Shown piece after piece: positions 1-64,000 of a stretch of DNA of 64,000 nucleotides. A program made the position numbers and the translations under genes. Position 1 is the first letter of the stretch; each line of letters starts with the position of its first letter. The stretch is from an uncultured Methanosarcinales archaeon (GTDB taxonomy: Archaea; Halobacteriota; Methanosarcinia; Methanotrichales; Methanotrichaceae): the NCBI GenBank assembly GCA_963843555.1, contig CAWJKV010000014.1:32001-96000 (forward strand), given 5' to 3'. The notes under the pieces are model-generated. The model was not told where the DNA came from, searched no databases, and worked only from the letters and a program-made list of their open reading frames with translations.

Positions 1-2
1 CT

Positions 3-899
3 TTCTTCCTGTATGATGTGCTCAACAGGTTCAGAGAGATCTCTCTCATGCGAGGCGATAAGACCTTCGCCGATATTTGCACCAGCGAGGCTGCCCGTCT
101 CCGCCAGTCGATCAGAGAGAACGGATGGGACGGCAAATGGTATTTACGGGCTTATTTTGATAGCGGAGAGCCCCTGGGGTCTTCGGCTAATGAAGAATGT
201 CAGATCGACTCCCTCACGCAGAGCTGGTCGGTTCTCTCCGGTGCAGGAGATCCGGAAAGATCAAAGACGGCCATGATGGAGGTGGATCGCAGGTTGGTAA
301 GAAGGGATGAATCGCTGATTATGCTCCTGACGCCGCCCTTTGATAAGTCCGACATGGATCCGGGTTACATCAAAGGATACATTCCGGGAGTGAGAGAGAA
401 CGGCGGGCAGTACACTCATGCCGCCATCTGGGTAACAATGGCTTTTGCCGCCATGGGTGACAGCCTCCGGGCCTGGGAGCTGCTGGATATGATTAATCCA
501 GTGAATCACGGCTCGACTCCGGAACAGGTGGCAGTCTACAGGACGGAGCCGTATGTCATGGCGGCCGATGTCTATGCTATGCCGCCGCATGTTGGGCGGG
601 GCGGATGGACCTGGTACACAGGAGCGTCGGGATGGATGTACCGGCTCATTGTCGAGTCATTGCTCGGAATGAAGCTGGATGCTGACAAGCTGCATTTTGC
701 ACCATGTATTCCTGTTGATTGGAAGTCGTTTATCCTGCATTACCGCTATCGTGAAACGTTCTACCACATTACTGTCGAGAGGACGGGGGAAGGATGCATA
801 GTATCAAGCGTGACGGTGGACGGCCTGGCGCAGGAGGATAGGATGGTGCACCTGGTCGATGATCGGAAGGAGCATAATGTGGGGGTGAAGATAGGATAG
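3..899 (+). CDS. C-terminal GH94 phosphorylase domain of an NdvB/cyclic beta-1,2-glucan synthase-like protein (5' partial)
   Basis: Frame is open from the window edge. Motifs WDGKWYLRAYFD, ENGGQYTHAAIW, EPYVMAADVY and GRGGWTWYTGASGWMY are typical of the NdvB/GH94 C-terminus. Confidence 0.85.
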   Translation, partial: FFLYDVLNRFREISLMRGDKTFADICTSEAARLRQSIRENGWDGKWYLRAYFDSGEPLGSSANEECQIDSLTQSWSVLSGAGDPERSKTAMMEVDRRLVRRDESLIMLLTPPFDKSDMDPGYIKGYIPGVRENGGQYTHAAIWVTMAFAAMGDSLRAWELLDMINPVNHGSTPEQVAVYRTEPYVMAADVYAMPPHVGRGGWTWYTGASGWMYRLIVESLLGMKLDADKLHFAPCIPVDWKSFILHYRYRETFYHITVERTGEGCIVSSVTVDGLAQEDRMVHLVDDRKEHNVGVKIG

Positions 900-1274
900 G
901 ACTTCTAGAGGATGAAAGTTCGAAAGGAACTATCATTCTCATTCTCTTGTCGTCGGGAAAGATATTCCACTATCTACTTGAAAACTAATGAGAATCGTGT
1001 TGATCCGACAGTAAATCTTCCAATAACTCTTCTCTTCCCACCCGAGATCTTCGTGATCGGTCATCGCCCCACTTTGGAATCGCGATCGAGGCGTAGGTCG
1101 CATATTTATGGTTCGCGTCTTTGCGCCTTCAGGACCGTAGCCCGGGTTTCTGCAAATTAAATTTATTTAAAATTATAATATATTTGGCCCACTGCAACCA
1201 AGATTCATAGCAAGATATTTAGCTTAATATGAGAAAGTATCTAATGAAAATATAGGCACTTAAGAGGTGTGAAG

Positions 1275-1616
1275 ATGATTGGAGTATGTCCTGGATGTGG
1301 AAAGCCTTTCCGAATTGAGCAGGCAAAAGGCGGAGAAGGATGGGTTTACTGCGAAGACGTATGCATCAGCCCGGCTGATATGCCCACTGGCCAGAGGACG
1401 ATGGCGGATCAAGCCACGAAATTGTACACTGACGGAAACATGAATGAGATGAAGCGAGAGGATTACATCAAGACGCATGGATTCGATCCCGAGCCGGTGA
1501 TGGATGCAGTCAACAAATGGCGTGAAGAGCAGATCATGCAATGGGCTGCCTCAATGGGAAAGAGCGGAGATGAAGTAGACCAGTGGATCAGAAGAATCAG
1601 TAAAAAGTTGCCCTGA
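1275..1616 (+). CDS. Hypothetical protein with N-terminal Zn-ribbon-like Cys motifs
   Basis: CPGC...CEDVC; GAGGTG RBS at 1264-1269. Confidence 0.65.
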   Translation: MIGVCPGCGKPFRIEQAKGGEGWVYCEDVCISPADMPTGQRTMADQATKLYTDGNMNEMKREDYIKTHGFDPEPVMDAVNKWREEQIMQWAASMGKSGDEVDQWIRRISKKLP

Positions 1617-1757
1617 AGCCAGAGCTTAACGCCGAGCAAGAAGATTTGCATCAATCTCGGTCGGTTTATTCCTTTTTTATGCATTTTTCCAAATTTGTCG
1701 TTTGCATGAACGAACGAGGAAAAGCTCATTTAATCGAATAGGATACTAACTATTAAT

Positions 1758-3122
1758 ATGGCCCATGAGAACGTCCCTCCCTGGCTCAGAGAAGTGAAGA
1801 GGACCCGCCCGGTTATTGCCCTCACTCGAGATATTGATTCGGATGTAGCCATTGTGGGAGGAGGAATATCAGGAGTCGCGACTTCTTACTTCCTTCTCCG
1901 CGATACGGGACTGAGTGTAGATCTCATAGAAAAAGGCAGAGTGGCGCACGGGGCCACGGGCCACAATGGCGGTCAGGCAGTGGCCGCCTTCGAGCGTCCT
2001 TTAACGGAGCTCTGCGAAAAATTCGGGGAGGAAAAGGTCTCGGAAGGGCTGTTGGCCATAATAGGTGCCTGGAAACTACTTTACTCCATGATCTCGGAGA
2101 CTGGAATCGACGTCACCCTCCAGGAGGTCAAAGCCCATATTGGCCTCTCTTCCCTCGAAGACGTCCTGATAACGCTCAAGGAAATGCAGCTCTCAGATCG
2201 GTTGGGCCTTCCCAGCGAGGACATATTTCTGGCAGAGGACATTGCAGGAGACATTCCCGGAGAATACCAATGCTTGTTTAAAAGAAGGCAGAGAAAGGAA
2301 ATTGATGAGCTGCTCCTGACACGAGATAGTGGCTATATCTCTGTTCTGATGGTCAGGACTGCTTTGATGAATAGCGCCCTCTTTTGCGAAGAACTGGTCT
2401 CATGGATGCTCGACAATTATCCCGGCAGGTTCAGTGTCTATGAGGATACTGAAGTGAAGAGGATCAAGGTAAGCAGGGGCTCGATCTGCGGCCAAGACAA
2501 CGGCGCCGATCTTGAGGCAGGCAAAAATGTGATCAATGCAAAGCATGCCATTATTTGCACCAATGGCTATAATTATCAGGAGATCGAGGGCCTGGATGAA
2601 TCGACAGGTATGGCCATTAAGGGTATAGTGGGGTTCATGGTCGGGTACATGGGCAGGAAGTTGAGGGATCCTGCAGCTTCGGTCTACTTAAGCTCAAGAA
2701 GATCCGGGCAGGAAGGCTACTTTTACATGAACCGGAGAATGTATATTGATGGCGCTAACCGGGAGCTTACAAGCGTGGGCGGGGCCGACCGTCCTCTGGG
2801 GTCGAATGAGATGTACCGCCCCGAGGATATCCCTGAGGCGGAAGAAGAGTATTCAAAGATCGAAGAATTCTATGGGAAGACGGTCATCGGCGTACCTGCA
2901 GATATGCGTCGGGACTTCTCCTGGCATGGTCTGATGGGCTATACATCCAGCGGAGTCAGAGTTATCGGAAGGGATCCCAATCACTCGTGCCTGGTCTACA
3001 ACATGGGCTGCAACGGCATAGGCTTATTGCCGTCCATCTACGGCGGAAAGAGAGTGGCGCAGATCATTAATGGTGAGGCTCTGGCTCCGTCTATCTTCGA
3101 CCCTATCCGGCCTCGTCATTGA
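1758..3122 (+). CDS. FAD-dependent oxidoreductase (DAO/glycine oxidase-like family)
   Basis: VAIVGGGISG dinucleotide motif, GATGHNGG, C-terminal GCNGIG. Confidence 0.85.
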   Translation: MAHENVPPWLREVKRTRPVIALTRDIDSDVAIVGGGISGVATSYFLLRDTGLSVDLIEKGRVAHGATGHNGGQAVAAFERPLTELCEKFGEEKVSEGLLAIIGAWKLLYSMISETGIDVTLQEVKAHIGLSSLEDVLITLKEMQLSDRLGLPSEDIFLAEDIAGDIPGEYQCLFKRRQRKEIDELLLTRDSGYISVLMVRTALMNSALFCEELVSWMLDNYPGRFSVYEDTEVKRIKVSRGSICGQDNGADLEAGKNVINAKHAIICTNGYNYQEIEGLDESTGMAIKGIVGFMVGYMGRKLRDPAASVYLSSRRSGQEGYFYMNRRMYIDGANRELTSVGGADRPLGSNEMYRPEDIPEAEEEYSKIEEFYGKTVIGVPADMRRDFSWHGLMGYTSSGVRVIGRDPNHSCLVYNMGCNGIGLLPSIYGGKRVAQIINGEALAPSIFDPIRPRH

Positions 3123-3420
3123 AGGCTTTATCGTCCTTCATTCAGAAACCAGTCTTCATCACCGGAGGCCACATGGCCTGCTTCCCGAAGATCGGTAGCC
3201 CTGAAAAAAAGATTGCTGTAAGATGGCTGATCAAATGGTAAATCTATATGATGCGCCGCTCACGAATGTCCCTGTTTCATCATAGCCCAAAAAGTAGTTT
3301 TATTCATTTTTCGCCTCAATTTCAATTATTTACACTCCCCTATAAAGCCAGCTTACGGTCGGCTGGTATTCCAATTGCATTTGCTAATGTAAAAAAGTAT
3401 GCTTTGTTTGCACCTACTCA

Positions 3421-4014
3421 TTAAAAATAGCCCTTGCAGGCCTTTTGAACTAAGAAAAGCAAGAGCACTGCTACATCCTCAGTGCTGTAAACCCTCATTA
3501 GCCCTCGATCAAATAGGATAGTCGCTCCTCCTGGCAGCTCCTCATCCCCCATCCAGAAGAGGATTCGTGCGAATATCCCGGGAAAGGTGGCGACCTCTAC
3601 CGCGGTATCCCCTCCTTCAACCATTCTACCTTTGAAGCGCACCACCAGAATTTCTGTCAAATTCTCCGGATCCTTCTGGAAGCATTCCAATAGCGGTTTT
3701 ATGGTACTTTTCTGAAAGGCAGGCCAGAAGACCTGGCCGCCCTCGATCTCTTTGAAGGATATCCATTCGCCTGTAGGGTGAAAGCCATACTTTTGGAGGC
3801 CGATCAGGTAGTGAAGTATGAGAACTGCCTCCACTTCCCCGGCAGGAGAATTGGTGGCAACAGCCAGGACAGCTCTTTCATCAACTCTTACTTCGTAATT
3901 GTCTTCCAGGAGCAGTACGCTATATTTGGAGAATTCAGCCAGCTCTTTCAATTCGTCCAGGGCCTTATTTAATGAGATCTCGTAACCCATCAGATTCTCT
4001 GGGGGCGTGTTCAT
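3421..4014 (-). CDS. DUF3786-like protein
   Basis: ILHYL...GEWISFKEIEGG, FWMGDEELP...ILFD...STEDV pattern; start reassigned to ATG at 4014. Confidence 0.7.
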   Translation of the reverse strand: MNTPPENLMGYEISLNKALDELKELAEFSKYSVLLLEDNYEVRVDERAVLAVATNSPAGEVEAVLILHYLIGLQKYGFHPTGEWISFKEIEGGQVFWPAFQKSTIKPLLECFQKDPENLTEILVVRFKGRMVEGGDTAVEVATFPGIFARILFWMGDEELPGGATILFDRGLMRVYSTEDVAVLLLFLVQKACKGYF

Positions 4015-4124
4015 ATTTTTCTTTTTTGGAGTGGAACGGCAGCGGTGAACCCGCGCAGCAAGCATCGGGAGTATTACGATAAAAATAAAAATTCAAGAAG
4101 TGAAATTATTAAATTTTGCCTTTA

Positions 4125-5684
4125 CTACTCAGAACCGCGAGGAACCTCCTGGTCCTTCTTTGGTATGCCAAAAAATGCCAATGCGGCGCAAACCAGGAAG
4201 ACAGCAGCTGCCACCAATAGCACTTCAGTCAACCCAATTTGATAAGCCTGCTGATAACCCCCCACCAATCCCTCCAGCTTAGACACCGGAATTGAATACT
4301 TTGAGGCCACTGAACCGACATTGCTTCCTAATATTTGCTTGAGAACCGTAGTAGCATTCTGAATCTGAGACTGATTTAGTCCAGCACCTCCTAAAATATG
4401 GTAGTAAGCATTCGTTCCGAATATGATGAATAGAGTATTCATTAGAGCAATTCCAAGGGAACTGCCTAAAGTCTGGCCAGCATTGTTGGCCGCGGAAGCG
4501 GAACCTGCCAGTTCCTTGGGCGGAACGCTCAGTGTCACGTTAGCCTGAGCAGTATTAGCAATTCCCAAGCCGAGACCGAACAATACCTCAGCAGCTATCA
4601 AGACCCAGAGAATTTCATCAGTAAGAGCTCGAGACATGAAGAGCAGGCCGAGCGCTGCAATGATGTTACCAAAGAATAAAATATTTCGGTTTCCAAACCG
4701 GCTTATGATCAAGCCGCCGAGTATACTGAAAGCAAATAAAGACATAGCCAACGGTATCATCGCCAGAGCAGATTTTTCGGGTGGTATCTTGAGCAGAATT
4801 TGCAGATAATTGGATATCTGGAAGTTAACACCGCTGATTCCCAAACCCATCAAGACATTCACAATCATGCTGACAGAAAAAACGCGATTAAGGAAGAGCC
4901 CAAATGGCAGGGCAGCATAATGTATTCGTGACTCCCACCAAAAGAAGGCACACATGATAGCCATGCCAAGGAAAATGGGTACCAGAACATTTTTTTGTAT
5001 GAAACCATTCAGCCCATTGGCCTCATTAATACCGTAGACTATTCCTATGAGGCCTGCCGCGCAAAGAAAGATGCCTACCCAATCCACTCTTTTCTGGGAC
5101 GCGGATTTGCTCTCAGGCACAATCTTCAGTACCAGGAGGAGCGCAACTAATCCGACCAGTATGGTAATAGAAAATGCGAATCTCCAGCCGTATGTCTGGT
5201 TCAGCCATTGAATGGCCAGTGTGGATAATCCAACGACAAGACCAGAGGACCCTCCAAAGATACCAATCGCTTTGGGACGCTCTTGCGAGCTAAAAGAAAT
5301 CACTATGATAGCCAGAGATAGGGGGCTAACCAAAGCACCACTGATACCAGCAAGTGCCTGGGCCCCTAACAAGAAATTAAAGGAAATTGCTGCAGCCGAG
5401 AGAATTGATGCGATTATTGAGCCTACCAGGCCTACTAAGAGCAATCGTTTTCTTCCATGGATATCCCCAAGGGTTCCGCCTCCCAGGATGAAGGCTGAAA
5501 GAACCAATAAGCCTATGCTTACAAGCATTCCAATCGAGGAGCTGGGTACACCGAAATTCTTCTGAATGGACGGTGCGATAAAGGCAATCATCGATAGACC
5601 GATGGCTGGCACCATGGCTGCCAGAGTGCATGCTGCCAGGATACGCCAGCGATTGGGATTTAGTTCAACAATATCGGATTGCAT
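4125..5684 (-). CDS. MFS drug:H+ antiporter (DHA2, EmrB/QacA-like)
   Basis: About 14 hydrophobic segments; motif A GTLGDIHGRKR; GWRFAF; VDWVG. Confidence 0.9.
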   Translation of the reverse strand: MQSDIVELNPNRWRILAACTLAAMVPAIGLSMIAFIAPSIQKNFGVPSSSIGMLVSIGLLVLSAFILGGGTLGDIHGRKRLLLVGLVGSIIASILSAAAISFNFLLGAQALAGISGALVSPLSLAIIVISFSSQERPKAIGIFGGSSGLVVGLSTLAIQWLNQTYGWRFAFSITILVGLVALLLVLKIVPESKSASQKRVDWVGIFLCAAGLIGIVYGINEANGLNGFIQKNVLVPIFLGMAIMCAFFWWESRIHYAALPFGLFLNRVFSVSMIVNVLMGLGISGVNFQISNYLQILLKIPPEKSALAMIPLAMSLFAFSILGGLIISRFGNRNILFFGNIIAALGLLFMSRALTDEILWVLIAAEVLFGLGLGIANTAQANVTLSVPPKELAGSASAANNAGQTLGSSLGIALMNTLFIIFGTNAYYHILGGAGLNQSQIQNATTVLKQILGSNVGSVASKYSIPVSKLEGLVGGYQQAYQIGLTEVLLVAAAVFLVCAALAFFGIPKKDQEVPRGSE

Positions 5685-6070
5685 GTATCGTCTCGCTCCT
5701 CAAAAGCTTCCACTGCTGATCGGATGTTCCCAATTTTTCTTATGCCGGGTCTAGGCCCCTTCGACTGTGAGGCTGAATCGAATGGTTGAATAAAGCTATC
5801 ACCCTTTACCCAAGATGTATGCTCACTGCTGGTAGAAGAAATTTTCCTAATTTTGAATCTCATCTCAAGAATCAAATGCTATCGCGGTATTCCCAAGCCT
5901 TATGGTGCTCTAACGACATGGGAATTGCCAAAGTCAACAGCAAATCCTAAGTTCCAGATTTTTTCCATTTTGGTGGTGCAGTCGTGCAGTCACTATGACT
6001 CGAAAGAAAGTTATTAATGTTCAAAAATACTATAATATCTCAACAGATCAATATGGATGAGGAATGAAAT

Positions 6071-7117
6071 ATGAAATTAGGAAATATCTTGAAATTTGCC
6101 CTGTTTCTCCTGGTGATAGCAGTACCAATCGCTGGCGCTGAGAACGCCACAGAGAAGATCTGGTATATAAGCCCTGAAATGGCCTCCTGCACGGGTGTAT
6201 CTCCGCAAATGTGCCTGCAGGTCAAGGAAAATCCGCAGGAAAACTACACCCTATTTTACGGCGGGATAGAGGGATTCTGTTATAGGCCGGGTTATGAGTA
6301 TGAAATCAAAGTCAGAGAGGAGCCAGTTATAAATCCTCCGGCCGATGCGTCCTCCAAGAACTGGATCCTGGTTGAAGTGATCAGCAAGACAGGCGCTGTT
6401 ACAAGCTCAAACCTGGAAGGGGCTTCATGGTCTCTGGACACCTACCTCGACCAGGAAGGCAAAACAGAATGTGTGCTACCTTATACTGAAATTACTGCTC
6501 TATTCGAGTCAGGCCGGGTTTCTGGCAATGGGGGATGCAATAGCTATGGAGGCAACTACGTTAGAAAAGGGGATAATATTACAGTGGGCATGATTATTTC
6601 GACGTTGATGTTCTGTGCGGATAATATTTCGGACCAGGAATCGGAATATTTGCAAAATCTGCAGAATGCAGCCACATACAATGTCTCTGGCAATCTGCTG
6701 AGGATGATGAACGCGAATGGAACCATAATCCTAACTTATTCTGTAGTTCAGCCCCTGCCCCTATCGGGCACAAACTGGAGTATGCTATATTACAATAACG
6801 GCAAAGATGCCCTGGTTTCAGCCTTGGCAGGGATGGAGGTTACTGCCCACTTCAATGTCGATGGAAATCTAACGGGCTCGGCTGGCTGCAACAACTATGG
6901 GGCAAGTTATCAGGCCAATGGCAGCATGATCGAGATAGGGCCGGTAGCTACCACCCTCATGTATTGTTCTGAGCCAGAAGGCATCATGGAGCAGGAGAGC
7001 GAATACCTGACCGCCCTGCAGTCTGCAGCCAGCTACAGGATTGAAGGACAAGAATTGTCGCTCCTTTATGCAAACAATACCACAGCCATCACCTACAAGA
7101 ATGCTGCAGCCCTTTGA
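6071..7117 (+). CDS. Secreted DUF4377-like + tandem META (HslJ) domain protein
   Basis: Signal peptide; GIEGFCYRPGYEY; two copies of G.GGCN.Y...STLM.C. Confidence 0.85.
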   Translation: MKLGNILKFALFLLVIAVPIAGAENATEKIWYISPEMASCTGVSPQMCLQVKENPQENYTLFYGGIEGFCYRPGYEYEIKVREEPVINPPADASSKNWILVEVISKTGAVTSSNLEGASWSLDTYLDQEGKTECVLPYTEITALFESGRVSGNGGCNSYGGNYVRKGDNITVGMIISTLMFCADNISDQESEYLQNLQNAATYNVSGNLLRMMNANGTIILTYSVVQPLPLSGTNWSMLYYNNGKDALVSALAGMEVTAHFNVDGNLTGSAGCNNYGASYQANGSMIEIGPVATTLMYCSEPEGIMEQESEYLTALQSAASYRIEGQELSLLYANNTTAITYKNAAAL

Positions 7118-7497
7118 GGATGATCTGAGACTGGAAATCTGTCGATAATCCTTAGGCGCGACTGTGCGCAAAGGCTCGGAAGCTGACGCTTCCGGGCTCA
7201 AATTATCTTATGAGTTTTCTCAGACAGGATTGGATACGAATTGTGACATGAATTGAATAAATCATCCCTAAAATTCGTCAGAATTAGTGATCCTTAGCCG
7301 ATTCTTAATTCTTCATACTTTTATGAAAGCATCTCAAATATCTGTATATATGAATCATGATACTTTATAATGGCCAACTCTCAATAAGATGAAAGAACCA
7401 GGATCAAAAAACCTTTTCGACACCCATATCTTTGGCAACTCACAACCACGGTACTGGGAAAGATTTGGCAAGATACCAGTCTATAAAGGAGATAAAC

Positions 7498-9870
7498 ATG
7501 TCAAAGCAACCTGATAAACACCTGCGTGCACATCTGCCCATCCCAGAAGTGCCGAAGTCGGGCCTGACGACGTACGATGCCAAGGACCCGGACACCACGT
7601 ACCCGCCGATCGAGCCGCTTCGTCCGCCTGCTGGCGCGCCCAATGTGCTGATCATCCTGCTCGACGATGCGGGTTTTGGCTCGTCAAGCGCGTTCGGTGG
7701 GCCGTGCCACACCCCGACCTTTGAGAAGCTGGCAGCCGGAGGGCTGAGATACAATCGCTTCCACACCTGCGCGCTGTGCGCTCCCACTCGTCAGGCTCTG
7801 ATGACCGGTCGCAACCACCACTCTGTGGGCATGGGCAACATCACCGAGATTGCCACATCGGCTCCCGGCCAAAACTCGCTACGGCCCAACACAAAAGCGC
7901 CGATGGCCTTGACCCTGAAGTTGAACGGCTACTCCACAGCCATGTTCGGCAAGTGTCATGAAGTGCCGGTCTGGGAAAGCAGCCCCATGGGGCCGTTCGA
8001 GCACTGGCCTTCTGGCGGCGGCGGCTTCGAGTACTTCTACGGCTTCATTGGAGGGGAGAGTAACCAGTGGGATCCGGCGCTGTATGAGGGCCAAACTCCG
8101 ATCGAGCCGCCGGCAACGCCTGAAGAGGGATACCACCTGACTGAAGACCTGGCAGATCATGCCGTCAACTGGATTCGCCAGCAAAAGGCGCTGATGCCCG
8201 ACAAACCCTTCTTCGTATACTTTTCGACGGGTGCGACGCACGCCCCGCACCATGTGCCCAAGGAGTGGGCTGATAAGTACAAGGGCAAGTTCGCCCAGGG
8301 CTGGGACAAAGTGCGAGAGGAAACCTTCGCACGCCAAAAGGCGTTGGGTGTCATCCCGCAGGATGCCGAGCTGACACGACGCCACACTGAGATTCCCGGC
8401 TGGGAGGATATGCCTGCCGAGCTCAAGCCTGTGCTCGAGCGCGAGATGGAAGTGTACGCTGGATTCATGGAGCACACCGACTATCACGTCGGACGCGTGA
8501 TCGATGCCATTGAAGACCTGGGAGTTATGGACGACACGTTGATCTTCTGCATCATTGGAGACAACGGCGCCTCAGCCGAAGGAACATTGAATGGCGCGTT
8601 TAACGAGATGGCCAATTTCAACGGAATGGCCGCCCTGGAGACGCCGGAGTTCATGTTGTCCAAGATGGATGAGTTCGGCTCACCAGAGTCGTACAATCAC
8701 TACGCCGTGGGTTGGGCGCACGCCATGGACGCGCCGTATCAATGGACCAAGCAGGTCGCTTCGCACTGGGGCGGGACGCGCAATGGCACAATAGTGCACT
8801 GGTCTAAGGGCATTTCGGAAAAAGGAGGCCTGCGCTCTCAGTTTTGCCACGTCATTGACGTCGCCCCGACTATCCTGGAGGCCGCCGGGCTCCCTGAGCC
8901 GGTATCGGTCAACGGCGTCCAGCAGTCGCCGATGGAAGGCACGAGCATAGCATACAGCTTCAACGAGGCCAATGCCCCCGAACGGCATTACCTGCAGTAC
9001 TTCGAGATGTTCGGCAACCGGGGCCTCTACTACAAAGGCTGGAGCGCCGTAACCAAGCACCGCACTCCGTGGCTGATGGTCGGGCAGAAGATGGTGGCCT
9101 TCGATGACGATATCTGGGAGCTGTACGATGGCAGCAAGGACTTCACCCAGGCGAACGATCAGTCAAAAGAGATGCCGGATATGCTACATAAGCTGCAGCG
9201 TCTGTGGCTGATCGAGGCGACCAAGTACAACGTCATCCCGTTGGATGACCGGCAGGCCGAGCGCTTCTTCCCCGATATTGCCGGACGGCCAACACTCATC
9301 CAGGGCAATTCGCAGTTATTCTTCCCCGGGATGGGACGCCTGTCGGAAAGCAGTGTCGTCAACATGAAGAACAAATCGTTCTCCGTCACTGCCGAGATCG
9401 AGCTTGCCGGCAAAGTCGCCAATGGCGTGATCATCGCCCAGGGTGGCCGTTTCGGCGGCTGGAGCGTGTATGCCAAGGAGGGATTTGCCAGGTTCACCTA
9501 CAATGTGCTGGGCATCCACGAATTTCCGACCGAGGCGACGGAGCCGATTCCCCAGGGCAGGCATCAGGTGCGAATGGAATTTGCCTACGACGGCGGCGGC
9601 CTGGCCAAGGGCGGCAACGTCACGCTGTACTACGATGGCAAGGAAGTGGGCAAAGGTCGCGTGGCCGCCACCCAGCCGATGATATTCTCGGCGGACGAGA
9701 CGACGGATATCGGCTACGAGTCCGGCACGCCTGTCAGCCCCGATTACAGCACCAAGACGAGCAAGTTCACAGGCAAGATTCACTGGGTGCAGCTCGACGT
9801 GGGCAAGGACGATCACGACCACTTCATTGATCCCGAGGAGCGGCTGCGTATTGCCATGGCAAGACAGTAA
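7498..9870 (+). CDS. Arylsulfatase (large bacterial AtsD-like, Cys-type formylglycine enzyme)
   Basis: PNVLIILLDDAG, C-A-P-T-R signature with LMTGR, GYSTAMFGKCH, GDNG; AGGAG RBS before ATG 7498. Confidence 0.92.
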   Translation: MSKQPDKHLRAHLPIPEVPKSGLTTYDAKDPDTTYPPIEPLRPPAGAPNVLIILLDDAGFGSSSAFGGPCHTPTFEKLAAGGLRYNRFHTCALCAPTRQALMTGRNHHSVGMGNITEIATSAPGQNSLRPNTKAPMALTLKLNGYSTAMFGKCHEVPVWESSPMGPFEHWPSGGGGFEYFYGFIGGESNQWDPALYEGQTPIEPPATPEEGYHLTEDLADHAVNWIRQQKALMPDKPFFVYFSTGATHAPHHVPKEWADKYKGKFAQGWDKVREETFARQKALGVIPQDAELTRRHTEIPGWEDMPAELKPVLEREMEVYAGFMEHTDYHVGRVIDAIEDLGVMDDTLIFCIIGDNGASAEGTLNGAFNEMANFNGMAALETPEFMLSKMDEFGSPESYNHYAVGWAHAMDAPYQWTKQVASHWGGTRNGTIVHWSKGISEKGGLRSQFCHVIDVAPTILEAAGLPEPVSVNGVQQSPMEGTSIAYSFNEANAPERHYLQYFEMFGNRGLYYKGWSAVTKHRTPWLMVGQKMVAFDDDIWELYDGSKDFTQANDQSKEMPDMLHKLQRLWLIEATKYNVIPLDDRQAERFFPDIAGRPTLIQGNSQLFFPGMGRLSESSVVNMKNKSFSVTAEIELAGKVANGVIIAQGGRFGGWSVYAKEGFARFTYNVLGIHEFPTEATEPIPQGRHQVRMEFAYDGGGLAKGGNVTLYYDGKEVGKGRVAATQPMIFSADETTDIGYESGTPVSPDYSTKTSKFTGKIHWVQLDVGKDDHDHFIDPEERLRIAMARQ

Positions 9871-10113
9871 GTCGCTCGGAGATGAGATGAAGAAACATAG
9901 AGGCATCCGCTCTGTTAAGTGGCGGAAGTCTCTTGTTTTATTTAGCAGCATCAACCAACCCCTGTAAGATTGTCCTCGGCCCGCTCATCGGCCATCGCCA
10001 GGATAGGGCTAGGATGGTCGCACCTGCTTAAATTTCGCAAGCAAAACATTTAACAGATGGATGGGCAGAAATTATGAAAGCAAAAAGGGAAAAGCGCTAA
10101 CGTCAGGACATAA

Positions 10114-11412
10114 ATGACAGATCCGGCATCAACCCCCTCCGCAGCTAAACAAGCAGCGAAAACCAAGTCGGATGATGTTCCAATCATCGCACTGTGGCAG
10201 ATCCTTCTCATAGCCCTGATTGTGGGGCTCTTTGCGGTGGTATGGCTCGTAGCGTACCAACTGCTAAACAGCTTGGTCTGGGAAAATGAATTTGTGACCG
10301 CCAACCGCTGGACGATCCCGGTGGGAACGATATTTTTCTCCCTGCTCGTCGGACTAGTTGTCAAGTATTTGCATGCTCCCAACCTTATCGAAGGGCGGGG
10401 TGCAGCGGAAGCTCTAGCATCCGGAGACATTTCTGGCTACAAGACTTTTTGGGGTGCACTGCTATCTTCCTTCTTTTCGTTACTATCAGGGGCAAGCGTT
10501 GGTCCTGAAGGTCCCATCGGCTTTCTCGCCGTGGACATTTCCGAATGGCTGGCGCTCAGGCTCAAGCTGCCCAAGGGAGCCTTCCTTTCGTCATGTTTGG
10601 CGGGTTTGAGTTCGGCATATAACGGGATTGTCGGCAATCCGGTCTTTTCCGCCGTCTTTGCGTCCGAGATGAGCGGCGGAAAGGGGGGACTCACCCTACT
10701 GGTAGCGAATCTGGCTGCCGGTGCAGTTGGTTTCCTGATCTTTGCCCTTCTGAAAGTCCCGGCCTTTGCAGGCTTTCTCGCCGTTCCTCATATTAGCACG
10801 ATTGAGCCAATCTGGGTGGCATGGGCGATTGCTCTGGGCGTGCTCGGTGCCCTGCTGGCAGCCTATATCGCCGTTGCCCTTCGTGTCACTGGCAGGATCA
10901 TGGGAGTGTTCAAGGATCGGATCATGCTAAGGATACTGTTTGCGGGAGCAATTATCGGCGGGGTCTGCTACTTCATCCCGGAGCTCATGTTCTCGGGTGA
11001 GTCGTCCATTCACACCATCATTGCAAGCGCAGCAACCTATGGGGTGCCGATGCTTTTGCTCTTTGCAGTTTTGAAACCACCTTTGCTAGCGCTGTCGTTC
11101 AAAGGGGGATATCTGGGCGGCCCAATTTTTCCCTCTCTCTTTACCGCCGCCATGCTCGGTCTAGCCATCAATCAACTTGTGCCAAGCCTGCCGCTAGAAA
11201 TCTGTCTCACCTGTGTTGAGGTTGGCGTGATCACATTGGTCTTAAAAGCGCCTCTGACAAGCATTCTGTTAGTGGCCATCGTAGCGGGTGGGGAAGCAAG
11301 CCTGGATGGGCTCATTGTGGTAGCGAGTGTAACGGCGATAATAGTGGGACAGGCATTTCAAGCGCTGATGATACGACGCGGTTCTGAGGCAGATGCTCCC
11401 GAAGCATCTTGA
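10114..11412 (+). CDS. CLC/EriC-fold anion channel (YfeO-like)
   Basis: GASVGPEGP and GGPIFP motifs, multiple TM helices, no CBS domains. Confidence 0.8.
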   Translation: MTDPASTPSAAKQAAKTKSDDVPIIALWQILLIALIVGLFAVVWLVAYQLLNSLVWENEFVTANRWTIPVGTIFFSLLVGLVVKYLHAPNLIEGRGAAEALASGDISGYKTFWGALLSSFFSLLSGASVGPEGPIGFLAVDISEWLALRLKLPKGAFLSSCLAGLSSAYNGIVGNPVFSAVFASEMSGGKGGLTLLVANLAAGAVGFLIFALLKVPAFAGFLAVPHISTIEPIWVAWAIALGVLGALLAAYIAVALRVTGRIMGVFKDRIMLRILFAGAIIGGVCYFIPELMFSGESSIHTIIASAATYGVPMLLLFAVLKPPLLALSFKGGYLGGPIFPSLFTAAMLGLAINQLVPSLPLEICLTCVEVGVITLVLKAPLTSILLVAIVAGGEASLDGLIVVASVTAIIVGQAFQALMIRRGSEADAPEAS

Positions 11413-11599
11413 AAAATGAGGATCGAAAATCAGGCCTTGGGTTCAACCTTCGATTTTGCTCAGCCATTGCAGATGGGATGGAGCGGAGGCACAAAGAAGA
11501 AGGCCAGCAGTTCTATCATATGCCTATTGGAAGAATGAGCTTGGCAAGTAAGCGGGAGGGAGAAGCGGGAGTCTGAGCTGGCCGAGGCCGTCGCACGGC

Positions 11600-11874
11600 T
11601 TGGCTGAAGGGGCCGGGATTCAGGAGCTCTCGAGACAGCAAAAGCTATCCACGAAGAAGGTCACAACCCATATCCTCAGGCACAGCCATTTGGTGAATGG
11701 GCTCGTAGCGGGCGTGCCTCTGTGCTTGATACAGAAGCATTGGGGCACAAGAGGTTGTCCACGACGGAGATATGCGCCAAAGTGACACTTGCCCTGTTGA
11801 ATGAAGTGTATAAGATGCAGGAGTTGGCGCAGGTGAGGGACAAAACTATGCCAAAAAAAGGAGATGGGTATTAG
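11600..11874 (+). pseudogene. Tyrosine recombinase/integrase C-terminal relic
   Basis: HILRHSH...AGVPL..IQK, then after a frameshift LGHKRLSTTEI-C-AKV; TGC at 11773-11775 where the catalytic Tyr is expected. Confidence 0.75.
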
Positions 11875-11880
11875 CTACTT

Positions 11881-12609
11881 TTACACGCAGGGTAGCCAGT
11901 CAACGCTGATTGCGCCGCATGTGGAGTTGCCCCAGAGCTGGATGAACTTCTCGATGGAGAAGACGCCAGTCAGGTCTTCAACGCTGCGGCCATACTCGGC
12001 ATGGCGGCCCTTGAGCGCGTTGTCAGCCATGGGATCCCTTGAGATCCATCCGATGTGGGCAACACCGATTACGTTGCTGTTGAGGTTAGCCTCGAGAACA
12101 CCTGTGCAGCAGTTCGTCACGCCGTTATTGCCATAGCCCCTGGTCTTGACCTCGGTGGTCTTCTGCAGGTGCTCTGCATGGGTGTACATCTCAGTCAGCA
12201 CAGCGCCGATCCTGTAATTCTGGACGCAGAGTTTCTCGACCCACTTCTGGTCGTAGGTTCCGGTCTGGTAAGATACGGGCATGTACTCGAACTCAGCTTC
12301 CTTGGTGAAGTTGATGTAGTCCATGGGTGCGCCACCGGTTGGGTAAACGCAATTGGCTAGAACATTTCCATCCCTGCCGAGCTGCCTCTCGGCCTCGAGC
12401 TCAGTCCTCTCGGTGATCACGTTACCGGATCCGGACTCTTTCTCTACCAGCTTCTGGCCTGCAAAACCAGTCTGGGTTGAAACGATCATCTCTACATTCT
12501 TGTATCCAACGCCCTTGACCGATGCCTTTTCGTACATATAGTTGGCTGCACCGGCCATGCCTACTACGGCCATGGCGATAATAACCAAAACAGCTATTAG
12601 TTTTCTCAT
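11881..12609 (-). CDS. Secreted beta-rich Cys-containing protein; candidate sheath/cell-envelope structural protein
   Basis: Signal peptide ending AGA-A; alternating polar/hydrophobic strands; C-terminal DWLPCV; strongly C/G-ending codons suggest high expression. The sheath call is inference. Confidence 0.55.
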   Translation of the reverse strand: MRKLIAVLVIIAMAVVGMAGAANYMYEKASVKGVGYKNVEMIVSTQTGFAGQKLVEKESGSGNVITERTELEAERQLGRDGNVLANCVYPTGGAPMDYINFTKEAEFEYMPVSYQTGTYDQKWVEKLCVQNYRIGAVLTEMYTHAEHLQKTTEVKTRGYGNNGVTNCCTGVLEANLNSNVIGVAHIGWISRDPMADNALKGRHAEYGRSVEDLTGVFSIEKFIQLWGNSTCGAISVDWLPCV

Positions 12610-12711
12610 TTATTTCCCACCACTCCTTTACAGGAGGATCGAAGAGCTGCTCTTTGACAGCAACGAATGATCCCTCAGTGCATCACCCCGATAGGACAGC
12701 CGAATCCGAAT

Positions 12712-13330
12712 TTAAGATGCGGGACCGTTCCACCAGATGAGATGGAACTCTTGCTCGACATTGTTTAACGCATCTGAATGCGTCAATGTCACCCTGTCCA
12801 GCGTGAGGCGCCTGATCCTGTAATTCCAATTAACCTTTGCGTGTGTCTTCCAGGCACACGCGTCTTGAATTCGGTTACTCACATATAAGCCTGTCGAGCA
12901 TGAAAAGGATGCGGAGTCCTGAAATTTATTTTGCATCCTTCCTAAACGTATGGTGTTTGAATTCATGTAATTCTCACAACCCTTACGACAATGACCCATT
13001 GCGAAATAAGCTTCCAGAAGCATTTTCCTCCGAAAGCCTCCTCTGGGTCGTGAATAAATTACGGTTGGTGTTACTCTATTGCAGAATCAGGATCAGTAGA
13101 TACTGATTTTCTCAGGATAGCACTTGGTGGGGCACGTTCATGGAATCACTATCTGTAAACGAGTTAAAGAAACTCCAACCTCACATTCGATTACTGCCCG
13201 CCTATGGGATCTACAGGTTTTGAATCTAAAAGAGAGGAATATATAATCCCATCTCAAATAAAACAAACCATGACGCAACTCCAGGCATTTTCTACCGGAT
13301 CCGGACTTGATATTGCTGCAAGTTCAGTCT
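12712..13330 (-). pseudogene. Probable decayed paralogue of the 11881-12609 gene
   Basis: W....KVNWNYRI...TLTHSDAL vs W.EKLCVQNYRI...MYTHAEHL; shared DNA GATCCTGTAATTC; SGSG fragment near 13300. Confidence 0.4.
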
Positions 13331-14284
13331 ATTTACACAGCACAGCGCAGTTGCGCCTCAATTTTATGGAAATATACTACGCCATCCTAAGATAATCTGG
13401 GACATTTTGCCGAGTGGATAATGGGGTATGGGGCCTGGCCAATCTTCAAATTGGCTAATTGCCTCCCCTCTTTTCGACCAGTATTCTTTGAGAAATGAAA
13501 GGAATCTTATGAGAAGCATTTGATGAGGACGTAGGAGGCAAAAGTCAGTGATATAGGTGGGAAAGAAATGAGATTCGACTTTTGCCAAGTACCATATACG
13601 ACAATTGCCGAAATATAAGGGTTTTGGTCCTTCCTAGTACAGCATGGCTGAAATAGGCCGACTTATGGAGGCAAGATTTGGCTAGAGATTCCAGTAAACA
13701 GATAGAATTAATGTGCATCGGCAATACATCCCTTATGACATCTTTATATATATAATAATTTCTTAAACCCTATGCAGAAGGCAATTATGCCAAGTCGGAA
13801 ACTCCATTTGACGGATTATCTGCGCTAACGCATTGAGTTGCTTGTACGACGGTGAGGTCCAGGTTTTTGAACTATGGCTTTGGAAAACCTAGGGATACTT
13901 CTCGACTACTCCGGTGGAATCGAGGAAAATATCGGACGAATTGTGGCTGCTATATAGACAAACATTGAAGCCGGCACGCAGGCCAAGGCTTCCTGTGGGC
14001 CACGATAGACGGCAGCCAGGCAGTTGTATACTACTCGATGATGTTTACGGAGGCGAGATCTGGGGTCAGCCTAGGAATTATGTAGCGGCAGAAGGTATCT
14101 TCTCTCTGACGTATCTCGATATGGCAGGCCTAATGCAACTCACTGAAATGGACAGTGAGGCCATCTCGGAGTTATACATAGATATTTTCTGAGATCTAAT
14201 TTGAGAATGGTACTGCGCCCCAAGATCTTATTATCGTCTTATAGCGATAAGTTTATATCAGAATGGGTTTAGCATGCCTATATC

Positions 14285-14647
14285 ATGACCCAAAAATCTG
14301 TCTCGGATCTACGAGTCAAGATCCTTGATGCACTTTCAGACCCCACAAGGCTGGAGCTGTTGGAATATCTCTCCCAGGGAGAGCGTTGCGTCTGCGAGAT
14401 CATCCCTGCCTTTCAGAGATCCCAATCCACCATATCCAAACATCTGAACATCCTCCACGAAGCAGATATCCTAGATCGTAAGCTGGAGGGCAAGAGGACA
14501 GTTTACAGAATAAAAGATCCTCAAGTATTTGATCTGATCAGAATGGTGGACAGTATGGCTCTGAGGCAGATATCTCAGCTTAATGAAGCCGGAAAGATTC
14601 TGGAAAAATCCCTCAGCAATACTCAATTCTCGGCGCAACTTCAATAG
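14285..14647 (+). CDS. arsR: ArsR/SmtB family repressor
   Basis: ALSDPTRL, ERCVCEI, SQSTISKHL; TTTATA box about 30 nt upstream. Confidence 0.9.
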   Translation: MTQKSVSDLRVKILDALSDPTRLELLEYLSQGERCVCEIIPAFQRSQSTISKHLNILHEADILDRKLEGKRTVYRIKDPQVFDLIRMVDSMALRQISQLNEAGKILEKSLSNTQFSAQLQ

Positions 14648-14660
14648 GTGTTGATCTCAA

Positions 14661-15743
14661 ATGGATACATACACGATTATGGCGGCTCTGCAAGCAGGCT
14701 TCGCAACATTGCTGGAATATCTATCGGCACACGTTTTGACCTGCCTGATTCCCGCATTCTTCATAGCCGGCGCCATTTCCACACTCCTGCATAAGGAGAC
14801 AGTGCTTAAATATTTCGGAGCTGACGCGCCCAAATGGCTTTGCTACAGCGTGGCTGCCACTTCAGGAACGGTCCTGGCTGTATGCAGCTGCACCATCCTG
14901 CCCATGTTTGCAGGAATAGAAAAGAGAGGCGCAGGAATCGGCCCAGCCACGGCCTTTCTCTTCTCGGGTCCAGCCATCAACATCATGGCCATAATACTCA
15001 CGGCGCGGGTCTTGGGCCTGGATCTGGGAGTAGCCAGAGCGGTAGCGGCGGTCACCATGGCGGTCGTCATCGGCCTCATCATGGCTGCCATATTCCAGAA
15101 ATCTGAAAAAAAATGTGAATCTAAACCCGCTGCAACCGCCCAGATAGATTCCGACTCTGAGTCGAAGAGCCGTCCCGGCTATATCACAGGCTTATTCATG
15201 GCCATCCTGGTGGCCATATTGCTCGTGGCCACCTCCAGCTTCTTCGCATTATTGCCTAAATCGATAATCGTAGGAGCACTGGTATTATCAGCCGTTTTCC
15301 TGATGAAGACCTACTACCTGCCCGAAGAGAGAGATGAGTTCCTATCCGAGACCTGGTGGCTGACCAAGAAGATCTTTCCCCTGCTGGTAGTGGGCACATT
15401 CCTCACCGGCGTTATCGGTTACTTCATGCCCATGGAATGGATTCGCGCCGTCTTTGGCACCAGCAGCTTTTCGGCCTGCTTTTTGGCCTCGGTCATAGGC
15501 GCTCTGCTCTACATGCCCACGCTGCTGGAGGTCCCTATTGTGGGAACTCTCTTCGGCTACAGCACCGGCGATACCGCCGCCGGCCCCGCGCTATCGCTCT
15601 TGCTTGCCGGACCGTCTTTGAGCCTGCCAAGTATGATAGTGATCACAAGGGTAATTGGTCTGAAGAAAGGAGGCGTATACATAGTTCTGGTTGTCATAAT
15701 GTCGACCCTGGCCGGCATGATATATGGAGCAATTGTTTCATAA
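14661..15743 (+). CDS. arsP: ArsP/DUF318 permease
   Basis: AVCSCTILPMF, FLFSGPAIN, YMPTLLEVP, LLAGPSLSLP. Confidence 0.85.
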   Translation: MDTYTIMAALQAGFATLLEYLSAHVLTCLIPAFFIAGAISTLLHKETVLKYFGADAPKWLCYSVAATSGTVLAVCSCTILPMFAGIEKRGAGIGPATAFLFSGPAINIMAIILTARVLGLDLGVARAVAAVTMAVVIGLIMAAIFQKSEKKCESKPAATAQIDSDSESKSRPGYITGLFMAILVAILLVATSSFFALLPKSIIVGALVLSAVFLMKTYYLPEERDEFLSETWWLTKKIFPLLVVGTFLTGVIGYFMPMEWIRAVFGTSSFSACFLASVIGALLYMPTLLEVPIVGTLFGYSTGDTAAGPALSLLLAGPSLSLPSMIVITRVIGLKKGGVYIVLVVIMSTLAGMIYGAIVS

Positions 15744-16104
15744 TTAATAGTAGGGGTCAGAGGAAAATGAAGAACATTTGGAGAGGAAGTGTTGCGGGTT
15801 GCATCCGAAAACGGGCAGCAGGTGAAAATAGCATCTCTCTATTTTGCTGGCATGACCACTCTGCCACTGCAGATCAGCTCCGCCGGCTTGAAGGTGTATC
15901 CAAAGAGGTTGAGCAGCCGTCAAGGTGAGCATCCATCTCTACAACCAGGCTGCAATGGATACAATCACCTGGGAGGATCAGCCTGAGTATAATCCGGAGG
16001 CCTTGAGAACCTTGAATATCCAGAGCCGGGCTGGCAGACCTGGGACGCAACAGCCTTCGTGAAAAAGGCGGCAGTGGAATGCAGCGAGGCTGTCCTTTCT
16101 CCAT

Positions 16105-16278
16105 GGTATTGGTGTCAGAGGACTGATTTACCTGATGATTTATAACCTGGGCATAGTGCTTCCCGTGCTGCTCTTAGGAGTCGCCAAGGCTCTTGGCATG
16201 AGCCCAGTGAAGGTGGATAATTTCCGGAACCGTCACAATGATTTAGGCGAAAGGAATGGGCTCAAGTTTATCCGGTAA
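16105..16278 (+). pseudogene. Fragment of a CcdA-like membrane protein C-terminus
   Basis: Frame reads GLIYLMIYNLGIVLPVLLLGVAKALGMSPVKVDNFR with no start; upstream 15770-16100 looks like further debris. Confidence 0.45.
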
Positions 16279-16322
16279 ATGGATATTGAGAATCGGAAAA
16301 TCAAACTCGTGAGGTGGATTAA

Positions 16323-16559
16323 ATGGTGAAGATCGAAGTATTGGGAACAGGCTGTGCCAAGTGCAAGAGCCTATTGAAGAACGTGGAGAAGGCGGTCTCG
16401 GAGTCTGGCATTCAGGCGGAGATCATCAAAGTGGATAGCATCCAGGAGATCATGGATCGGGGTGTGATGATGACCCCCGCGCTCTTTATCGACGGCGAGT
16501 CCAAAATGGTTGGAAAGACCGGCAGTGTGGAAGAGATAAAGAAGATGCTCAAGAAATGA
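16323..16559 (+). CDS. Small redox-active disulfide protein (thioredoxin-like, ars-associated)
   Basis: IEVLGTGCAKC, GVMMTPAL; GAGGTGG RBS. Confidence 0.9.
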   Translation: MVKIEVLGTGCAKCKSLLKNVEKAVSESGIQAEIIKVDSIQEIMDRGVMMTPALFIDGESKMVGKTGSVEEIKKMLKK

Positions 16560-16571
16560 GGGATTAATATC

Positions 16572-16952
16572 ATGGAAGAGAAAAAGAAATGCCTGTGCAG
16601 TTCCTCGGATGTACGTGTCGTAGCCTGCTCCGGAGCCTCAAATGTGGGACAGATCGCAAACCAGGCGGCAATCGAGCTGGCCAGAGAAAATGTGGCAGGA
16701 TTCTTCTGTCTGGCGGGAGTAGGAGCCCATATTAAAGGAATGGTCAAATCCGGGAAAGAAGCTGATCTGATGGTGGCCATAGACGGATGTCCTGTGCAGT
16801 GTGCTGCCAAGACTTTGCAGCATGCCGAAATCGAGCCTGCGATACAGGTAATTGTAACGGAACTTGGAATTGAGAAGTCTCATGATATCGCAATTGATGA
16901 AAAGGCCTGCTCTAAAGTTGTAGCAAAGGTAAAGGAAGAGCTGGCTGCCTAA
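16572..16952 (+). CDS. DGC-domain putative zinc-binding protein
   Basis: ACSGASNVGQ, FCLAGVG, AIDGCPVQC. Confidence 0.9.
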   Translation: MEEKKKCLCSSSDVRVVACSGASNVGQIANQAAIELARENVAGFFCLAGVGAHIKGMVKSGKEADLMVAIDGCPVQCAAKTLQHAEIEPAIQVIVTELGIEKSHDIAIDEKACSKVVAKVKEELAA

Positions 16953-16969
16953 AATATTGGTGGAAAGAA

Positions 16970-18073
16970 ATGAGTTTATTGAAATCAAAGCTGATGCTGA
17001 TTTGCATAATCTTCGGGATCCTATTGGCGGTCATAGCCCTTACACAGAACGCATATGCAGGAGCGGAATGTGCATCCTTGGGCGGTGGTTGCGACGACGG
17101 CGGCGACTGGAACCCCATGTCCAAGCTGGACGAGATTGGAAAGCCAACCACCAACAGTCAGGAGCAGACTGCGGCCAAGTGGCCGGAGAAGTCGAGGCAG
17201 ATGAGATGGAACATGAATGCTTCCACCCAGGAGGATGAAAAGAACACGGCTTCGGAGACTCCTGAGAAGGCTGAAGCGCCTGCTCAGAAGGCCATACCTG
17301 TAAAGGTTGCAGAGGATCCTGCAAGGATAGTACGCAGCCCTGAGGCAAAAACGATTCTCGCTCCACTGGACACGGTCACGGATGGTGATATTCTGTTGGA
17401 CGTGAGCGAAAACTCCAGCACGCATATTGCTGGGTCAGTGGTCATACCTTACATGGAGTTTGACGTGCAAGCTGGAGTTTTGAAACCCGCGCCTGAAATC
17501 TCCAAGATTCTGGGAGACGCCGGAATCTCTCGTGATGATTCCGTCGTAATCTACGGAGAATGCCTGCCCTGCGGAGGAGGTCCGTCTGTAGCGACTTACA
17601 TCTACTGGATGATGAAGAGTCTGGGTCATGAGACGGTGAAGGTTTTAGACGGGACGGCCGAAGACTGGGAGGCAATGGGACGGGACACCACGAAAGACGC
17701 CCAGATACTACCCAGCAAAATCTACAATCCCGTAGAAACAGCAAATTACACTGCAACCTATGAGTTCGTAAAGAGCGGCCAGGCGCAGATCGTGGACGCC
17801 AGGACTTTGCAGGAGTTTGGGTCCGGAAGCATACCGGGATCGATCAGCATACCCTATACCAGCGTGCTGAATGGGAAAAAGATCAAAGGCGAGGACCAGC
17901 TGAATAAGGTTTTTATGATTCTGGACAAAGACCAGCCGGTAGTTGTCTTCACCAACACGGGTATGAAAGCCTCTGTGGTCTGGTTCGCCCTGGAGATGAT
18001 GGGTTATGATGCCAGGCTCTACAATTACCAGGATTGGACGGTAAATCAGCCTTCTAAAGGCTATTTGGGATAG
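16970..18073 (+). CDS. Secreted tandem rhodanese-fold protein with CLPC loop
   Basis: Signal peptide; LGDAGISRDDSVVIYGECLPCGGGPS; VKVLDG; IVDART..EF..GSIPGS; C-domain loop VVFTNTGMKAS has no Cys. Confidence 0.85.
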   Translation: MSLLKSKLMLICIIFGILLAVIALTQNAYAGAECASLGGGCDDGGDWNPMSKLDEIGKPTTNSQEQTAAKWPEKSRQMRWNMNASTQEDEKNTASETPEKAEAPAQKAIPVKVAEDPARIVRSPEAKTILAPLDTVTDGDILLDVSENSSTHIAGSVVIPYMEFDVQAGVLKPAPEISKILGDAGISRDDSVVIYGECLPCGGGPSVATYIYWMMKSLGHETVKVLDGTAEDWEAMGRDTTKDAQILPSKIYNPVETANYTATYEFVKSGQAQIVDARTLQEFGSGSIPGSISIPYTSVLNGKKIKGEDQLNKVFMILDKDQPVVVFTNTGMKASVVWFALEMMGYDARLYNYQDWTVNQPSKGYLG

Positions 18074-18085
18074 TGTGGTGAAAGA

Positions 18086-19642
18086 ATGATATTAATCAAA
18101 TCAAATTCGTGTAGAGCGGAACCAGCGGAACGCAAGGGCTTCTCTGCAATAGCTAGTACGGTGCTCATTTACGGGGTCATTTCCATCCTTATGCATGGCC
18201 TGGTCTTGAGTGCGCCTGTCTTGGCAGGCACGGAAACGGGCGAGTTCTGCCCCACCTGCCCTGACTGGAGCGACATGGATGGCTGGCTGGCGAAGAAGGC
18301 GGCATATGATCAAGAACAACAGAACGTTAAGCTCAATGTCCAGCAGATCCTACCTGAGACTCAGAATGCAGATCCGGCTCCCGTTCAGAATACCAATGCA
18401 TCCGTCCAGAGAGACTATTCTCCAGCTCGGACATCCAGGTTTGCCGAGGCGCTCGTATCTCCGACAGAGGTCTCGCCTGAAGACGTTGTGCTGGACATCA
18501 GCCCCAGCGCTACAAAATACATAGACGGTGCTGTGAATGTCAACTACGAGGGCTTTATGGGCGAAGGCGGTCAGCTCAAGCCCATCTCAGAAATTGCCTC
18601 GTTGCTTGGCGATGCAGGCATATCCCGCAACGACTCTCTGGTGATTGCAGGCGAGTGTCTTCCCTGTGGTGGCGGTCCATCCCCGGCAGTCTTCACCTAT
18701 TGGCTGCTGAAGTACTTGGGGCATGAAAAAGTAAGAGTTCTGGACGGCAGCATCGAGGACTGGACGGCGGCCGGGCTAAATACCAGCAATAAGTCTGCCA
18801 CAAGGCCGAAGACGAACTACACTCTCCTGCTTATGCCGGAGCTTCTTGCTACCTTTGACTATGTCGTTAACGGCGGGGCCCAAATCGTGGACGCCAGGCC
18901 TGCCGTAGACTTCGGCATGGGTTCTATTCCCGGAGCCGTAAACATTCCCTATGAGAATGTGATCGAGAATGAGAGAATAAAGCCCGAAGAGGATCTGCAG
19001 AGGGCTTTCATAGAGCTGGAGAAGGACCGGCCTGTCGTGGTTTATACCAATGTAGGCGTTGAGGCCTCACTGGTATGGTTTGCTTTGACCCTATCTGGCT
19101 ACGATGCCAGGCTATACTCCTGGCGTGACTGGACTGAAAATCTGCCCAAGTTCGGATTCGAGCTGGAGAATGTTGAGGCCCAGCCCAACCCAGTTCAGTC
19201 CGGCTCGACTACGACTATAACGGCATCTTTCCAGGAGTCGCAGACTAATGCTACAGAGAATTCATCGCAAAACGGCGAGACCAAGCTCACGATTAAGGGA
19301 TGCTCTACCTGCGGATTTGAGGGTTTCGCTCTCGGCACCTCAGGCGCCTCCGGGGCCTCCGGGAATAATTCTGGGATAGTCCAACTTGGTTCATCCGGCA
19401 AGACATCGCAGGCAGGCGGGGTGCAGGCTGTCGATAGCGCCTTGCGCTGCACCGCCATAATTAACAGCCCTGACGGCACCGAGGTAGCAAGGACGAGCCT
19501 GCTGCGCACCTCCGCATACCAATATATGGGGATCTGGAATGCCAATGTGGCACCCGGGATTTACAAAGTGAGTATATCGGCCACAGCCTCTGGCAGCGCA
19601 AAGACCTTTGCAGATGTCCTGGAGATAGAGGTAACCCTTTAG
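18086..19642 (+). CDS. Secreted tandem rhodanese-fold protein with CLPC loop and C-terminal Ig-like domain
   Basis: N-terminal TM/signal; CPTC; GECLPCGGGPS; loop VVYTNVGVEAS; C-terminal CSTC and YMGIWNA..APGIYKV. Confidence 0.85.
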   Translation: MILIKSNSCRAEPAERKGFSAIASTVLIYGVISILMHGLVLSAPVLAGTETGEFCPTCPDWSDMDGWLAKKAAYDQEQQNVKLNVQQILPETQNADPAPVQNTNASVQRDYSPARTSRFAEALVSPTEVSPEDVVLDISPSATKYIDGAVNVNYEGFMGEGGQLKPISEIASLLGDAGISRNDSLVIAGECLPCGGGPSPAVFTYWLLKYLGHEKVRVLDGSIEDWTAAGLNTSNKSATRPKTNYTLLLMPELLATFDYVVNGGAQIVDARPAVDFGMGSIPGAVNIPYENVIENERIKPEEDLQRAFIELEKDRPVVVYTNVGVEASLVWFALTLSGYDARLYSWRDWTENLPKFGFELENVEAQPNPVQSGSTTTITASFQESQTNATENSSQNGETKLTIKGCSTCGFEGFALGTSGASGASGNNSGIVQLGSSGKTSQAGGVQAVDSALRCTAIINSPDGTEVARTSLLRTSAYQYMGIWNANVAPGIYKVSISATASGSAKTFADVLEIEVTL

Positions 19643-19827
19643 GGCCAGGATGGCTGGCCGGTCTTTATTTATTGCATCAAAGCTTGCCTTTCTCCACCGT
19701 ACAGACCACCGCTCCCTAGCCGCAGTTTTTCTGAATCCTTCATCTCTGATTATTTAAGATTCTCTGAAAATCAGAAAATCTCTTTTATTCCTACTCCATG
19801 CCATCGACCCAGCCAAAGCAATATTTC

Positions 19828-19847
19828 ATATCGATAAAAATTGATGC
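19828..19847. promoter_or_regulatory. Imperfect ATATC-N10-GATAT operator
   Basis: ATATC gataaaaatt GATGC. Confidence 0.45.
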
Positions 19848-19943
19848 GTAATTCTCAAAACAAATACGATTTTGGATTCTAAAATCAATTTAATGCGACG
19901 CACATCAAATCCTGGCAGAATTCAGATAAAGCGCAAGCATTAT

Positions 19944-19963
19944 ATATCGGCAAAGATTGATAT
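19944..19963. promoter_or_regulatory. ATATC-N10-GATAT operator overlapping a TATA box
   Basis: ttatATATC ggcaaagatt GATAT, 14 nt before ATG 19978. Confidence 0.65.
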
Positions 19964-19977
19964 GATCTGCGATTATC

Positions 19978-20271
19978 ATGGGACTGAAAGATAAGATCTT
20001 CGGAGATAAGGCCAGCAGCGGTTGCTGCTGCGGCACGCGCATCGTCGGCCTGAGGCAGATCAACGTCGGGGGACGCAACACGGGAATTATGGGAATGGAC
20101 GAGACCTTCCAGGAATACTTTAAAAAGGGAAAGAAGCCCGAGGATTCTACCGGAGATGAGATGGTCGAGGATTTAAAGAAGCTCAATTTCATCGCCGAGG
20201 ATGCTGAGAAGATGTATAAAGAGGCTTTTTTGAGAGAGTATCAAAGGTTCTACGAATCCAGGAAGAAATGA
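19978..20271 (+). CDS. Small hypothetical protein with N-terminal CCC
   Basis: SSGCCCGT; first gene of an arsR-permease operon. Confidence 0.75.
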   Translation: MGLKDKIFGDKASSGCCCGTRIVGLRQINVGGRNTGIMGMDETFQEYFKKGKKPEDSTGDEMVEDLKKLNFIAEDAEKMYKEAFLREYQRFYESRKK

Positions 20272-20286
20272 ACTCCGCAGAAGGGA

Positions 20287-20716
20287 ATGGTGACATCAAT
20301 AGTGACCGGCAAAGAAGGTTTGCGAGGATTCAAAGATCGATGAGGATGCAATATGCAGCCTGGCGAGGCTCATCGGAGACACGGACAAAGCCCGAGCCAG
20401 GACCAGGAAGCTCGCCTCATTGATGAAGAATATCGAGATGGAAGGCCCGGAAGGAGAGGTCGATGTCTTCAAGGCGGCTGCCGACCCCTGCCGGCTCAGG
20501 ATTCTTAAGCTTCTCAAAGAAGGAGAACTCTGTGTCTGCGAGATCATGACCGCCCTTAAAAAACCTCAATCCTCCACCTCCCATCATTTGTCCATTTTGA
20601 GAGAGGCGGGACTTGTCAAAGAGCGCAGAGACGGCAAATGGTCCTATTATCGACTTGCGGATGGAGCGGTCAATGAGATGGTCAAACAGGCCGGAGCACT
20701 AAAGAAAAAACAATAA
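20287..20716 (+). CDS. arsR: ArsR repressor with N-terminal extension (apparent +1 frameshift near 20305)
   Basis: AAADPCRL, ELCVCEIM. The frame from 20306 reads PAKKVCEDS...RLIGDTDKA, homologous to RLIGDADKA of ArsR 33882, and joins ATG 20287 only if one base is removed. Confidence 0.8.
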
Positions 20717-20737
20717 AAATTTTTGAAGGATATAAAA

Positions 20738-21637
20738 ATGTTTTGGGAAGACTTAGCGGTAGCGGCGAATTTCTTCGTGGAAATCGCTGTAGAATTGATC
20801 GTTTTATTCATAGGCATAACCTTTCTCGTGGGGCTAATACAGGAGTACGTACCGGATGAGACCATAAAGAAGGTCCTTGGTGGGCAGCACAAAATTCTGG
20901 GCAGCATCCTTGGGGCTGGATTCGGCGCTCTTACGCCATTTTGTTCCTGCTCGACCATACCTCTCCTCCTGGGAATGCTCAACGCCGGCGTGCCCTTTGC
21001 ATCTGCAATGTCATTCTTGTTCGCTTCTCCGCTGCTGAACCCGGTGATAATATCATTGTTCGTCATTTTGATGGGATGGAAGATAACTGCGCTCTACTTT
21101 GCCGTCACCTTTGTGGGCGCAATTGCCATCGGTCTCTTGCTCGATAGCCTCGGCTTTGCCAGTCAGGTGAAATCCGTGGCCGCAGTACGAAGCTGCTGTG
21201 ACTGCCAGCAGGCAGCGGATGCGAAATCGAGGATACAACGCTCTGCTGCAAATGCATTCAGTTTATTCCGCCAACTCGTGCCCTATCTCCTGTTAGGCGC
21301 AGGCATTGGTGCATTCATTCATGGATTCGTTCCTACGGAGATCATCACCCGCTTCGCAGGGCCGGACAATCCCTTGGCCGTTCCTGTGGCCGCTCTCATA
21401 GGCATTCCCATCTACATCCGGGCCGAGACCATGATCCCCATCGGCCTGGTCCTCACGGAGAAAGGCATGAGCGTGGGGGCCGTCCTGGCACTGGTTATCG
21501 GCGGAGCGGGGGCGAGCATCCCTGAGCTGACGCTTCTATCGGCCATATTCGAGAAGAAGCTGCTGGCAGCCTTCGTGCTTACTATCTTCAGCATAGCGGT
21601 GGCTGCGGGATATCTGGCCAATTTGCTGGTAGCTTAG
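20738..21637 (+). CDS. Second ArsP/DUF318-family permease
   Basis: LTPFCSCSTIP, FLFASPLLNP, PIYIRAET, GAGASIPE; internal SCCDC loop. Confidence 0.88.
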   Translation: MFWEDLAVAANFFVEIAVELIVLFIGITFLVGLIQEYVPDETIKKVLGGQHKILGSILGAGFGALTPFCSCSTIPLLLGMLNAGVPFASAMSFLFASPLLNPVIISLFVILMGWKITALYFAVTFVGAIAIGLLLDSLGFASQVKSVAAVRSCCDCQQAADAKSRIQRSAANAFSLFRQLVPYLLLGAGIGAFIHGFVPTEIITRFAGPDNPLAVPVAALIGIPIYIRAETMIPIGLVLTEKGMSVGAVLALVIGGAGASIPELTLLSAIFEKKLLAAFVLTIFSIAVAAGYLANLLVA

Positions 21638-21745
21638 GTAAGAAATGCGACGATATTTCGCCAATGATGCCTGCTGGTGTCAGAAGGCGAAATAACTTCC
21701 TTTTATGAGTGAATATTTTCCGATGCTTCGAGCCATAACATTCAT

Positions 21746-21765
21746 ATATGCACATTTGCACATGT
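21746..21765. promoter_or_regulatory. ATATG-N10-CATRT operator upstream of acr3
   Basis: ttcatATATG cacatttgca CATGT. Confidence 0.6.
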
Positions 21766-21948
21766 ATAAGAAAAAGGCCAAAAGCTAAATGGCAATGGCA
21801 GATGCATGATGAAATTCGGGCTCATTTGGGGAAACATGGACGGGTCTCTAAGCAAATCGTCGCAGAGGAGTTTCCTTGATGATCGCGCCAATAATTATAC
21901 GGCATGTTATGCCCCAACTCATTGGAATAGTTAAAAGAGGTCTTAATC

Positions 21949-23046
21949 GTGAACTCAAATAAAAAACTCTCATTCCTGGATACATATCTGACCCTTTGGA
22001 TATTTTTAGCCATGGCTCTTGGCATTGCATTAGGGTATTTCTTTCCAGCCGTTCCGAAGGCGATCACAGGGCTTTCCATTGGCACTACATCAATACCTAT
22101 TGCCATTGGATTGATCCTTATGATGTACCCTCCATTAGCGAAAGTCAGATATGAAGAACTCGGAAGAGTCTTCAAGGATACAAAGGTTCTGGGTCTTTCG
22201 CTTGTGCAAAACTGGATTGTCGGTCCCGTGCTCATGTTTGTCTTGGCGGTGATCTTCCTCCAAGACTATCCCCATTACATGTATGGTCTGATACTGGTTG
22301 GGCTGGCCAGGTGCATCGCCATGGTGATAGTCTGGAACGATCTGGCGGGCGGAGACTGTGAGTACTGTGCTTCCATCGTGGGTTTGAACTCTGTCTTCCA
22401 GGTTTTCTTCTACTCCATATATGCCTATATTTTCCTAACCGTACTGCCTTCAGCGTTGGGCATCGCTGAAGGAGTCGCAGTCAATGTGACCATGGGCGAG
22501 ATCGCAAAGAGCGTTTTCATCTATCTGGGCATACCATTCATTGCTGGTATTATCACCAGATACGTGTTGATCAGATCCAGAGGAAAGAGCTGGTACGAGA
22601 ACAAATTCATCCCTCGAATATCACCTATTACCCTCATTGCTCTGCTTTTCACCATCGTGGTGATGTTCTCGCTAAAAGGGGAGTATATTGTAGGGGTCCC
22701 ACTGGACGTAGTGAGAATCGCCATACCACTGACCATATACTTCGCATTGATGTTTTTCATAAGCTTTTACATGGCATACAAATCGGGAATCGATTACCAA
22801 AGAAGTACCAGTCTTTCATTCACCGCTGCCTCCAACAATTTTGAGCTGGCCATTGCTGTGGCAATAGGTGTCTTTGGCATAAGTTCCGGCGAAGCATTCG
22901 CAACAGTTATCGGACCTCTCGTGGAGGTGCCAGTAATGATCTTACTGGTCAGAGTAGCCCTATATTTGAAGGAGCGGTGGTATAAAAACAGAGAAGATGC
23001 GAGCTGCAATCTTGCTGCAAAATGCAAATCAATGGAGGTTAATTAA
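21949..23046 (+). CDS. acr3: Acr3 arsenite efflux pump
   Basis: [43 protein letters not shown]. Confidence 0.95.
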
Positions 23047-23072
23047 TCCTAAGTCGACTCCGGCCACAACAT

Positions 23073-23100
23073 TCATATATGCGCATTCTCACATATATGA
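23073..23100. promoter_or_regulatory. Perfect TCATATATG-N10-CATATATGA operator
   Basis: 9-bp perfect inverted repeat inside an ~87-bp segment (23063-23150) that duplicates 21732-21818. Confidence 0.7.
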
Positions 23101-23202
23101 TGAAGAGACCAAAAGCTCAACTGCAATCGCCGAATGCGTGATAAAATTCGTGCCCTTGCGAAAACACTGCCTGTAGCTCCAATCAAATTGGAAAGAGGAG
23201 CA

Positions 23203-23469
23203 ATGAAAATGAACGAAAACACAAAAGAACTCGTTGCCATTGGGGCGTCTTTAGCCGCTCATTGTCAACCCTGCCTGACCTTTCATGTCGACAAGGCTAG
23301 AAAACTTGGAATTGGAGAAGATGAGATCAATGAAGCCATCGCTGTGGGGCGCATGATCCGGAAAGGGGCCATGTCGGCCATGGACAGGTTTGCCGAAAGC
23401 GTTGTTGCAGCTCCGGAAAACAAACCTTCCCCATGTTGCGACAATGCTGCGGGCAATTGCTGCAGTTAA
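23203..23469 (+). CDS. AhpD/carboxymuconolactone decarboxylase-like protein
   Basis: KELVAIGASLAAHCQPCLTFH; tail SPCC...NCCS; GAGGAG RBS. Confidence 0.85.
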   Translation: MKMNENTKELVAIGASLAAHCQPCLTFHVDKARKLGIGEDEINEAIAVGRMIRKGAMSAMDRFAESVVAAPENKPSPCCDNAAGNCCS

Positions 23470-23490
23470 CAGTAAGGAGGAGATAACACC

Positions 23491-24126
23491 ATGAAGAATG
23501 ACAATCGGGAGCCTACTTCATCTGCAAATCAGGCTGAAAGAGCATCAGAATGCGGACCGGGATGCAATTGCGGGGGAACCAGAATCGGCACAAAGGGCAA
23601 GGTGATCATTTGTCTGGTTGTCGCCATTGCTGCCGTAATCGTTTTGGCGAATAGCGTTATGCAGAAAGCGGAAACGGGCGCTGATGGGGGATTAAATGCA
23701 TTCACCCTAAACGTGCTGGCAGCCAAGAACGACACGGCCGAAAATACGAGTGAAGCGAATTGGGATGAGCCACTGGTATCGCTTGCATCCATCAGAGATT
23801 TGAGTTCCCAGAAAGACGCGTTCTTCATTTATCTGCCCGCCAAGGGTCAGAGCCCTAATGAAACTGTCAAGAAAGAAATCGAAGCCACAGCAGAGAAGGC
23901 GCAATCACAGGGAACAAGGATGGCAGTATTCGTACTGGATGAAGGCTCTCAGGATTATGCCCAGTTGACCAGTCAAGTGCCTGTTCCATGCGTGCTGGCA
24001 GCGATCAACGGAACTGGCAAAATCGCTGCCACCACTAAAATATCGGAAGCGGATCTGCTGCAATCTCTCGTGACGGCATCGCGACCATCAGGCTGCGCTC
24101 CAGGGGGCTGTGCTGTGCCATGCTAA
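23491..24126 (+). CDS. Single-pass membrane protein with Cys-rich ends
   Basis: CGPGCNC before the TM helix; VPC; C-terminal GCAPGGCAVPC. Confidence 0.7.
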   Translation: MKNDNREPTSSANQAERASECGPGCNCGGTRIGTKGKVIICLVVAIAAVIVLANSVMQKAETGADGGLNAFTLNVLAAKNDTAENTSEANWDEPLVSLASIRDLSSQKDAFFIYLPAKGQSPNETVKKEIEATAEKAQSQGTRMAVFVLDEGSQDYAQLTSQVPVPCVLAAINGTGKIAATTKISEADLLQSLVTASRPSGCAPGGCAVPC

Positions 24127-24144
24127 TAATTAGGAGGGATCTGA

Positions 24145-24861
24145 TTGGACTGGCTTCTATATCCTGCTGAATGGGCCAAGACCGCGCTAGAACAGGCAGG
24201 AATGGGCCCGATGGCACTGCCTTTGGCCTTTCTTTTGGGCCTGGCCAGCGCAGTGGCAAGCACCTGTTGCACCTTACCGGTGTTTGGCGCCATCGTCGGA
24301 TACGCCGGAATGCAAGAGGCAAACGATCGGCGCTCCAATCTGCTTGGTGCTTTCTTCTTCATGCTCGGCTCGATCATAGCTCTGCTGATTTTCGGGAGTG
24401 TCGCCGGGCTGATCGGTCAGGTCGCCCAGAGCGTCCTTGGAAATTACTGGAAGGTTTTCGCGGGAGTTGTTGCCATCATCGTCGGGCTCGGTGCCCTGAA
24501 TCTCCTTCCTCTCAAGATCCCAGGGATAAAGAACAGGGCAATAGAAACTCGAAAACGAGGATTTCTGGGAGCAGCGGCAGTCGGACTCATCATAGGCGGA
24601 GCGGTGAGCGTATGCTCTTTGGGCTGCAATCCCGGGATTTTCATCATCCTGGGTGTCGCTGTACTGCAGGGATATACGCTCTGGATGTTCGGCATTCTGG
24701 GTGCTTACGCTGTCGGCTTCAGCCTGCCTTTAGCTGCACTCATGCTGGGTGTAACTCTTGGCAAATCAGCTATAGGATTTAAAAAAGCGGACAGTGCGAT
24801 CCGACTTGTGGCAGGAGTCGTTTTGATCACGGTAGGCTTCTATTTCCTCAGCACGTTTTGA
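24145..24861 (+). CDS. CcdA/DsbD-beta-like transmembrane electron transporter
   Basis: About 6 TM helices; STCCTLP and CSLGCNP at the two CcdA redox positions; YAVGFSLP. Confidence 0.8.
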   Translation: MDWLLYPAEWAKTALEQAGMGPMALPLAFLLGLASAVASTCCTLPVFGAIVGYAGMQEANDRRSNLLGAFFFMLGSIIALLIFGSVAGLIGQVAQSVLGNYWKVFAGVVAIIVGLGALNLLPLKIPGIKNRAIETRKRGFLGAAAVGLIIGGAVSVCSLGCNPGIFIILGVAVLQGYTLWMFGILGAYAVGFSLPLAALMLGVTLGKSAIGFKKADSAIRLVAGVVLITVGFYFLSTF

Positions 24862-24880
24862 ATAAGGAAGTGAAAATTAC

Positions 24881-25637
24881 ATGAAGAGCAGAATCGAAGC
24901 GGATCGAATAGAAAAATCTAATTATTCAAGCATTAAGCTGGGAAGTCTCTTAATTGTCCTGATACTCGTCATGGGCTTGGTCGATGCGGCAAAGATCACA
25001 GTAGGCCCATTGGATGAAGATTACCCGCAGATCCAGAAGGCCATCGATAACTCAAGCAATGGAGATGTCATTGAAGTTCATAGCGGAACATATCGGGAAA
25101 GGGTCAAAGTTGTCAAAGCTGTAAGCTTATTGGGCCTTGACACTGGCGATGGCTTGCCAGTGATAAATGCATCAGGATCGAGCAACTCGATAACCCTGAT
25201 GGCGAATGGATCTACAGTCAAGGGATTCAATCTCACCGGATCTGGCCACTGCGGATGCGGAAGTGCGGGGATACAGGTGGTATCCAGCAATAACATGGTC
25301 CTCGATAATATCATCTATAAGAATAAGTACGGGATATATGTAAAACCGGAGAATTTCAATAACACTTTTGTATCCAACCTCCTCCTGCAAAATGAGATCT
25401 CAGCCTATGACCCGGGCAATAATTCATGGAGTAGCAGCCCAAAGGCGGAAGGGCTGCAAAAATTAGTAGAGTTGGTGGTTGGAAAGCAGATGAAGGGCAA
25501 TCATTATAGCGATTACGATGAGCCGGATGAAGGCTGCAACGACACCAATGAAGGATGGATTTTGCGATATGCCCAGGAAGATAGATGGTGGAAATTCGGT
25601 CGATCTATATCCATCATTCTCTAAAGGGAACTCCTGA
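24881..25637 (+). CDS. Secreted NosD-like parallel beta-helix protein with CxC (apparent +1 frameshift at 25550)
   Basis: YPQIQKAID...GDVIEV.SGTY.E; GHCGCG; GNHYSD. Removing G25550 gives KDGFCDMPRKIDGGNSVDLYP, matching the paralogue. Confidence 0.8.
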
Positions 25638-25661
25638 ACTACAAGGAAGTGAAAAAATTTC

Positions 25662-26168
25662 ATGAAAGCAGAGGAAACTGGAAAGAAGAAGGGACTGCTC
25701 GGCTCCATCCTGAAAACTATAACCGGAGCCGGCAGTTGTTGCGCACCTGGAAACGATTGTTGCAGTCCGAAAGACGCAAATGCAACCGTTGAAACCGAGT
25801 ATCATGGAGAGAGGGAAATATTGATAAAAATCTATGATCCGCCAATGTGCTGCTCCAGCGGCGTCTGCGGGCCAAATGTGAACAGCGCGCTGGTGGAATT
25901 TTCCGGCGCATTGAAATCGCTTGCTGAGCAGGGAATTGGCTTTGAACGCTGGAATCTATCCCAGCAACCGCAGGCATTTGCAGAAAATTTGCAGGTGAAG
26001 GTGCTACTGACCAAACTTGGCAAGGATGCACTGCCTTTTATCTTCGTTAACGACGAACTCAAGATAACTGGGCGTTATCCAAAGTCTGAAGAGCTCTTTG
26101 CCTTGTTGGGAATTGACGATAAGACTGTGAGATCCGAGGTTTGCTGTGCAGAAGGATGCTGCAAATGA
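25662..26168 (+). CDS. arsD: ArsD arsenite metallochaperone with extra Cys-rich N-terminus
   Basis: IYDPPMCCSSGVCGP, RWNLSQQPQAF, GRYP; extra CCAPGNDCC and CCAEGCC. Confidence 0.9.
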   Translation: MKAEETGKKKGLLGSILKTITGAGSCCAPGNDCCSPKDANATVETEYHGEREILIKIYDPPMCCSSGVCGPNVNSALVEFSGALKSLAEQGIGFERWNLSQQPQAFAENLQVKVLLTKLGKDALPFIFVNDELKITGRYPKSEELFALLGIDDKTVRSEVCCAEGCCK

Positions 26169-27922
26169 AAGAGCTAATTGCAGGCGTCCCCCGATTTCTA
26201 TTTTTCACCGGAAAGGGTGGTGTCGGGAAAACATCCATGTCCTGTGTCGTCTCCTTCGCGCTGGCCGATCAAGGAAAACGGGTTTTGTTGATCAGCACCG
26301 ACCCGGCATCAAACCTGGACGAGGTGCTGGAAACGCCCCTCACCGGTCGGCCCACACCGATCAATGGCCAGCCGGGCCTGTGGGCTATGAATATCGATCC
26401 GGTTCAGGCTGCCGCCGAATATCGGGAAAGGATTGTAGGACCTTACCGGGGGGTATTGCCGGAGGATGCAGTGCAATCCATCGAAGAACAACTATCAGGA
26501 GCCTGCACGGTTGAGATCGCTGCCTTCAATGAATTCACCCGGTTCATCGGCGATGACAAGGCCGCCAGGGACTACGATCATGTTGTCCTCGATACAGCGC
26601 CCACGGGCCACACATTAAGACTGCTCAGCCTGCCTGCTGCATGGAACGATTTCGTGATCGCTAATACCAGCGGCAGCTCCTGCCTCGGTCCTCTTTCCGG
26701 CCTCAAGGATCAACGTCTCATTTATGAGGCAGCGGTGAAGTCGCTCACAAATTATCAAAAGACGCTTCTTATTCTGGTCGCCAGAGCCGAAGAGATCACA
26801 CTCAGAGAAGCCGCCCGTGCCAGTGCGGAGCTCTATCTAATAGGAATGAAGAATCAGCACCTGATTATCAACGGTCTTTTTCAAACCAAATCATCAGACC
26901 CTGTTGCCGAAGCATTTTCCCGCAAAGCCGAAGAGGCCATGGCCTGCATGCCGGAGCGGTTGGCACGGCTGCCGCGTACTGTATTCGGCAACAATCCGCA
27001 GGGCTTGACAGGTATCAAAGCCATTCGAGATGCCGTTCAAGGCAAACCTGTCATCTGCGCCCCGGATGTTGTGGAGAAACTGCGAACAGGCAGAAGTCAT
27101 CTCCTGTCCCAGACGGGACGATGGAAAGAACTGCTGGATAGCCTGGAGGAGCGCGGGACAGGGCTCATTATGACCATGGGCAAAGGCGGCGTCGGGAAGA
27201 CCTCGATAGCTGTTGCCATAGCCAGAGAACTGGCCAATCGCGGGCATCCGGTCCATCTGTCCACCACCGATCCCGCCGCTCACATTGAGGATATGCTGGA
27301 TCGACCGCTCCCCAATCTTCAGGTCAGTCGAATTGACCCCAAAGAAGAAAACCGCAAGTATGTCAAGAACATTCTTGAAGGGAAGAAAGGATCGTTATCG
27401 GACGAAGATATGGCTTTGCTGGAGGAAGAACTTCGCTCTCCTTGTATCGAAGAGATCGCCGTTTTTCGAGCATTTGCCCATGCTGTAGCCCTGGGACAGG
27501 ATAACTTTGTAGTTCTGGATACCGCTCCGACCGGCCACACCTTGCTCCTGCTGGACGCCACTCAATCCTATCACCGCGAAGTGGCAAAGAATTCTGATGG
27601 TGTTGCCGATGATGTGTTAGAACTTCTGCCGCGTTTACGTGACCCGGAATTTACCAAAATTCTTCTGGTGACGCTGCCTGAGGCGACGCCTGTTCACGAG
27701 GCAGCGCGCCTGCAGGATGATCTTCGACGGGCGCAAATTGAGCCCTTCGCCTGGATCATCAACCAGAGTTTCGCCTTATCCGGAACCACCGACACGCTTC
27801 TTGCAGCTCGCGGCGTTAATGAATTGAAATACATTGATGAAGTAGCTTCGAAGCTCGCCAAAAACGTGGTCATTTTATCATGGCGACCCGACGAAATCAA
27901 AGGTGTTGAACCTGGGGATTGA
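26165..27922 (+). CDS. arsA: ArsA arsenite-stimulated ATPase
   Basis: Two GKGGVGKT and two DTAPTGH; metalloid Cys in GACT, SCLGP and SPC; ATGA overlap with the arsD stop. Confidence 0.96.
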   Translation: MKELIAGVPRFLFFTGKGGVGKTSMSCVVSFALADQGKRVLLISTDPASNLDEVLETPLTGRPTPINGQPGLWAMNIDPVQAAAEYRERIVGPYRGVLPEDAVQSIEEQLSGACTVEIAAFNEFTRFIGDDKAARDYDHVVLDTAPTGHTLRLLSLPAAWNDFVIANTSGSSCLGPLSGLKDQRLIYEAAVKSLTNYQKTLLILVARAEEITLREAARASAELYLIGMKNQHLIINGLFQTKSSDPVAEAFSRKAEEAMACMPERLARLPRTVFGNNPQGLTGIKAIRDAVQGKPVICAPDVVEKLRTGRSHLLSQTGRWKELLDSLEERGTGLIMTMGKGGVGKTSIAVAIARELANRGHPVHLSTTDPAAHIEDMLDRPLPNLQVSRIDPKEENRKYVKNILEGKKGSLSDEDMALLEEELRSPCIEEIAVFRAFAHAVALGQDNFVVLDTAPTGHTLLLLDATQSYHREVAKNSDGVADDVLELLPRLRDPEFTKILLVTLPEATPVHEAARLQDDLRRAQIEPFAWIINQSFALSGTTDTLLAARGVNELKYIDEVASKLAKNVVILSWRPDEIKGVEPGD

Positions 27923-28022
27923 AAGTTTCATGATAAAATTGCCCTTGAAATGAAATGCCGATTCAATGGAGTTGTCAAGAAGGTAAGGAAGTGCTTGGAT
28001 CCAAGAATCCAGGAGGAATGTA

Positions 28023-28925
28023 ATGAGTTTACCAAAATCAAAGCTGGTGCTGATTTCCATAATCTGCGCGGCCTTATTAGCGGCCATGGCCCTGTTTTAC
28101 TTTACGGATGAAGGAAGCAAGGCGTCAGAGAACATTAAGGTTGTTGAAGATTCCAAGACGGCTCAGAATGCCGTTCCTGTAGACCAGGCAAGCGTGGTGA
28201 AGAGCGACGGGGCTAAACCGATTCTTGTGCCATTGGACAAGGTCAAAGATGCGGATATTCTCCTGGACGTGAGCGAGGATTCCAAAACGCATATCCCAGG
28301 CTCTGTGGTCATTCCCTACACGGAATTCGACATACGAGCGGGTGTTGTAAAGCCCGTTTCTGAAATCGCCAGGATTCTCGGAGACGCCGGAATCTCTCGT
28401 GAGGATTCAGTCTTGATCTACGGCGAATGCCTGCCCTGCGGCGGCGGTCCGTCCGTAGCGACTTACGTCTATTGGATTATGAAGAGTCTGGGTCATGAGA
28501 AGGTTTTGGTTCTCAATGGAACGGTTGAAGATTGGGAGGCAATGGGACGCGATAGTACGAAAGACGCCCGAAAACTCCCTGGCAAAGTCTACACTCCTGC
28601 AGAAACGGCAAATTACACTGCAACCTATCAGTTCGTAAAAAGCGACCAGGCGCAGATTGTTGACGCCAGGACCTTGCAGGAGTTTATGGCCCAAACCATA
28701 CCGGGATCGATCAGCATACCCTATGAAAGCGTGCTGGACGGGAAAAAGATCAAAAGCATGGACGAGTTGAATAAGGTTTTCGCGGCGTTGGACAAAGATA
28801 AGCCGGTGGCGGTTTTCACTTACACGGGTATGAAGGCCTCTGTGGTTTGGTTTGCCCTGAAGATGATGGGATATGATGCCAGGCTCTACAGCTACAAGGA
28901 TTGGATGGAAAATGAACAATCTTAA
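28023..28925 (+). CDS. Membrane-anchored tandem rhodanese-fold protein with CLPC loop
   Basis: Close paralogue of 16970 (similar start region, GECLPCGGGPS, VFTYTGMKAS) lacking the Cys-containing linker. Confidence 0.85.
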   Translation: MSLPKSKLVLISIICAALLAAMALFYFTDEGSKASENIKVVEDSKTAQNAVPVDQASVVKSDGAKPILVPLDKVKDADILLDVSEDSKTHIPGSVVIPYTEFDIRAGVVKPVSEIARILGDAGISREDSVLIYGECLPCGGGPSVATYVYWIMKSLGHEKVLVLNGTVEDWEAMGRDSTKDARKLPGKVYTPAETANYTATYQFVKSDQAQIVDARTLQEFMAQTIPGSISIPYESVLDGKKIKSMDELNKVFAALDKDKPVAVFTYTGMKASVVWFALKMMGYDARLYSYKDWMENEQS

Positions 28926-28949
28926 AAGATATTACATCTCGATCCTGCT

Positions 28950-29312
28950 CTATTCAGATCTAAATACGGAAGCTGTATTCTGAGCTCCACAAGTTTTCTT
29001 TTTAGCCAGATCTTCCATAGACGACAGTTCGGTGCACAAGGACTCACAAAGACTTTGGAATAGGCTCGCTTCTACTTTATTTCCGGGATCACTTAGGGTA
29101 TAGTATATCCATAAACCCTCCCGCCTGGACTTCAAAAGGCCTGCACGACGCAGGATAGCAAGATGACGGGAAGCCTTTGTCTGCGAGATGCCCAGAGCGG
29201 CCTCGATTTGACAGACGCAAAACTCCCTCTTGTAAAGCAAGACTATGAGCCTCAGTCGCGTTTCATCGGAGAGTGCCTTAAATAACTCAACGTATTGTTC
29301 CGTTTGGTTCAT
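28950..29312 (-). CDS. arsR: ArsR repressor
   Basis: FKALSDETRL, EFCVCQI, SQTKASRHL. Confidence 0.9.
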   Translation of the reverse strand: MNQTEQYVELFKALSDETRLRLIVLLYKREFCVCQIEAALGISQTKASRHLAILRRAGLLKSRREGLWIYYTLSDPGNKVEASLFQSLCESLCTELSSMEDLAKKKTCGAQNTASVFRSE

Positions 29313-29318
29313 CTATTT

Positions 29319-29338
29319 ACATGCAAATATGCGCATAT
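29319..29338. promoter_or_regulatory. ATATG-N10-CATRT operator at the arsR(29312) promoter
   Basis: Minus strand ttcatATATG cgcatatttg CATGT, 6 nt before the ATG. Confidence 0.65.
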
Positions 29339-29392
29339 ATGAAGCTTTTGGCGTTTTGAAGACGCATTCTCTGTTGGATTCCAGACTCATCT

Positions 29393-29841
29393 TTATTTCC
29401 TAAACGTATGTGATATCCAATCCTTTATCTCATCCCTCACTTGCCGGAAGACCTCAAGCTGCTCCTCCTCAGAGCCTGTGGCCAGGGCAGGATCCTCGAA
29501 GCTTCAGTGAATGACTTCTCTTGCTTTAGGAAATTTGTAGGAAGCTCAAACTCTGTGCTGCAGATCGGGCAGGCCTGTTTGGCCCGGTTGCAGACAGTGA
29601 CTGCCAGTTCAAATACTGTATCCTGAAATTCCATTGAAGACTTGGATTGCTGACCAGAGATATCGATGCCGATTTCCAACATGACCTGCACGGCGCGAGG
29701 ATCGACCGATGCGGCCTCGACTCCGGCGCTGTAAGCCTGGTATCGATCGCCGTACATGGCCCGCAAGAGGCCTTCGGCCATCTGGGAGCGGGCGGAGTTG
29801 TTAGTGCAGAGAACGAGAACCTTCTTCTTATCCTGGTGCAT
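29393..29841 (-). pseudogene. arsC: Thioredoxin-type arsenate reductase ArsC, disrupted
   Basis: LCTNNSARSQMAEG, TVC, ACP. Frameshift near 29530, then H-TGA-SFEDP (29504-29506) and FRQVRDEI in the corrected frame. Confidence 0.85.
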
Positions 29842-29974
29842 CGCAAGGGATGTCATCCATGTCTCAATGCTCATCAAAATAGATCAGCATTTTGCCCGTT
29901 CTGTTGCAGGAGGATTTTTGCAGTATTCTGGAGGCAGGTTACATTGAAATCCTTCCTTGCATAGACTATTGCAG

Positions 29975-30271
29975 ATGACCTGTGACGAGCAGGAGCTTTA
30001 TGATATCTTGCAAGAGATCGAGGCGCTCTGCACAATGCACGAGCGAATTACGCAGTCCTCCAAGTGCCGGGAGTTCAACCACCGCGCTGCCCTGCTGCTG
30101 CAAAGACTGGAAGACTCTGAATGCGATCGTCTGGCGGATAGGACCATGGACCTTCTGGCATCCTGCAATCCCAAAGACCTCTCTCAATGTGACAGCATCC
30201 AGCGTGCCAGGGATGTTCTGCAGAGGCTGAGGGAGATGGCCAGAGAGAACTTGAAAGAAGAAAAAGATTGA
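29975..30271 (+). CDS. Small helical Cys-containing hypothetical protein
   Basis: Six Cys; divergent from arsC. Confidence 0.6.
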   Translation: MTCDEQELYDILQEIEALCTMHERITQSSKCREFNHRAALLLQRLEDSECDRLADRTMDLLASCNPKDLSQCDSIQRARDVLQRLREMARENLKEEKD

Positions 30272-30339
30272 AGAAACCAAATATCGTCTCTCGGCCCACT
30301 TGTCATTCAGGCGTTCTCTGCGTTTCCTGTTGTTATAGT

Positions 30340-31051
30340 TCAGTTTACCTTTGAGACGAATGGATAATGATCGATTGAAGATCCATCATCTATCTTCCTG
30401 GGCAGATCGCAGAATCCATCCTTATCGGTGTCATTGCAGCCTTCCTTTGGCTCGTCGTAATCGCCATAATGGTTTCCTTTCATCTGTTTTCCAGTAAATA
30501 ATTCCAAAAGCCCTTGTATTCCATCTGAGTTCTGGCTGCTGCTATTCCACGAATTGCCACCCTGATCTCTGGCTGCGATTTCATTCCCCCGCAGATCATT
30601 AGATACAAAGATGTTATTGACAGATCCCATCATGACGTATATGCCGTACTTATTCTTGTAGAAGACATTATCAGAGATCGTGTTGTTATTGGATTCAATC
30701 CGTATTCCCGCATTTCTGGAGCAAGCGCATCCGGTAGAGCCGGTCAGATTAAACCCCTTTACCGTAGATCCATTGGCTATCAGGGCGATTGCATTTCCAA
30801 ATCCTTCTGCATCTACAACTGGCAAGCCATCGCCTGTGTCAAGGCCTATTAAGCTTACAGCTTTGACAACTTTGAGCCTTTCCCGATATGTTCCGCTATG
30901 AAACTTCAATGACATCTCCATTACTTGAGTTATCGATGGCCTTCTGGATCTGTGGGTAGTCTTCGTCTAATGGGCCTACAGTAATTTTTACCGCTTGGGC
31001 CAGGTCAATGATCAATATTATTGTTAATATAATTAATAGACTTTTTCGCAT
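30340..31051 (-). CDS. Second secreted NosD-like beta-helix protein (apparent +1 frameshift at ~30902)
   Basis: ATG 31051 after GAGGAG gives MRKSLLIILTIILIIDLAQAVKITVGPLDEDYPQIQKAID...VIEV; an extra T follows, then HSGTYRE...GCACS. Confidence 0.8.
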
Positions 31052-31195
31052 AAGTACTCCTCGCATGATACAAAAAAGGATAAATTTGTTCTATTTGAAC
31101 TTTTCTATCGTGTGTCAATTGGGTCAATTGCTTTTCCGATATGGGTATAAGCCCGGCGGGAGGAGTCTTCCTCACCGCGGGACATTTTTTCCACA

Positions 31196-32596
31196 TTACC
31201 ACATCTTGTACCCCAGGTACCTCACCGCATAGACGAGGCCGATCAAGATCACTGCCACTCCGAAGATCTTGGTCACATACTTTCCGGCATAGATGTACTT
31301 CTCGCCGATCTGCCCGCCCACAGCCCTGGAGAAGGTGGAAATGGGAATCACAGGCACGCCATGGCCCAATCCGAAGACGAAGAGCATCAGGCCTCCCACC
31401 AGGGGTGTCACGTCCTGGGAGATGAGCCAGATGAGCACCGGGAAGACCAGGGACACGGCGCAGGGTGCCCAGCCCAGGGCGAAGAAGACGCCCAGGGTGA
31501 AAGCTCCAATGAAGGCCGAATACTCGAAAAGGCCCATGGAGAAGTGAACCAGCCTCTCCATTATGCCCTTCTTTTGCACCGGCGAGTCATCTTCATCAGC
31601 ATCGGCTTTGCGGAAGGAGAAGTGCGACCTGACCGGCTCAATGATCTCGCCGATGGGCTTGATGATATTTATTCCCAGGATGATCATCAAGAGGCCGGCT
31701 GCCAGGTCAAAGAAGCGGGCCTGGCGGATGAAGACGCCGATGTCTGAGAGAAAGAGCCCCAGCACGAAGAAAACCAAGGCCATGCCCAGAGTGAAGGCCA
31801 CCCCGATCATGAAACCCTCTTTGGAGGCCGTTGCTGACTTCTTGAGGTACTCCTCTTTCCGGCGAGCAGTCATGACATAGGAGAACATAGCCAGGAGCAG
31901 AGCCACGGAGCAGGGCGAGAGGGAAGTTACAATTCCCAGGACGAACATGGTCAGGTAGTTCACGCCCTGGCTGGATGCGATTCCTTCGAATCCGGAAGCC
32001 TCACCGCTCTCCATGCTTTTCAGGTCACTGTAAAGAGAATCAGCGCTCTGGATGCCATCGATCTCGCCCTTGCCGAGCTGGTAGACGTGGAAGAGGTCCG
32101 CAACGTTTCCTTCTTTATCTATCAGGATCAGCGTAGGGTTGGCAAAGCCGCCCTCCAGGGTGGAGTAATCGATGTATTTGCTGGTAAGAGGATAGGGCTC
32201 AAAGTCCTCAATCCAAGGCCAGGTTACATTGGTGTTCCACCAGAAACTGGCCAGAGTCCGGCCGTCCTCTGAGTATGGGTTCTTCCGGACGTTGAGGGTT
32301 ATGATATTAATGCCGGGATCCTTCTGCTTTAAGATGGAAAGCTCCCGGGTCTGGGCGTTCAGTGCGTTCTCGCACTCCCTGCAGAGGGGATTCTCAATGT
32401 TGGTGATGTGCAAAAGGACGACCTCACCCCGGTAGTCGCTCAAGGAGACATTCTTTCCATCAAGGTCCACTGCCTGAAAATCAGGAGCTTTAGCCTCCTG
32501 TGCCAGGCCTGTTGACAAGCTTAAGAAGAGGGAACATAAGATGACAAAAAGGGTGATTGGTCCCAAAATCAGGGATCTTTTAATTTTGAAAGACAT
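31196..32596 (-). CDS. Exported redoxin (AhpC/TSA-like, CREC) fused to a CcdA domain
   Basis: Signal peptide; APDFQAVDLDGKNVSLSDYRG; CREC; PTLILIDKEG; SLSPCS and GWAPCA. Confidence 0.88.
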   Translation of the reverse strand: MSFKIKRSLILGPITLFVILCSLFLSLSTGLAQEAKAPDFQAVDLDGKNVSLSDYRGEVVLLHITNIENPLCRECENALNAQTRELSILKQKDPGINIITLNVRKNPYSEDGRTLASFWWNTNVTWPWIEDFEPYPLTSKYIDYSTLEGGFANPTLILIDKEGNVADLFHVYQLGKGEIDGIQSADSLYSDLKSMESGEASGFEGIASSQGVNYLTMFVLGIVTSLSPCSVALLLAMFSYVMTARRKEEYLKKSATASKEGFMIGVAFTLGMALVFFVLGLFLSDIGVFIRQARFFDLAAGLLMIILGINIIKPIGEIIEPVRSHFSFRKADADEDDSPVQKKGIMERLVHFSMGLFEYSAFIGAFTLGVFFALGWAPCAVSLVFPVLIWLISQDVTPLVGGLMLFVFGLGHGVPVIPISTFSRAVGGQIGEKYIYAGKYVTKIFGVAVILIGLVYAVRYLGYKMW

Positions 32597-32626
32597 GGCT
32601 GTTTATCCTTTTATTCAGGCCAGACT

Positions 32627-33169
32627 TCATTTGTTCCAGTTAGCGGAGTTCTCGTTATAGTAGACTAATGCGTCCTCGATATATTTCTTGGTCCAGCTCT
32701 CGCCTGTAACCTCATCAGTGCTGTGCCAGACCGGCACGACCTTTCCCTCCGCATTCGGAGCCAGAGTTACAATAACTGTCAATGGCACATACATGCCGCC
32801 GCCGTTGGGATCGTATGCCCGCAGGGCTTCTTCTGATCTGGCATCGCTTCCGTCAGCAGATAAATTGAAGTAGGTGAATTCATCTCCCATCTCGTCAACT
32901 ATCTTTGTCAGGGCCTCTGTCTGAGGTGCACAGTAGCTGCAGCCTTTGTGAGCGTAGACAACCACAGGCTTGCTTTCTAGAGCGTCCAAAACCCAAGCAG
33001 GATGGTTGACCTCACCGCCTTTACCACTGGATTGATCCGGATATGTTGTCCACCAGTCATTATTTCCCGATCCTACTGAATATTCAGCACCCATGACATT
33101 AACGCTGAACGCCAGAATGAAGACCGCAATCAAAGATGCTACGCAAACTGTTTTCTTGATTATGCCCAT
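32627..33169 (-). CDS. Exported thioredoxin-fold protein
   Basis: Signal peptide; KPVVVYAHKGCSYCAPQ; YVP cis-Pro-like motif. Confidence 0.8.
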   Translation of the reverse strand: MGIIKKTVCVASLIAVFILAFSVNVMGAEYSVGSGNNDWWTTYPDQSSGKGGEVNHPAWVLDALESKPVVVYAHKGCSYCAPQTEALTKIVDEMGDEFTYFNLSADGSDARSEEALRAYDPNGGGMYVPLTVIVTLAPNAEGKVVPVWHSTDEVTGESWTKKYIEDALVYYNENSANWNK

Positions 33170-33344
33170 GATACACTCTCCTTTAGCTCCATTTTTTCAT
33201 CTTGACGAAATCCTACTATGAGGTCTGAGGCTGCAAATTGTCCTCGATAATAGCTCTCGCTTCAAGTTTTCAAGTCGCCTTAACTGAGTTCTTTTCAGAT
33301 CAGATCATCTGAATTGCCCGTTAACAGGGCAAGCCTAGAACGGC

Positions 33345-33364
33345 ATATCGACATTATTGGATAT
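33345..33364. promoter_or_regulatory. ATATC-N10-GATAT operator at the thioredoxin-ccdA promoter
   Basis: ATATC gacattattg GATAT overlapping minus-strand CTTATA. Confidence 0.65.
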
Positions 33365-33572
33365 AAGTCTTTCGACTTTATGATCTATATAGTCTTACAT
33401 AGGAAAAATTTTTGTTAGAATCCCTTTCATCTAACAGCATTTCGGCGAACATACATATTTTCAATTGTTAATTTCGGCCATCTTGTTACCTAATTATGTG
33501 GAAAATGTTTAATATATTTAATTAAAGACAGATGTCGTAATTGGATTTAACTGTATGACGGGAAAATCTTAT

Positions 33573-33592
33573 ATATCGAAATAACTGGATAT
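33573..33592. promoter_or_regulatory. ATATC-N10-GATAT operator at the peptide-arsR-rhodanese promoter
   Basis: cttatATATC gaaataactg GATAT. Confidence 0.65.
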
Positions 33593-33703
33593 GGATAGCC
33601 GGATTAACCTGCGGTATGGACGGACCGGTATACGCTAAATCAGAAGAAATACTGTATACAGCCAGCAGTCAACAGAGAAGGCACAAGAGGGTGAAATGCC
33701 AAA

Positions 33704-33856
33704 ATGAGCACGGTGAAATGCGAAATATGCAATAAAGAAGCGGAATCCCTATTCATCGTAAGTCACAAAAAGAGGGGTAGAATAAGAATATGCTGCGACT
33801 GTCTGAAGCAAGAGGGGCCAAAGCTTCTAAATCAAAAAAGCTGCAGTTGCTGTTGA
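33704..33856 (+). CDS. 50-aa Cys-rich peptide (absent from the ORF track)
   Basis: MSTVKCEICNKEAESLFIVSHKKRGRIRICCDCLKQEGPKLLNQKSCSCC; GAGGGTGA RBS upstream; precedes arsR. Confidence 0.75.
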   Translation: MSTVKCEICNKEAESLFIVSHKKRGRIRICCDCLKQEGPKLLNQKSCSCC

Positions 33857-33881
33857 AAGTTGCTGCTAAAGAGAGGAGTCC

Positions 33882-34274
33882 ATGACATGCGTTACGGAAG
33901 AAGCTGTTAACAGGATGACACGGCTGATCGGCGATGCCGATAAAGCCGAATGCAAGGTCGACAAGATCCGTTCCATAGTGAACAGCATAGACGAGCTGGA
34001 GATCGAGGAGGAGGCTGAGATATTTCAGGCTATGGCCGATCCCTGCCGACTCAAGATCCTCATGCTCCTGAGAGAAGGAGAGTTATGCGTCTGCGAGATC
34101 ATGATCGGTCTCGACAGACCCCAATCCAGCACATCTCATCACCTTTCCATCCTCAAGGATGCAGGGCTCATCAAAGAGCGCAAGGATGGGAGATGGTCCA
34201 GATACCGGCTGTCCGAGGGCGCTGTTATTGAGATGCTCAATATGGTAAAGCTGATGAAAGAAGCTAAAATCTGA
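33882..34274 (+). CDS. arsR: ArsR repressor with N-terminal extension
   Basis: AMADPCRL, ELCVCEIM, PQSSTSHHL; GAGGAG RBS. Confidence 0.9.
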   Translation: MTCVTEEAVNRMTRLIGDADKAECKVDKIRSIVNSIDELEIEEEAEIFQAMADPCRLKILMLLREGELCVCEIMIGLDRPQSSTSHHLSILKDAGLIKERKDGRWSRYRLSEGAVIEMLNMVKLMKEAKI

Positions 34275-34290
34275 GAGAGGGCAAAAACAA

Positions 34291-35388
34291 ATGACCAAAT
34301 TCGATACTATTCACAATGATAACGCCAGCTCAACTCTTGACCGAAAGAGATCAGGCTCAAGAGGGTTCTATGTTCTGGGAATTCTGATAATTTCCTTGAT
34401 GGCTTTTGCGCCCGTAGTTGACGCGGGCTGCAGTTGCGGCGGAGGCACCTGGGATCCTAGCGGTTTCCTCAACTCTGAACCTGGAACCGGCCAGCCCGTC
34501 CAGCCAGGCAGCGCCCAAAACAACGCTGCTGGATATTCCGGTAACAGCACGCAGAATTCCGGTATAAACACAGAGAAGCCGTTGGATAGGGCGGCCTCTT
34601 TTCCTAATGGTGGGATCCTTAAGTCCATGAAGAGCGTTTCCAGCTCAGATGTGGTAGTGGACGTATCCAACGGCGACAGCTACGCGAAGTCTCATATCGA
34701 GAATGCCATTCACATTCAAACCAGAGACTTCTTAGATGGCGCTGGCAACCTAAAAACAGATGAGGAACTAGCCTCGATCTTGGGCGATAAAGGCATCTCC
34801 AGAGATGATTCAGTAGTCCTTTACGGGAATAAAGAGAGCTCTGGGGAAGCCGAATTTGCCTTCCTGGTGCTACAACACTTGGGACAAAAGGATGTCAGAC
34901 TCCTGGATGGAAGCCTGGCAGACTGGAAAGCTGCAGGCTTGCCTGAGGCGGCTTTGGAGAATATAAAGCCTAGCGTTGTGTACAACCCCGAAGTCAACCC
35001 CAAGGTTATAGCCGAATTCGAATACGTGAAGTCCAAACAGGCCCAGATCGTGGATGCCCGGCCCTTTGTGGAGTTTGGCAAAGGCCGCATACCAGGCTCT
35101 GTCGCTCTGGATCCAGCCAATATAATTAAAGGAGATCGTATCAAGAATGGAGACGAACTGGGTATGGTATTCGGCAGGCTGAGCAAAGACCAGCCGATCG
35201 TAGTTTATTCCAGCGATTACAGCCGCTCATCTCTGGTCTGGTATGCTCTGCAGCTCATGGGATATGAGGCCAGCATCTACACCTGGGAGGATTGGAAGGC
35301 GAACGAGGCAACGGGGGAGCAGGCCGCTACGACTCCGGCTGGAGGAGGCACTGCCAGCACGAAATACACAAAGCTGGGCAATACGTGA
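34291..35388 (+). CDS. Secreted tandem rhodanese-fold protein without loop Cys
   Basis: TM/signal then AGCSCGGGTWDP; SHIENA; LGDKGISRDDSVVLYGNKESSG; GRIPGS; loop VVYSSDYSRS. Confidence 0.85.
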   Translation: MTKFDTIHNDNASSTLDRKRSGSRGFYVLGILIISLMAFAPVVDAGCSCGGGTWDPSGFLNSEPGTGQPVQPGSAQNNAAGYSGNSTQNSGINTEKPLDRAASFPNGGILKSMKSVSSSDVVVDVSNGDSYAKSHIENAIHIQTRDFLDGAGNLKTDEELASILGDKGISRDDSVVLYGNKESSGEAEFAFLVLQHLGQKDVRLLDGSLADWKAAGLPEAALENIKPSVVYNPEVNPKVIAEFEYVKSKQAQIVDARPFVEFGKGRIPGSVALDPANIIKGDRIKNGDELGMVFGRLSKDQPIVVYSSDYSRSSLVWYALQLMGYEASIYTWEDWKANEATGEQAATTPAGGGTASTKYTKLGNT

Positions 35389-35426
35389 TCGTCTAAGTAT
35401 TATGCCATTGGGAGGAGAGTTCTAAC

Positions 35427-35498
35427 TACAAACTGGGAGTGAACTATGAGAACACGGCGGCTCTCTCCTTCACCGCGGCCAGCAACAACTTCGAGCTG
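35427..35498 (+). pseudogene. acr3: 72-bp acr3 fragment
   Basis: [24 protein letters not shown] vs [24 protein letters not shown] in the intact acr3. Confidence 0.8.
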
Positions 35499-35574
35499 AA
35501 GCTGAGGGATAAGTACTATCCCGGTGCGCCCTGATAAGATATTTGCGAAACTAATAGTTAGCATGGTGAGATAG

Positions 35575-36372
35575 ATGACTGGATCGCCCGCTGAGGTAAA
35601 GCTCGTGAGCAACGCAATGGCCAACGCCACGAGGAGAAAGATAATGGCCATGCTGGTGGAGAAGGACAGAACAAGAGCAGAGATCGAGCAAGAGATAGGA
35701 GGCTCCATGCTGGACTACCACATGCAAATGCTGCAGCAAGCCGGCTTGATCGACATCAAGGAAGACGCTATGGTTCTAACCGATTTTGGAAAGAACTTCA
35801 TGGAGACCAAGGCCGAGAAGCCGGCCGAGGCCAAGAAAGATCTTGCAGGCACAAAGCCCCTGGAAGTCGTCGAGCTCAGACAGCTCTTGCCCTGCATTGC
35901 CGACAGCACCAAGTTCAGGATTATTGCCCGTTTTGAGCCACCTTTGGGCGGTGCCCTAAAACTCCTGGAGCCCCTATTCCCTAGGGCCAGGTACTCGGAG
36001 AGGATTGGAGCGCTCATCATCCAGAAGGGCAATATTCTCATCACCGTCTATTCCACCGGCAATGTTACCATGACCATGATCAAGAGCGAGGCAGAGGCTC
36101 GAGAGACTATGGAGGATCTGAAGAGGACCATCAACGAGGCCATAGCTAAGGGGGTGACTCCAGTTCCAAGAGAGAAGATCAAGGTAGATCACGCTGAGAT
36201 CTATGAGTACCTTCCCAAGACCAATTGCCAGATCTGTGGAGAGCAGAGCTGCTACGCTTTCGCCATCAAGCTGGTGGGAAGGGAGACAGCTCTGGATAAA
36301 TGCACTCCGCTGCTGGAGGCCAAATACGCCACCAATCTGGAGCATGTCAGGGCATTGCTCGAATACCTCTGA
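35575..36372 (+). CDS. ArsR-like wHTH + central domain + C-terminal Fe-S domain protein (copy 1)
   Basis: AMANATRRKI...LDYHMQML; LPCIAD; LPKTNCQICGEQSC...CTPL (CdhE/RnfB-type Fe-S motif). Confidence 0.85.
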   Translation: MTGSPAEVKLVSNAMANATRRKIMAMLVEKDRTRAEIEQEIGGSMLDYHMQMLQQAGLIDIKEDAMVLTDFGKNFMETKAEKPAEAKKDLAGTKPLEVVELRQLLPCIADSTKFRIIARFEPPLGGALKLLEPLFPRARYSERIGALIIQKGNILITVYSTGNVTMTMIKSEAEARETMEDLKRTINEAIAKGVTPVPREKIKVDHAEIYEYLPKTNCQICGEQSCYAFAIKLVGRETALDKCTPLLEAKYATNLEHVRALLEYL

Positions 36373-36384
36373 AGGAGGAACACC

Positions 36385-36771
36385 TTGAAGACGCTGACCA
36401 TCATCCTCACGGACGGTCCCTACATCTCAGAATATGCCGAGATGGCCTACAAGATCGCATCAGAGTCGCTGAAAGATTTCAGGTTAATATATATTTCTTC
36501 ACCTGGATGCGGTGCATATTCCCAAGCTCGGGCAAAAGCCTTCTCTTTTTGGAAATGCTGGCCTGTTATTCCAGGAGCAGGCCGAGAGGGGAGCTGTGGT
36601 CAGGGCCTGTGCCAGGTGTGCCACAGCCAGAGGCTACCTGGCCGGGGAAGATGGCGTCTGCGCGGATTATCATCCGGGGAAAAGATCACCAGCCTCTACG
36701 ATCTGGCAGAGATGATGGAGAAGAGCGACAGGGCAATTGCCATTCGAAGACAGGTGAAGCATGGACAATAA
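36385..36771 (+). pseudogene. DsrE-like gene, multiply frameshifted copy
   Basis: Colinear with 58823-59191; indels near 36475-36495 and 36680. Confidence 0.85.
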
Positions 36772-36940
36772 AAGAGATCTTCCTTCTGACCAAGACGCCT
36801 CAAAATGACCGCACGAAGCTATGCCTTGACCTCATGGAGCTTTCGGAAAATGGCGTTCTGTATATCGCCGGAGACGGGGTCTACAATTTGCTTGAAGAGA
36901 CAACTCTCGAAGTCCTACCAAGGGGGAGGATTCTGGACCT
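36761..36940 (+). pseudogene. DsrH-like gene, frameshifted and truncated copy
   Basis: KEIFLLTK...GVLYIAGDGVYNLL...RIL then diverges; the intervening dsrF-like gene is absent. Confidence 0.8.
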
Positions 36941-37358
36941 AAAAGATCTCTTGAATGCAAAGCAAAAAGACCTATGTAGGATTAAAGTGTCTGCATCGAT
37001 GCAATATCATTGAGTCTTCGTGCTGTTAGGATCGGGAAAGAATCGCCTTCTAGTTATCACTCAAAGGCTTATTCAGTATGGCGGGAAACATCTGCGATAA
37101 GATAAAGAGGCATCACTATATTGGAACAAAGACAGATTTCCTTTTAAAGAACCATACCGCTAGAGCCGCATCCATCTCTCCTTGTAGCCTCCGAGCCTCC
37201 CTGCGAGCTGCATGAATATGCCTGGCGGCCTTCCGCAGTGACTTGGCATCCTTGAGTTCACGCGGATGGAAGTAGGCGAGAGGAAATATTTACCGGTATT
37301 TTGTTCTACGCAGCACGCTGCTAGGTATTCATTTTAAAATAAGAAAAGTTAAATGTTT

Positions 37359-37823
37359 TTAGAAACCACGACTTGAAGGCAGGAACTTCCAGTCATCAGT
37401 GCCGTTGGTATCTCTTCCATCCGGGTCCCTTGTCCAGGCGCCCTCGTTATCCTCTCCATCGCTCAAGGCTGGAGTCCTATCAACCTCTCGGCCGGACGCG
37501 TCCATAAGCCTCAGAACCTCGCCGCCGTGAGCCAGCCATTTTGGCGGCACATCCAGAACATAGTAATCGATGGCTTTGACCATCGTTCCTTTGGGAAAAG
37601 TCATCGATCTTCCAATAGAATTATTTATGCTCCATCCGCCGATATCGACATCTTTGTTGTCGTTATTGAAGAGCTCAAACCATGCTGTTACCACCGCTTT
37701 GAAAGCATCCTCCTTCCCGGCCGGGTTTTGCTCTACCTCATTGATTACAACGCTGGCGAGCGACGTTCCCAGCAAGAAAACGATAGAGGTCATTATAAGA
37801 AGAAACATTTTACCTGATATCAT
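37359..37823 (-). CDS. Secreted lamin-tail-domain protein
   Basis: Signal peptide; VVINEVEQNPAG, WFELFN, VDIGGWSI. Confidence 0.8.
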   Translation of the reverse strand: MISGKMFLLIMTSIVFLLGTSLASVVINEVEQNPAGKEDAFKAVVTAWFELFNNDNKDVDIGGWSINNSIGRSMTFPKGTMVKAIDYYVLDVPPKWLAHGGEVLRLMDASGREVDRTPALSDGEDNEGAWTRDPDGRDTNGTDDWKFLPSSRGF

Positions 37824-38254
37824 GCAAATTCTCCATTTAGGTGAAATCTCCATCCGTGCTAATATCAGTGTCGCCTGATTGGTGCTATTGGTTTTGATTG
37901 AATCATCTGAACATGGTCTTCATCTCATAGACTCCCGACTCGTTTCTCTTGCTGGCGGCAAACCCCATCTTGTTGAAGAGCCGGAAGACGATATGAGCGA
38001 TGGCGATGAGATCCATGGCCCTCTTCTGCTGCCGTCTCAGATGAAGAAGGAGTTGAGGCGAAGGTTATCTCTGAACTTTTCATCTGTGCAGGGTGCCACA
38101 CCAAGGTTAACGAGGACGAATTTCCTTGAAGATGAAGCGCTCTTGATCCCTGAACTTACAGGGCCATTTTTTTCGGATTTTGTCCCACGAAGCAACGCAT
38201 CTAATCGATTCGGAATTTGTGGATTCCTGCATTTAGGCTCCTTCGAATCCCGTC

Positions 38255-39943
38255 TTATTGAATCAAAGGCAGGATCTTCAGCCTCCACCTCAAACGATTC
38301 CTCCGTTCGTATTTTATGCTGAAGGCCTCCGTGCCCTTCGGACTGCCTATCAGAGCCAGAATATCGTCTCCCTGCACAATCGTATTGGAGTCAGGCACTG
38401 CAATCGCCTGGCCCATTCGCTCCAGAGCGACCACCCGGCAGCCGAAATTATGGGGCAGATCCAGCTCCGCCAGAGTCTTTCCCGTCAGTCCAGACCTCTT
38501 CCCTACTTGGAAGATCTTGAGATCCAGATCCTCATAAAGCAGATCCAGCTCCTCTTCATCTCCCTGGATGATTTTGGCCAGCATGTGGCTGGCGACAATG
38601 GGCATTGATGCCACATAATCCGCACCAGCCCGGTAGATCTTCTCTGCAGACTTGAGACGGTTTGCCCTCACCACCACAAAGGCATGCGGGTTGAGGTTCT
38701 TGGCCATTAGTGTGGCATAAATAGCATCGGAGTCCTGATTGAGCATGATCAGGACGCTCACCGCCTCTTTGATTCCAGCCTGCAACAAAATGGCCTCTCT
38801 TGTAGCGTCGCCGGTTATTTGCTTAAAACCTATATCTCCCAGATCGTGATGATCTACAATCAAGGGTTTTATTCCGCAGACAGACTGCACTGTGGCTACA
38901 CGCCTTCCCACGTCCCCGTATCCCAGGATGATCTGAGGTCCCTCCTTGCGAGTGCCTATAGTTAGATCTCGAATTTTGGAGAGCTGATCGATATTTCCTA
39001 CTGCCATCAAGACCGAGTTTGACCGCACCACATCATCGGATCCAGGGCTGGAATGGAAGACTCCTCGCTGCCAGATGCCGACAATGCCAGCGCCCGTCTC
39101 CACAATCACCTTCTCCTCCAGCTTCTCTCCAATCAGCTCCGCTCCTGGATAGATGGGCAGCTCGATCAGCAGAAGATCTCCAAAGAGCCGGATGGCTCCC
39201 GGGAATACGTCCTTCAGTGGGGGCGAGGTGATCTGGGCGATGAAGGTTCCGAGGAGCGTCTTTGGCGATATGATCCTGGAGGCCCCGGCATACTTCAAGA
39301 ACCTGGATCTGGTCTGGTCGTCTACCAGAGCGATTATCTCGATATCCGAGATCTCTCGCAGGGTTAGAATGACTTCGGCATTCATCTCCTCAGTTTCGTT
39401 GGCAATAAAGAGGCGGGCAGAGCTGATGTTCGCCCTTTGCAGCACTTCCTCCTCGGAAGGATCCCCCGAGAGAACAGGATAATTTCGATAAATAGTTCTG
39501 GCAGTATTCTCAGAGCGTTCGATGATCAGGAAAGGTATCTGCAACAGAGAAAATCGCTCTGCCAGAGTCTCCACTACAGGATTGAAGCCGGAAATTATTA
39601 TGTGACCGGATATGTTCTTCGGAGTGGAGCTGGGGTCAGATCTGACAAGATGCTCCAGCCGGGGTGTGATTATTAGAGGCATGATCACTGCCCAGAGTAT
39701 GGCGATACCGGAGAGGGCCACTAAAATGCTGAAGATGCGACCCAATTGGCTGCGGAAGACTATATCTCCGTAGCCCAGTGTTGTTATGGTGGCGGCAACC
39801 CAATAAAAGGCTGTGATAAGGTTTGCATTCTGGTACTGGCCCTCCTGATTCATCAAAGCCATGAAGACCAGGCTGTAAAATACAACTAAAATCAGTATTC
39901 CAGAAATGAGCTTGAAGGCCTTTTGCAATCCTGTTCCCCACAT
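38255..39943 (-). CDS. Potassium channel with TrkA-N/TrkA-C (RCK) domains
   Basis: TTLGYGD filter, two TM helices, GYGDVG Rossmann motif, AGADYV. Confidence 0.9.
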   Translation of the reverse strand: MWGTGLQKAFKLISGILILVVFYSLVFMALMNQEGQYQNANLITAFYWVAATITTLGYGDIVFRSQLGRIFSILVALSGIAILWAVIMPLIITPRLEHLVRSDPSSTPKNISGHIIISGFNPVVETLAERFSLLQIPFLIIERSENTARTIYRNYPVLSGDPSEEEVLQRANISSARLFIANETEEMNAEVILTLREISDIEIIALVDDQTRSRFLKYAGASRIISPKTLLGTFIAQITSPPLKDVFPGAIRLFGDLLLIELPIYPGAELIGEKLEEKVIVETGAGIVGIWQRGVFHSSPGSDDVVRSNSVLMAVGNIDQLSKIRDLTIGTRKEGPQIILGYGDVGRRVATVQSVCGIKPLIVDHHDLGDIGFKQITGDATREAILLQAGIKEAVSVLIMLNQDSDAIYATLMAKNLNPHAFVVVRANRLKSAEKIYRAGADYVASMPIVASHMLAKIIQGDEEELDLLYEDLDLKIFQVGKRSGLTGKTLAELDLPHNFGCRVVALERMGQAIAVPDSNTIVQGDDILALIGSPKGTEAFSIKYERRNRLRWRLKILPLIQ

Positions 39944-40029
39944 ACCATCCACCTCCTTTAATTAAAAAGGTTCCGAGGGCGATGAATTGAAAGCGAGAAA
40001 TCCTAAGCAACGAATTCAAAGCTTTGAAT

Positions 40030-40830
40030 TCAAAGCGATAAATCGAATTTGCGAATTGTCTTCAGAAACTCTCCGATTCTTCCTTCCATGCGGCTCATCA
40101 GAGAATCGCTTGGGCAGGCCAAGGCAACGGCGCAGCCTTTCGCGCCGTCGTAGTCCAGCCCAATCTGGGTGAACCGGATCGAGAATTCATGGAAAGATTC
40201 AATGAGACGACTCTCCGGAAGAAACTCTCTACCAAACGTATCGATCGTATCCACCATATGCCAGCAGAGAACTGTCCATCCCAATTCATGAGCATTATCA
40301 AACAGCTTTTCTGATGCATTTACGTCTTTGGGATCAAGAAAAGGTGGATCTATAAGCAGAAGTCCGGGTGCCCTTTGGTTCAGCAGAGATGTAACTCCTG
40401 AAAAACCGTCGCCCAATTGGATGGAAGAGAAGGGGATTTCAATCTGATCGGGATTTTTGCGCCAGGTCGCAATGACTTCGGCATCGATGTCCCAGGCCTC
40501 GAACTCCAGCTTGGCCCCCTTCCGCCTGGCCAGTTCCCATACCAACCGGGCCGATCCAGGATAACACATCAGGCCGTGAGGATTCAAATCTGCCAAGATT
40601 TTAGAATAGGAAAAATTTCTGAGGGACGGCAGAACAGGCCAGATTTTGCCTATTCCGCCCTCCCAATCACCGGGCACCTTCAGGGAATACTCCGGGCGTC
40701 CTACGTGGCTTTCCGCATAAACCAGGCTGCTATCGGGGGTGAGGAGGCAATCTGCCGCCTCGAGCAGGAGGAAATGCTTCCAGACATCGCCTGCATTGCC
40801 TGCATGCACTCTGTGATCGTAATGGCGCAT
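40030..40830 (-). CDS. RlmJ-like adenine-N6 methyltransferase
   Basis: YDHRVHAGNAGDVWKH, YPGS, DGF, LLLIDPPF. Confidence 0.75.
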   Translation of the reverse strand: MRHYDHRVHAGNAGDVWKHFLLLEAADCLLTPDSSLVYAESHVGRPEYSLKVPGDWEGGIGKIWPVLPSLRNFSYSKILADLNPHGLMCYPGSARLVWELARRKGAKLEFEAWDIDAEVIATWRKNPDQIEIPFSSIQLGDGFSGVTSLLNQRAPGLLLIDPPFLDPKDVNASEKLFDNAHELGWTVLCWHMVDTIDTFGREFLPESRLIESFHEFSIRFTQIGLDYDGAKGCAVALACPSDSLMSRMEGRIGEFLKTIRKFDLSL

Positions 40831-40843
40831 CTAGCCAAGGGTT

Positions 40844-41314
40844 TTAGTCGTTCTGGTACATCTTCTTGGCGATATTGAAGGCCTGGGCCGGAGTCGCTAT
40901 GGCTATCCTCTGGGAGTCATCGAAGCTAGCCTTGGAGGCAGCGGCCGTTGCGGCAGCAGTTCGGAGCAGCTTTTTATCCACCTCATTGGTCAGCCAGCGG
41001 GCTCCGCCTATGCCAACCAGAAGGGCGCCGGCAATGGAAGAGATGGTGACTGTGACCTCTTCCGTTCCTACTCCGGTAGCAGTCCCAAAAAGGACCGTAT
41101 TGGCGAAGGCTCCGTAGAGTCCCCAGGAGATAAAGGCAGCAACAGCTCCCAGGAGAATGTTGCCTGCAAAACCAGGGCGGATGATGGTGACCTCGCCCGC
41201 AGTCTCCTCACTGGGCTTGATGAAGCCATTATCGCTCACAAGTGCATTTATGATTCCGCCTATGGCACCGCTCAACATGATTACTCCTATCGGTATTAAC
41301 ATCGGCATCGGCAT
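40844..41314 (-). CDS. Small membrane protein (3 Gly-rich TM helices)
   Basis: GAIGGIINAL, LGAVAAF, GALLVGIGG. Confidence 0.7.
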   Translation of the reverse strand: MPMPMLIPIGVIMLSGAIGGIINALVSDNGFIKPSEETAGEVTIIRPGFAGNILLGAVAAFISWGLYGAFANTVLFGTATGVGTEEVTVTISSIAGALLVGIGGARWLTNEVDKKLLRTAAATAAASKASFDDSQRIAIATPAQAFNIAKKMYQND

Positions 41315-41522
41315 TTATGTCCTCCCTCATATTTTATCAGATTCGGGAAAGCTGCATCCATCCCCTCGAATGGCTGAAGAGACCCGGACCCTCACTATTT
41401 CTCACTAATTTTTTTAAGACTGATTTATCGCCATACTATTTGAACTTTATTGTTCTGATTGCAGAAAGGAGTCCTGAAAGGATCATATCCCCTTTTATTC
41501 TTTGGCAGGATTATGATTATCC

Positions 41523-42326
41523 ATGGTCGAAGATCTTAAGAGAGCTATCCGGAAAAGATGCAAGAAGATGGAGATACCGCTTGTAGGAGTGGCCAGTGTG
41601 GAACAGTGGAAGGACCCCCCGTTTCTCCCCTGGATGCCAGAGGAGTTCTTTCCGCAGTCGATATATCCTGAAGCACGGTCGGTGATAGTCATAGGCCTGC
41701 CGGTCAGCCTGCCGGTGCTGGAGACCTCGCCCTCCATTTTCTACCGGGAGCTGTACAATACTGTGAACGGCTTGCTGGACCAGTACACCTACCGTCTGGC
41801 CAATTTTCTCAATGATTCAGGCCACCCATCCGTCTTCGTCCCTAGAGACGGATATTTCGGCATCAAGGCGTTGCTGAAAAATCCGGTGGCATTCTTCTCA
41901 CACCGCCATGCTGCCTATCTGGCAGGCCTGGGCACCTTCGGTGTGAATAACATGCTGCTCACATCAGAGTTCGGACCGCGGGTGCGCTTTGGCTCCGTTT
42001 TCACGTCAGCCGAGCTGGAGCCGGATCTACTCCAGGAAGGCCAGCTCTGCACCAGATGCATGCGCTGCGTGAAGATGTGCCCGGCAAACGCGCTGAATGA
42101 GAAGGACTATCCTCGAGGATTGACCGACAAGAAGACCTGCGCTGAGCACAGCAATGAGCTGAACCGGCAGGGCATCTCTCCCTGCGGAATCTGCATCAAG
42201 GTCTGTCCGGTGGGCGAAGACCGCAGGCTTTACAATCGGATGGATGCTTCGATCTACTCCAAGAGAGACCGATTCCTGGATAAGCATAGGGCATGGGAAC
42301 ATGTCAGGTCCTATGGCGGGATTTGA
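41523..42326 (+). CDS. QueG/epoxyqueuosine reductase-like Fe-S protein
   Basis: ARSVIVIG, AAYLAGLG.FG.N, FGPRVRF, CTRCMRCVKMCP, CGICIKVCP. Confidence 0.85.
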   Translation: MVEDLKRAIRKRCKKMEIPLVGVASVEQWKDPPFLPWMPEEFFPQSIYPEARSVIVIGLPVSLPVLETSPSIFYRELYNTVNGLLDQYTYRLANFLNDSGHPSVFVPRDGYFGIKALLKNPVAFFSHRHAAYLAGLGTFGVNNMLLTSEFGPRVRFGSVFTSAELEPDLLQEGQLCTRCMRCVKMCPANALNEKDYPRGLTDKKTCAEHSNELNRQGISPCGICIKVCPVGEDRRLYNRMDASIYSKRDRFLDKHRAWEHVRSYGGI

Positions 42327-42596
42327 ATGGCCCTGGAAGTGCAAGATCTATTCTGTATAAATTGCTTTTCTCTGTGGTGCCATGTCTCTCCGAGCTTCCC
42401 TCGGGCTCCAGCGGCTTCGCCCTCGCGGCAGCGGAAGCTCATGCCCAACGCGCGTCTGGCAACCAGGCACTCTTCTTCGGCCCGAATCCTGAGGCGAATG
42501 ATTTGCTCCAAAATATCATAATTAATCAACATTCTTCTCAAGCGAAAGATATGGCGACAGATAAGACCAAATACAAGGAGCGAAGATGAATACTCA

Positions 42597-43355
42597 ATGA
42601 AAAGGCTAACAGCCTACATCTCGGGCAATATACAGAAAGTGGGCTATCGCAAGAGAATTATCGATATTGCCAGAGCCTTCGGCCTCAAAGGAATGATTGA
42701 GAATCTTGATGACGGTAGAGTTAAGATTATCGCTGAAGGAGATGATGAAAAGCTCGAATGGTTTGAACATGCCATCGAAATCAAGAACACTCTCATTCAG
42801 GTATCTCAGGTAGAGAAAACATATAGCTCATCAGGTGGCGACTTTGCCAAATTTGGCAAATTAGTGGACGAAGGGGAGACGGACTCTCGACTTGATAAGG
42901 GCATTGGGGTCATGAATGAGATGCTTGTTGCCATTAAGCAAGTAAATACGACCCTGGTTGATATGAACTTAAATCTGGGTGGAAAAATGGATGATCTCAG
43001 CTGCAAAATGGACGAAGTAAATGAGAATCTGGGCGGCAAGATAGATCGATTGGATGGAAATCTGGGCGGCAAGATAGATAGCCTGGGCGGCAAGATGGAC
43101 AAAGTAAATGAAAACCTAGGCAGCAAGATAGACCGATTGGATGGAAATCTGGGCGGCAAGTTGAATCGCATGCTTCAAAACCAGGATGATTTTCTCTTGG
43201 AAGTCAAAGAAATCGGCCTAAATGGGGATGAGCTTCTTGTCGAAGTTAGGGATATTAACAAGAAGATCGATAAGGTCCGAGACAATGAAATCATTGAAAT
43301 GAAAAACGATATTGCAGAAGTTAAAGCCGCATTGAGGGCCAAAGGAATTATCTAA
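42597..43355 (+). CDS. Acylphosphatase domain + repetitive coiled coil
   Basis: GNIQKVGYR...G.IENLDDGRV; NLGGKID repeats. Confidence 0.85.
   Translation: MKRLTAYISGNIQKVGYRKRIIDIARAFGLKGMIENLDDGRVKIIAEGDDEKLEWFEHAIEIKNTLIQVSQVEKTYSSSGGDFAKFGKLVDEGETDSRLDKGIGVMNEMLVAIKQVNTTLVDMNLNLGGKMDDLSCKMDEVNENLGGKIDRLDGNLGGKIDSLGGKMDKVNENLGSKIDRLDGNLGGKLNRMLQNQDDFLLEVKEIGLNGDELLVEVRDINKKIDKVRDNEIIEMKNDIAEVKAALRAKGII
42970..43170 (+). repeat. In-frame coding repeats (NLGGKIDRLDG/KMDxVNE units, including an ~87-bp duplication)
   Basis: Repeated AATCTGGGCGGCAAG. Confidence 0.8.
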
Positions 43356-43504
43356 GGTCTGTACCTGGACTCGCATGCATATGAAACTGCAAGCCTTATA
43401 CCCACAAATTCTACAATCCCGATTCTCAAATCCAGGTCTTATAAACAAACCTGATCTTGTAAATGAACTTTATCATGCGATCTTAATCATATATCGGAAG
43501 TCGT

Positions 43505-46372
43505 TCACACCGCTCTCTTTCGCCCAGTCGTCAATTTTCTGGAACAGGAAGGGGCCTTTGAAAGCCTTCCTTTCAAGAAACTCCCCGTATGGCTCTCTTT
43601 CACTTCAGCCACCTCCTCAGGTGTGCCTGTGGCTACAATCTGCCCGCCCGCATTCCCGCCCTCGGGTCCCATGTCGATAATGTAGTCGGCCGACTTGATC
43701 ACATCCAGATTGTGCTCGATTACAACAACAGTGTTGCCCCTGGCTACCAGGTCGTCCAGCACTGATATGAGCCTCTTCACATCCTCGAAGTGCAGCCCCG
43801 TGGTCGGCTCGTCCAGCAGGTAGATGGTCCTGCCCGTCGCCTTCTTGGCCAGCTCCCGGGTGAGCTTGATCCTCTGGGCCTCTCCTCCGGAAAGGGTCGT
43901 CGAGCTCTGGCCCAGCTTGATGTACCCAAGGCCGACACCCAGCAGAGTGTCGAGCTTGTTTCGAATGCACGGGATGTTCTGGAAATGTTCCCGCCCCTCC
44001 TCGACAGTCATATCCAGGACCTGGGCAATGGACTTTCCTTTATATTTGACCTCCAGGGTCTCCCGGTTGTAGCGGGTTCCTTTGCACTCCTCGCATTCGA
44101 TGTAAACGTCCGGCAAGAAGTTCATCTCGATCTTGATCAGCCCATCCCCATGGCAAGCCTCGCACCGTCCGCCCTGCACATTGAAGGAGAAGCGACCGCC
44201 CTTATAGCCTCTCACTCTGGCCTCCTTGGTCTCGGCAAAGGCTTGCCGGATGGGGTCGAAGACCTTGGTGTAGGTCGCCGGATTGGATCGAGGCGTCCTT
44301 CCGATAGGGCTCTGATCTATGACTATGACTTTGTCGATCTCAGAGTCGAACAAGAGCTCGTCGTACTCCCCTGGAGCCTCGCTAGACCTGTAGATCTTCT
44401 TCATCAGAGCCCGGTAGAGAGTATCGTAGATCAGTGTGGACTTGCCCGATCCCGAGACTCCGGTGATGGCCGTCAGGACGCCGATGGGAATAGCCGCATC
44501 TATATTCTTCAAATTATTCTCCCGGCATCCTATGAGGCGGACGAAGGAGCGGCTTTTTCTTCGGCTGGCCGGAACCTCGATCCTCTTCTGGCCGGATAGG
44601 TACTGGCCTGTCAGTGACGCCGGGTTCTTCTCGATATCCTCAGGAGTCCCCTCAGCCACTACATAGCCACCATGGATTCCTGCCCCCGGTCCAATGTCCA
44701 GCACATGATCTGCGTTGCGAATGGTCTCCTCGTCATGCTCTACTACTATGAGGGTATTTCCGAGCTCACGAAGCTTCTTCAGAGTCTCGATCAGACGGGC
44801 GTTGTCGCGCTGGTGAAGGCCGATGGAGGGCTCATCCAGGACGTAGAGAACGCCGGTGAGGTTTGAGCCGATCTGAGTGGCCAGGCGAATGCGCTGCGCT
44901 TCTCCTCCGGAGAGGGTTCCCGCGTTTCGGGATAGAGTGAGGTAGCCCAGACCCACGTGCTCCAAAAATCCGAGACGGGAGCGGATCTCCTTCATTATCT
45001 GGCGAGCTATCTCCAGCTCTTTTAGAGAGAGCCTGCCCTGCAATGTTTCGAAGAAAGCGATGCAATCACCGATGGAAAGGTCGGTTACATCAACAATGGA
45101 CTTTCCGGCTACGCTCACGGCGAGCACCTTCTCCTTCAACCTCCGGCCGTTGCAGGCCGGGCAGGGCAAGACCCGCATGAACTTCTCCAGCTCTTCACGC
45201 CGGTATTCGGAGTTCGTCTGGCCGTAGAGCCGCAGGCTTTGCGGTATCAGGCCCTCCCACTGAGAATTGTGCGACCAGTAGGCGTCTCCATTCTTCATGC
45301 TCATGTTGAATCGAATGCGTTCATCCGATCCGTACATCAGGGCGTTATTCTGCTCTTCTGTCAGGTTTTTCAATGGCGTGAAGATATCGAAGCCGAAGTG
45401 CTTGGCGACTGCCGTGAGGTGCTGACCCCGCCAGCCGTCGATGGCATTGCGATAGAGGGCCACAGCCCCATCAGCGATACATAGCTCCCTATCGGGTATG
45501 ATCAGATCCGGATCAAACTCCATGCGAATGCCCAGACCGTTGCAGGACTCGCAGGCTCCAAAGGGGCTGTTGAAGGAGAACATGCGGGGCTGCAGCTCTT
45601 CGAAGGCCATACCGCAGACCGGGCAGGCCATCTTTGCCGAGTAGAGGCGCTCGTTCCCTTTTGCATCCAGGACTATGACCAGACCTTCGGCCTTCTTGAG
45701 AGCATTCTCAATGGACTCCACCAGACGCGATCTATCCTCGGACGGATCCAAACGATCCATGACAACTTCTATATCATGCTTCTTGTAGCGGTCGAGCTCG
45801 ATCTCCTCGTCGGTCCTCTGGATAACGCCGTTCACCCGCACCCTGGCGAAACCCTCTCCATTCAGGTCTATTAGGAGCTGGCCGTAGGTTCCCTTCTTCT
45901 GCCGGACCACGGGAGCGAGAATTGTGACCTGACCTCCGCTGCCGGTCTCGCTGAGGACACTATCGGCGATCCTATCCGGCGACTGGGATTCGATGCGAAT
46001 GCCGTGCACGGGGCAATGGGGAATGCCGATGCGGGCAAAGAGCAGCCGCAAGTAGTCATAGATCTCAGTAACGGTTCCCACAGTGCTGCGAGGGTTCTTG
46101 GAGGTCGTCTTCTGTTCGATGGAGATGGCCGGGGAAAGCCCTTCAATGCTATCGACATCCGGCTTGTCCATCTGCCCCAGGAACTGGCGAGCGTAAGCCG
46201 ATAGAGATTCGACGTAGCGGCGCTGGCCCTCGGCGTAGATGGTGTCGAATGCCAATGTGGATTTGCCCGAGCCTGATACGCCGGTGATGACGATGAAACG
46301 GTCTCGGGGAAGCTCGACGGTGATATCCTTCAGGTTGTGCTCGCGGGCACCTTTGATTAATATCGATTTCAT
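43505..46372 (-). CDS. uvrA: Excinuclease ABC subunit A
   Basis: GAREHNLK, two GVSGSGKS, two LSGGEAQR, Zn fingers. Confidence 0.98.
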
Positions 46373-46504
46373 TTTAGCTTCTCACTGGATTCTGCGAATT
46401 GAAGAGCTAATGAGGACTTATGGGACTAATCCTTTTCGGCCATCCATAAATCGGCATTTAACCGTGAACGTGAACTCAATCAATTGAAAAATATGCGAAT
46501 CAAG

Positions 46505-47497
46505 TCAAATATCTCGATGGGATGCAATATCGCAACCCGTGCACGGCAGGCACATGGTCTCTGCCAGATCTGCCCTCAGGTCGTAATCTTTCAGCACTTT
46601 TCTGGTTATCCTGGCAAGCTTGAGAAGCCTATCGGCTGACGGCCTCTTGACTTCAGCTTCCCCCTTTCTTAATGGATGAGGCGATATTGGCCTCAAATTA
46701 GGTATGACGCCCATCTTTGCCAGTTTGGTTACTCCCGCCTCAACGCAATCGTCACTCTCGCCCAGGCCCAGGATGATGTTAGAGGAGACTCTGTTTTTCC
46801 CGAATATCTCCACGGCCTTCTTCAGGGACTTGAGTAGATATTCTAGAGATAAACCAGGGCAAATCCTGGCGAAGATCTCCGAATCCATGGTCTCCACGTT
46901 ATATTTAATCTCCGTTGCACCGGCTTGCTTCAGCTCCTCTGAGGATGTATCAGTAGGATAAACCGAAACGCCAATTGGCAAGTCATATCGCGCCCTCAGG
47001 ATCTTCACAATCGACACCGCTTTCCTGACCTCGTCTTCAGGCGACCTCTCCACTCCGCTGGTGAGAGAAATAGCTTTCAGCTGCCCTGTACGTTTGGCCT
47101 CCTCTACGAGTTGCAGGATTTCATCCGGGACCTTTACCTCTCCGTTGAGTTTAGGAACCGGGCAGAACTTGCAGTCATAAATGCAGCATCCGCTTATGGT
47201 CAGGTAGGCCTGCTCAGGGCAGTGGCTGAGAGCCGGCTCCAGCTTGCCGGTGACAATGGGTCTTCCATCTTTAATCACCACAACATCCGTGTAGCATCTG
47301 ATCACCTTGAAGGGAGAGTCCTTGTTGATGGAAAGCCTCACCCTGTGGCCGCCTGATTTGAGGAAGAAAGACTCCAGACCGGCTCCGGGTCCCGCGCTGG
47401 GTGTGGTTGTCCTGATAGCCTCCCGCAGCAAATCCTCGTCTATATCAGCGCTGCCGATGCTTACCAGCATTGCTTTAATCTCGGCATTCATCTCCAT
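46505..47497 (-). CDS. Radical SAM protein (biotin-synthase-related fold)
   Basis: CIYDCKFC; HCP upstream; C-terminal CLPCTGC. Confidence 0.88.
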   Translation of the reverse strand: MEMNAEIKAMLVSIGSADIDEDLLREAIRTTTPSAGPGAGLESFFLKSGGHRVRLSINKDSPFKVIRCYTDVVVIKDGRPIVTGKLEPALSHCPEQAYLTISGCCIYDCKFCPVPKLNGEVKVPDEILQLVEEAKRTGQLKAISLTSGVERSPEDEVRKAVSIVKILRARYDLPIGVSVYPTDTSSEELKQAGATEIKYNVETMDSEIFARICPGLSLEYLLKSLKKAVEIFGKNRVSSNIILGLGESDDCVEAGVTKLAKMGVIPNLRPISPHPLRKGEAEVKRPSADRLLKLARITRKVLKDYDLRADLAETMCLPCTGCDIASHRDI

Positions 47498-47729
47498 GTT
47501 TGGGCCTCAAAATCAGTTTCCTGGATGGAATACAATTGATTCACAATTGTGAATGGATCATTTGAAGTGGATTGATATTTAAATAACGGCAATGCGGCAA
47601 AAACAAAAAGAGTTCAGTGACGGCTCTGCACCCCAACCTCTGCAGGACTGCAGCTCAGCCAAAAGCAGCGAAAATTGCCGCTACCCGTAAGTATTAAAGC
47701 ATCCTATTCTTCAGTTGAGAGATAGAGGT

Positions 47730-47800
47730 GCCGGGGTGACTGACCGGCTAAGTGCGCGGCTGCAGACCGCGAGAATTGGGTTCGACTCCCAACCCCGGCC
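47730..47800 (+). tRNA. tRNA-Cys (GCA)
   Basis: Acceptor GCCGGGG/CCCCGGC; D-stem ACT/AGT; anticodon arm CGCGG-CTGCAGA-CCGCG; T-arm TTGGG-TTCGACT-CCCAA; TATTAAAG at 47692-47699. Confidence 0.92.
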
Positions 47801-47802
47801 TC

Positions 47803-49206
47803 ATGAAGATCCAAAGTACCATGACTGGAAACAAGGAGAATTTCCAGCCCATTCATAATAATCGCATCAATCTATTTGTCTGCGGTCCCACTGTCTATGA
47901 CGATTCACATATAGGCCACGCCAGAACCTACATCGCCTTCGATGTGGTGGCACGCTATCTCGAGTTCAAGGGCTATAGCGTCTTCTACCTGCAGAACATC
48001 ACCGATGTAGACGACAAGATCATCAAGAGGGCCATAGAGAGGGGCGAAAGTCCACGGTCGCTGGCGAGGAGGTTCGAAGAGAGATATCTGGAAGACATGC
48101 GTAGGCTGGGCGTTACCAACGTCAACTATTATGCTCGCGCCACAGAACATATCCCTGAGATCATCAGTCAGATAGAGAGATTGGTCGAGTTGGGTTTTGC
48201 CTACGAGACAAAGACCGGCATCTACTTCGATGAATCCCGTTTCGAAGATTTTGGAAAGCTCTCCCATCAGACGGCTGATGACCTGGAGAAGCACAGAATT
48301 GAGCCGGATCCGACGAAGAGAAATCCGGGAGACTTCTCTCTCTGGAAAAAGCGGCAGGACGGAGAGGAGGTGACCTGGAATTCTCCCTGGGGACCGGGCC
48401 GGCCCGGATGGCATATAGAGGACACGGCTATTACCGAGACCTATTTCGGAGCGCAGTATGATATCCATGGCGGTGCTATGGACCTGATCTTCCCTCATCA
48501 CGAGGCGGAGATCGCCCAGATGGAGGCGACTTCAGGGAAAAAGCCGCTGGTGAGATACTGGATGCACACCGGCTTTCTCAATGTCAGGGGCGAGAAGATG
48601 TCCAAGTCCCTGGGAAACTTCACAACCATTCGGGATATGCTGCAAAAATATGATGCGGATTCTTTCCGATTCTTCGTTCTTCTGGCCCACTACAGAAGCC
48701 CCATAGACTTCTCTGAGGAGGCTTTAGAGCAGGCTAAGAAGAGCCTGGAGCGGATAAAACAGGCCGCGAAGATCATTGAGGAGCAATTGGAAAGGGCCCC
48801 CGAGATGGAGTTTGAATCCATCGCTCCCGGAGAGGTAGATCCCATCGTGGCCCTGGCCAAAGCCAAATTCCTGGAATCCATGGATAACGATTTCAATACG
48901 CCTTACGCCCTGAGAGCCGTTTTCGACATGGTAAGGGAAGTAAATCGTCGCATCAATGAGAAGACCATTTCTCGAAAGGGATTGCAAGATGCCAGCCTTC
49001 AGCTTCGGGAATTTGGAGAGACACTCGGGCTGGGCTTCCATGCAGCAGGCAAAAAGCCAGCGGAAAAGGCAGATGATGTGACTGGCAATCTGATCGAGCT
49101 CCTGACCGAAACAAGGCAAAAGCTCCGCGAGAAAAAGGAGTGGCAGCTTGCTGATGAGATTCGAGCCAGGTTGAATGAGCTGAATATAGTCATTGAGGAC
49201 GCATAG
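47803..49206 (+). CDS. cysS: Cysteinyl-tRNA synthetase
   Basis: CGPTVYD..HIGH, GRPGWHIE, HHEAE, KMSKSLGN; true start is ATG 47803 (the ORF-track GTG lies inside the tRNA). Confidence 0.96.
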   Translation: MKIQSTMTGNKENFQPIHNNRINLFVCGPTVYDDSHIGHARTYIAFDVVARYLEFKGYSVFYLQNITDVDDKIIKRAIERGESPRSLARRFEERYLEDMRRLGVTNVNYYARATEHIPEIISQIERLVELGFAYETKTGIYFDESRFEDFGKLSHQTADDLEKHRIEPDPTKRNPGDFSLWKKRQDGEEVTWNSPWGPGRPGWHIEDTAITETYFGAQYDIHGGAMDLIFPHHEAEIAQMEATSGKKPLVRYWMHTGFLNVRGEKMSKSLGNFTTIRDMLQKYDADSFRFFVLLAHYRSPIDFSEEALEQAKKSLERIKQAAKIIEEQLERAPEMEFESIAPGEVDPIVALAKAKFLESMDNDFNTPYALRAVFDMVREVNRRINEKTISRKGLQDASLQLREFGETLGLGFHAAGKKPAEKADDVTGNLIELLTETRQKLREKKEWQLADEIRARLNELNIVIEDA

Positions 49207-49453
49207 AAGGCAATGGAAGTACGCGATTGAAGGTAGACGATGGATTAGAGAGAAGAGTCAAGGAGAATTGACACTCAATCTGATATTCTCAAGTCCGATT
49301 CTGCTATAGATGCAATTCCTCATTTTCCGGTATTCAGTATGCAGATCGAACAAAAGGATTTGAAGGATGATGCAATTTCTGCCGCAAAAAATAGCATAAT
49401 AGTGCTCTTGATATATGATATCATTCAAGCGGCTCCGAATATCTAAGAGTCAA

Positions 49454-49732
49454 CTACATCTTTTCCATCATCTTTAGAGCATCTTCAAGCGGCAATGCAG
49501 GAGTTACGTGTGCTATTCCCAGCTCCGCGAAAGCATGTGTTATCCTCAGGATGGATTCTTCGCTTGGAGCTTCGAATATTGCTACAGAGATGTGCCTGCC
49601 GATAAGGAGATATCTCCCTATGACTTTTACTTCTTCTGGGAACTTGAATTCTCTCCAGCGCGCCAGCAGTTTTGCTTTATTTTCCGGTTTCCATTCGAAC
49701 CACAGTACAAACAGCATTATTTCATCTCCCAT
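49454..49732 (-). CDS. DUF3303/GYD-like small ferredoxin-fold protein
   Basis: FKFPEEVKVIGRY, IFEAPSEE, VTPAL. Confidence 0.65.
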   Translation of the reverse strand: MGDEIMLFVLWFEWKPENKAKLLARWREFKFPEEVKVIGRYLLIGRHISVAIFEAPSEESILRITHAFAELGIAHVTPALPLEDALKMMEKM

Positions 49733-49900
49733 TGAGTTATATAATGTTTATATGTTATAGATAGTCTATTAAACTTTCGGTGTAAATCGCATGTGAATAA
49801 TCAAACTTGATTATTGTTCGCGTTTGAAGTCAATAAAATTGCCTCATTAAAAAGTTATATATACCACTTGAGTTAACAATTGTGATCGGTGAGATGAAAA

Positions 49901-50180
49901 ATGAGGGATCGTTTTTGCTGACGCTGAATTCGAATCGCACAGCTCGAACCTAGACCGCTTGCCGCCATCGGCCAAGCTGGTTATCAAGGTTCTGGAATCA
50001 GGAAGCCTTTTGACCCAAAAGGAGATCATAAACAAGACCTACCTTCCAGCTAGAACCGTAAGATACGCCTTATCCAGGCTTAAGGAAGAGAACCTTCTCC
50101 TGCGAAGATTTTACTTCAGAGACGCGCGACAGAGCCTTTATGGCCTTAACGCACCCTCCCTTGAGGTGATGACTGCATAG
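49901..50180 (+). CDS. Small archaeal wHTH regulator (possible +1 frameshift at ~49906)
   Basis: LPPSAKLVIKVL...LTQKEI..T.LPARTVRYAL; upstream ATG 49901 is one base out of frame. Confidence 0.75.
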
Positions 50181-50322
50181 CTATAGCTATAACTTCATCA
50201 CATATAACACATATAACTAATCTTTTTTTAAAAAAAAATACATAAAAATGACTCGAAATGCCTTGTGCAATTTTATTTATCATGACATCCAGATAATGAT
50301 TGGAGAAGATGGGAGAAATGAT

Positions 50323-50622
50323 ATGGATCATATAAAGGTGCAGTTAACTGGAAAGCAGGCAGATGGATACGTGATACCTCTGGGGCCAGTAGGTCTCATC
50401 AACGTGGTTACAGATGTAGGAATGGTGGGCTGCGGGGCCTTCGATGTCGCGGCCCTAAACAACTTCGGCTACCCGGCCGCGAAGGTCAGGCCCGCGAAAG
50501 GTAGCTCGATTGCCACTATCGAGGACCTTCTGCAGGGCATCGTCAAGGAAGTGAATCCCAGTGCGGAGAAGCTGGGATTGAAGGTTGGACTAACCGGAAG
50601 AGAAGCTCTCGAATTGCTTTAG
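50323..50622 (+). CDS. YunC/DUF1805 family protein
   Basis: GMVGCGAFDV, AAKV, TIEDLL, GLTGREAL; poly-T terminator follows. Confidence 0.85.
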   Translation: MDHIKVQLTGKQADGYVIPLGPVGLINVVTDVGMVGCGAFDVAALNNFGYPAAKVRPAKGSSIATIEDLLQGIVKEVNPSAEKLGLKVGLTGREALELL

Positions 50623-50667
50623 GGCATTTTTTTTTCTGAAACTGAGCGAATTCCTGGCACGGCTTGC

Positions 50668-51120
50668 TTACATTCCAGTCAGGTTCTTCACGTATGTGTT
50701 CATTTCCTTAACTTCTCCAATCACGTCTTTTACTTCCCATTTAATCTCCTTGACATCCTCTTTTATAGATTTTATGTCATCTTTCATCTCCAGAAGGATG
50801 GGTACAGCCTTTTCAACTATTTGGAATGTGGCAAAAATCTTGATATACTCTTCTATCCTCATCACCTCTCCTTCGTAGTCCTCTGTGACAGTATTTGATA
50901 CAATTGCTCTCGCTGGGGATTTTGTCTCGGCAAGCTTCCTGAAAGCATCAACCTCCTTCTCACCTCCATCTACTATGATCATCACTTGCTGCTCCTTCTC
51001 TCCTTCGAAGTTGTAGGCCTCGAACATTTTGATGCTGCATGCTATGGCTTTATTCATCAAAAAGTGCCTGTAGTCCACATTATGAACTCTTGGGCCATTG
51101 ATTACAATTTTGAGCTTCAT
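50668..51120 (-). CDS. Acylphosphatase-like domain + coiled coil
   Basis: GPRVHNVDYR...AYN; MKDDIKSIKEDVKEIK heptads. Confidence 0.75.
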   Translation of the reverse strand: MKLKIVINGPRVHNVDYRHFLMNKAIACSIKMFEAYNFEGEKEQQVMIIVDGGEKEVDAFRKLAETKSPARAIVSNTVTEDYEGEVMRIEEYIKIFATFQIVEKAVPILLEMKDDIKSIKEDVKEIKWEVKDVIGEVKEMNTYVKNLTGM

Positions 51121-51286
51121 TATCCTTTTTGATTGCAGTTTTAGGCAATAATCGTTTTGGATTGCCTGGCAGCAGTGTGGGCTGGATGGCTACATATTTT
51201 CTATTTTTCGCTTAATCCAGGCAAGTTTTGCCTTGATGCGAGTCTTTAAGGAGTTTTGCAGTAGTAATAGAAGATGGTGACCTAAA

Positions 51287-51470
51287 ATGAGGTTTTATGT
51301 AGTTCCCTACACCGATACGACCAAGAGACTCCTTTTTTGAAGCAACCGGATTAAAGCGCGATTCTGTCATAAAGCTAAGCGTGTTGATAACCTTAAGGAA
51401 TGGTTCATTGATGGACTTTCGGAGATGTTGACAGCACTCTGAAAATTGAGATCAATGCGAAGCCTGGCTT
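51287..51470 (+). pseudogene. Possible MazF/PemK toxin relic
   Basis: VVPYTDTTKR and, in another frame, ATGLKRDSVIKLSVLITL. Confidence 0.3.
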
Positions 51471-51617
51471 CATGTTACAGACTCTGATTTACAAAATAGT
51501 GTCAAAGATGCAAAGCCTGGTCTTTATTTTCTGGATGTTCGGCCCAACAGTGTAAGTTCCAATTCCCGGTTCCTGGACTCGATCTCGGAAAATTGCATTT
51601 TGCTTACTGCTCATTAC

Positions 51618-51670
51618 GTTGAGGCACCACGCGCGCAGGTGTTACGCGCGGGGGAAGGGGGCACCTCAAC
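51618..51670 (+). repeat. GC-rich palindromic element A
   Basis: GTTGAGG...CCTCAAC ends with an internal CGCGCG hairpin; inverted copy at 52869-52915. Confidence 0.7.
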
Positions 51671-51759
51671 GCCGGGCAGGTTTGGTAGGATTTAAGGTGG
51701 TTATCTATCGGATATGGAATATATTTAGATCGTATTCTAAAGCCGAAGCCCCAAATGTT

Positions 51760-52122
51760 TCAGCGATATCCACTGACATTACCATTTTCTGCCGAAGGAC
51801 CCTCATCAGAACCGCTCAGAAGGTATGAATAATTTGGAGCAATTTTCTCCAAGACATGTGCCGCCTTATCATATGCCTGGTCATGATGATCAAACCACAG
51901 GAATACGATTTTATCTCCAGCGATCATATAGACGATGACAAAGGGATTGATGTGAACTCCCCCTGTCATCTTCAATCTGTGCTTTTTCGGCACCCCTATT
52001 TCAGGGTTAATAAGTATTTGATCGATCTTCTTGATCGCCTTCTCTCGCAGAGCCTTATCTTTTCTGGTTAGCTTCTCGAACTGCTCGGCAAAATCTGGAA
52101 CGAACTCATATTCGAATTTCAT
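51760..52122 (-). CDS. RelE/ParE-family toxin
   Basis: F..QFEKL...KKIDQILINPEIG...VHINPFVIVY...FDHHDQAY. Confidence 0.8.
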   Translation of the reverse strand: MKFEYEFVPDFAEQFEKLTRKDKALREKAIKKIDQILINPEIGVPKKHRLKMTGGVHINPFVIVYMIAGDKIVFLWFDHHDQAYDKAAHVLEKIAPNYSYLLSGSDEGPSAENGNVSGYR

Positions 52123-52136
52123 AGAAAAGACGATAG

Positions 52137-52331
52137 CTAGAGGTTTCGAAGATAATTCAGGAAATCCTCTTTATCCTTAAATGTCTTGCCGAGACCTGCT
52201 TCAAACTGCTCTATCCCCTTTCGTATATGGTCTTCAAATTCGGCGAGCTTTTGCGCCTCTTCATCTTTTAGGTGCTCTTCGTTCTCATGGGCGTTTCTCG
52301 CTTGCTTTGCATTAAGGCAATCTGAGCACAT
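52137..52331 (-). CDS. Putative antitoxin
   Basis: Small acidic ORF just upstream of the toxin; IRKGIEQFEAG.GKTF. Confidence 0.65.
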   Translation of the reverse strand: MCSDCLNAKQARNAHENEEHLKDEEAQKLAEFEDHIRKGIEQFEAGLGKTFKDKEDFLNYLRNL

Positions 52332-52868
52332 TGTCTATTCGTTCTCCGTATCTTTGAGGTCTGCTGTGACCATTAACATGAACAGCTTGATACATGAACT
52401 TTTCCAAAGACCTCAATGGATTATCCAGCGTCTATCCATCCCGTATCAAAATGTTCATCCACCGTATGTAATCGCCCCTGTCCTCCTGCAATCCCTGGAT
52501 CGAGATATTGACCCCTGGATTTAGCAATATTTCGATGAATGTTTTGCATGTGGAACTCGAATGCGGTTTTGTACTTCGATTCCAAAGCGGGCGAGGGAAA
52601 TCGGTGTCGCCCAGCTATCAGGGCATCTTTGAGCAAGAGACATGCCTGAACCGGTTATGCTGATCTTTTCAGCGGGCACTGCGTGGGGTTTATGCGCTGG
52701 CGGGTTCCGGCACCGGATTATGGCTCCCTTAGCTCTCTGGAGCGCCGGGAAGTCTTGGATAGATTGGCTCTTGCGGAAGATCGGTTAGTGATTGATCAGT
52801 TTCTTGTCTATCACATTCGTGCTTTTTTCCGGGGTGCCGCGAGTCGGCCTGCTGGCCTCCCGCGCTAT

Positions 52869-52915
52869 GTTGAGGGCGCCCCTTCCCACCCGCGCGTTTC
52901 ACCGCGCGCGGCCTC
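52869..52915 (-). repeat. GC-rich palindromic element B (inverted copy of A)
   Basis: Reverse complement GAGGCCGCGCGCGGTGAAACGCGCGGGTGGGAAGGGGCGCCCTCAAC. Confidence 0.7.
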
Positions 52916-53219
52916 CCGGCAGAAAAAGCAACAGTAGCAGATTCGATTCTTCCCAAATCGTATCCTCGATAGTGAAATACGGAGTGGAGGGACGGAGACC
53001 GAATCATCATCATCCGTCCTGAAGTGGAGTTGGACGCGCGCGGTCTGCCCGCAAAGCCAGCAACGAGAGCAGATGGGTACAGAATGCAACCGACTCGATG
53101 CCGCAAGAGATATTTGGATGCAAAGAGATTGTATCTAAACGCTCCTCTGATCGATGATTTGCATACAGATGAAGCCTGTAAAAGTTCTTTAGCGGTATTC
53201 TCCTATTCTCTTATCTTTT

Positions 53220-53456
53220 TCATTTCTTCAATTTTTTAATTATTGCCAGTCGTGCTCCGCATTTGGCGCAGTCGCCACGCTTTATGTTGCCCTCCATCCT
53301 GATGTTTCTCATTCCGGCTTTGGTATCCTTGCAAACAGGGCAATGTGGTCTACCATGGGCTCTTACCCATTCATCCAGTTCGTCTTGATAGATCACCCAT
53401 TCACCTTCGATCTCAGCCCAGTTAAGATCAATTAATTCCGTCGTATGGATCACCAA
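53220..53456 (-). CDS. Small Zn-ribbon protein
   Basis: CPVC...CAKC; overlaps the upstream stop. Confidence 0.65.
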   Translation of the reverse strand: MVIHTTELIDLNWAEIEGEWVIYQDELDEWVRAHGRPHCPVCKDTKAGMRNIRMEGNIKRGDCAKCGARLAIIKKLKK

Positions 53457-53881
53457 TCTCCGCCACTATCCCAACCGTCGCCTCCGAAGTCAGAACCTGA
53501 GTCATATCCCGAGTCATATCCTGAGTCATAATCAGAGTCATAACCGGAGTCAGATCCAGAATCATAGTCCGAGCCTGAATCGAAGAAATCTCCGTAGCTC
53601 GATTCACCACCAGAGCTGGATTCATAAAAGTCTCCGTAACTCGATTCGCCCCCTGAATCGGTTCCAAAAAAATCTTCGTAGGATGTTGTTCCTTGTGAAG
53701 ATTCTCCCTGCTCATCGGATGATGGCGAATTTGTATAATCCGACGAGCCAAAATCAATACCGCTATCCCCTTGAAAATCTGCAGTACTCCTTACGGTATC
53801 ATGCGGTTTTATGAAATAAAATGAGAGAGCAATTATTATCAGGATTGCTGCAATCAGGAGGATCTTATTTAATTTATTCAT
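53450..53881 (-). CDS. Membrane-anchored low-complexity D/S/G/Y-rich protein
   Basis: N-terminal TM; SGGESSYGDF x2; DSGY/DSGS/DSDY repeats; GGDGWDSGGDW end. Confidence 0.7.
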   Translation of the reverse strand: MNKLNKILLIAAILIIIALSFYFIKPHDTVRSTADFQGDSGIDFGSSDYTNSPSSDEQGESSQGTTSYEDFFGTDSGGESSYGDFYESSSGGESSYGDFFDSGSDYDSGSDSGYDSDYDSGYDSGYDSGSDFGGDGWDSGGDW

Positions 53882-54318
53882 ATGGACAACCTTCAATATC
53901 AATAATTATTGAATCTCGTCAAGCTCTCGCAGTACCCAACCAGCAGGTGAAATCTATTAATATTTAATGGTATTATGAGCATATAAACTTTTTTTTGTGG
54001 AAGCAGTTTCTGCTCTTGCGAAGATATGCACCATAGCAGGAAAAAAAATGCCTTTGCGTAGCAAATGAATCCGATACAGATAGAACTGCAGGCTTTTTTA
54101 AAAGACATCGATCCCACTCTGCCGTACTTGACAAAACCTGGCTCAGCAAGGCCAATCCGAACATCAGCCGCTCACGCCCAATTCTCCAAGCCCGCCGGAG
54201 TTGACGATGCTCCGTTCTTCCCCCGTGCGCATCACCCCTGCAGGAGATATATAGGAAAAATTTAAGAAGTTAGGGTGAGAATCATGGGATGAGAATCATC
54301 TCGAAAGGAGTCTCCTCC

Positions 54319-55227
54319 ATGATAAGCCCATCAAGGATTTCCAACCTCATCTTGCTACTTGTGTTGTCGCTGGCAACACAGAATTGCATCGGAATGGACT
54401 ACAGAGAAGAGAAGGACCATAGCATAGCGGAAGTTGAGAGAGTTCCCGTGGGAGATATCAACATCTCTTACAAAGTCCTGGGCCAGGGAGACCCGATAGT
54501 GCTGATCATGGGCTCCGGCTCAACGATGGATATGTGGGACCCTCGTTTCCTCGATAACCTCTCCTCCAAATACAAGGTAATAATATTCGACAACCGGGGC
54601 ATGGGAAATACCACAGCGCCACCAGGGAATTTTTCTATTGCACAGTTTGCCAATGACACCGCAGGCCTTATGGAAGCCCTGGGCATAGAAAAGGCGCATA
54701 TAATGGGCTGGTCCATGGGTTCGTTCGTGGCTCAGGAGCTGGCCATCCGCTACCCCGAAAGAGTGAATAAAATCATTCTATATGCAGGCGATTGCGGAGG
54801 AGAAGAGGCGGTCATGCCTTCCCCCCAGGTTCTAAAAGATCTAACCAATACCTCGGGTTCCCCGGAAGAGAGAGGCATGAGGCTATTCAACCTGCTCTTC
54901 CCAAAGGATTGGCTATCCGGGCAGCCGGCCTTCTATGAGTGGTTCCCAATACCCAAAGAGACATCACTTCCCGAGAATATCGAACGCCAGGCCCAGGCCA
55001 TTGCAACGTGGCCCGGCAGCTTCGACCGGCTCGGCTCGATAGAGTCTCCCGCCCTTGTAGTTACCGGCACAAAGGATGTCATAGCCCCTCCTGAAAATGC
55101 GTTTATTCTGGCCCAAAATATGAACGCCTCCTGGCTGGTCCAGTTCGAAGGGGCAGGCCACGGCCTGATGTATCAGTATCCTGATCGGCTTGCCAAGGTT
55201 GTCGCAGACTTTATCGAGCTGTCCTAG
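54319..55227 (+). CDS. Secreted alpha/beta hydrolase
   Basis: FDNRGMG, GWSMG nucleophile, GTKD, GAGH. Confidence 0.9.
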   Translation: MISPSRISNLILLLVLSLATQNCIGMDYREEKDHSIAEVERVPVGDINISYKVLGQGDPIVLIMGSGSTMDMWDPRFLDNLSSKYKVIIFDNRGMGNTTAPPGNFSIAQFANDTAGLMEALGIEKAHIMGWSMGSFVAQELAIRYPERVNKIILYAGDCGGEEAVMPSPQVLKDLTNTSGSPEERGMRLFNLLFPKDWLSGQPAFYEWFPIPKETSLPENIERQAQAIATWPGSFDRLGSIESPALVVTGTKDVIAPPENAFILAQNMNASWLVQFEGAGHGLMYQYPDRLAKVVADFIELS

Positions 55228-55353
55228 GAAGAGATATATAGATGAGAAAGATTGTATTTAATAAGAGTTGCGGGTAACGCTGAACAGGAAGATTCTCTTT
55301 CGATCTGGATCGCAAGAAAAACTTATAACCCAAGCCACATATCCATCATAACA

Positions 55354-56010
55354 ATGAAGCGACTGACGGCTACGATCTCGGGCAGAGTGCAAAGAGTCGG
55401 CTACCGGGCCAAAGTGCTCTCCATGGCCCAGGAGCTGGGCCTGACGGGCTTTGTCCAGAACCGGCCTAATGGCCAGGTTCTCATAATCGCAGAGGGTAAC
55501 ATGGCGAATTTGGAGAGATTGGCCTCTGCAATACAGATCAAAAATGCCCTCATCGACGTGCAGAGCGTTGAATCTGAGTTCACAAATGGATCTGGTGCCT
55601 ACTCAAGCTTCCGCAAGGTGACAGGTCCAGAAGAGGTGGGTGAGCGACTCGACGATGGCATAGAAATATTGAAGGAATTGGTCGTGGGCGTCAGGGAGAT
55701 AGCAACTAGCGTGAATAATCTTACCGCGATAACTGTCAAAGGCTTTGGGGATTTAAATGGAAAGATGGATCAGATGCTTGGCAAACAGGATCAGATGATC
55801 GATAAGCAGGATCAGATGATCGATAAGCAGGATCAGATGATCGATAAGCAGGATCAAATGCTGGATAAGCAGGATTCAACCATTGGAGAAATCCAGGGAT
55901 TGAGGGTTGACATGAAGAGCCATCTGGATCAAAGGTTTGATCGTATCGAGGATTATCTCTCCGAGCCAAAAGAGCGGAATACTGCCTTCAGGGAAAAAGG
56001 TACCGGCTAA
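55354..56010 (+). CDS. Acylphosphatase domain + heptad-repeat coiled coil
   Basis: GRVQRVGYR...GFVQN; TATA (CTTATAA) about 26 nt upstream, probably leaderless. Confidence 0.85.
   Translation: MKRLTATISGRVQRVGYRAKVLSMAQELGLTGFVQNRPNGQVLIIAEGNMANLERLASAIQIKNALIDVQSVESEFTNGSGAYSSFRKVTGPEEVGERLDDGIEILKELVVGVREIATSVNNLTAITVKGFGDLNGKMDQMLGKQDQMIDKQDQMIDKQDQMIDKQDQMLDKQDSTIGEIQGLRVDMKSHLDQRFDRIEDYLSEPKERNTAFREKGTG
55768..55872 (+). repeat. 5 x 21-bp tandem repeat (DQM[I/L][D/G]KQ)
   Basis: GATCAGATGATCGATAAGCAG x3 exact, flanked by two variants. Confidence 0.95.
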
Positions 56011-56528
56011 TGAGAACTGATAGGCGAGGGGCCGCAAAATATTGAGGAAGCATTTTCCGATTCAGGCGTCTCTCTCTTTCCAGGAAGAGATAGTTGAGAA
56101 CATGCGCAGTATGCGCGTCGTCGGTGCGAGGGAGGAATCCGAGCCATATCCCACCCACCCGGCCTCCCTGACGTGGATAAGGCTATGCCTCTGGAAGAAT
56201 GCCTGGATTGCTTCTGGCAAAAGGGAAGTCGGCTTGATTCTCTGGAAATAAATCCTAGAAGACCGGAGGTGGAGAACTCAGTCTTAAAACGGCTCGGAGA
56301 TGCACCGTTCACTATCCGTCAGGCCAATTTAGCCGTCTTGCTATCAAAGGCTTATGACATAGCCAGTTGCTCCGCGCTCCAGAAGGCAGAAGGTTAATAC
56401 AAAACAGCAACCTTCCAATTGCCAACAGGCTATAAATAGTTCGAAAACCAACTTTGTATGTATCTGTATCTAACCAAACCAAAAAGCTCAATTATCGACC
56501 ACAAGCCAAAAAAAAAGGAGAGTATGAT

Positions 56529-57224
56529 ATGGGTTTCTTAGATCGTATGAGCACAGTTGTGCAGGCAAAGATGAATAAGATCATGGACAGGATCGAAGAC
56601 CCCAGGGAGACCCTGGATGTGTCCTACGAAAAGCAGCTCCAGCTTTTGCAGAATGTCAAGAGAGGCGTCGCCGAGGTCACCACCTCCAAGAAGAGAATCG
56701 AGCTGCAAAAGGCCAAGCTGCAGATGAGCATCGACAAGCTGGACTCCCAGGCAAAAGAGGCCATCCAGGCGGACCGCGAGGACCTGGCAAGAAAGGCTTT
56801 GGAAAACAAAGCCCTCCTGATAGCCCAATCTAACGCACTGGACCAGCAGATCGCAGACCTGAACGAACAGCAGCAGAAGCTGATGGCCGCTGAGAGCCGC
56901 CTGGCAACGAAGGTGGAGGCCTTCCGCACCAAGAAGGAGACCATCAAGGCTCAGTACTCGGCAGCCGACGCCCAGGTCAAGATTACGGAGTCTGTGACGG
57001 GCATCAGCGAAGAGATGGCCGACGTGGGCATGGCCGTCCAGAGGGCGGAAGAGAAGACCGAGAACATGAAAGCCCGCTCCGCAGCCTTGGACGAGCTACT
57101 GGAATCTGGAACTCTGACCGACCTCTCAGGTGGCGACGAGATCGAGAACGAACTGGCCAAGGTCAAGGCCAAGAGCACCGTTGAAGATGAGCTTGCCAAA
57201 ATGAAGGCGGAGATGAAGAAATGA
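56529..57224 (+). CDS. pspA: PspA/IM30 family protein
   Basis: MGFLDR...EDP.E.L, EDLARKAL, ARSAALDEL. Confidence 0.92.
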   Translation: MGFLDRMSTVVQAKMNKIMDRIEDPRETLDVSYEKQLQLLQNVKRGVAEVTTSKKRIELQKAKLQMSIDKLDSQAKEAIQADREDLARKALENKALLIAQSNALDQQIADLNEQQQKLMAAESRLATKVEAFRTKKETIKAQYSAADAQVKITESVTGISEEMADVGMAVQRAEEKTENMKARSAALDELLESGTLTDLSGGDEIENELAKVKAKSTVEDELAKMKAEMKK

Positions 57225-57499
57225 TTGTCAGGATCCTGGGAGAGGGTCAGTTCCGGCTGGATGACAATCAGATCAACAGGGTCAACAAGATCGACAATCA
57301 GATAGTTGAACACGTCCAAAAGAGCAATAAGGCCGAGTTTCGCCGGGATCTGGCCAACCTGATCTCCACAGTCAAAGAGCTGGGCGAACCCCTTGACCCG
57401 GTCGATATCATTCCTTCGGACATAATCATCCCTCCAGAGGACCTCTCCCTTGAGGAGGCCAGGAAGGTCTTTTGCGAGGAAGGCTTGATCAAGGGCTAG
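57221..57499 (+). CDS. pspAA: PspA-associated protein PspAA
   Basis: MIVRILGEGQF...PSDIIIPP.D...EGLI; ATGA coupling with pspA. Confidence 0.85.
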   Translation: MIVRILGEGQFRLDDNQINRVNKIDNQIVEHVQKSNKAEFRRDLANLISTVKELGEPLDPVDIIPSDIIIPPEDLSLEEARKVFCEEGLIKG

Positions 57500-57558
57500 A
57501 AAGACCTGGCCGGGCGAAATCCGGGCCCCTAATTTTTTATTCTCTATTTTGGATGATA

Positions 57559-58122
57559 TTATGAATACTCTCTTTTTTCCTTCATCTGCTCCATAAAGGA
57601 CCGCCATTTTCTGGCGTCTTCAACCTTTTTCCTGATCATCTCTTCCTGAGCTTCCGATTTATTTCTATTTTTCAGGAGATCCTTCAGATCCAGAATCGCC
57701 CTGATTATTCCTGTGGTTTCTTCATGAATCCGCTTTGCCTCACCGTGAGTCAATTTCATTTCCTTCAGCAGGTTCTCATCATATCTCTCTTTCGACCCGA
57801 TAACATGAATCAACTCCTCTATCTCTGATCTCTCTTTCTCGGTAAGGTCCGTCTTATGTATCAACGTCCAGATGAGCGCTTGAAGATCCACTGTTCCATT
57901 TTTTATGTGCACTTCAGGCGGCTGATCCTTTTCCGTAAGACCGTGCTCCTCCATCTCCTTGCTAAGTACGTCTCTGTCCACATTGATATTCTCAGGAATC
58001 TTCACACCCACCCATGCACAGGCCAGATGCAGATCAGACAGCAAGCACTTGCGCTCCTCCTCTGTGAGATAGGCGCCAATATCTTCTGAGATATCCTCTA
58101 CAATATTTCTTCTGCCAGTCAT
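57559..58122 (-). CDS. DUF5788-like archaeal protein
   Basis: LH..AWVG..IP, GIIRAILDL, VEDARKW. Confidence 0.65.
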   Translation of the reverse strand: MTGRRNIVEDISEDIGAYLTEEERKCLLSDLHLACAWVGVKIPENINVDRDVLSKEMEEHGLTEKDQPPEVHIKNGTVDLQALIWTLIHKTDLTEKERSEIEELIHVIGSKERYDENLLKEMKLTHGEAKRIHEETTGIIRAILDLKDLLKNRNKSEAQEEMIRKKVEDARKWRSFMEQMKEKREYS

Positions 58123-58135
58123 ATCAGGTTCCTGC

Positions 58136-58435
58136 TTAGAATGTATAGATTCGACTGCCCTCTGAAATCATTTCCTCCATCAGGAGCTCGTAGAAGTTCT
58201 CGAGAATGGTAGCTTTCTCCCCTGCCTGCACTCCTCTTGCCTCCAGGTCCTCCTTGCAGGCCAGAATCCTATCTCGTGGTAGGGTTCCGAGAGTCTCCTC
58301 CTCAAGCAAATTGTAGACCCCGTCTCCGGCCATGTACAGAACCCCATTTTCCGCCAGCCTCATGAGATGGAGACACAGCTCCGTTCGGTCACTATGGGGC
58401 GGCTTGGTCAAAAGGAAGATCTCTTTTTTCTCCAT
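58136..58435 (-). CDS. DsrH/TusB-like sulfur-relay subunit
   Basis: LLTKPP, LYMAGDGVY, EDLEARG. Confidence 0.85.
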   Translation of the reverse strand: MEKKEIFLLTKPPHSDRTELCLHLMRLAENGVLYMAGDGVYNLLEEETLGTLPRDRILACKEDLEARGVQAGEKATILENFYELLMEEMISEGSRIYTF

Positions 58436-58462
58436 TGCTTCACCTGTTATACTTCGCCTGTA

Positions 58463-58804
58463 TTACAGCATTATGATGCAGTCCGCTGCCTTAATCCGAT
58501 CCATGAATGCGTCCTCATCCATAAGCTCCACCCTCTCGATCAGACCCTGGTTCATAAGGCCTCTCTTTGCCAGGGAAGGCTCGTGAGCCAGGACCCGTAT
58601 CTCCGGGTAGGCATAAATCATGTCGGAAAGGTTCGGCACTCCCAGAGCCCTGCTCTCCTGGCCGGCCAGAGCGAGGAAGACGCCCTCTGCATAAAGACCC
58701 AGAGTCACATCCATCTTGAGGCTCACTGCTGCCAAATTTAGCACTCCGTAGGCCTTCTCGCTGCCATAGGGCGCACTGTCAAGGAGATAGAAGACGGATC
58801 TCAT
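58463..58804 (-). CDS. DsrF/TusC-like subunit
   Basis: APYGSE, EGVF..L.GQ, SLAKRG. Confidence 0.82.
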   Translation of the reverse strand: MRSVFYLLDSAPYGSEKAYGVLNLAAVSLKMDVTLGLYAEGVFLALAGQESRALGVPNLSDMIYAYPEIRVLAHEPSLAKRGLMNQGLIERVELMDEDAFMDRIKAADCIIML

Positions 58805-58822
58805 CTCGACCTCATCCCGACC

Positions 58823-59191
58823 TCATCCCGAAAGAGCAATTACCCTGTCGCTCTCTTTCAGCATCTCGGCCAGATCGTAGAGGCTCGTGATCTTTATCCC
58901 CGGGTGATAATCCGGGCAAATGCCGTTCTCTTTTCCCTGGTAGCCTCTGGCTGCAGCACACCTGGCACAGGCCCTGACCACAGCTCCCTTCCCGGCCAGC
59001 TCCTGAAATAGCAGGCCCGCATTTCCAAAAAGGGAGGGTTTCTGCCCGAGCTTTGGTATATGCACCGCATCCAGGTAAAGAAATATATTCACCTCGCATC
59101 TTTTCAGAGCAACTGATGCGATCTTGTAGGCCATCTCCGCATATTCTGAGATGTAGGGACCGTCCGTGAGGATGATAGTCAGCGTCTTCAT
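58823..59191 (-). CDS. DsrE/TusD-like subunit
   Basis: ILTDGPY, IFLYLDAV, ACARCAAARG. Confidence 0.85.
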   Translation of the reverse strand: MKTLTIILTDGPYISEYAEMAYKIASVALKRCEVNIFLYLDAVHIPKLGQKPSLFGNAGLLFQELAGKGAVVRACARCAAARGYQGKENGICPDYHPGIKITSLYDLAEMLKESDRVIALSG

Positions 59192-59214
59192 GACAAGAGC
59201 CACTCCTTACTCCC

Positions 59215-60012
59215 TCAAAGGTATTCGAGCAATGCCCGGATGTGTTCCAGATTAGTTGTATATCTGGCCTCCAGCAGCGGAGTGCATCTGTCCAGAGCCG
59301 TCTCCCTTCCTACCAGCTTTATGGCGAAAGCGTAGCAGCTCTGCTCTCCACAGATCTGGCAATCGGTCTTGGGAAGATATTGGTAGATCTCGGCATGGTC
59401 TACTTTGATCTTCTCTCTGGGAACAGGAGTCACACCTTTGACTATGGCCTCGTTGATGGTCCTCTTCAAATCCTCTAAAGTCTCACGGGCTTCTGCCTCA
59501 CTCCTGATCATGGTCATGGTAACGCTGCCAGTGGAATAGATAGTGATGAGGACATTTCCCTTCTGGATGATCAGAGCTCCAATCTTCTCCGAGTATCTGG
59601 CCCGCGGAAACAGAGGCTCCAGGAGATTGAGGGCACCGCCAAGAGGAGGCTCAAAGCGGGCGATTATCCTGAACTTAGTGCTATCGGCTATGCAGGGCAA
59701 GAGCTGGCGCAACTCGACGACTTCCAGGGGCTTTGTACCTGCCAGGTCCTTCTTTACCTCTGCCGGCTTATCGACCTTGGTTTCCATAAAGTTCTTTCCA
59801 AAATCGGTTAGGACTACAGCATCTTCCTTTATCTCAATCAAGCCAGCCTGCTGCAGCATTTGCAGGTGATAGTCCAGCATGGAGCCTCCTGCAGCCTGCT
59901 CGACCTCTTCTCTTGTTCTATCCTTTTCCACCAGCGCGGCCATGATCTTTCTTCTCGTGGCATTGGCCATGGCATTGCTCACGAGCTTGACATCTGTCTG
60001 TCCTCCAACCAT
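59215..60012 (-). CDS. ArsR-like wHTH + Fe-S domain protein (copy 2)
   Basis: Near-identical to 35575-36372. Confidence 0.85.
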   Translation of the reverse strand: MVGGQTDVKLVSNAMANATRRKIMAALVEKDRTREEVEQAAGGSMLDYHLQMLQQAGLIEIKEDAVVLTDFGKNFMETKVDKPAEVKKDLAGTKPLEVVELRQLLPCIADSTKFRIIARFEPPLGGALNLLEPLFPRARYSEKIGALIIQKGNVLITIYSTGSVTMTMIRSEAEARETLEDLKRTINEAIVKGVTPVPREKIKVDHAEIYQYLPKTDCQICGEQSCYAFAIKLVGRETALDRCTPLLEARYTTNLEHIRALLEYL

Positions 60013-60068
60013 ACTGTCCACCCGGGTTTACAAATCAATCTTGAAAGAGCGCTCTTTTCCTCATAGCA

Positions 60069-60509
60069 TCATTTTATCTTCAACAGACGGGCCAAATTGA
60101 CCATATCCATAACTGCCCCATCCGAGATCCTGTAAAAGCACCATTTCCCTTGCTTTCTCTCCTTTATCAGGCCTGCGTCCTCAAGTATGGATAGATTATG
60201 GGATATGGAGGACTGCGGTTTTTTGAGAGCCAGCATTATCTCACAAACGCAAAGCTCCCCTCCAGTCAGAAGTTTGAGAATCTTGAGCCTGGTTGCATCT
60301 GCTGCAGCCTTAAAGACCTTTATCTCGGTGGTTAGTTCATCTTCATCCATATTTTTTACTTGTGAGCATACATGAAGACATCGCTCTCTAGCTATGCTAC
60401 CATCACCATAAAGCCGGAGAAGGGTTCTTTCTGCTTCACAGCAAGCGCCTTCGTCCTGGCAGGATTCCTTTGCTCCTCCCGGCAATCTTTTGCGAGGGAT
60501 TACTGGCAT
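60069..60509 (-). CDS. arsR: ArsR repressor with Cys-rich N-terminal extension
   Basis: FKAAADATRL, ELCVCEIM; SCQDEGACCE...RLYGD. Confidence 0.85.
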   Translation of the reverse strand: MPVIPRKRLPGGAKESCQDEGACCEAERTLLRLYGDGSIARERCLHVCSQVKNMDEDELTTEIKVFKAAADATRLKILKLLTGGELCVCEIMLALKKPQSSISHNLSILEDAGLIKERKQGKWCFYRISDGAVMDMVNLARLLKIK

Positions 60510-60564
60510 TTCCTTATCCACCAATAGCACAGCCTAAGAGAGCGATTATTGATTCAACAGGTAG

Positions 60565-60589
60565 TCAATCCATTTAATCAATCCATTTA
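60565..60589. promoter_or_regulatory. Direct repeat TCAATCCATTTA x2 downstream of a minus-strand TATA box
   Basis: 13-bp period; minus-strand TTATATAT at 60593-60600. Confidence 0.45.
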
Positions 60590-60735
60590 TTCATATATAA
60601 GGATTTCTTGATTCGAAGTGAAATCGCTTCGTTTCGACTCAATTGTCGAGTGGGGCATGCATTATAGTAGTGGGGTCCCATCAGTATTCTATAAATGAAC
60701 TGACTTTGGGTAAACTACAGTTTCGAGGTTGAACT

Positions 60736-61878
60736 ATGCTCTACAGAAAGATGAAAAGAGTGGATTCCAAGCTCTCGATCTTGGGATTCGGATGCATGCG
60801 CCTTCCAATGAAGGAGAACGGCCAGATCGACGAAGAGCATGCTACAAAGATGCTGAGGTATGCCATCGACAACGGGGTGAACTACGTTGACACCGCCTAT
60901 CCCTATCATAATGGAGAGAGCGAGCCGTTCGTGGGACGCGCTCTTCAGGGCGGATACCGTGAAAAGGTCAGTCTTGCCACGAAGCTTCCCAGCTGGCTGA
61001 TCAAATCACGTGAGGACATGGACAGGTATCTGAATGAGCAACTTCTGCGTCTGCAGACCGATCACATCGACTTCTACCTTGTGCACGGACTCATGAAACC
61101 CTTCTGGGACAACCTTCGCAGGCTTCAGGTCACAAAGTTTCTGGATGAAGCTATAAATGACGGCAGAATACGATATGCTGGATTCTCGTTCCACGACGAA
61201 GTGGGATTGTTCAAGGAGATTGTGGATGCCTACGACTGGAGCTTCTGCCAGATCCAGTACAACTTCATGGATGAAGAGTACCAGGCGGGAACCGAGGGGC
61301 TCAGGTACGCGGCCGGGAAGGGATTGGGGATCGTTGTCATGGAACCATTAAGGGGAGGTATGCTCAGCAAAGAGATACCAGCTGTCAGTGATACATGGAA
61401 GACTGCTCCAGTCCCCCGAAGCCCAACCGAATGGGCGCTGCTGTGGGTCTGGAACCATCCCCAAGTTGCAGTGGTCCTCTCCGGCATGTCGGACTGCGAG
61501 CAGGTCGTGCAGAACATTGCTTATGCTGAAAAGGGACTTCCAGACTCGCTTTCCCCGACAGAACTCGATCTCTTTGATAAGGTCAAGGCCGAATACGGGA
61601 AAAGAATCAAGATTCCCTGCACAGGCTGCAGGTATTGCATGCCCTGTCCCTCCGGCGTCAGCATCCCCGAATGCTTTGAGATGTACAATACCGCCTGCAT
61701 GTTTGATGCCCCTGAAGTTGCCAAGTTTAACTACAATATAGTCCTGGGCGGCATGCTGACGGGGAATCCCGAATTCGCATCTCAATGCCAGGAATGTGGA
61801 GAGTGTGAGGAGAAATGCCCGCAAAAGATCCCCATACGCGATCATTTAAAGGAGGTAGTCAAGTACTTTGGAAAGTAG
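60736..61878 (+). CDS. Aldo/keto reductase with C-terminal Fe-S domain
   Basis: LGFGCMRLP, YVDTAYPY, ATKLP, CTGCRYCMPCP, CQECGECEEKCP. Confidence 0.93.
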   Translation: MLYRKMKRVDSKLSILGFGCMRLPMKENGQIDEEHATKMLRYAIDNGVNYVDTAYPYHNGESEPFVGRALQGGYREKVSLATKLPSWLIKSREDMDRYLNEQLLRLQTDHIDFYLVHGLMKPFWDNLRRLQVTKFLDEAINDGRIRYAGFSFHDEVGLFKEIVDAYDWSFCQIQYNFMDEEYQAGTEGLRYAAGKGLGIVVMEPLRGGMLSKEIPAVSDTWKTAPVPRSPTEWALLWVWNHPQVAVVLSGMSDCEQVVQNIAYAEKGLPDSLSPTELDLFDKVKAEYGKRIKIPCTGCRYCMPCPSGVSIPECFEMYNTACMFDAPEVAKFNYNIVLGGMLTGNPEFASQCQECGECEEKCPQKIPIRDHLKEVVKYFGK

Positions 61879-61987
61879 GAAAAGGAGGAAATCAGCGGAA
61901 GCAGGAAAGTACCAGAAACAGGAAAGTACCAAGAGTAGCAAAACAGCATTGCCTCGGATAGACTGCCCCCTGGTCGCAGAGGGCAGC

Positions 61988-62824
61988 TTACAGCCAATCA
62001 CCGTTGCCGTTGCCCATACTGGATTCAAAACCCCCTGAGTCTGTTCCCATAGCTCTATCGAAAGCCGCCGCTGACTCGTCATATCTGCCTAGAATTGAAA
62101 GAGCCTCTGCTTTCGCTGATAGGGCTTCGAGGTTATCGGGATCTGTCATCAATGCCCTGTTCAATGCCTGAAGGGATTCGTCAGCCCTTCCTGTATTCAA
62201 TAGAAGATTGCCTTTATCCAGCCAGGCCTGTCCGTAGAGAGGATTTAACTCGATGGCTCTATCCAAGGCTGCGAGGGCTTTATCCTGGGCCCCCAAATAT
62301 GAGTAAACCAGGGCCTGACCCCTCCAGGCTTCGGCATTATCGGGATCCAAGTCCAGAGCTCTTTGGAACGCCTGAAGTGATTTATTGTACATATTTGCTT
62401 CATCTATGGGATAGCGCTCCGCCATGGTTATGAGAGTGAAACCTTTGTTGCACCAGGCCGAAGGATTATTGGAATCATTCTCGGTCGCTTCATCGAGTGT
62501 CGAAACTGCCTCTTCAATCCTGCCCAGGTTCAGGAGAACGAGGCTCCTGTTCTCCAGGGCATTGAGATCTCCTGGATTGGCCATAAGATCCTCGTTGTAG
62601 ATCTCCAGGGCCCTTTCAAAGCTCTTATTAGCCTCCTCAAGCGACCCGCTCCATTTTAGTTTGTAGCCGTCTTTGATCAATTTTTCTGCAGGGTCCTCTT
62701 TTGCCGCGGCCATGATACACAGCCCTGCCAGGATTGCCAGAATGAGTGTAGCCCTCATCCATCCATTCAACTTATGATTATTGTCGAAACGCCCAACATC
62801 CGATAAATCATTATGTTTATCCAT
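61988..62824 (-). CDS. Secreted TPR protein
   Basis: Signal-like segment; repeated AW.NKG..L...A...FDRAL. Confidence 0.85.
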   Translation of the reverse strand: MDKHNDLSDVGRFDNNHKLNGWMRATLILAILAGLCIMAAAKEDPAEKLIKDGYKLKWSGSLEEANKSFERALEIYNEDLMANPGDLNALENRSLVLLNLGRIEEAVSTLDEATENDSNNPSAWCNKGFTLITMAERYPIDEANMYNKSLQAFQRALDLDPDNAEAWRGQALVYSYLGAQDKALAALDRAIELNPLYGQAWLDKGNLLLNTGRADESLQALNRALMTDPDNLEALSAKAEALSILGRYDESAAAFDRAMGTDSGGFESSMGNGNGDWL

Positions 62825-63054
62825 CTAACCACCTGATTCTGAGTCCTGAAATTAGGCCAAAAGTTGAAATTGAGCCAAAGGCGATAATTCGAAGGGAGAC
62901 CGAGTTTACTGTTTTTTCCACATTTGCCGTATCCATTCACGGCATTTGACGAGATTCGATGTTATTAGTCTTGCGGTCGGCGAACGTGTTGGATTTCGTT
63001 TCTATCCATGGTTGCGCCCTTTCGATCCAAAAAATGCGAAATTATCAAATACCA

Positions 63055-64000
63055 TCAATCGCCAAACCTCCTTATGAACCAGGTCTTCACTACTTGGGTC
63101 AGAATCACATAGCACACCATCATGACCGCCAAGAGCAGCCAATACTCCGACGGCAGGGGGACAAAACCGAGGGTATCGGCCAGAGGCGAGACCGTCAGCC
63201 ATGCACCGAAGGCAACAATAATCAAGGAACTGACGATCAATGGCCAGCTCGCCCGGCTTTCGATGAATGGGATCTTGTTGGTGCGGATGACATGAATGAT
63301 CAGAGTCTGGGTAAAGAGCGACTCTACAAACCAACCGGTGTGAAATAGTTCGGGATTGGTCCAGGCATTGAAGATGTAGAGCATAATGAAGAATGTCAGG
63401 TAATCGAAGATCGAGCTGATGGGTCCGATAAACAGAATGAAACGCTGGATATCGCCAATCGCCCACTTACGCGGCTTGGCCAGCCATTCGGGGTCGACAT
63501 CGTCCGTAGGAATGGTGGTCTGCGAAAAATCGTACAGCAGATTGTTCGTCAGCACCTGGATGGGTAGCATGGGCAGGAAGGGCAGGAAGGCACTGGCACC
63601 CACAACGCTTAACATATTGCCGAAGCTGGAAGAGGCCGCCATCTTGATGTACTTGATGATGTTGCCGAAGACTCGCCGCCCTTCCAATACACCCTGCTCC
63701 AGTATGAGCAGACTATTTTCCAGCAGAATGATGTCGGATGACTCCTTGGCGATGTCCACGGCGCTATCGACAGAAATGCCCACATCGGCAGCCTTCAAAG
63801 CCGGGGCGTCGTTGATGCCATCTCCCATGAAGCCGACGACGTGACCATTGCTTTGCAACGCGTGGACAACTCGCTCCTTGTGGGCAGGGACGAGCCTTGC
63901 AAAGACGCTTGCAGAGAGGACAGCTTCCGAAAGTTGTTGCTCATTCATCTTCTCGATTTGGGAACCGAGCAAGAGATTCTCGACAGGCATGCCTACTTGC
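63055..64000 (-). CDS. mgtA: Mg2+-transporting P-type ATPase (5' partial)
   Basis: FMGDGINDAPAL, SSSFGN, NNLLYD, TGWFVESL. Confidence 0.9.
   Translation of the reverse strand, partial: QVGMPVENLLLGSQIEKMNEQQLSEAVLSASVFARLVPAHKERVVHALQSNGHVVGFMGDGINDAPALKAADVGISVDSAVDIAKESSDIILLENSLLILEQGVLEGRRVFGNIIKYIKMAASSSFGNMLSVVGASAFLPFLPMLPIQVLTNNLLYDFSQTTIPTDDVDPEWLAKPRKWAIGDIQRFILFIGPISSIFDYLTFFIMLYIFNAWTNPELFHTGWFVESLFTQTLIIHVIRTNKIPFIESRASWPLIVSSLIIVAFGAWLTVSPLADTLGFVPLPSEYWLLLAVMMVCYVILTQVVKTWFIRRFGD

Follow-up and report, generated by a model that had tools for sequence, protein, structure and literature searches.

Operons in which ars genes accompany CcdA, a thioredoxin and ArsE were described in 2010, when transmembrane electron flow was floated; for want of a known external client, the role of CcdA and thioredoxin was left open (PMC2963123). 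An arsR5-arsP-arsE-DGC operon of Pseudodesulfovibrio mercurii ND132 is induced by arsenic (bioRxiv 10.1101/2022.10.17.512643), one-line roles have been given for ArsE, ArsF and ArsG (PMC9144182), and the Tso selenoprotein operon encodes TsoR and a rhodanese/DsbD fusion, TsoB (PMC13188914).

We compared these systems with an arsenic island, confirmed here in a Methanotrichales genome (82% complete) within a 64,000-nucleotide stretch of DNA (the window). Like the 2010 operons, the island combines CcdA, thioredoxin and an MTH895/ArsE-type protein with arsA, acr3, arsP and arsC, and the trio formed by CcdA, a thioredoxin plus redox-active disulfide protein 2 is present alongside ars genes. Unlike them, it is archaeal, its CcdA is fused to an exported redoxin, and it encodes a separate exported thioredoxin and exported rhodanese-fold proteins, which are candidate external clients absent from the earlier description (PMC2963123). 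The segment 14285-16952 has the same four genes as the ND132 operon in the same order; to these the island adds two exported pseudo-rhodaneses, and many relatives a Trx-CcdA fusion. An ArsE thioredoxin and a CcdA-fold membrane protein are shared with ArsEFG, but the island has no ArsF match and falls far under the ArsG cut-off. To our knowledge, neither a redoxin fusion nor rhodaneses belong to ArsEFG as described by Chen, Zhang and Rosen in 2019. The Tso operon likewise brings together a rhodanese, DsbD and an ArsR-type regulator, but the island lacks a rhodanese/DsbD fusion and its frames are open without Sec; Tso was rejected, with TsoB model scores of 19-23 against a cut-off of 805. The first-pass annotation had ranked the island as a candidate novel system. 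Categorical novelty is not supported, as CcdA, Trx and ArsE have been known from ars operons since 2010 (PMC2963123), while all Methanotrichales have the exported families as housekeeping proteins. What is new, judging from sequence, is the exported pseudo-rhodaneses, redoxin-CcdA and Trx as an ars-linked extension of such operons. Our best reading, with a probability of about 0.5, is that these paralogues of a housekeeping system for envelope thiols are induced by arsenite; their products would bind As(III) and maintain functional dithiols at the surface.

Gene content and organization

Family profiles confirmed the ars and redox genes listed in the first-pass annotation, which had overlooked a 50-amino-acid Cys-rich reading frame, a CcdA partner (23491) and a remnant (15744-16322). 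The ars set comprises two ArsP_1 permeases, Acr3, ArsD, ArsA, an LMW-type ArsC and four ArsR (all above the NF033788 cut-off). The redox set comprises DGC, CMD/AhpD, four tandem rhodaneses, a redoxin-DsbD_TM fusion, a CSYC thioredoxin-like protein and a CcdA-fold protein, and two NosD-type beta-helix genes are also present. Export was predicted by a hydropathy scan of N-termini, which found hydrophobic segments in Rhd1-4, Trx, the redoxin-CcdA fusion and the first beta-helix protein.

Coordinates refer to the plus strand unless marked. The genes for ArsR1 (14285..14647; profile match, CVC motif) and ArsP1 (14661..15743; PF03773) are followed by the decayed remains of two genes, one for CBM96 and one, represented by its 3' end, for a Trx-CcdA fusion (15744..16322; 73% and 82% DNA identity to the intact L064 genes), a cytoplasmic MTH895/ArsE thioredoxin with CAKC (16323..16559; TIGR00412 score 103, cut-off 62) and a DGC-domain protein (16572..16952; PF08859). 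A small cytoplasmic protein with an N-terminal CCC (19978..20271; no family match) is conserved 5' of arsR2 (20420..20716, with homology reaching upstream to about 20336), and arsP2 follows (20723..21637; PF03773). Next come the arsenite exporter Acr3 (21949..23046; TIGR00832 score 465, cut-off 283), a CMD/AhpD-like protein with CQPC and two CC (23134..23469; profile match), ArsD (25662..26168; profile match) and ArsA (26141..27922; TIGR04291 above cut-off). The minus strand carries Trx, redoxin-CcdA, the second beta-helix gene, thioredoxin-type arsC (29396..29877; frame-split near 29535) and arsR3 (28950..29312; profile match); on the plus strand, a small Cys-containing protein (29957..30271; no family match) recurs beside arsC or redoxin-CcdA. 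The overlooked 50-amino-acid protein (33704..33856; CxxC...CxxC...CSCC) has 17 homologues including its own copy and no Pfam match, and precedes ArsR4 (33882..34274; profile match, CVC motif and an N-terminal Cys). At the far end lie an HTH, TBP-like and FeS (PF04060) protein (35575..36372), usually found 3' of acr3 in relatives, and, by sequence inspection, a decayed dsrE with a partial dsrH and dsrF missing (36385..36962).

The genes arsC, dsrE and both beta-helix genes are frame-split; sequencing indels are the likely cause, since splits also affect 15/74 orthologous loci in other parts of the assembly. The island is duplicated on C2. That several members within the window are split or decayed counts against a role in envelope thiol maintenance.

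Predicted ArsR operators

A CxC motif in alpha-3 is a feature of As(III)-responsive ArsR proteins. All four island ArsR carry CVC, with a palindromic operator at their own promoter. Predicted ArsR-type operators of three families lie 5' of transcription units, that of the exported Trx-CcdA pair among them, in agreement with the initial proposal that the exported thiol genes are under ArsR control. The ArsR1-type site, ATCGTC-N5-GCGAT (14233..14248), lies directly 5' of a TATA-like box; both of its exact genome copies are 5' of arsR1, and a similar site was seen by eye in 10 of 11 arsR1 upstream regions. A genome motif search found the ArsR3-type operator three times (0.00 expected), each time within the island: 5' of acr3 (21741..21755), 5' of the ahpD-ccdA-arsDA unit (23072..23086) and at 29329..29343 (minus). 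ArsR2/4-type operators (ATATC-N10-GATAT) were identified by motif search at 19944..19963 and, comparing motifs across loci, over the TATA-like boxes of the Trx-CcdA unit (33345..33364, minus) and the arsR4 unit (33573..33592). The arsR4 site is present in 17/17 loci. The Trx-side site has a counterpart 221-228 bp from the main operator in 11 of 17 related loci and was found at none of eight non-ars Trx paralogues; its not being detected in 6/17 counts against the envelope reading. The single operon that had seemed apparent is not upheld, because operators and gene spacing indicate six or seven units, with genes on both strands.

Exported rhodanese-fold proteins

Alignment and the hydropathy scan identified Rhd1 (16970..18073) as an exported tandem rhodanese without the catalytic Cys and with CLPC inserted in an N-domain loop. 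Rhd2 (18086..19642) resembles it, with CPTC added at the N-terminal end and, at the C-terminal end, an Ig-like domain (weak match, E 0.02) bearing CSTC; by alignment, Rhd3 (28023..28925) is a short membrane-anchored CLPC rhodanese without the catalytic Cys. The first-pass annotation had listed four exported rhodanese-fold proteins and placed a CLPC-rhodanese in its chain. Three have the motif, but Rhd4 (34291..35388), an exported tandem rhodanese, has no loop cysteine by alignment, only an N-terminal CSC.

In all four, Thr or Ser aligns with the catalytic Cys, the residue at the start of the C-domain active-site loop. This Cys is kept in 0 of 116 Methanotrichales copies versus 9 of 9 in ANME-1; an unselected search (117 domains) gave an identical split. 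The order-wide annotation "thiosulfate sulfurtransferase" cannot hold in the usual way, because this residue is gone. CLPC is a five-residue insertion at the active-site-equivalent position of the N-domain; a loop CxxC occurs in 89/116 Methanotrichales copies, and the same CLPC-type loop in housekeeping copies without ars context. Structure prediction supported a two-domain rhodanese fold (AlphaFold pLDDT 90; Foldseek TM 0.80 to 1uar, E 1e-16). The modelled fold is that of TST/MST enzymes (PDB 1uar, 3aax; TM about 0.8, E 1e-16), from which the island proteins differ in being secreted, in the Cys to Thr/Ser change and in carrying CxxC in the normally inactive N-domain loop. Arsenate reductases of the Acr2/Cdc25 type are single-domain proteins with an HCX5R loop. 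This motif was not found in the alignment of the four island rhodaneses, and its absence, together with the tandem domains, speaks against such an enzyme.

In relatives, Rhd4 lies directly 5' of acr3 and is the copy most tightly tied to it; because it has no CxxC it is ill-suited to a relay, which counts against the envelope reading. The placement of Rhd3 3' of arsA was not seen in relatives L097, L098 and L106. On the rhodanese tree, ars-linked Rhd1/2/3 form one clade (support 97/97) with rhodaneses of loci that run beta-helix, rhodanese(s), S8 protease without any ars gene, of which nine were found; the ars label requires five changes. Two further points weigh against envelope maintenance: in 10 well-assembled genomes 17/61 copies are ars-linked and 44/61 lie elsewhere, and, these secreted proteins being Cys-rich, their CxxC motifs may form disulfides with a structural role.

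CcdA-type proteins and their partners

Both CcdA-type proteins, the minus-strand fusion of signal peptide, redoxin (CREC) and CcdA TM domain (31196..32596; profile match) and the CcdA/DsbD_TM-fold protein (24145..24861; Atlas 0.99 to DsbD_TM clusters), have the CcdA/DsbD-beta architecture of about six TM helices and two conserved Cys, which align to the canonical sites in TM1 and TM4; the latter has two extra Cys. Among redoxin-CcdA homologues the second Cys motif and the fused-redoxin CxxC are each present in 28/28. The exported CSYC thioredoxin-like protein (32627..33169, minus) was confined to Methanotrichales among the genomes searched. In keeping with the suggested CcdA-thioredoxin relay, the CcdA cysteines and the CxxC motifs are conserved, with electron transfer predicted.

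The 24145 protein is 61-77% identical to bacterial ars-linked homologues, and in 7/9 bacterial loci a 23491-type gene lies upstream. The product of 23491 (23491..24126) is a membrane-anchored CcdA partner with a single TM; it has CGPGCNC on the cytoplasmic side, one conserved Cys outside and a Cys-rich tail, without CxxC. It was rejected as ArsF: ArsF matched neither it nor five homologues at E<=1, nor any island protein. ArsG is the best NCBIfam match of both CcdA-type proteins, with scores of 35.5 and 50.1 against a cut-off of 200.

The exported beta-helix proteins (24881..25624, CGC, frame-split at the 3' end; 30340..31051, minus, CAC, frame-split near 30905) were dropped as members of the system, as none of 31 related ars loci carries them. 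The reported lack of CcmF and heme-CxxCH clients was upheld: PF01578 (CcmF/CcsA) had no match in this 82%-complete genome (the control was positive in 9/14 genomes), and none of the 19 single-motif CxxCH frames among 2668 ORFs looked secreted by eye. Within that genome, the lack of heme lyase and exported CxxCH clients speaks against a role for CcdA in cytochrome c maturation.

Linkage across Methanotrichales

The order as a whole shows conserved linkage between ars genes and exported thiol genes. Among 86 acr3 matches, at least 52 have a rhodanese directly upstream, at least 45 a redoxin-CcdA within 6 kb, and at least 63 (at least 60 of 76 genomes) one or both; these are lower bounds, many contigs being short. 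Neither partner was found for 23/86 of the acr3 matches listed, which counts against the envelope reading. Redoxin-CcdA lies near acr3 for 36/57 of the closer paralogue and 9/93 of the distant one, among the matches listed, and a hand count placed a second type of CcdA no more than about 2 kb from at least 36/111 arsP1 matches. The exported families are present in 105, 102 and 102 of 105 genomes. In terms of the order-wide neighbourhood check proposed at the outset, acr3 is usually linked (at least 63/86), and only 17/61 rhodanese copies (10 genomes) are ars-linked.

Proposed function

In the explanation we favour, Methanotrichales carry a housekeeping extracytoplasmic thiol system. It consists of CcdA fusions of two kinds, an exported thioredoxin and exported proteins of the tandem-rhodanese type, in which the sulfurtransferase cysteine is gone but CxxC or CxC motifs are exposed. 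Paralogues have repeatedly come under ArsR operators, adjoining acr3, arsP, arsC and arsM. From the gene content, linkage, operators, motifs and loss of the catalytic Cys that we observed, we infer the following steps. As(III) or MAs(III) would lift ArsR repression; arsenic exported by Acr3/ArsP into the confined membrane-sheath space would attack vicinal thiols there. The induced rhodanese-fold proteins may bind As(III) or exchange dithiols without catalysis, serving as a sink or chaperone through CLPC and N-terminal Cys (in Rhd4, the N-terminal CxC only). Electrons passing from cytoplasmic ArsE/Trx through CcdA to the fused redoxin or CSYC Trx would keep their dithiols, and others of the envelope, reduced. 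The analogy would be with the CcdA/Trx accessory genes that bacterial ars operons contain, joined by a repair arm of the DsbD-DsbC type, rather than with arsenate reductase. Duplicate thiol-maintenance genes within ars operons probably shield the envelope against exported arsenite. Envelope-thiol repair or protection was the last option offered by the first-pass annotation, and conserved ars linkage and predicted operators favour it.

We consider it unlikely that the locus is a general module against thiol-reactive stress, for which arsenic is just one inducer beside other soft metals, Sb, sulfide/polysulfide and oxidants, with the N-terminal Cys of ArsR2/4 and the 50-amino-acid protein sensing broader ions. 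ArsR4 does have a Cys beyond CVC, many relatives carry dsrEFH and the FeS protein 3' of acr3, ArsP1/2 also match Cu/Zn efflux models below cut-off, and the ND132 arsR5 operon responds to adenosine dialdehyde too (bioRxiv 10.1101/2022.10.17.512643); however, the neighbours are specifically acr3, arsC, arsM and arsDA, and no Cu/Zn/Hg pump was recognised among 30 island-region proteins scanned. An ArsEFG-like organoarsenical route, in which ArsE reduces the compound, 24145 (extra CC, CxxxC) is an efflux permease instead of an electron shuttle and the exported proteins are passengers, is quite improbable. The ArsE model match, the ArsG top matches, two ArsP and the 23491-24145 pair common to bacterial ars loci suit it, yet the ArsG scores fall far below 200, ArsF has no match at E<=1, the invariant redoxin CxxC (28/28) fits electron transfer and the rhodaneses go unexplained.

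Next in rank, and also improbable, is catalysis outside the membrane, with CcdA-fed CLPC rhodaneses reducing As(V) or thioarsenate or stripping sulfur from arsenic species. CLPC occupies the active-site-equivalent loop, reductant supply is encoded nearby, a rhodanese gene is arsenic-induced in two bacteria, and bacterial ars locus L104 has an exported rhodanese with an intact catalytic Cys. Against this, and against the original suggestion that the rhodaneses reduce or dethiolate arsenic, stand the catalytic Cys count (0/116), the missing HCX5R/Acr2/Cdc25 motif, the lack of CLPC in acr3-linked Rhd4, the CLPC-type loop common to housekeeping copies outside ars context and the cytoplasmic ArsC already in the island. 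Least probable is hitch-hiking, in which the exported genes have no arsenic role and remain linked through common ancestry within a region prone to duplication. In its favour, the families are housekeeping ones with several copies, C2 carries a duplicate of the island, some members have decayed or are confined to a lineage, and the genomes are not independent; nevertheless, linkage spans many genera in varied arrangements, the ars label has several origins on the tree, and only ars-linked copies have the dedicated Trx-promoter operator.

Envelope thiol maintenance also bears on the sheath. DsbD, a signal-peptide Trx and a signal-peptide sulfurtransferase are enriched in sheathed Methanotrichales (13/13 vs 0/35; PMC11576556 Table S5), and the same work ties this trio to sheath disulfides and describes the sheath-assembly factors as still to be identified. 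The island has the same three protein types, with the same order-wide, order-specific distribution (likened by type, not sequence); section 9 and Table S5 of that work mention neither the arsenic link nor the catalytic Cys loss. The rhodanese family occurs in 9/66 ANME-1 genomes, including 8/8 carrying a candidate sheath protein; counting against the envelope reading, no gene beside the housekeeping operons matched the candidate sheath protein profile. It is possible, if rather doubtful, that the rhodaneses represent thiol chaperones of a new class, in which the sulfurtransferase Cys was swapped for CxxC in the other domain, that its housekeeping copies, fed by CcdA/CSYC-Trx, are the missing disulfide factors of sheath assembly, and that ArsR-controlled copies, as a dedicated system, take arsenite at the Acr3/ArsP exit and pass it across the sheath or away from it, which would be a previously undescribed extracytoplasmic arm of resistance. 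The locus points to candidate sheath-assembly factors, and offers candidate clients, operators and cysteines for the question of CcdA/Trx in ars operons. Methanothrix ranks among the major producers of methane (PMC10470525), and it may plausibly live in soils and sediments rich in arsenic.

Archaeal sheath (SH) proteins contain two long antiparallel beta-sheets. Elsewhere in the window, ORF 11881-12609 gave an all-beta model (pLDDT 56) with no PDB match, and its copy number and distribution fit an SH protein (multi-copy tandem genes; Methanotrichales/ANME-1).

Gene content and layout of the arsenic island

The source genome, G000 (2.68 Mb, 82% complete), carries the window at C14:32001-96000. 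Among named sequences, an island gene is closest to Methanothrix/Methanosaeta contigs (89-93% identity), and on that ground the order surveyed here is taken to be Methanotrichales. When 30 ORFs were scanned against Pfam and NCBIfam, the gene inventory of the first-pass annotation was borne out; neither a heme lyase nor a secreted CxxCH protein was found in this 82%-complete genome. The GC profile (0.45-0.53 across the region) revealed no compositional island.

Three units that recur in the fetched loci explain the island. Module A consists of arsR1-arsP1-(CBM96-TrxCcdA)-arsE-DGC-rhd1-rhd2. In module B, the redoxin-ccdA fusion gene (31196-32596) follows trx, which encodes an exported CSYC thioredoxin (32627-33169), and the pair is divergent from a 50-aa ORF-arsR4-rhd4-acr3-HTH/FeS-dsrEFH. 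Module C comprises orf19978-arsR2-arsP2-ahpD-orf23491-ccdA-arsD-arsA. Taken against ArsEFG, the island fails on ArsF, for which there was no match; neither the assignment of orf23491, the membrane-anchored partner of CcdA, to ArsF nor its relationship to the CSYC thioredoxin found support.

Of 74 orthologous loci across the assembly, 15 have a broken reading frame; because the assembly is this indel-rich, the frame splits in arsC and in both beta-helix genes may be errors, and apparent pseudogenes of this genome therefore need a read-level check. The dsrE/dsrH end and the gap at 15744-16322 look like true decay, as genes there are partly deleted. An intact second ArsR-HTH/FeS-dsrEFH cluster, a unit that follows acr3 in many relatives, lies outside the island on the reverse strand (58139-60531).

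Much of the island is present a second time, rearranged, at G000:C2:188800-203200 (82-99% protein identity); this copy lacks arsDA and the beta-helix genes, has acr3 directly 3' of rhd4 and adjoins two very Cys-rich secreted proteins. At a third locus (G000:C6:11749-18568), paralogues of the Trx-redoxinCcdA pair lie approximately 3 kb from a gene for an ArsM-like methyltransferase, which is followed directly by a Cys-less rhodanese, and the layout is identical in one other fetched locus (L059).

The previously unannotated 50-aa protein of module B (33704-33856, forward strand), with the pattern CxxC...CxxC...CSCC, is encoded by the first gene after the putative ArsR4 operator. Its family has 17 members, itself included, and no Pfam match, and is possibly a Zn-finger or As(III) sensor or sink. 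Two further small Cys proteins (19978-20271 and 29957-30271) recur in ars loci of Methanotrichales and matched no Pfam or NCBIfam family.

Exported thiol genes are linked to ars genes across the order

The linkage between exported thiol genes and ars genes is real and conserved across Methanotrichales, as the first-pass annotation had proposed for the island. We compared all 86 acr3 matches (76 genomes) with 150 of 204 redoxin-CcdA matches and with 57 Rhd4-type matches from the best 150 of 165, these being the 49 top matches, one merged split gene and seven lower-identity matches chosen for adjoining acr3. A rhodanese gene lay directly upstream of acr3 in at least 52 of the 86, redoxin-CcdA within 6 kb in at least 45, and one or the other in at least 63 (60 genomes); the remaining 23, some of them near contig ends, had neither partner among the partner matches listed. 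Among the 50 closest Rhd4 matches, Rhd4 precedes acr3 in 45, the window being one of the five exceptions. By hand count, the second CcdA type lies within about 2 kb of arsP1 in at least 36 of 111 arsP1 matches. As the genomes are related, these counts do not constitute a statistical test.

The CcdA of module C (24145-24861) is 61-77% identical to homologues in nine bacterial loci, all nine with ars genes nearby; a plasmid search with this protein returned only five distant (29%) records. The CxC beta-helix genes, which had been counted among the members of the system, occurred in none of 31 ars loci of relatives and are not conserved members of it. Our literature search, mostly outside subscription papers, found no account of this arrangement in Methanothrix or order-wide, or of the rhodanese additions.

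Putative ArsR operators

Three palindrome types occur at promoters in the island, and from their position and symmetry we infer that they are ArsR operators. The ArsR1-type palindrome has two copies in the genome, both before arsR1, and was recognized by eye in 10 of 11 arsR1 upstream regions. The genome holds three copies of the ArsR3 type (0.00 expected), one upstream of each of the island genes acr3, ahpD and arsR3. The ArsR2/4 type precedes orf19978 and, in 17 of 17 loci, the 50-aa ORF. The Trx-CcdA unit has a further site, 228 bp away and overlying its TATA-like box, and this site is present in 11 of the 17. This Trx-side site, which the first operator weight matrix missed and a palindrome pattern picked post hoc recovered, is absent from eight non-ars Trx paralogues, and the ninth, matching control lies in an arsP locus. 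Because the plain pattern ATATC-N10-GATAT has 19 sites in the genome, one of them within acr3, the claim of an ArsR2/4 operator rests on conservation and not on the match alone. A scan with sigma-70 promoter and terminator models, uninformative for an archaeon, performed at chance (23 vs 20.5 and 13 vs 18.7, respectively).

The exported rhodaneses have lost the catalytic cysteine

The island encodes four exported tandem rhodaneses (Rhd1-4, at 16970, 18086, 28023 and 34291). A predicted model of Rhd3 (80 homologues, pLDDT 90) matched tandem TST/MST structures at a TM-score of approximately 0.8. Relative to the mycobacterial sulfurtransferase 3aax, the catalytic cysteine aligns to threonine, and the ECLPC motif is a five-residue insertion, modelled at lower confidence (pLDDT 73), in the N-domain loop equivalent to the active-site loop. 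Among 125 distinct copies from fetched loci, the catalytic cysteine was present in 0 of 116 Methanotrichales copies and the loop CxxC in 89; the nine outgroup copies, ANME-1 by cluster names, all kept the catalytic cysteine, four of them with the loop CxxC as well. Because those loci were hand-chosen, an unselected profile search was added as a control: of 117 well-aligned domains among its best 150 matches, 60 had CxxC only, 32 neither, 23 the catalytic cysteine only and 2 both. In Rhd4 and its close relatives neither feature is present, and all that remains is a CxC or CC following the signal peptide at the N-terminus. Judged by these residues, the exported Methanotrichales rhodaneses are not sulfurtransferases, and a Cys-less exported rhodanese with CxxC had no description in the literature searched, mostly outside subscription papers.

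The ANME-1 exported rhodaneses (L077-L085) retain the catalytic cysteine, four with an N-domain CxxC and four with a cysteine at the N-domain active-site position; these forms possibly represent an intermediate state. In a Synergistaceae ars locus (L104:3272-4174), an exported tandem rhodanese with the catalytic cysteine lies between acr3 and an ArsM-like gene.

Housekeeping families, possible recruitment and proposed mechanism

The exported families are housekeeping. Rhodanese matches occur in 105 of 105 Methanotrichales genomes (1-12 each), and redoxin-CcdA and the second, Trx-CcdA fusion in 102 of 105 each. In a sample of 301 genomes of the phylum, rhodanese occurred outside Methanotrichales only in six ANME-1 genomes, and the CSYC thioredoxin in none. 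Nine loci carry a non-ars operon running from beta-helix through rhodanese(s) to S8 protease, in most cases accompanied by Trx-CcdA and a CBM96 gene in divergent orientation; at G000:C5:69788-77689, Trx-CcdA and CBM96 are divergent from a beta-helix gene, two rhodaneses and the protease. According to Table S5 of PMC11576556, sheathed Methanotrichales are enriched (13/13 vs 0/35) in DsbD and in a thioredoxin and a sulfurtransferase that each have a signal peptide. The supplements of PMC10470525 place ccdA Mthe_0997 at 2.6-5.3 times and sulfurtransferase Mthe_0453 at 2.8-3.8 times the median RPKM over four growth conditions; that paper's main text never uses the word arsenic. Matching by protein type, gene order and distribution makes these entries candidate members of the present families.

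Of the 61 rhodanese copies in ten well-assembled genomes (two pieces of a single split gene were left out of the count), 17 are ars-linked: 13 lie no more than 8 kb from acr3 or arsP1, and four beside arsC, arsM or arsP2. Nine of the ten genomes have at least one ars-linked copy; a further four copies lie beside arsE-DGC only. In a 60-row tree, midpoint-rooted and without a clade test, ars-linked Rhd1/2/3 are intermixed with housekeeping copies in one clade (support 97/97). This fits repeated recruitment of rhodaneses to ars loci, since the ars label needs five changes, at least three of them forced; the direction is not proven under a midpoint root.

In one of the options of the first-pass annotation, the CLPC-rhodaneses would reduce or dethiolate arsenic outside the membrane. 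Such a role is unlikely, because the defining catalytic cysteine is gone, the best-linked copy, Rhd4, lacks CLPC, and non-ars copies share the loop. We consider the island to be a real, conserved accessory system, probably under ArsR control, made up of known parts and a previously undescribed pseudo-enzyme family. Genes, linkage, motifs, operator palindromes and loss of the catalytic cysteine form the observed part of its mechanism. Arsenite would induce the exported thiol genes, electrons would flow through CcdA, and CLPC and the N-terminal cysteines would bind As(III) by As(III)-dithiol chemistry; the sheath would also have a part.

A candidate sheath protein

The ORF at 11881-12609 (reverse strand) encodes a predicted secreted, Cys-rich, all-beta protein, which we regard as a candidate sheath (SH) protein. 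No solved relative was found by sequence or fold, and the family was not found beside housekeeping operons. It is present in nine of nine sampled Methanotrichales, in 8 of 66 ANME-1 genomes and in one other genome; rhodanese is present in nine of the 66, the same eight plus one, a co-occurrence that counts as one event because a single genus is involved. Near-identical tandem paralogues of the ORF are located on C5.
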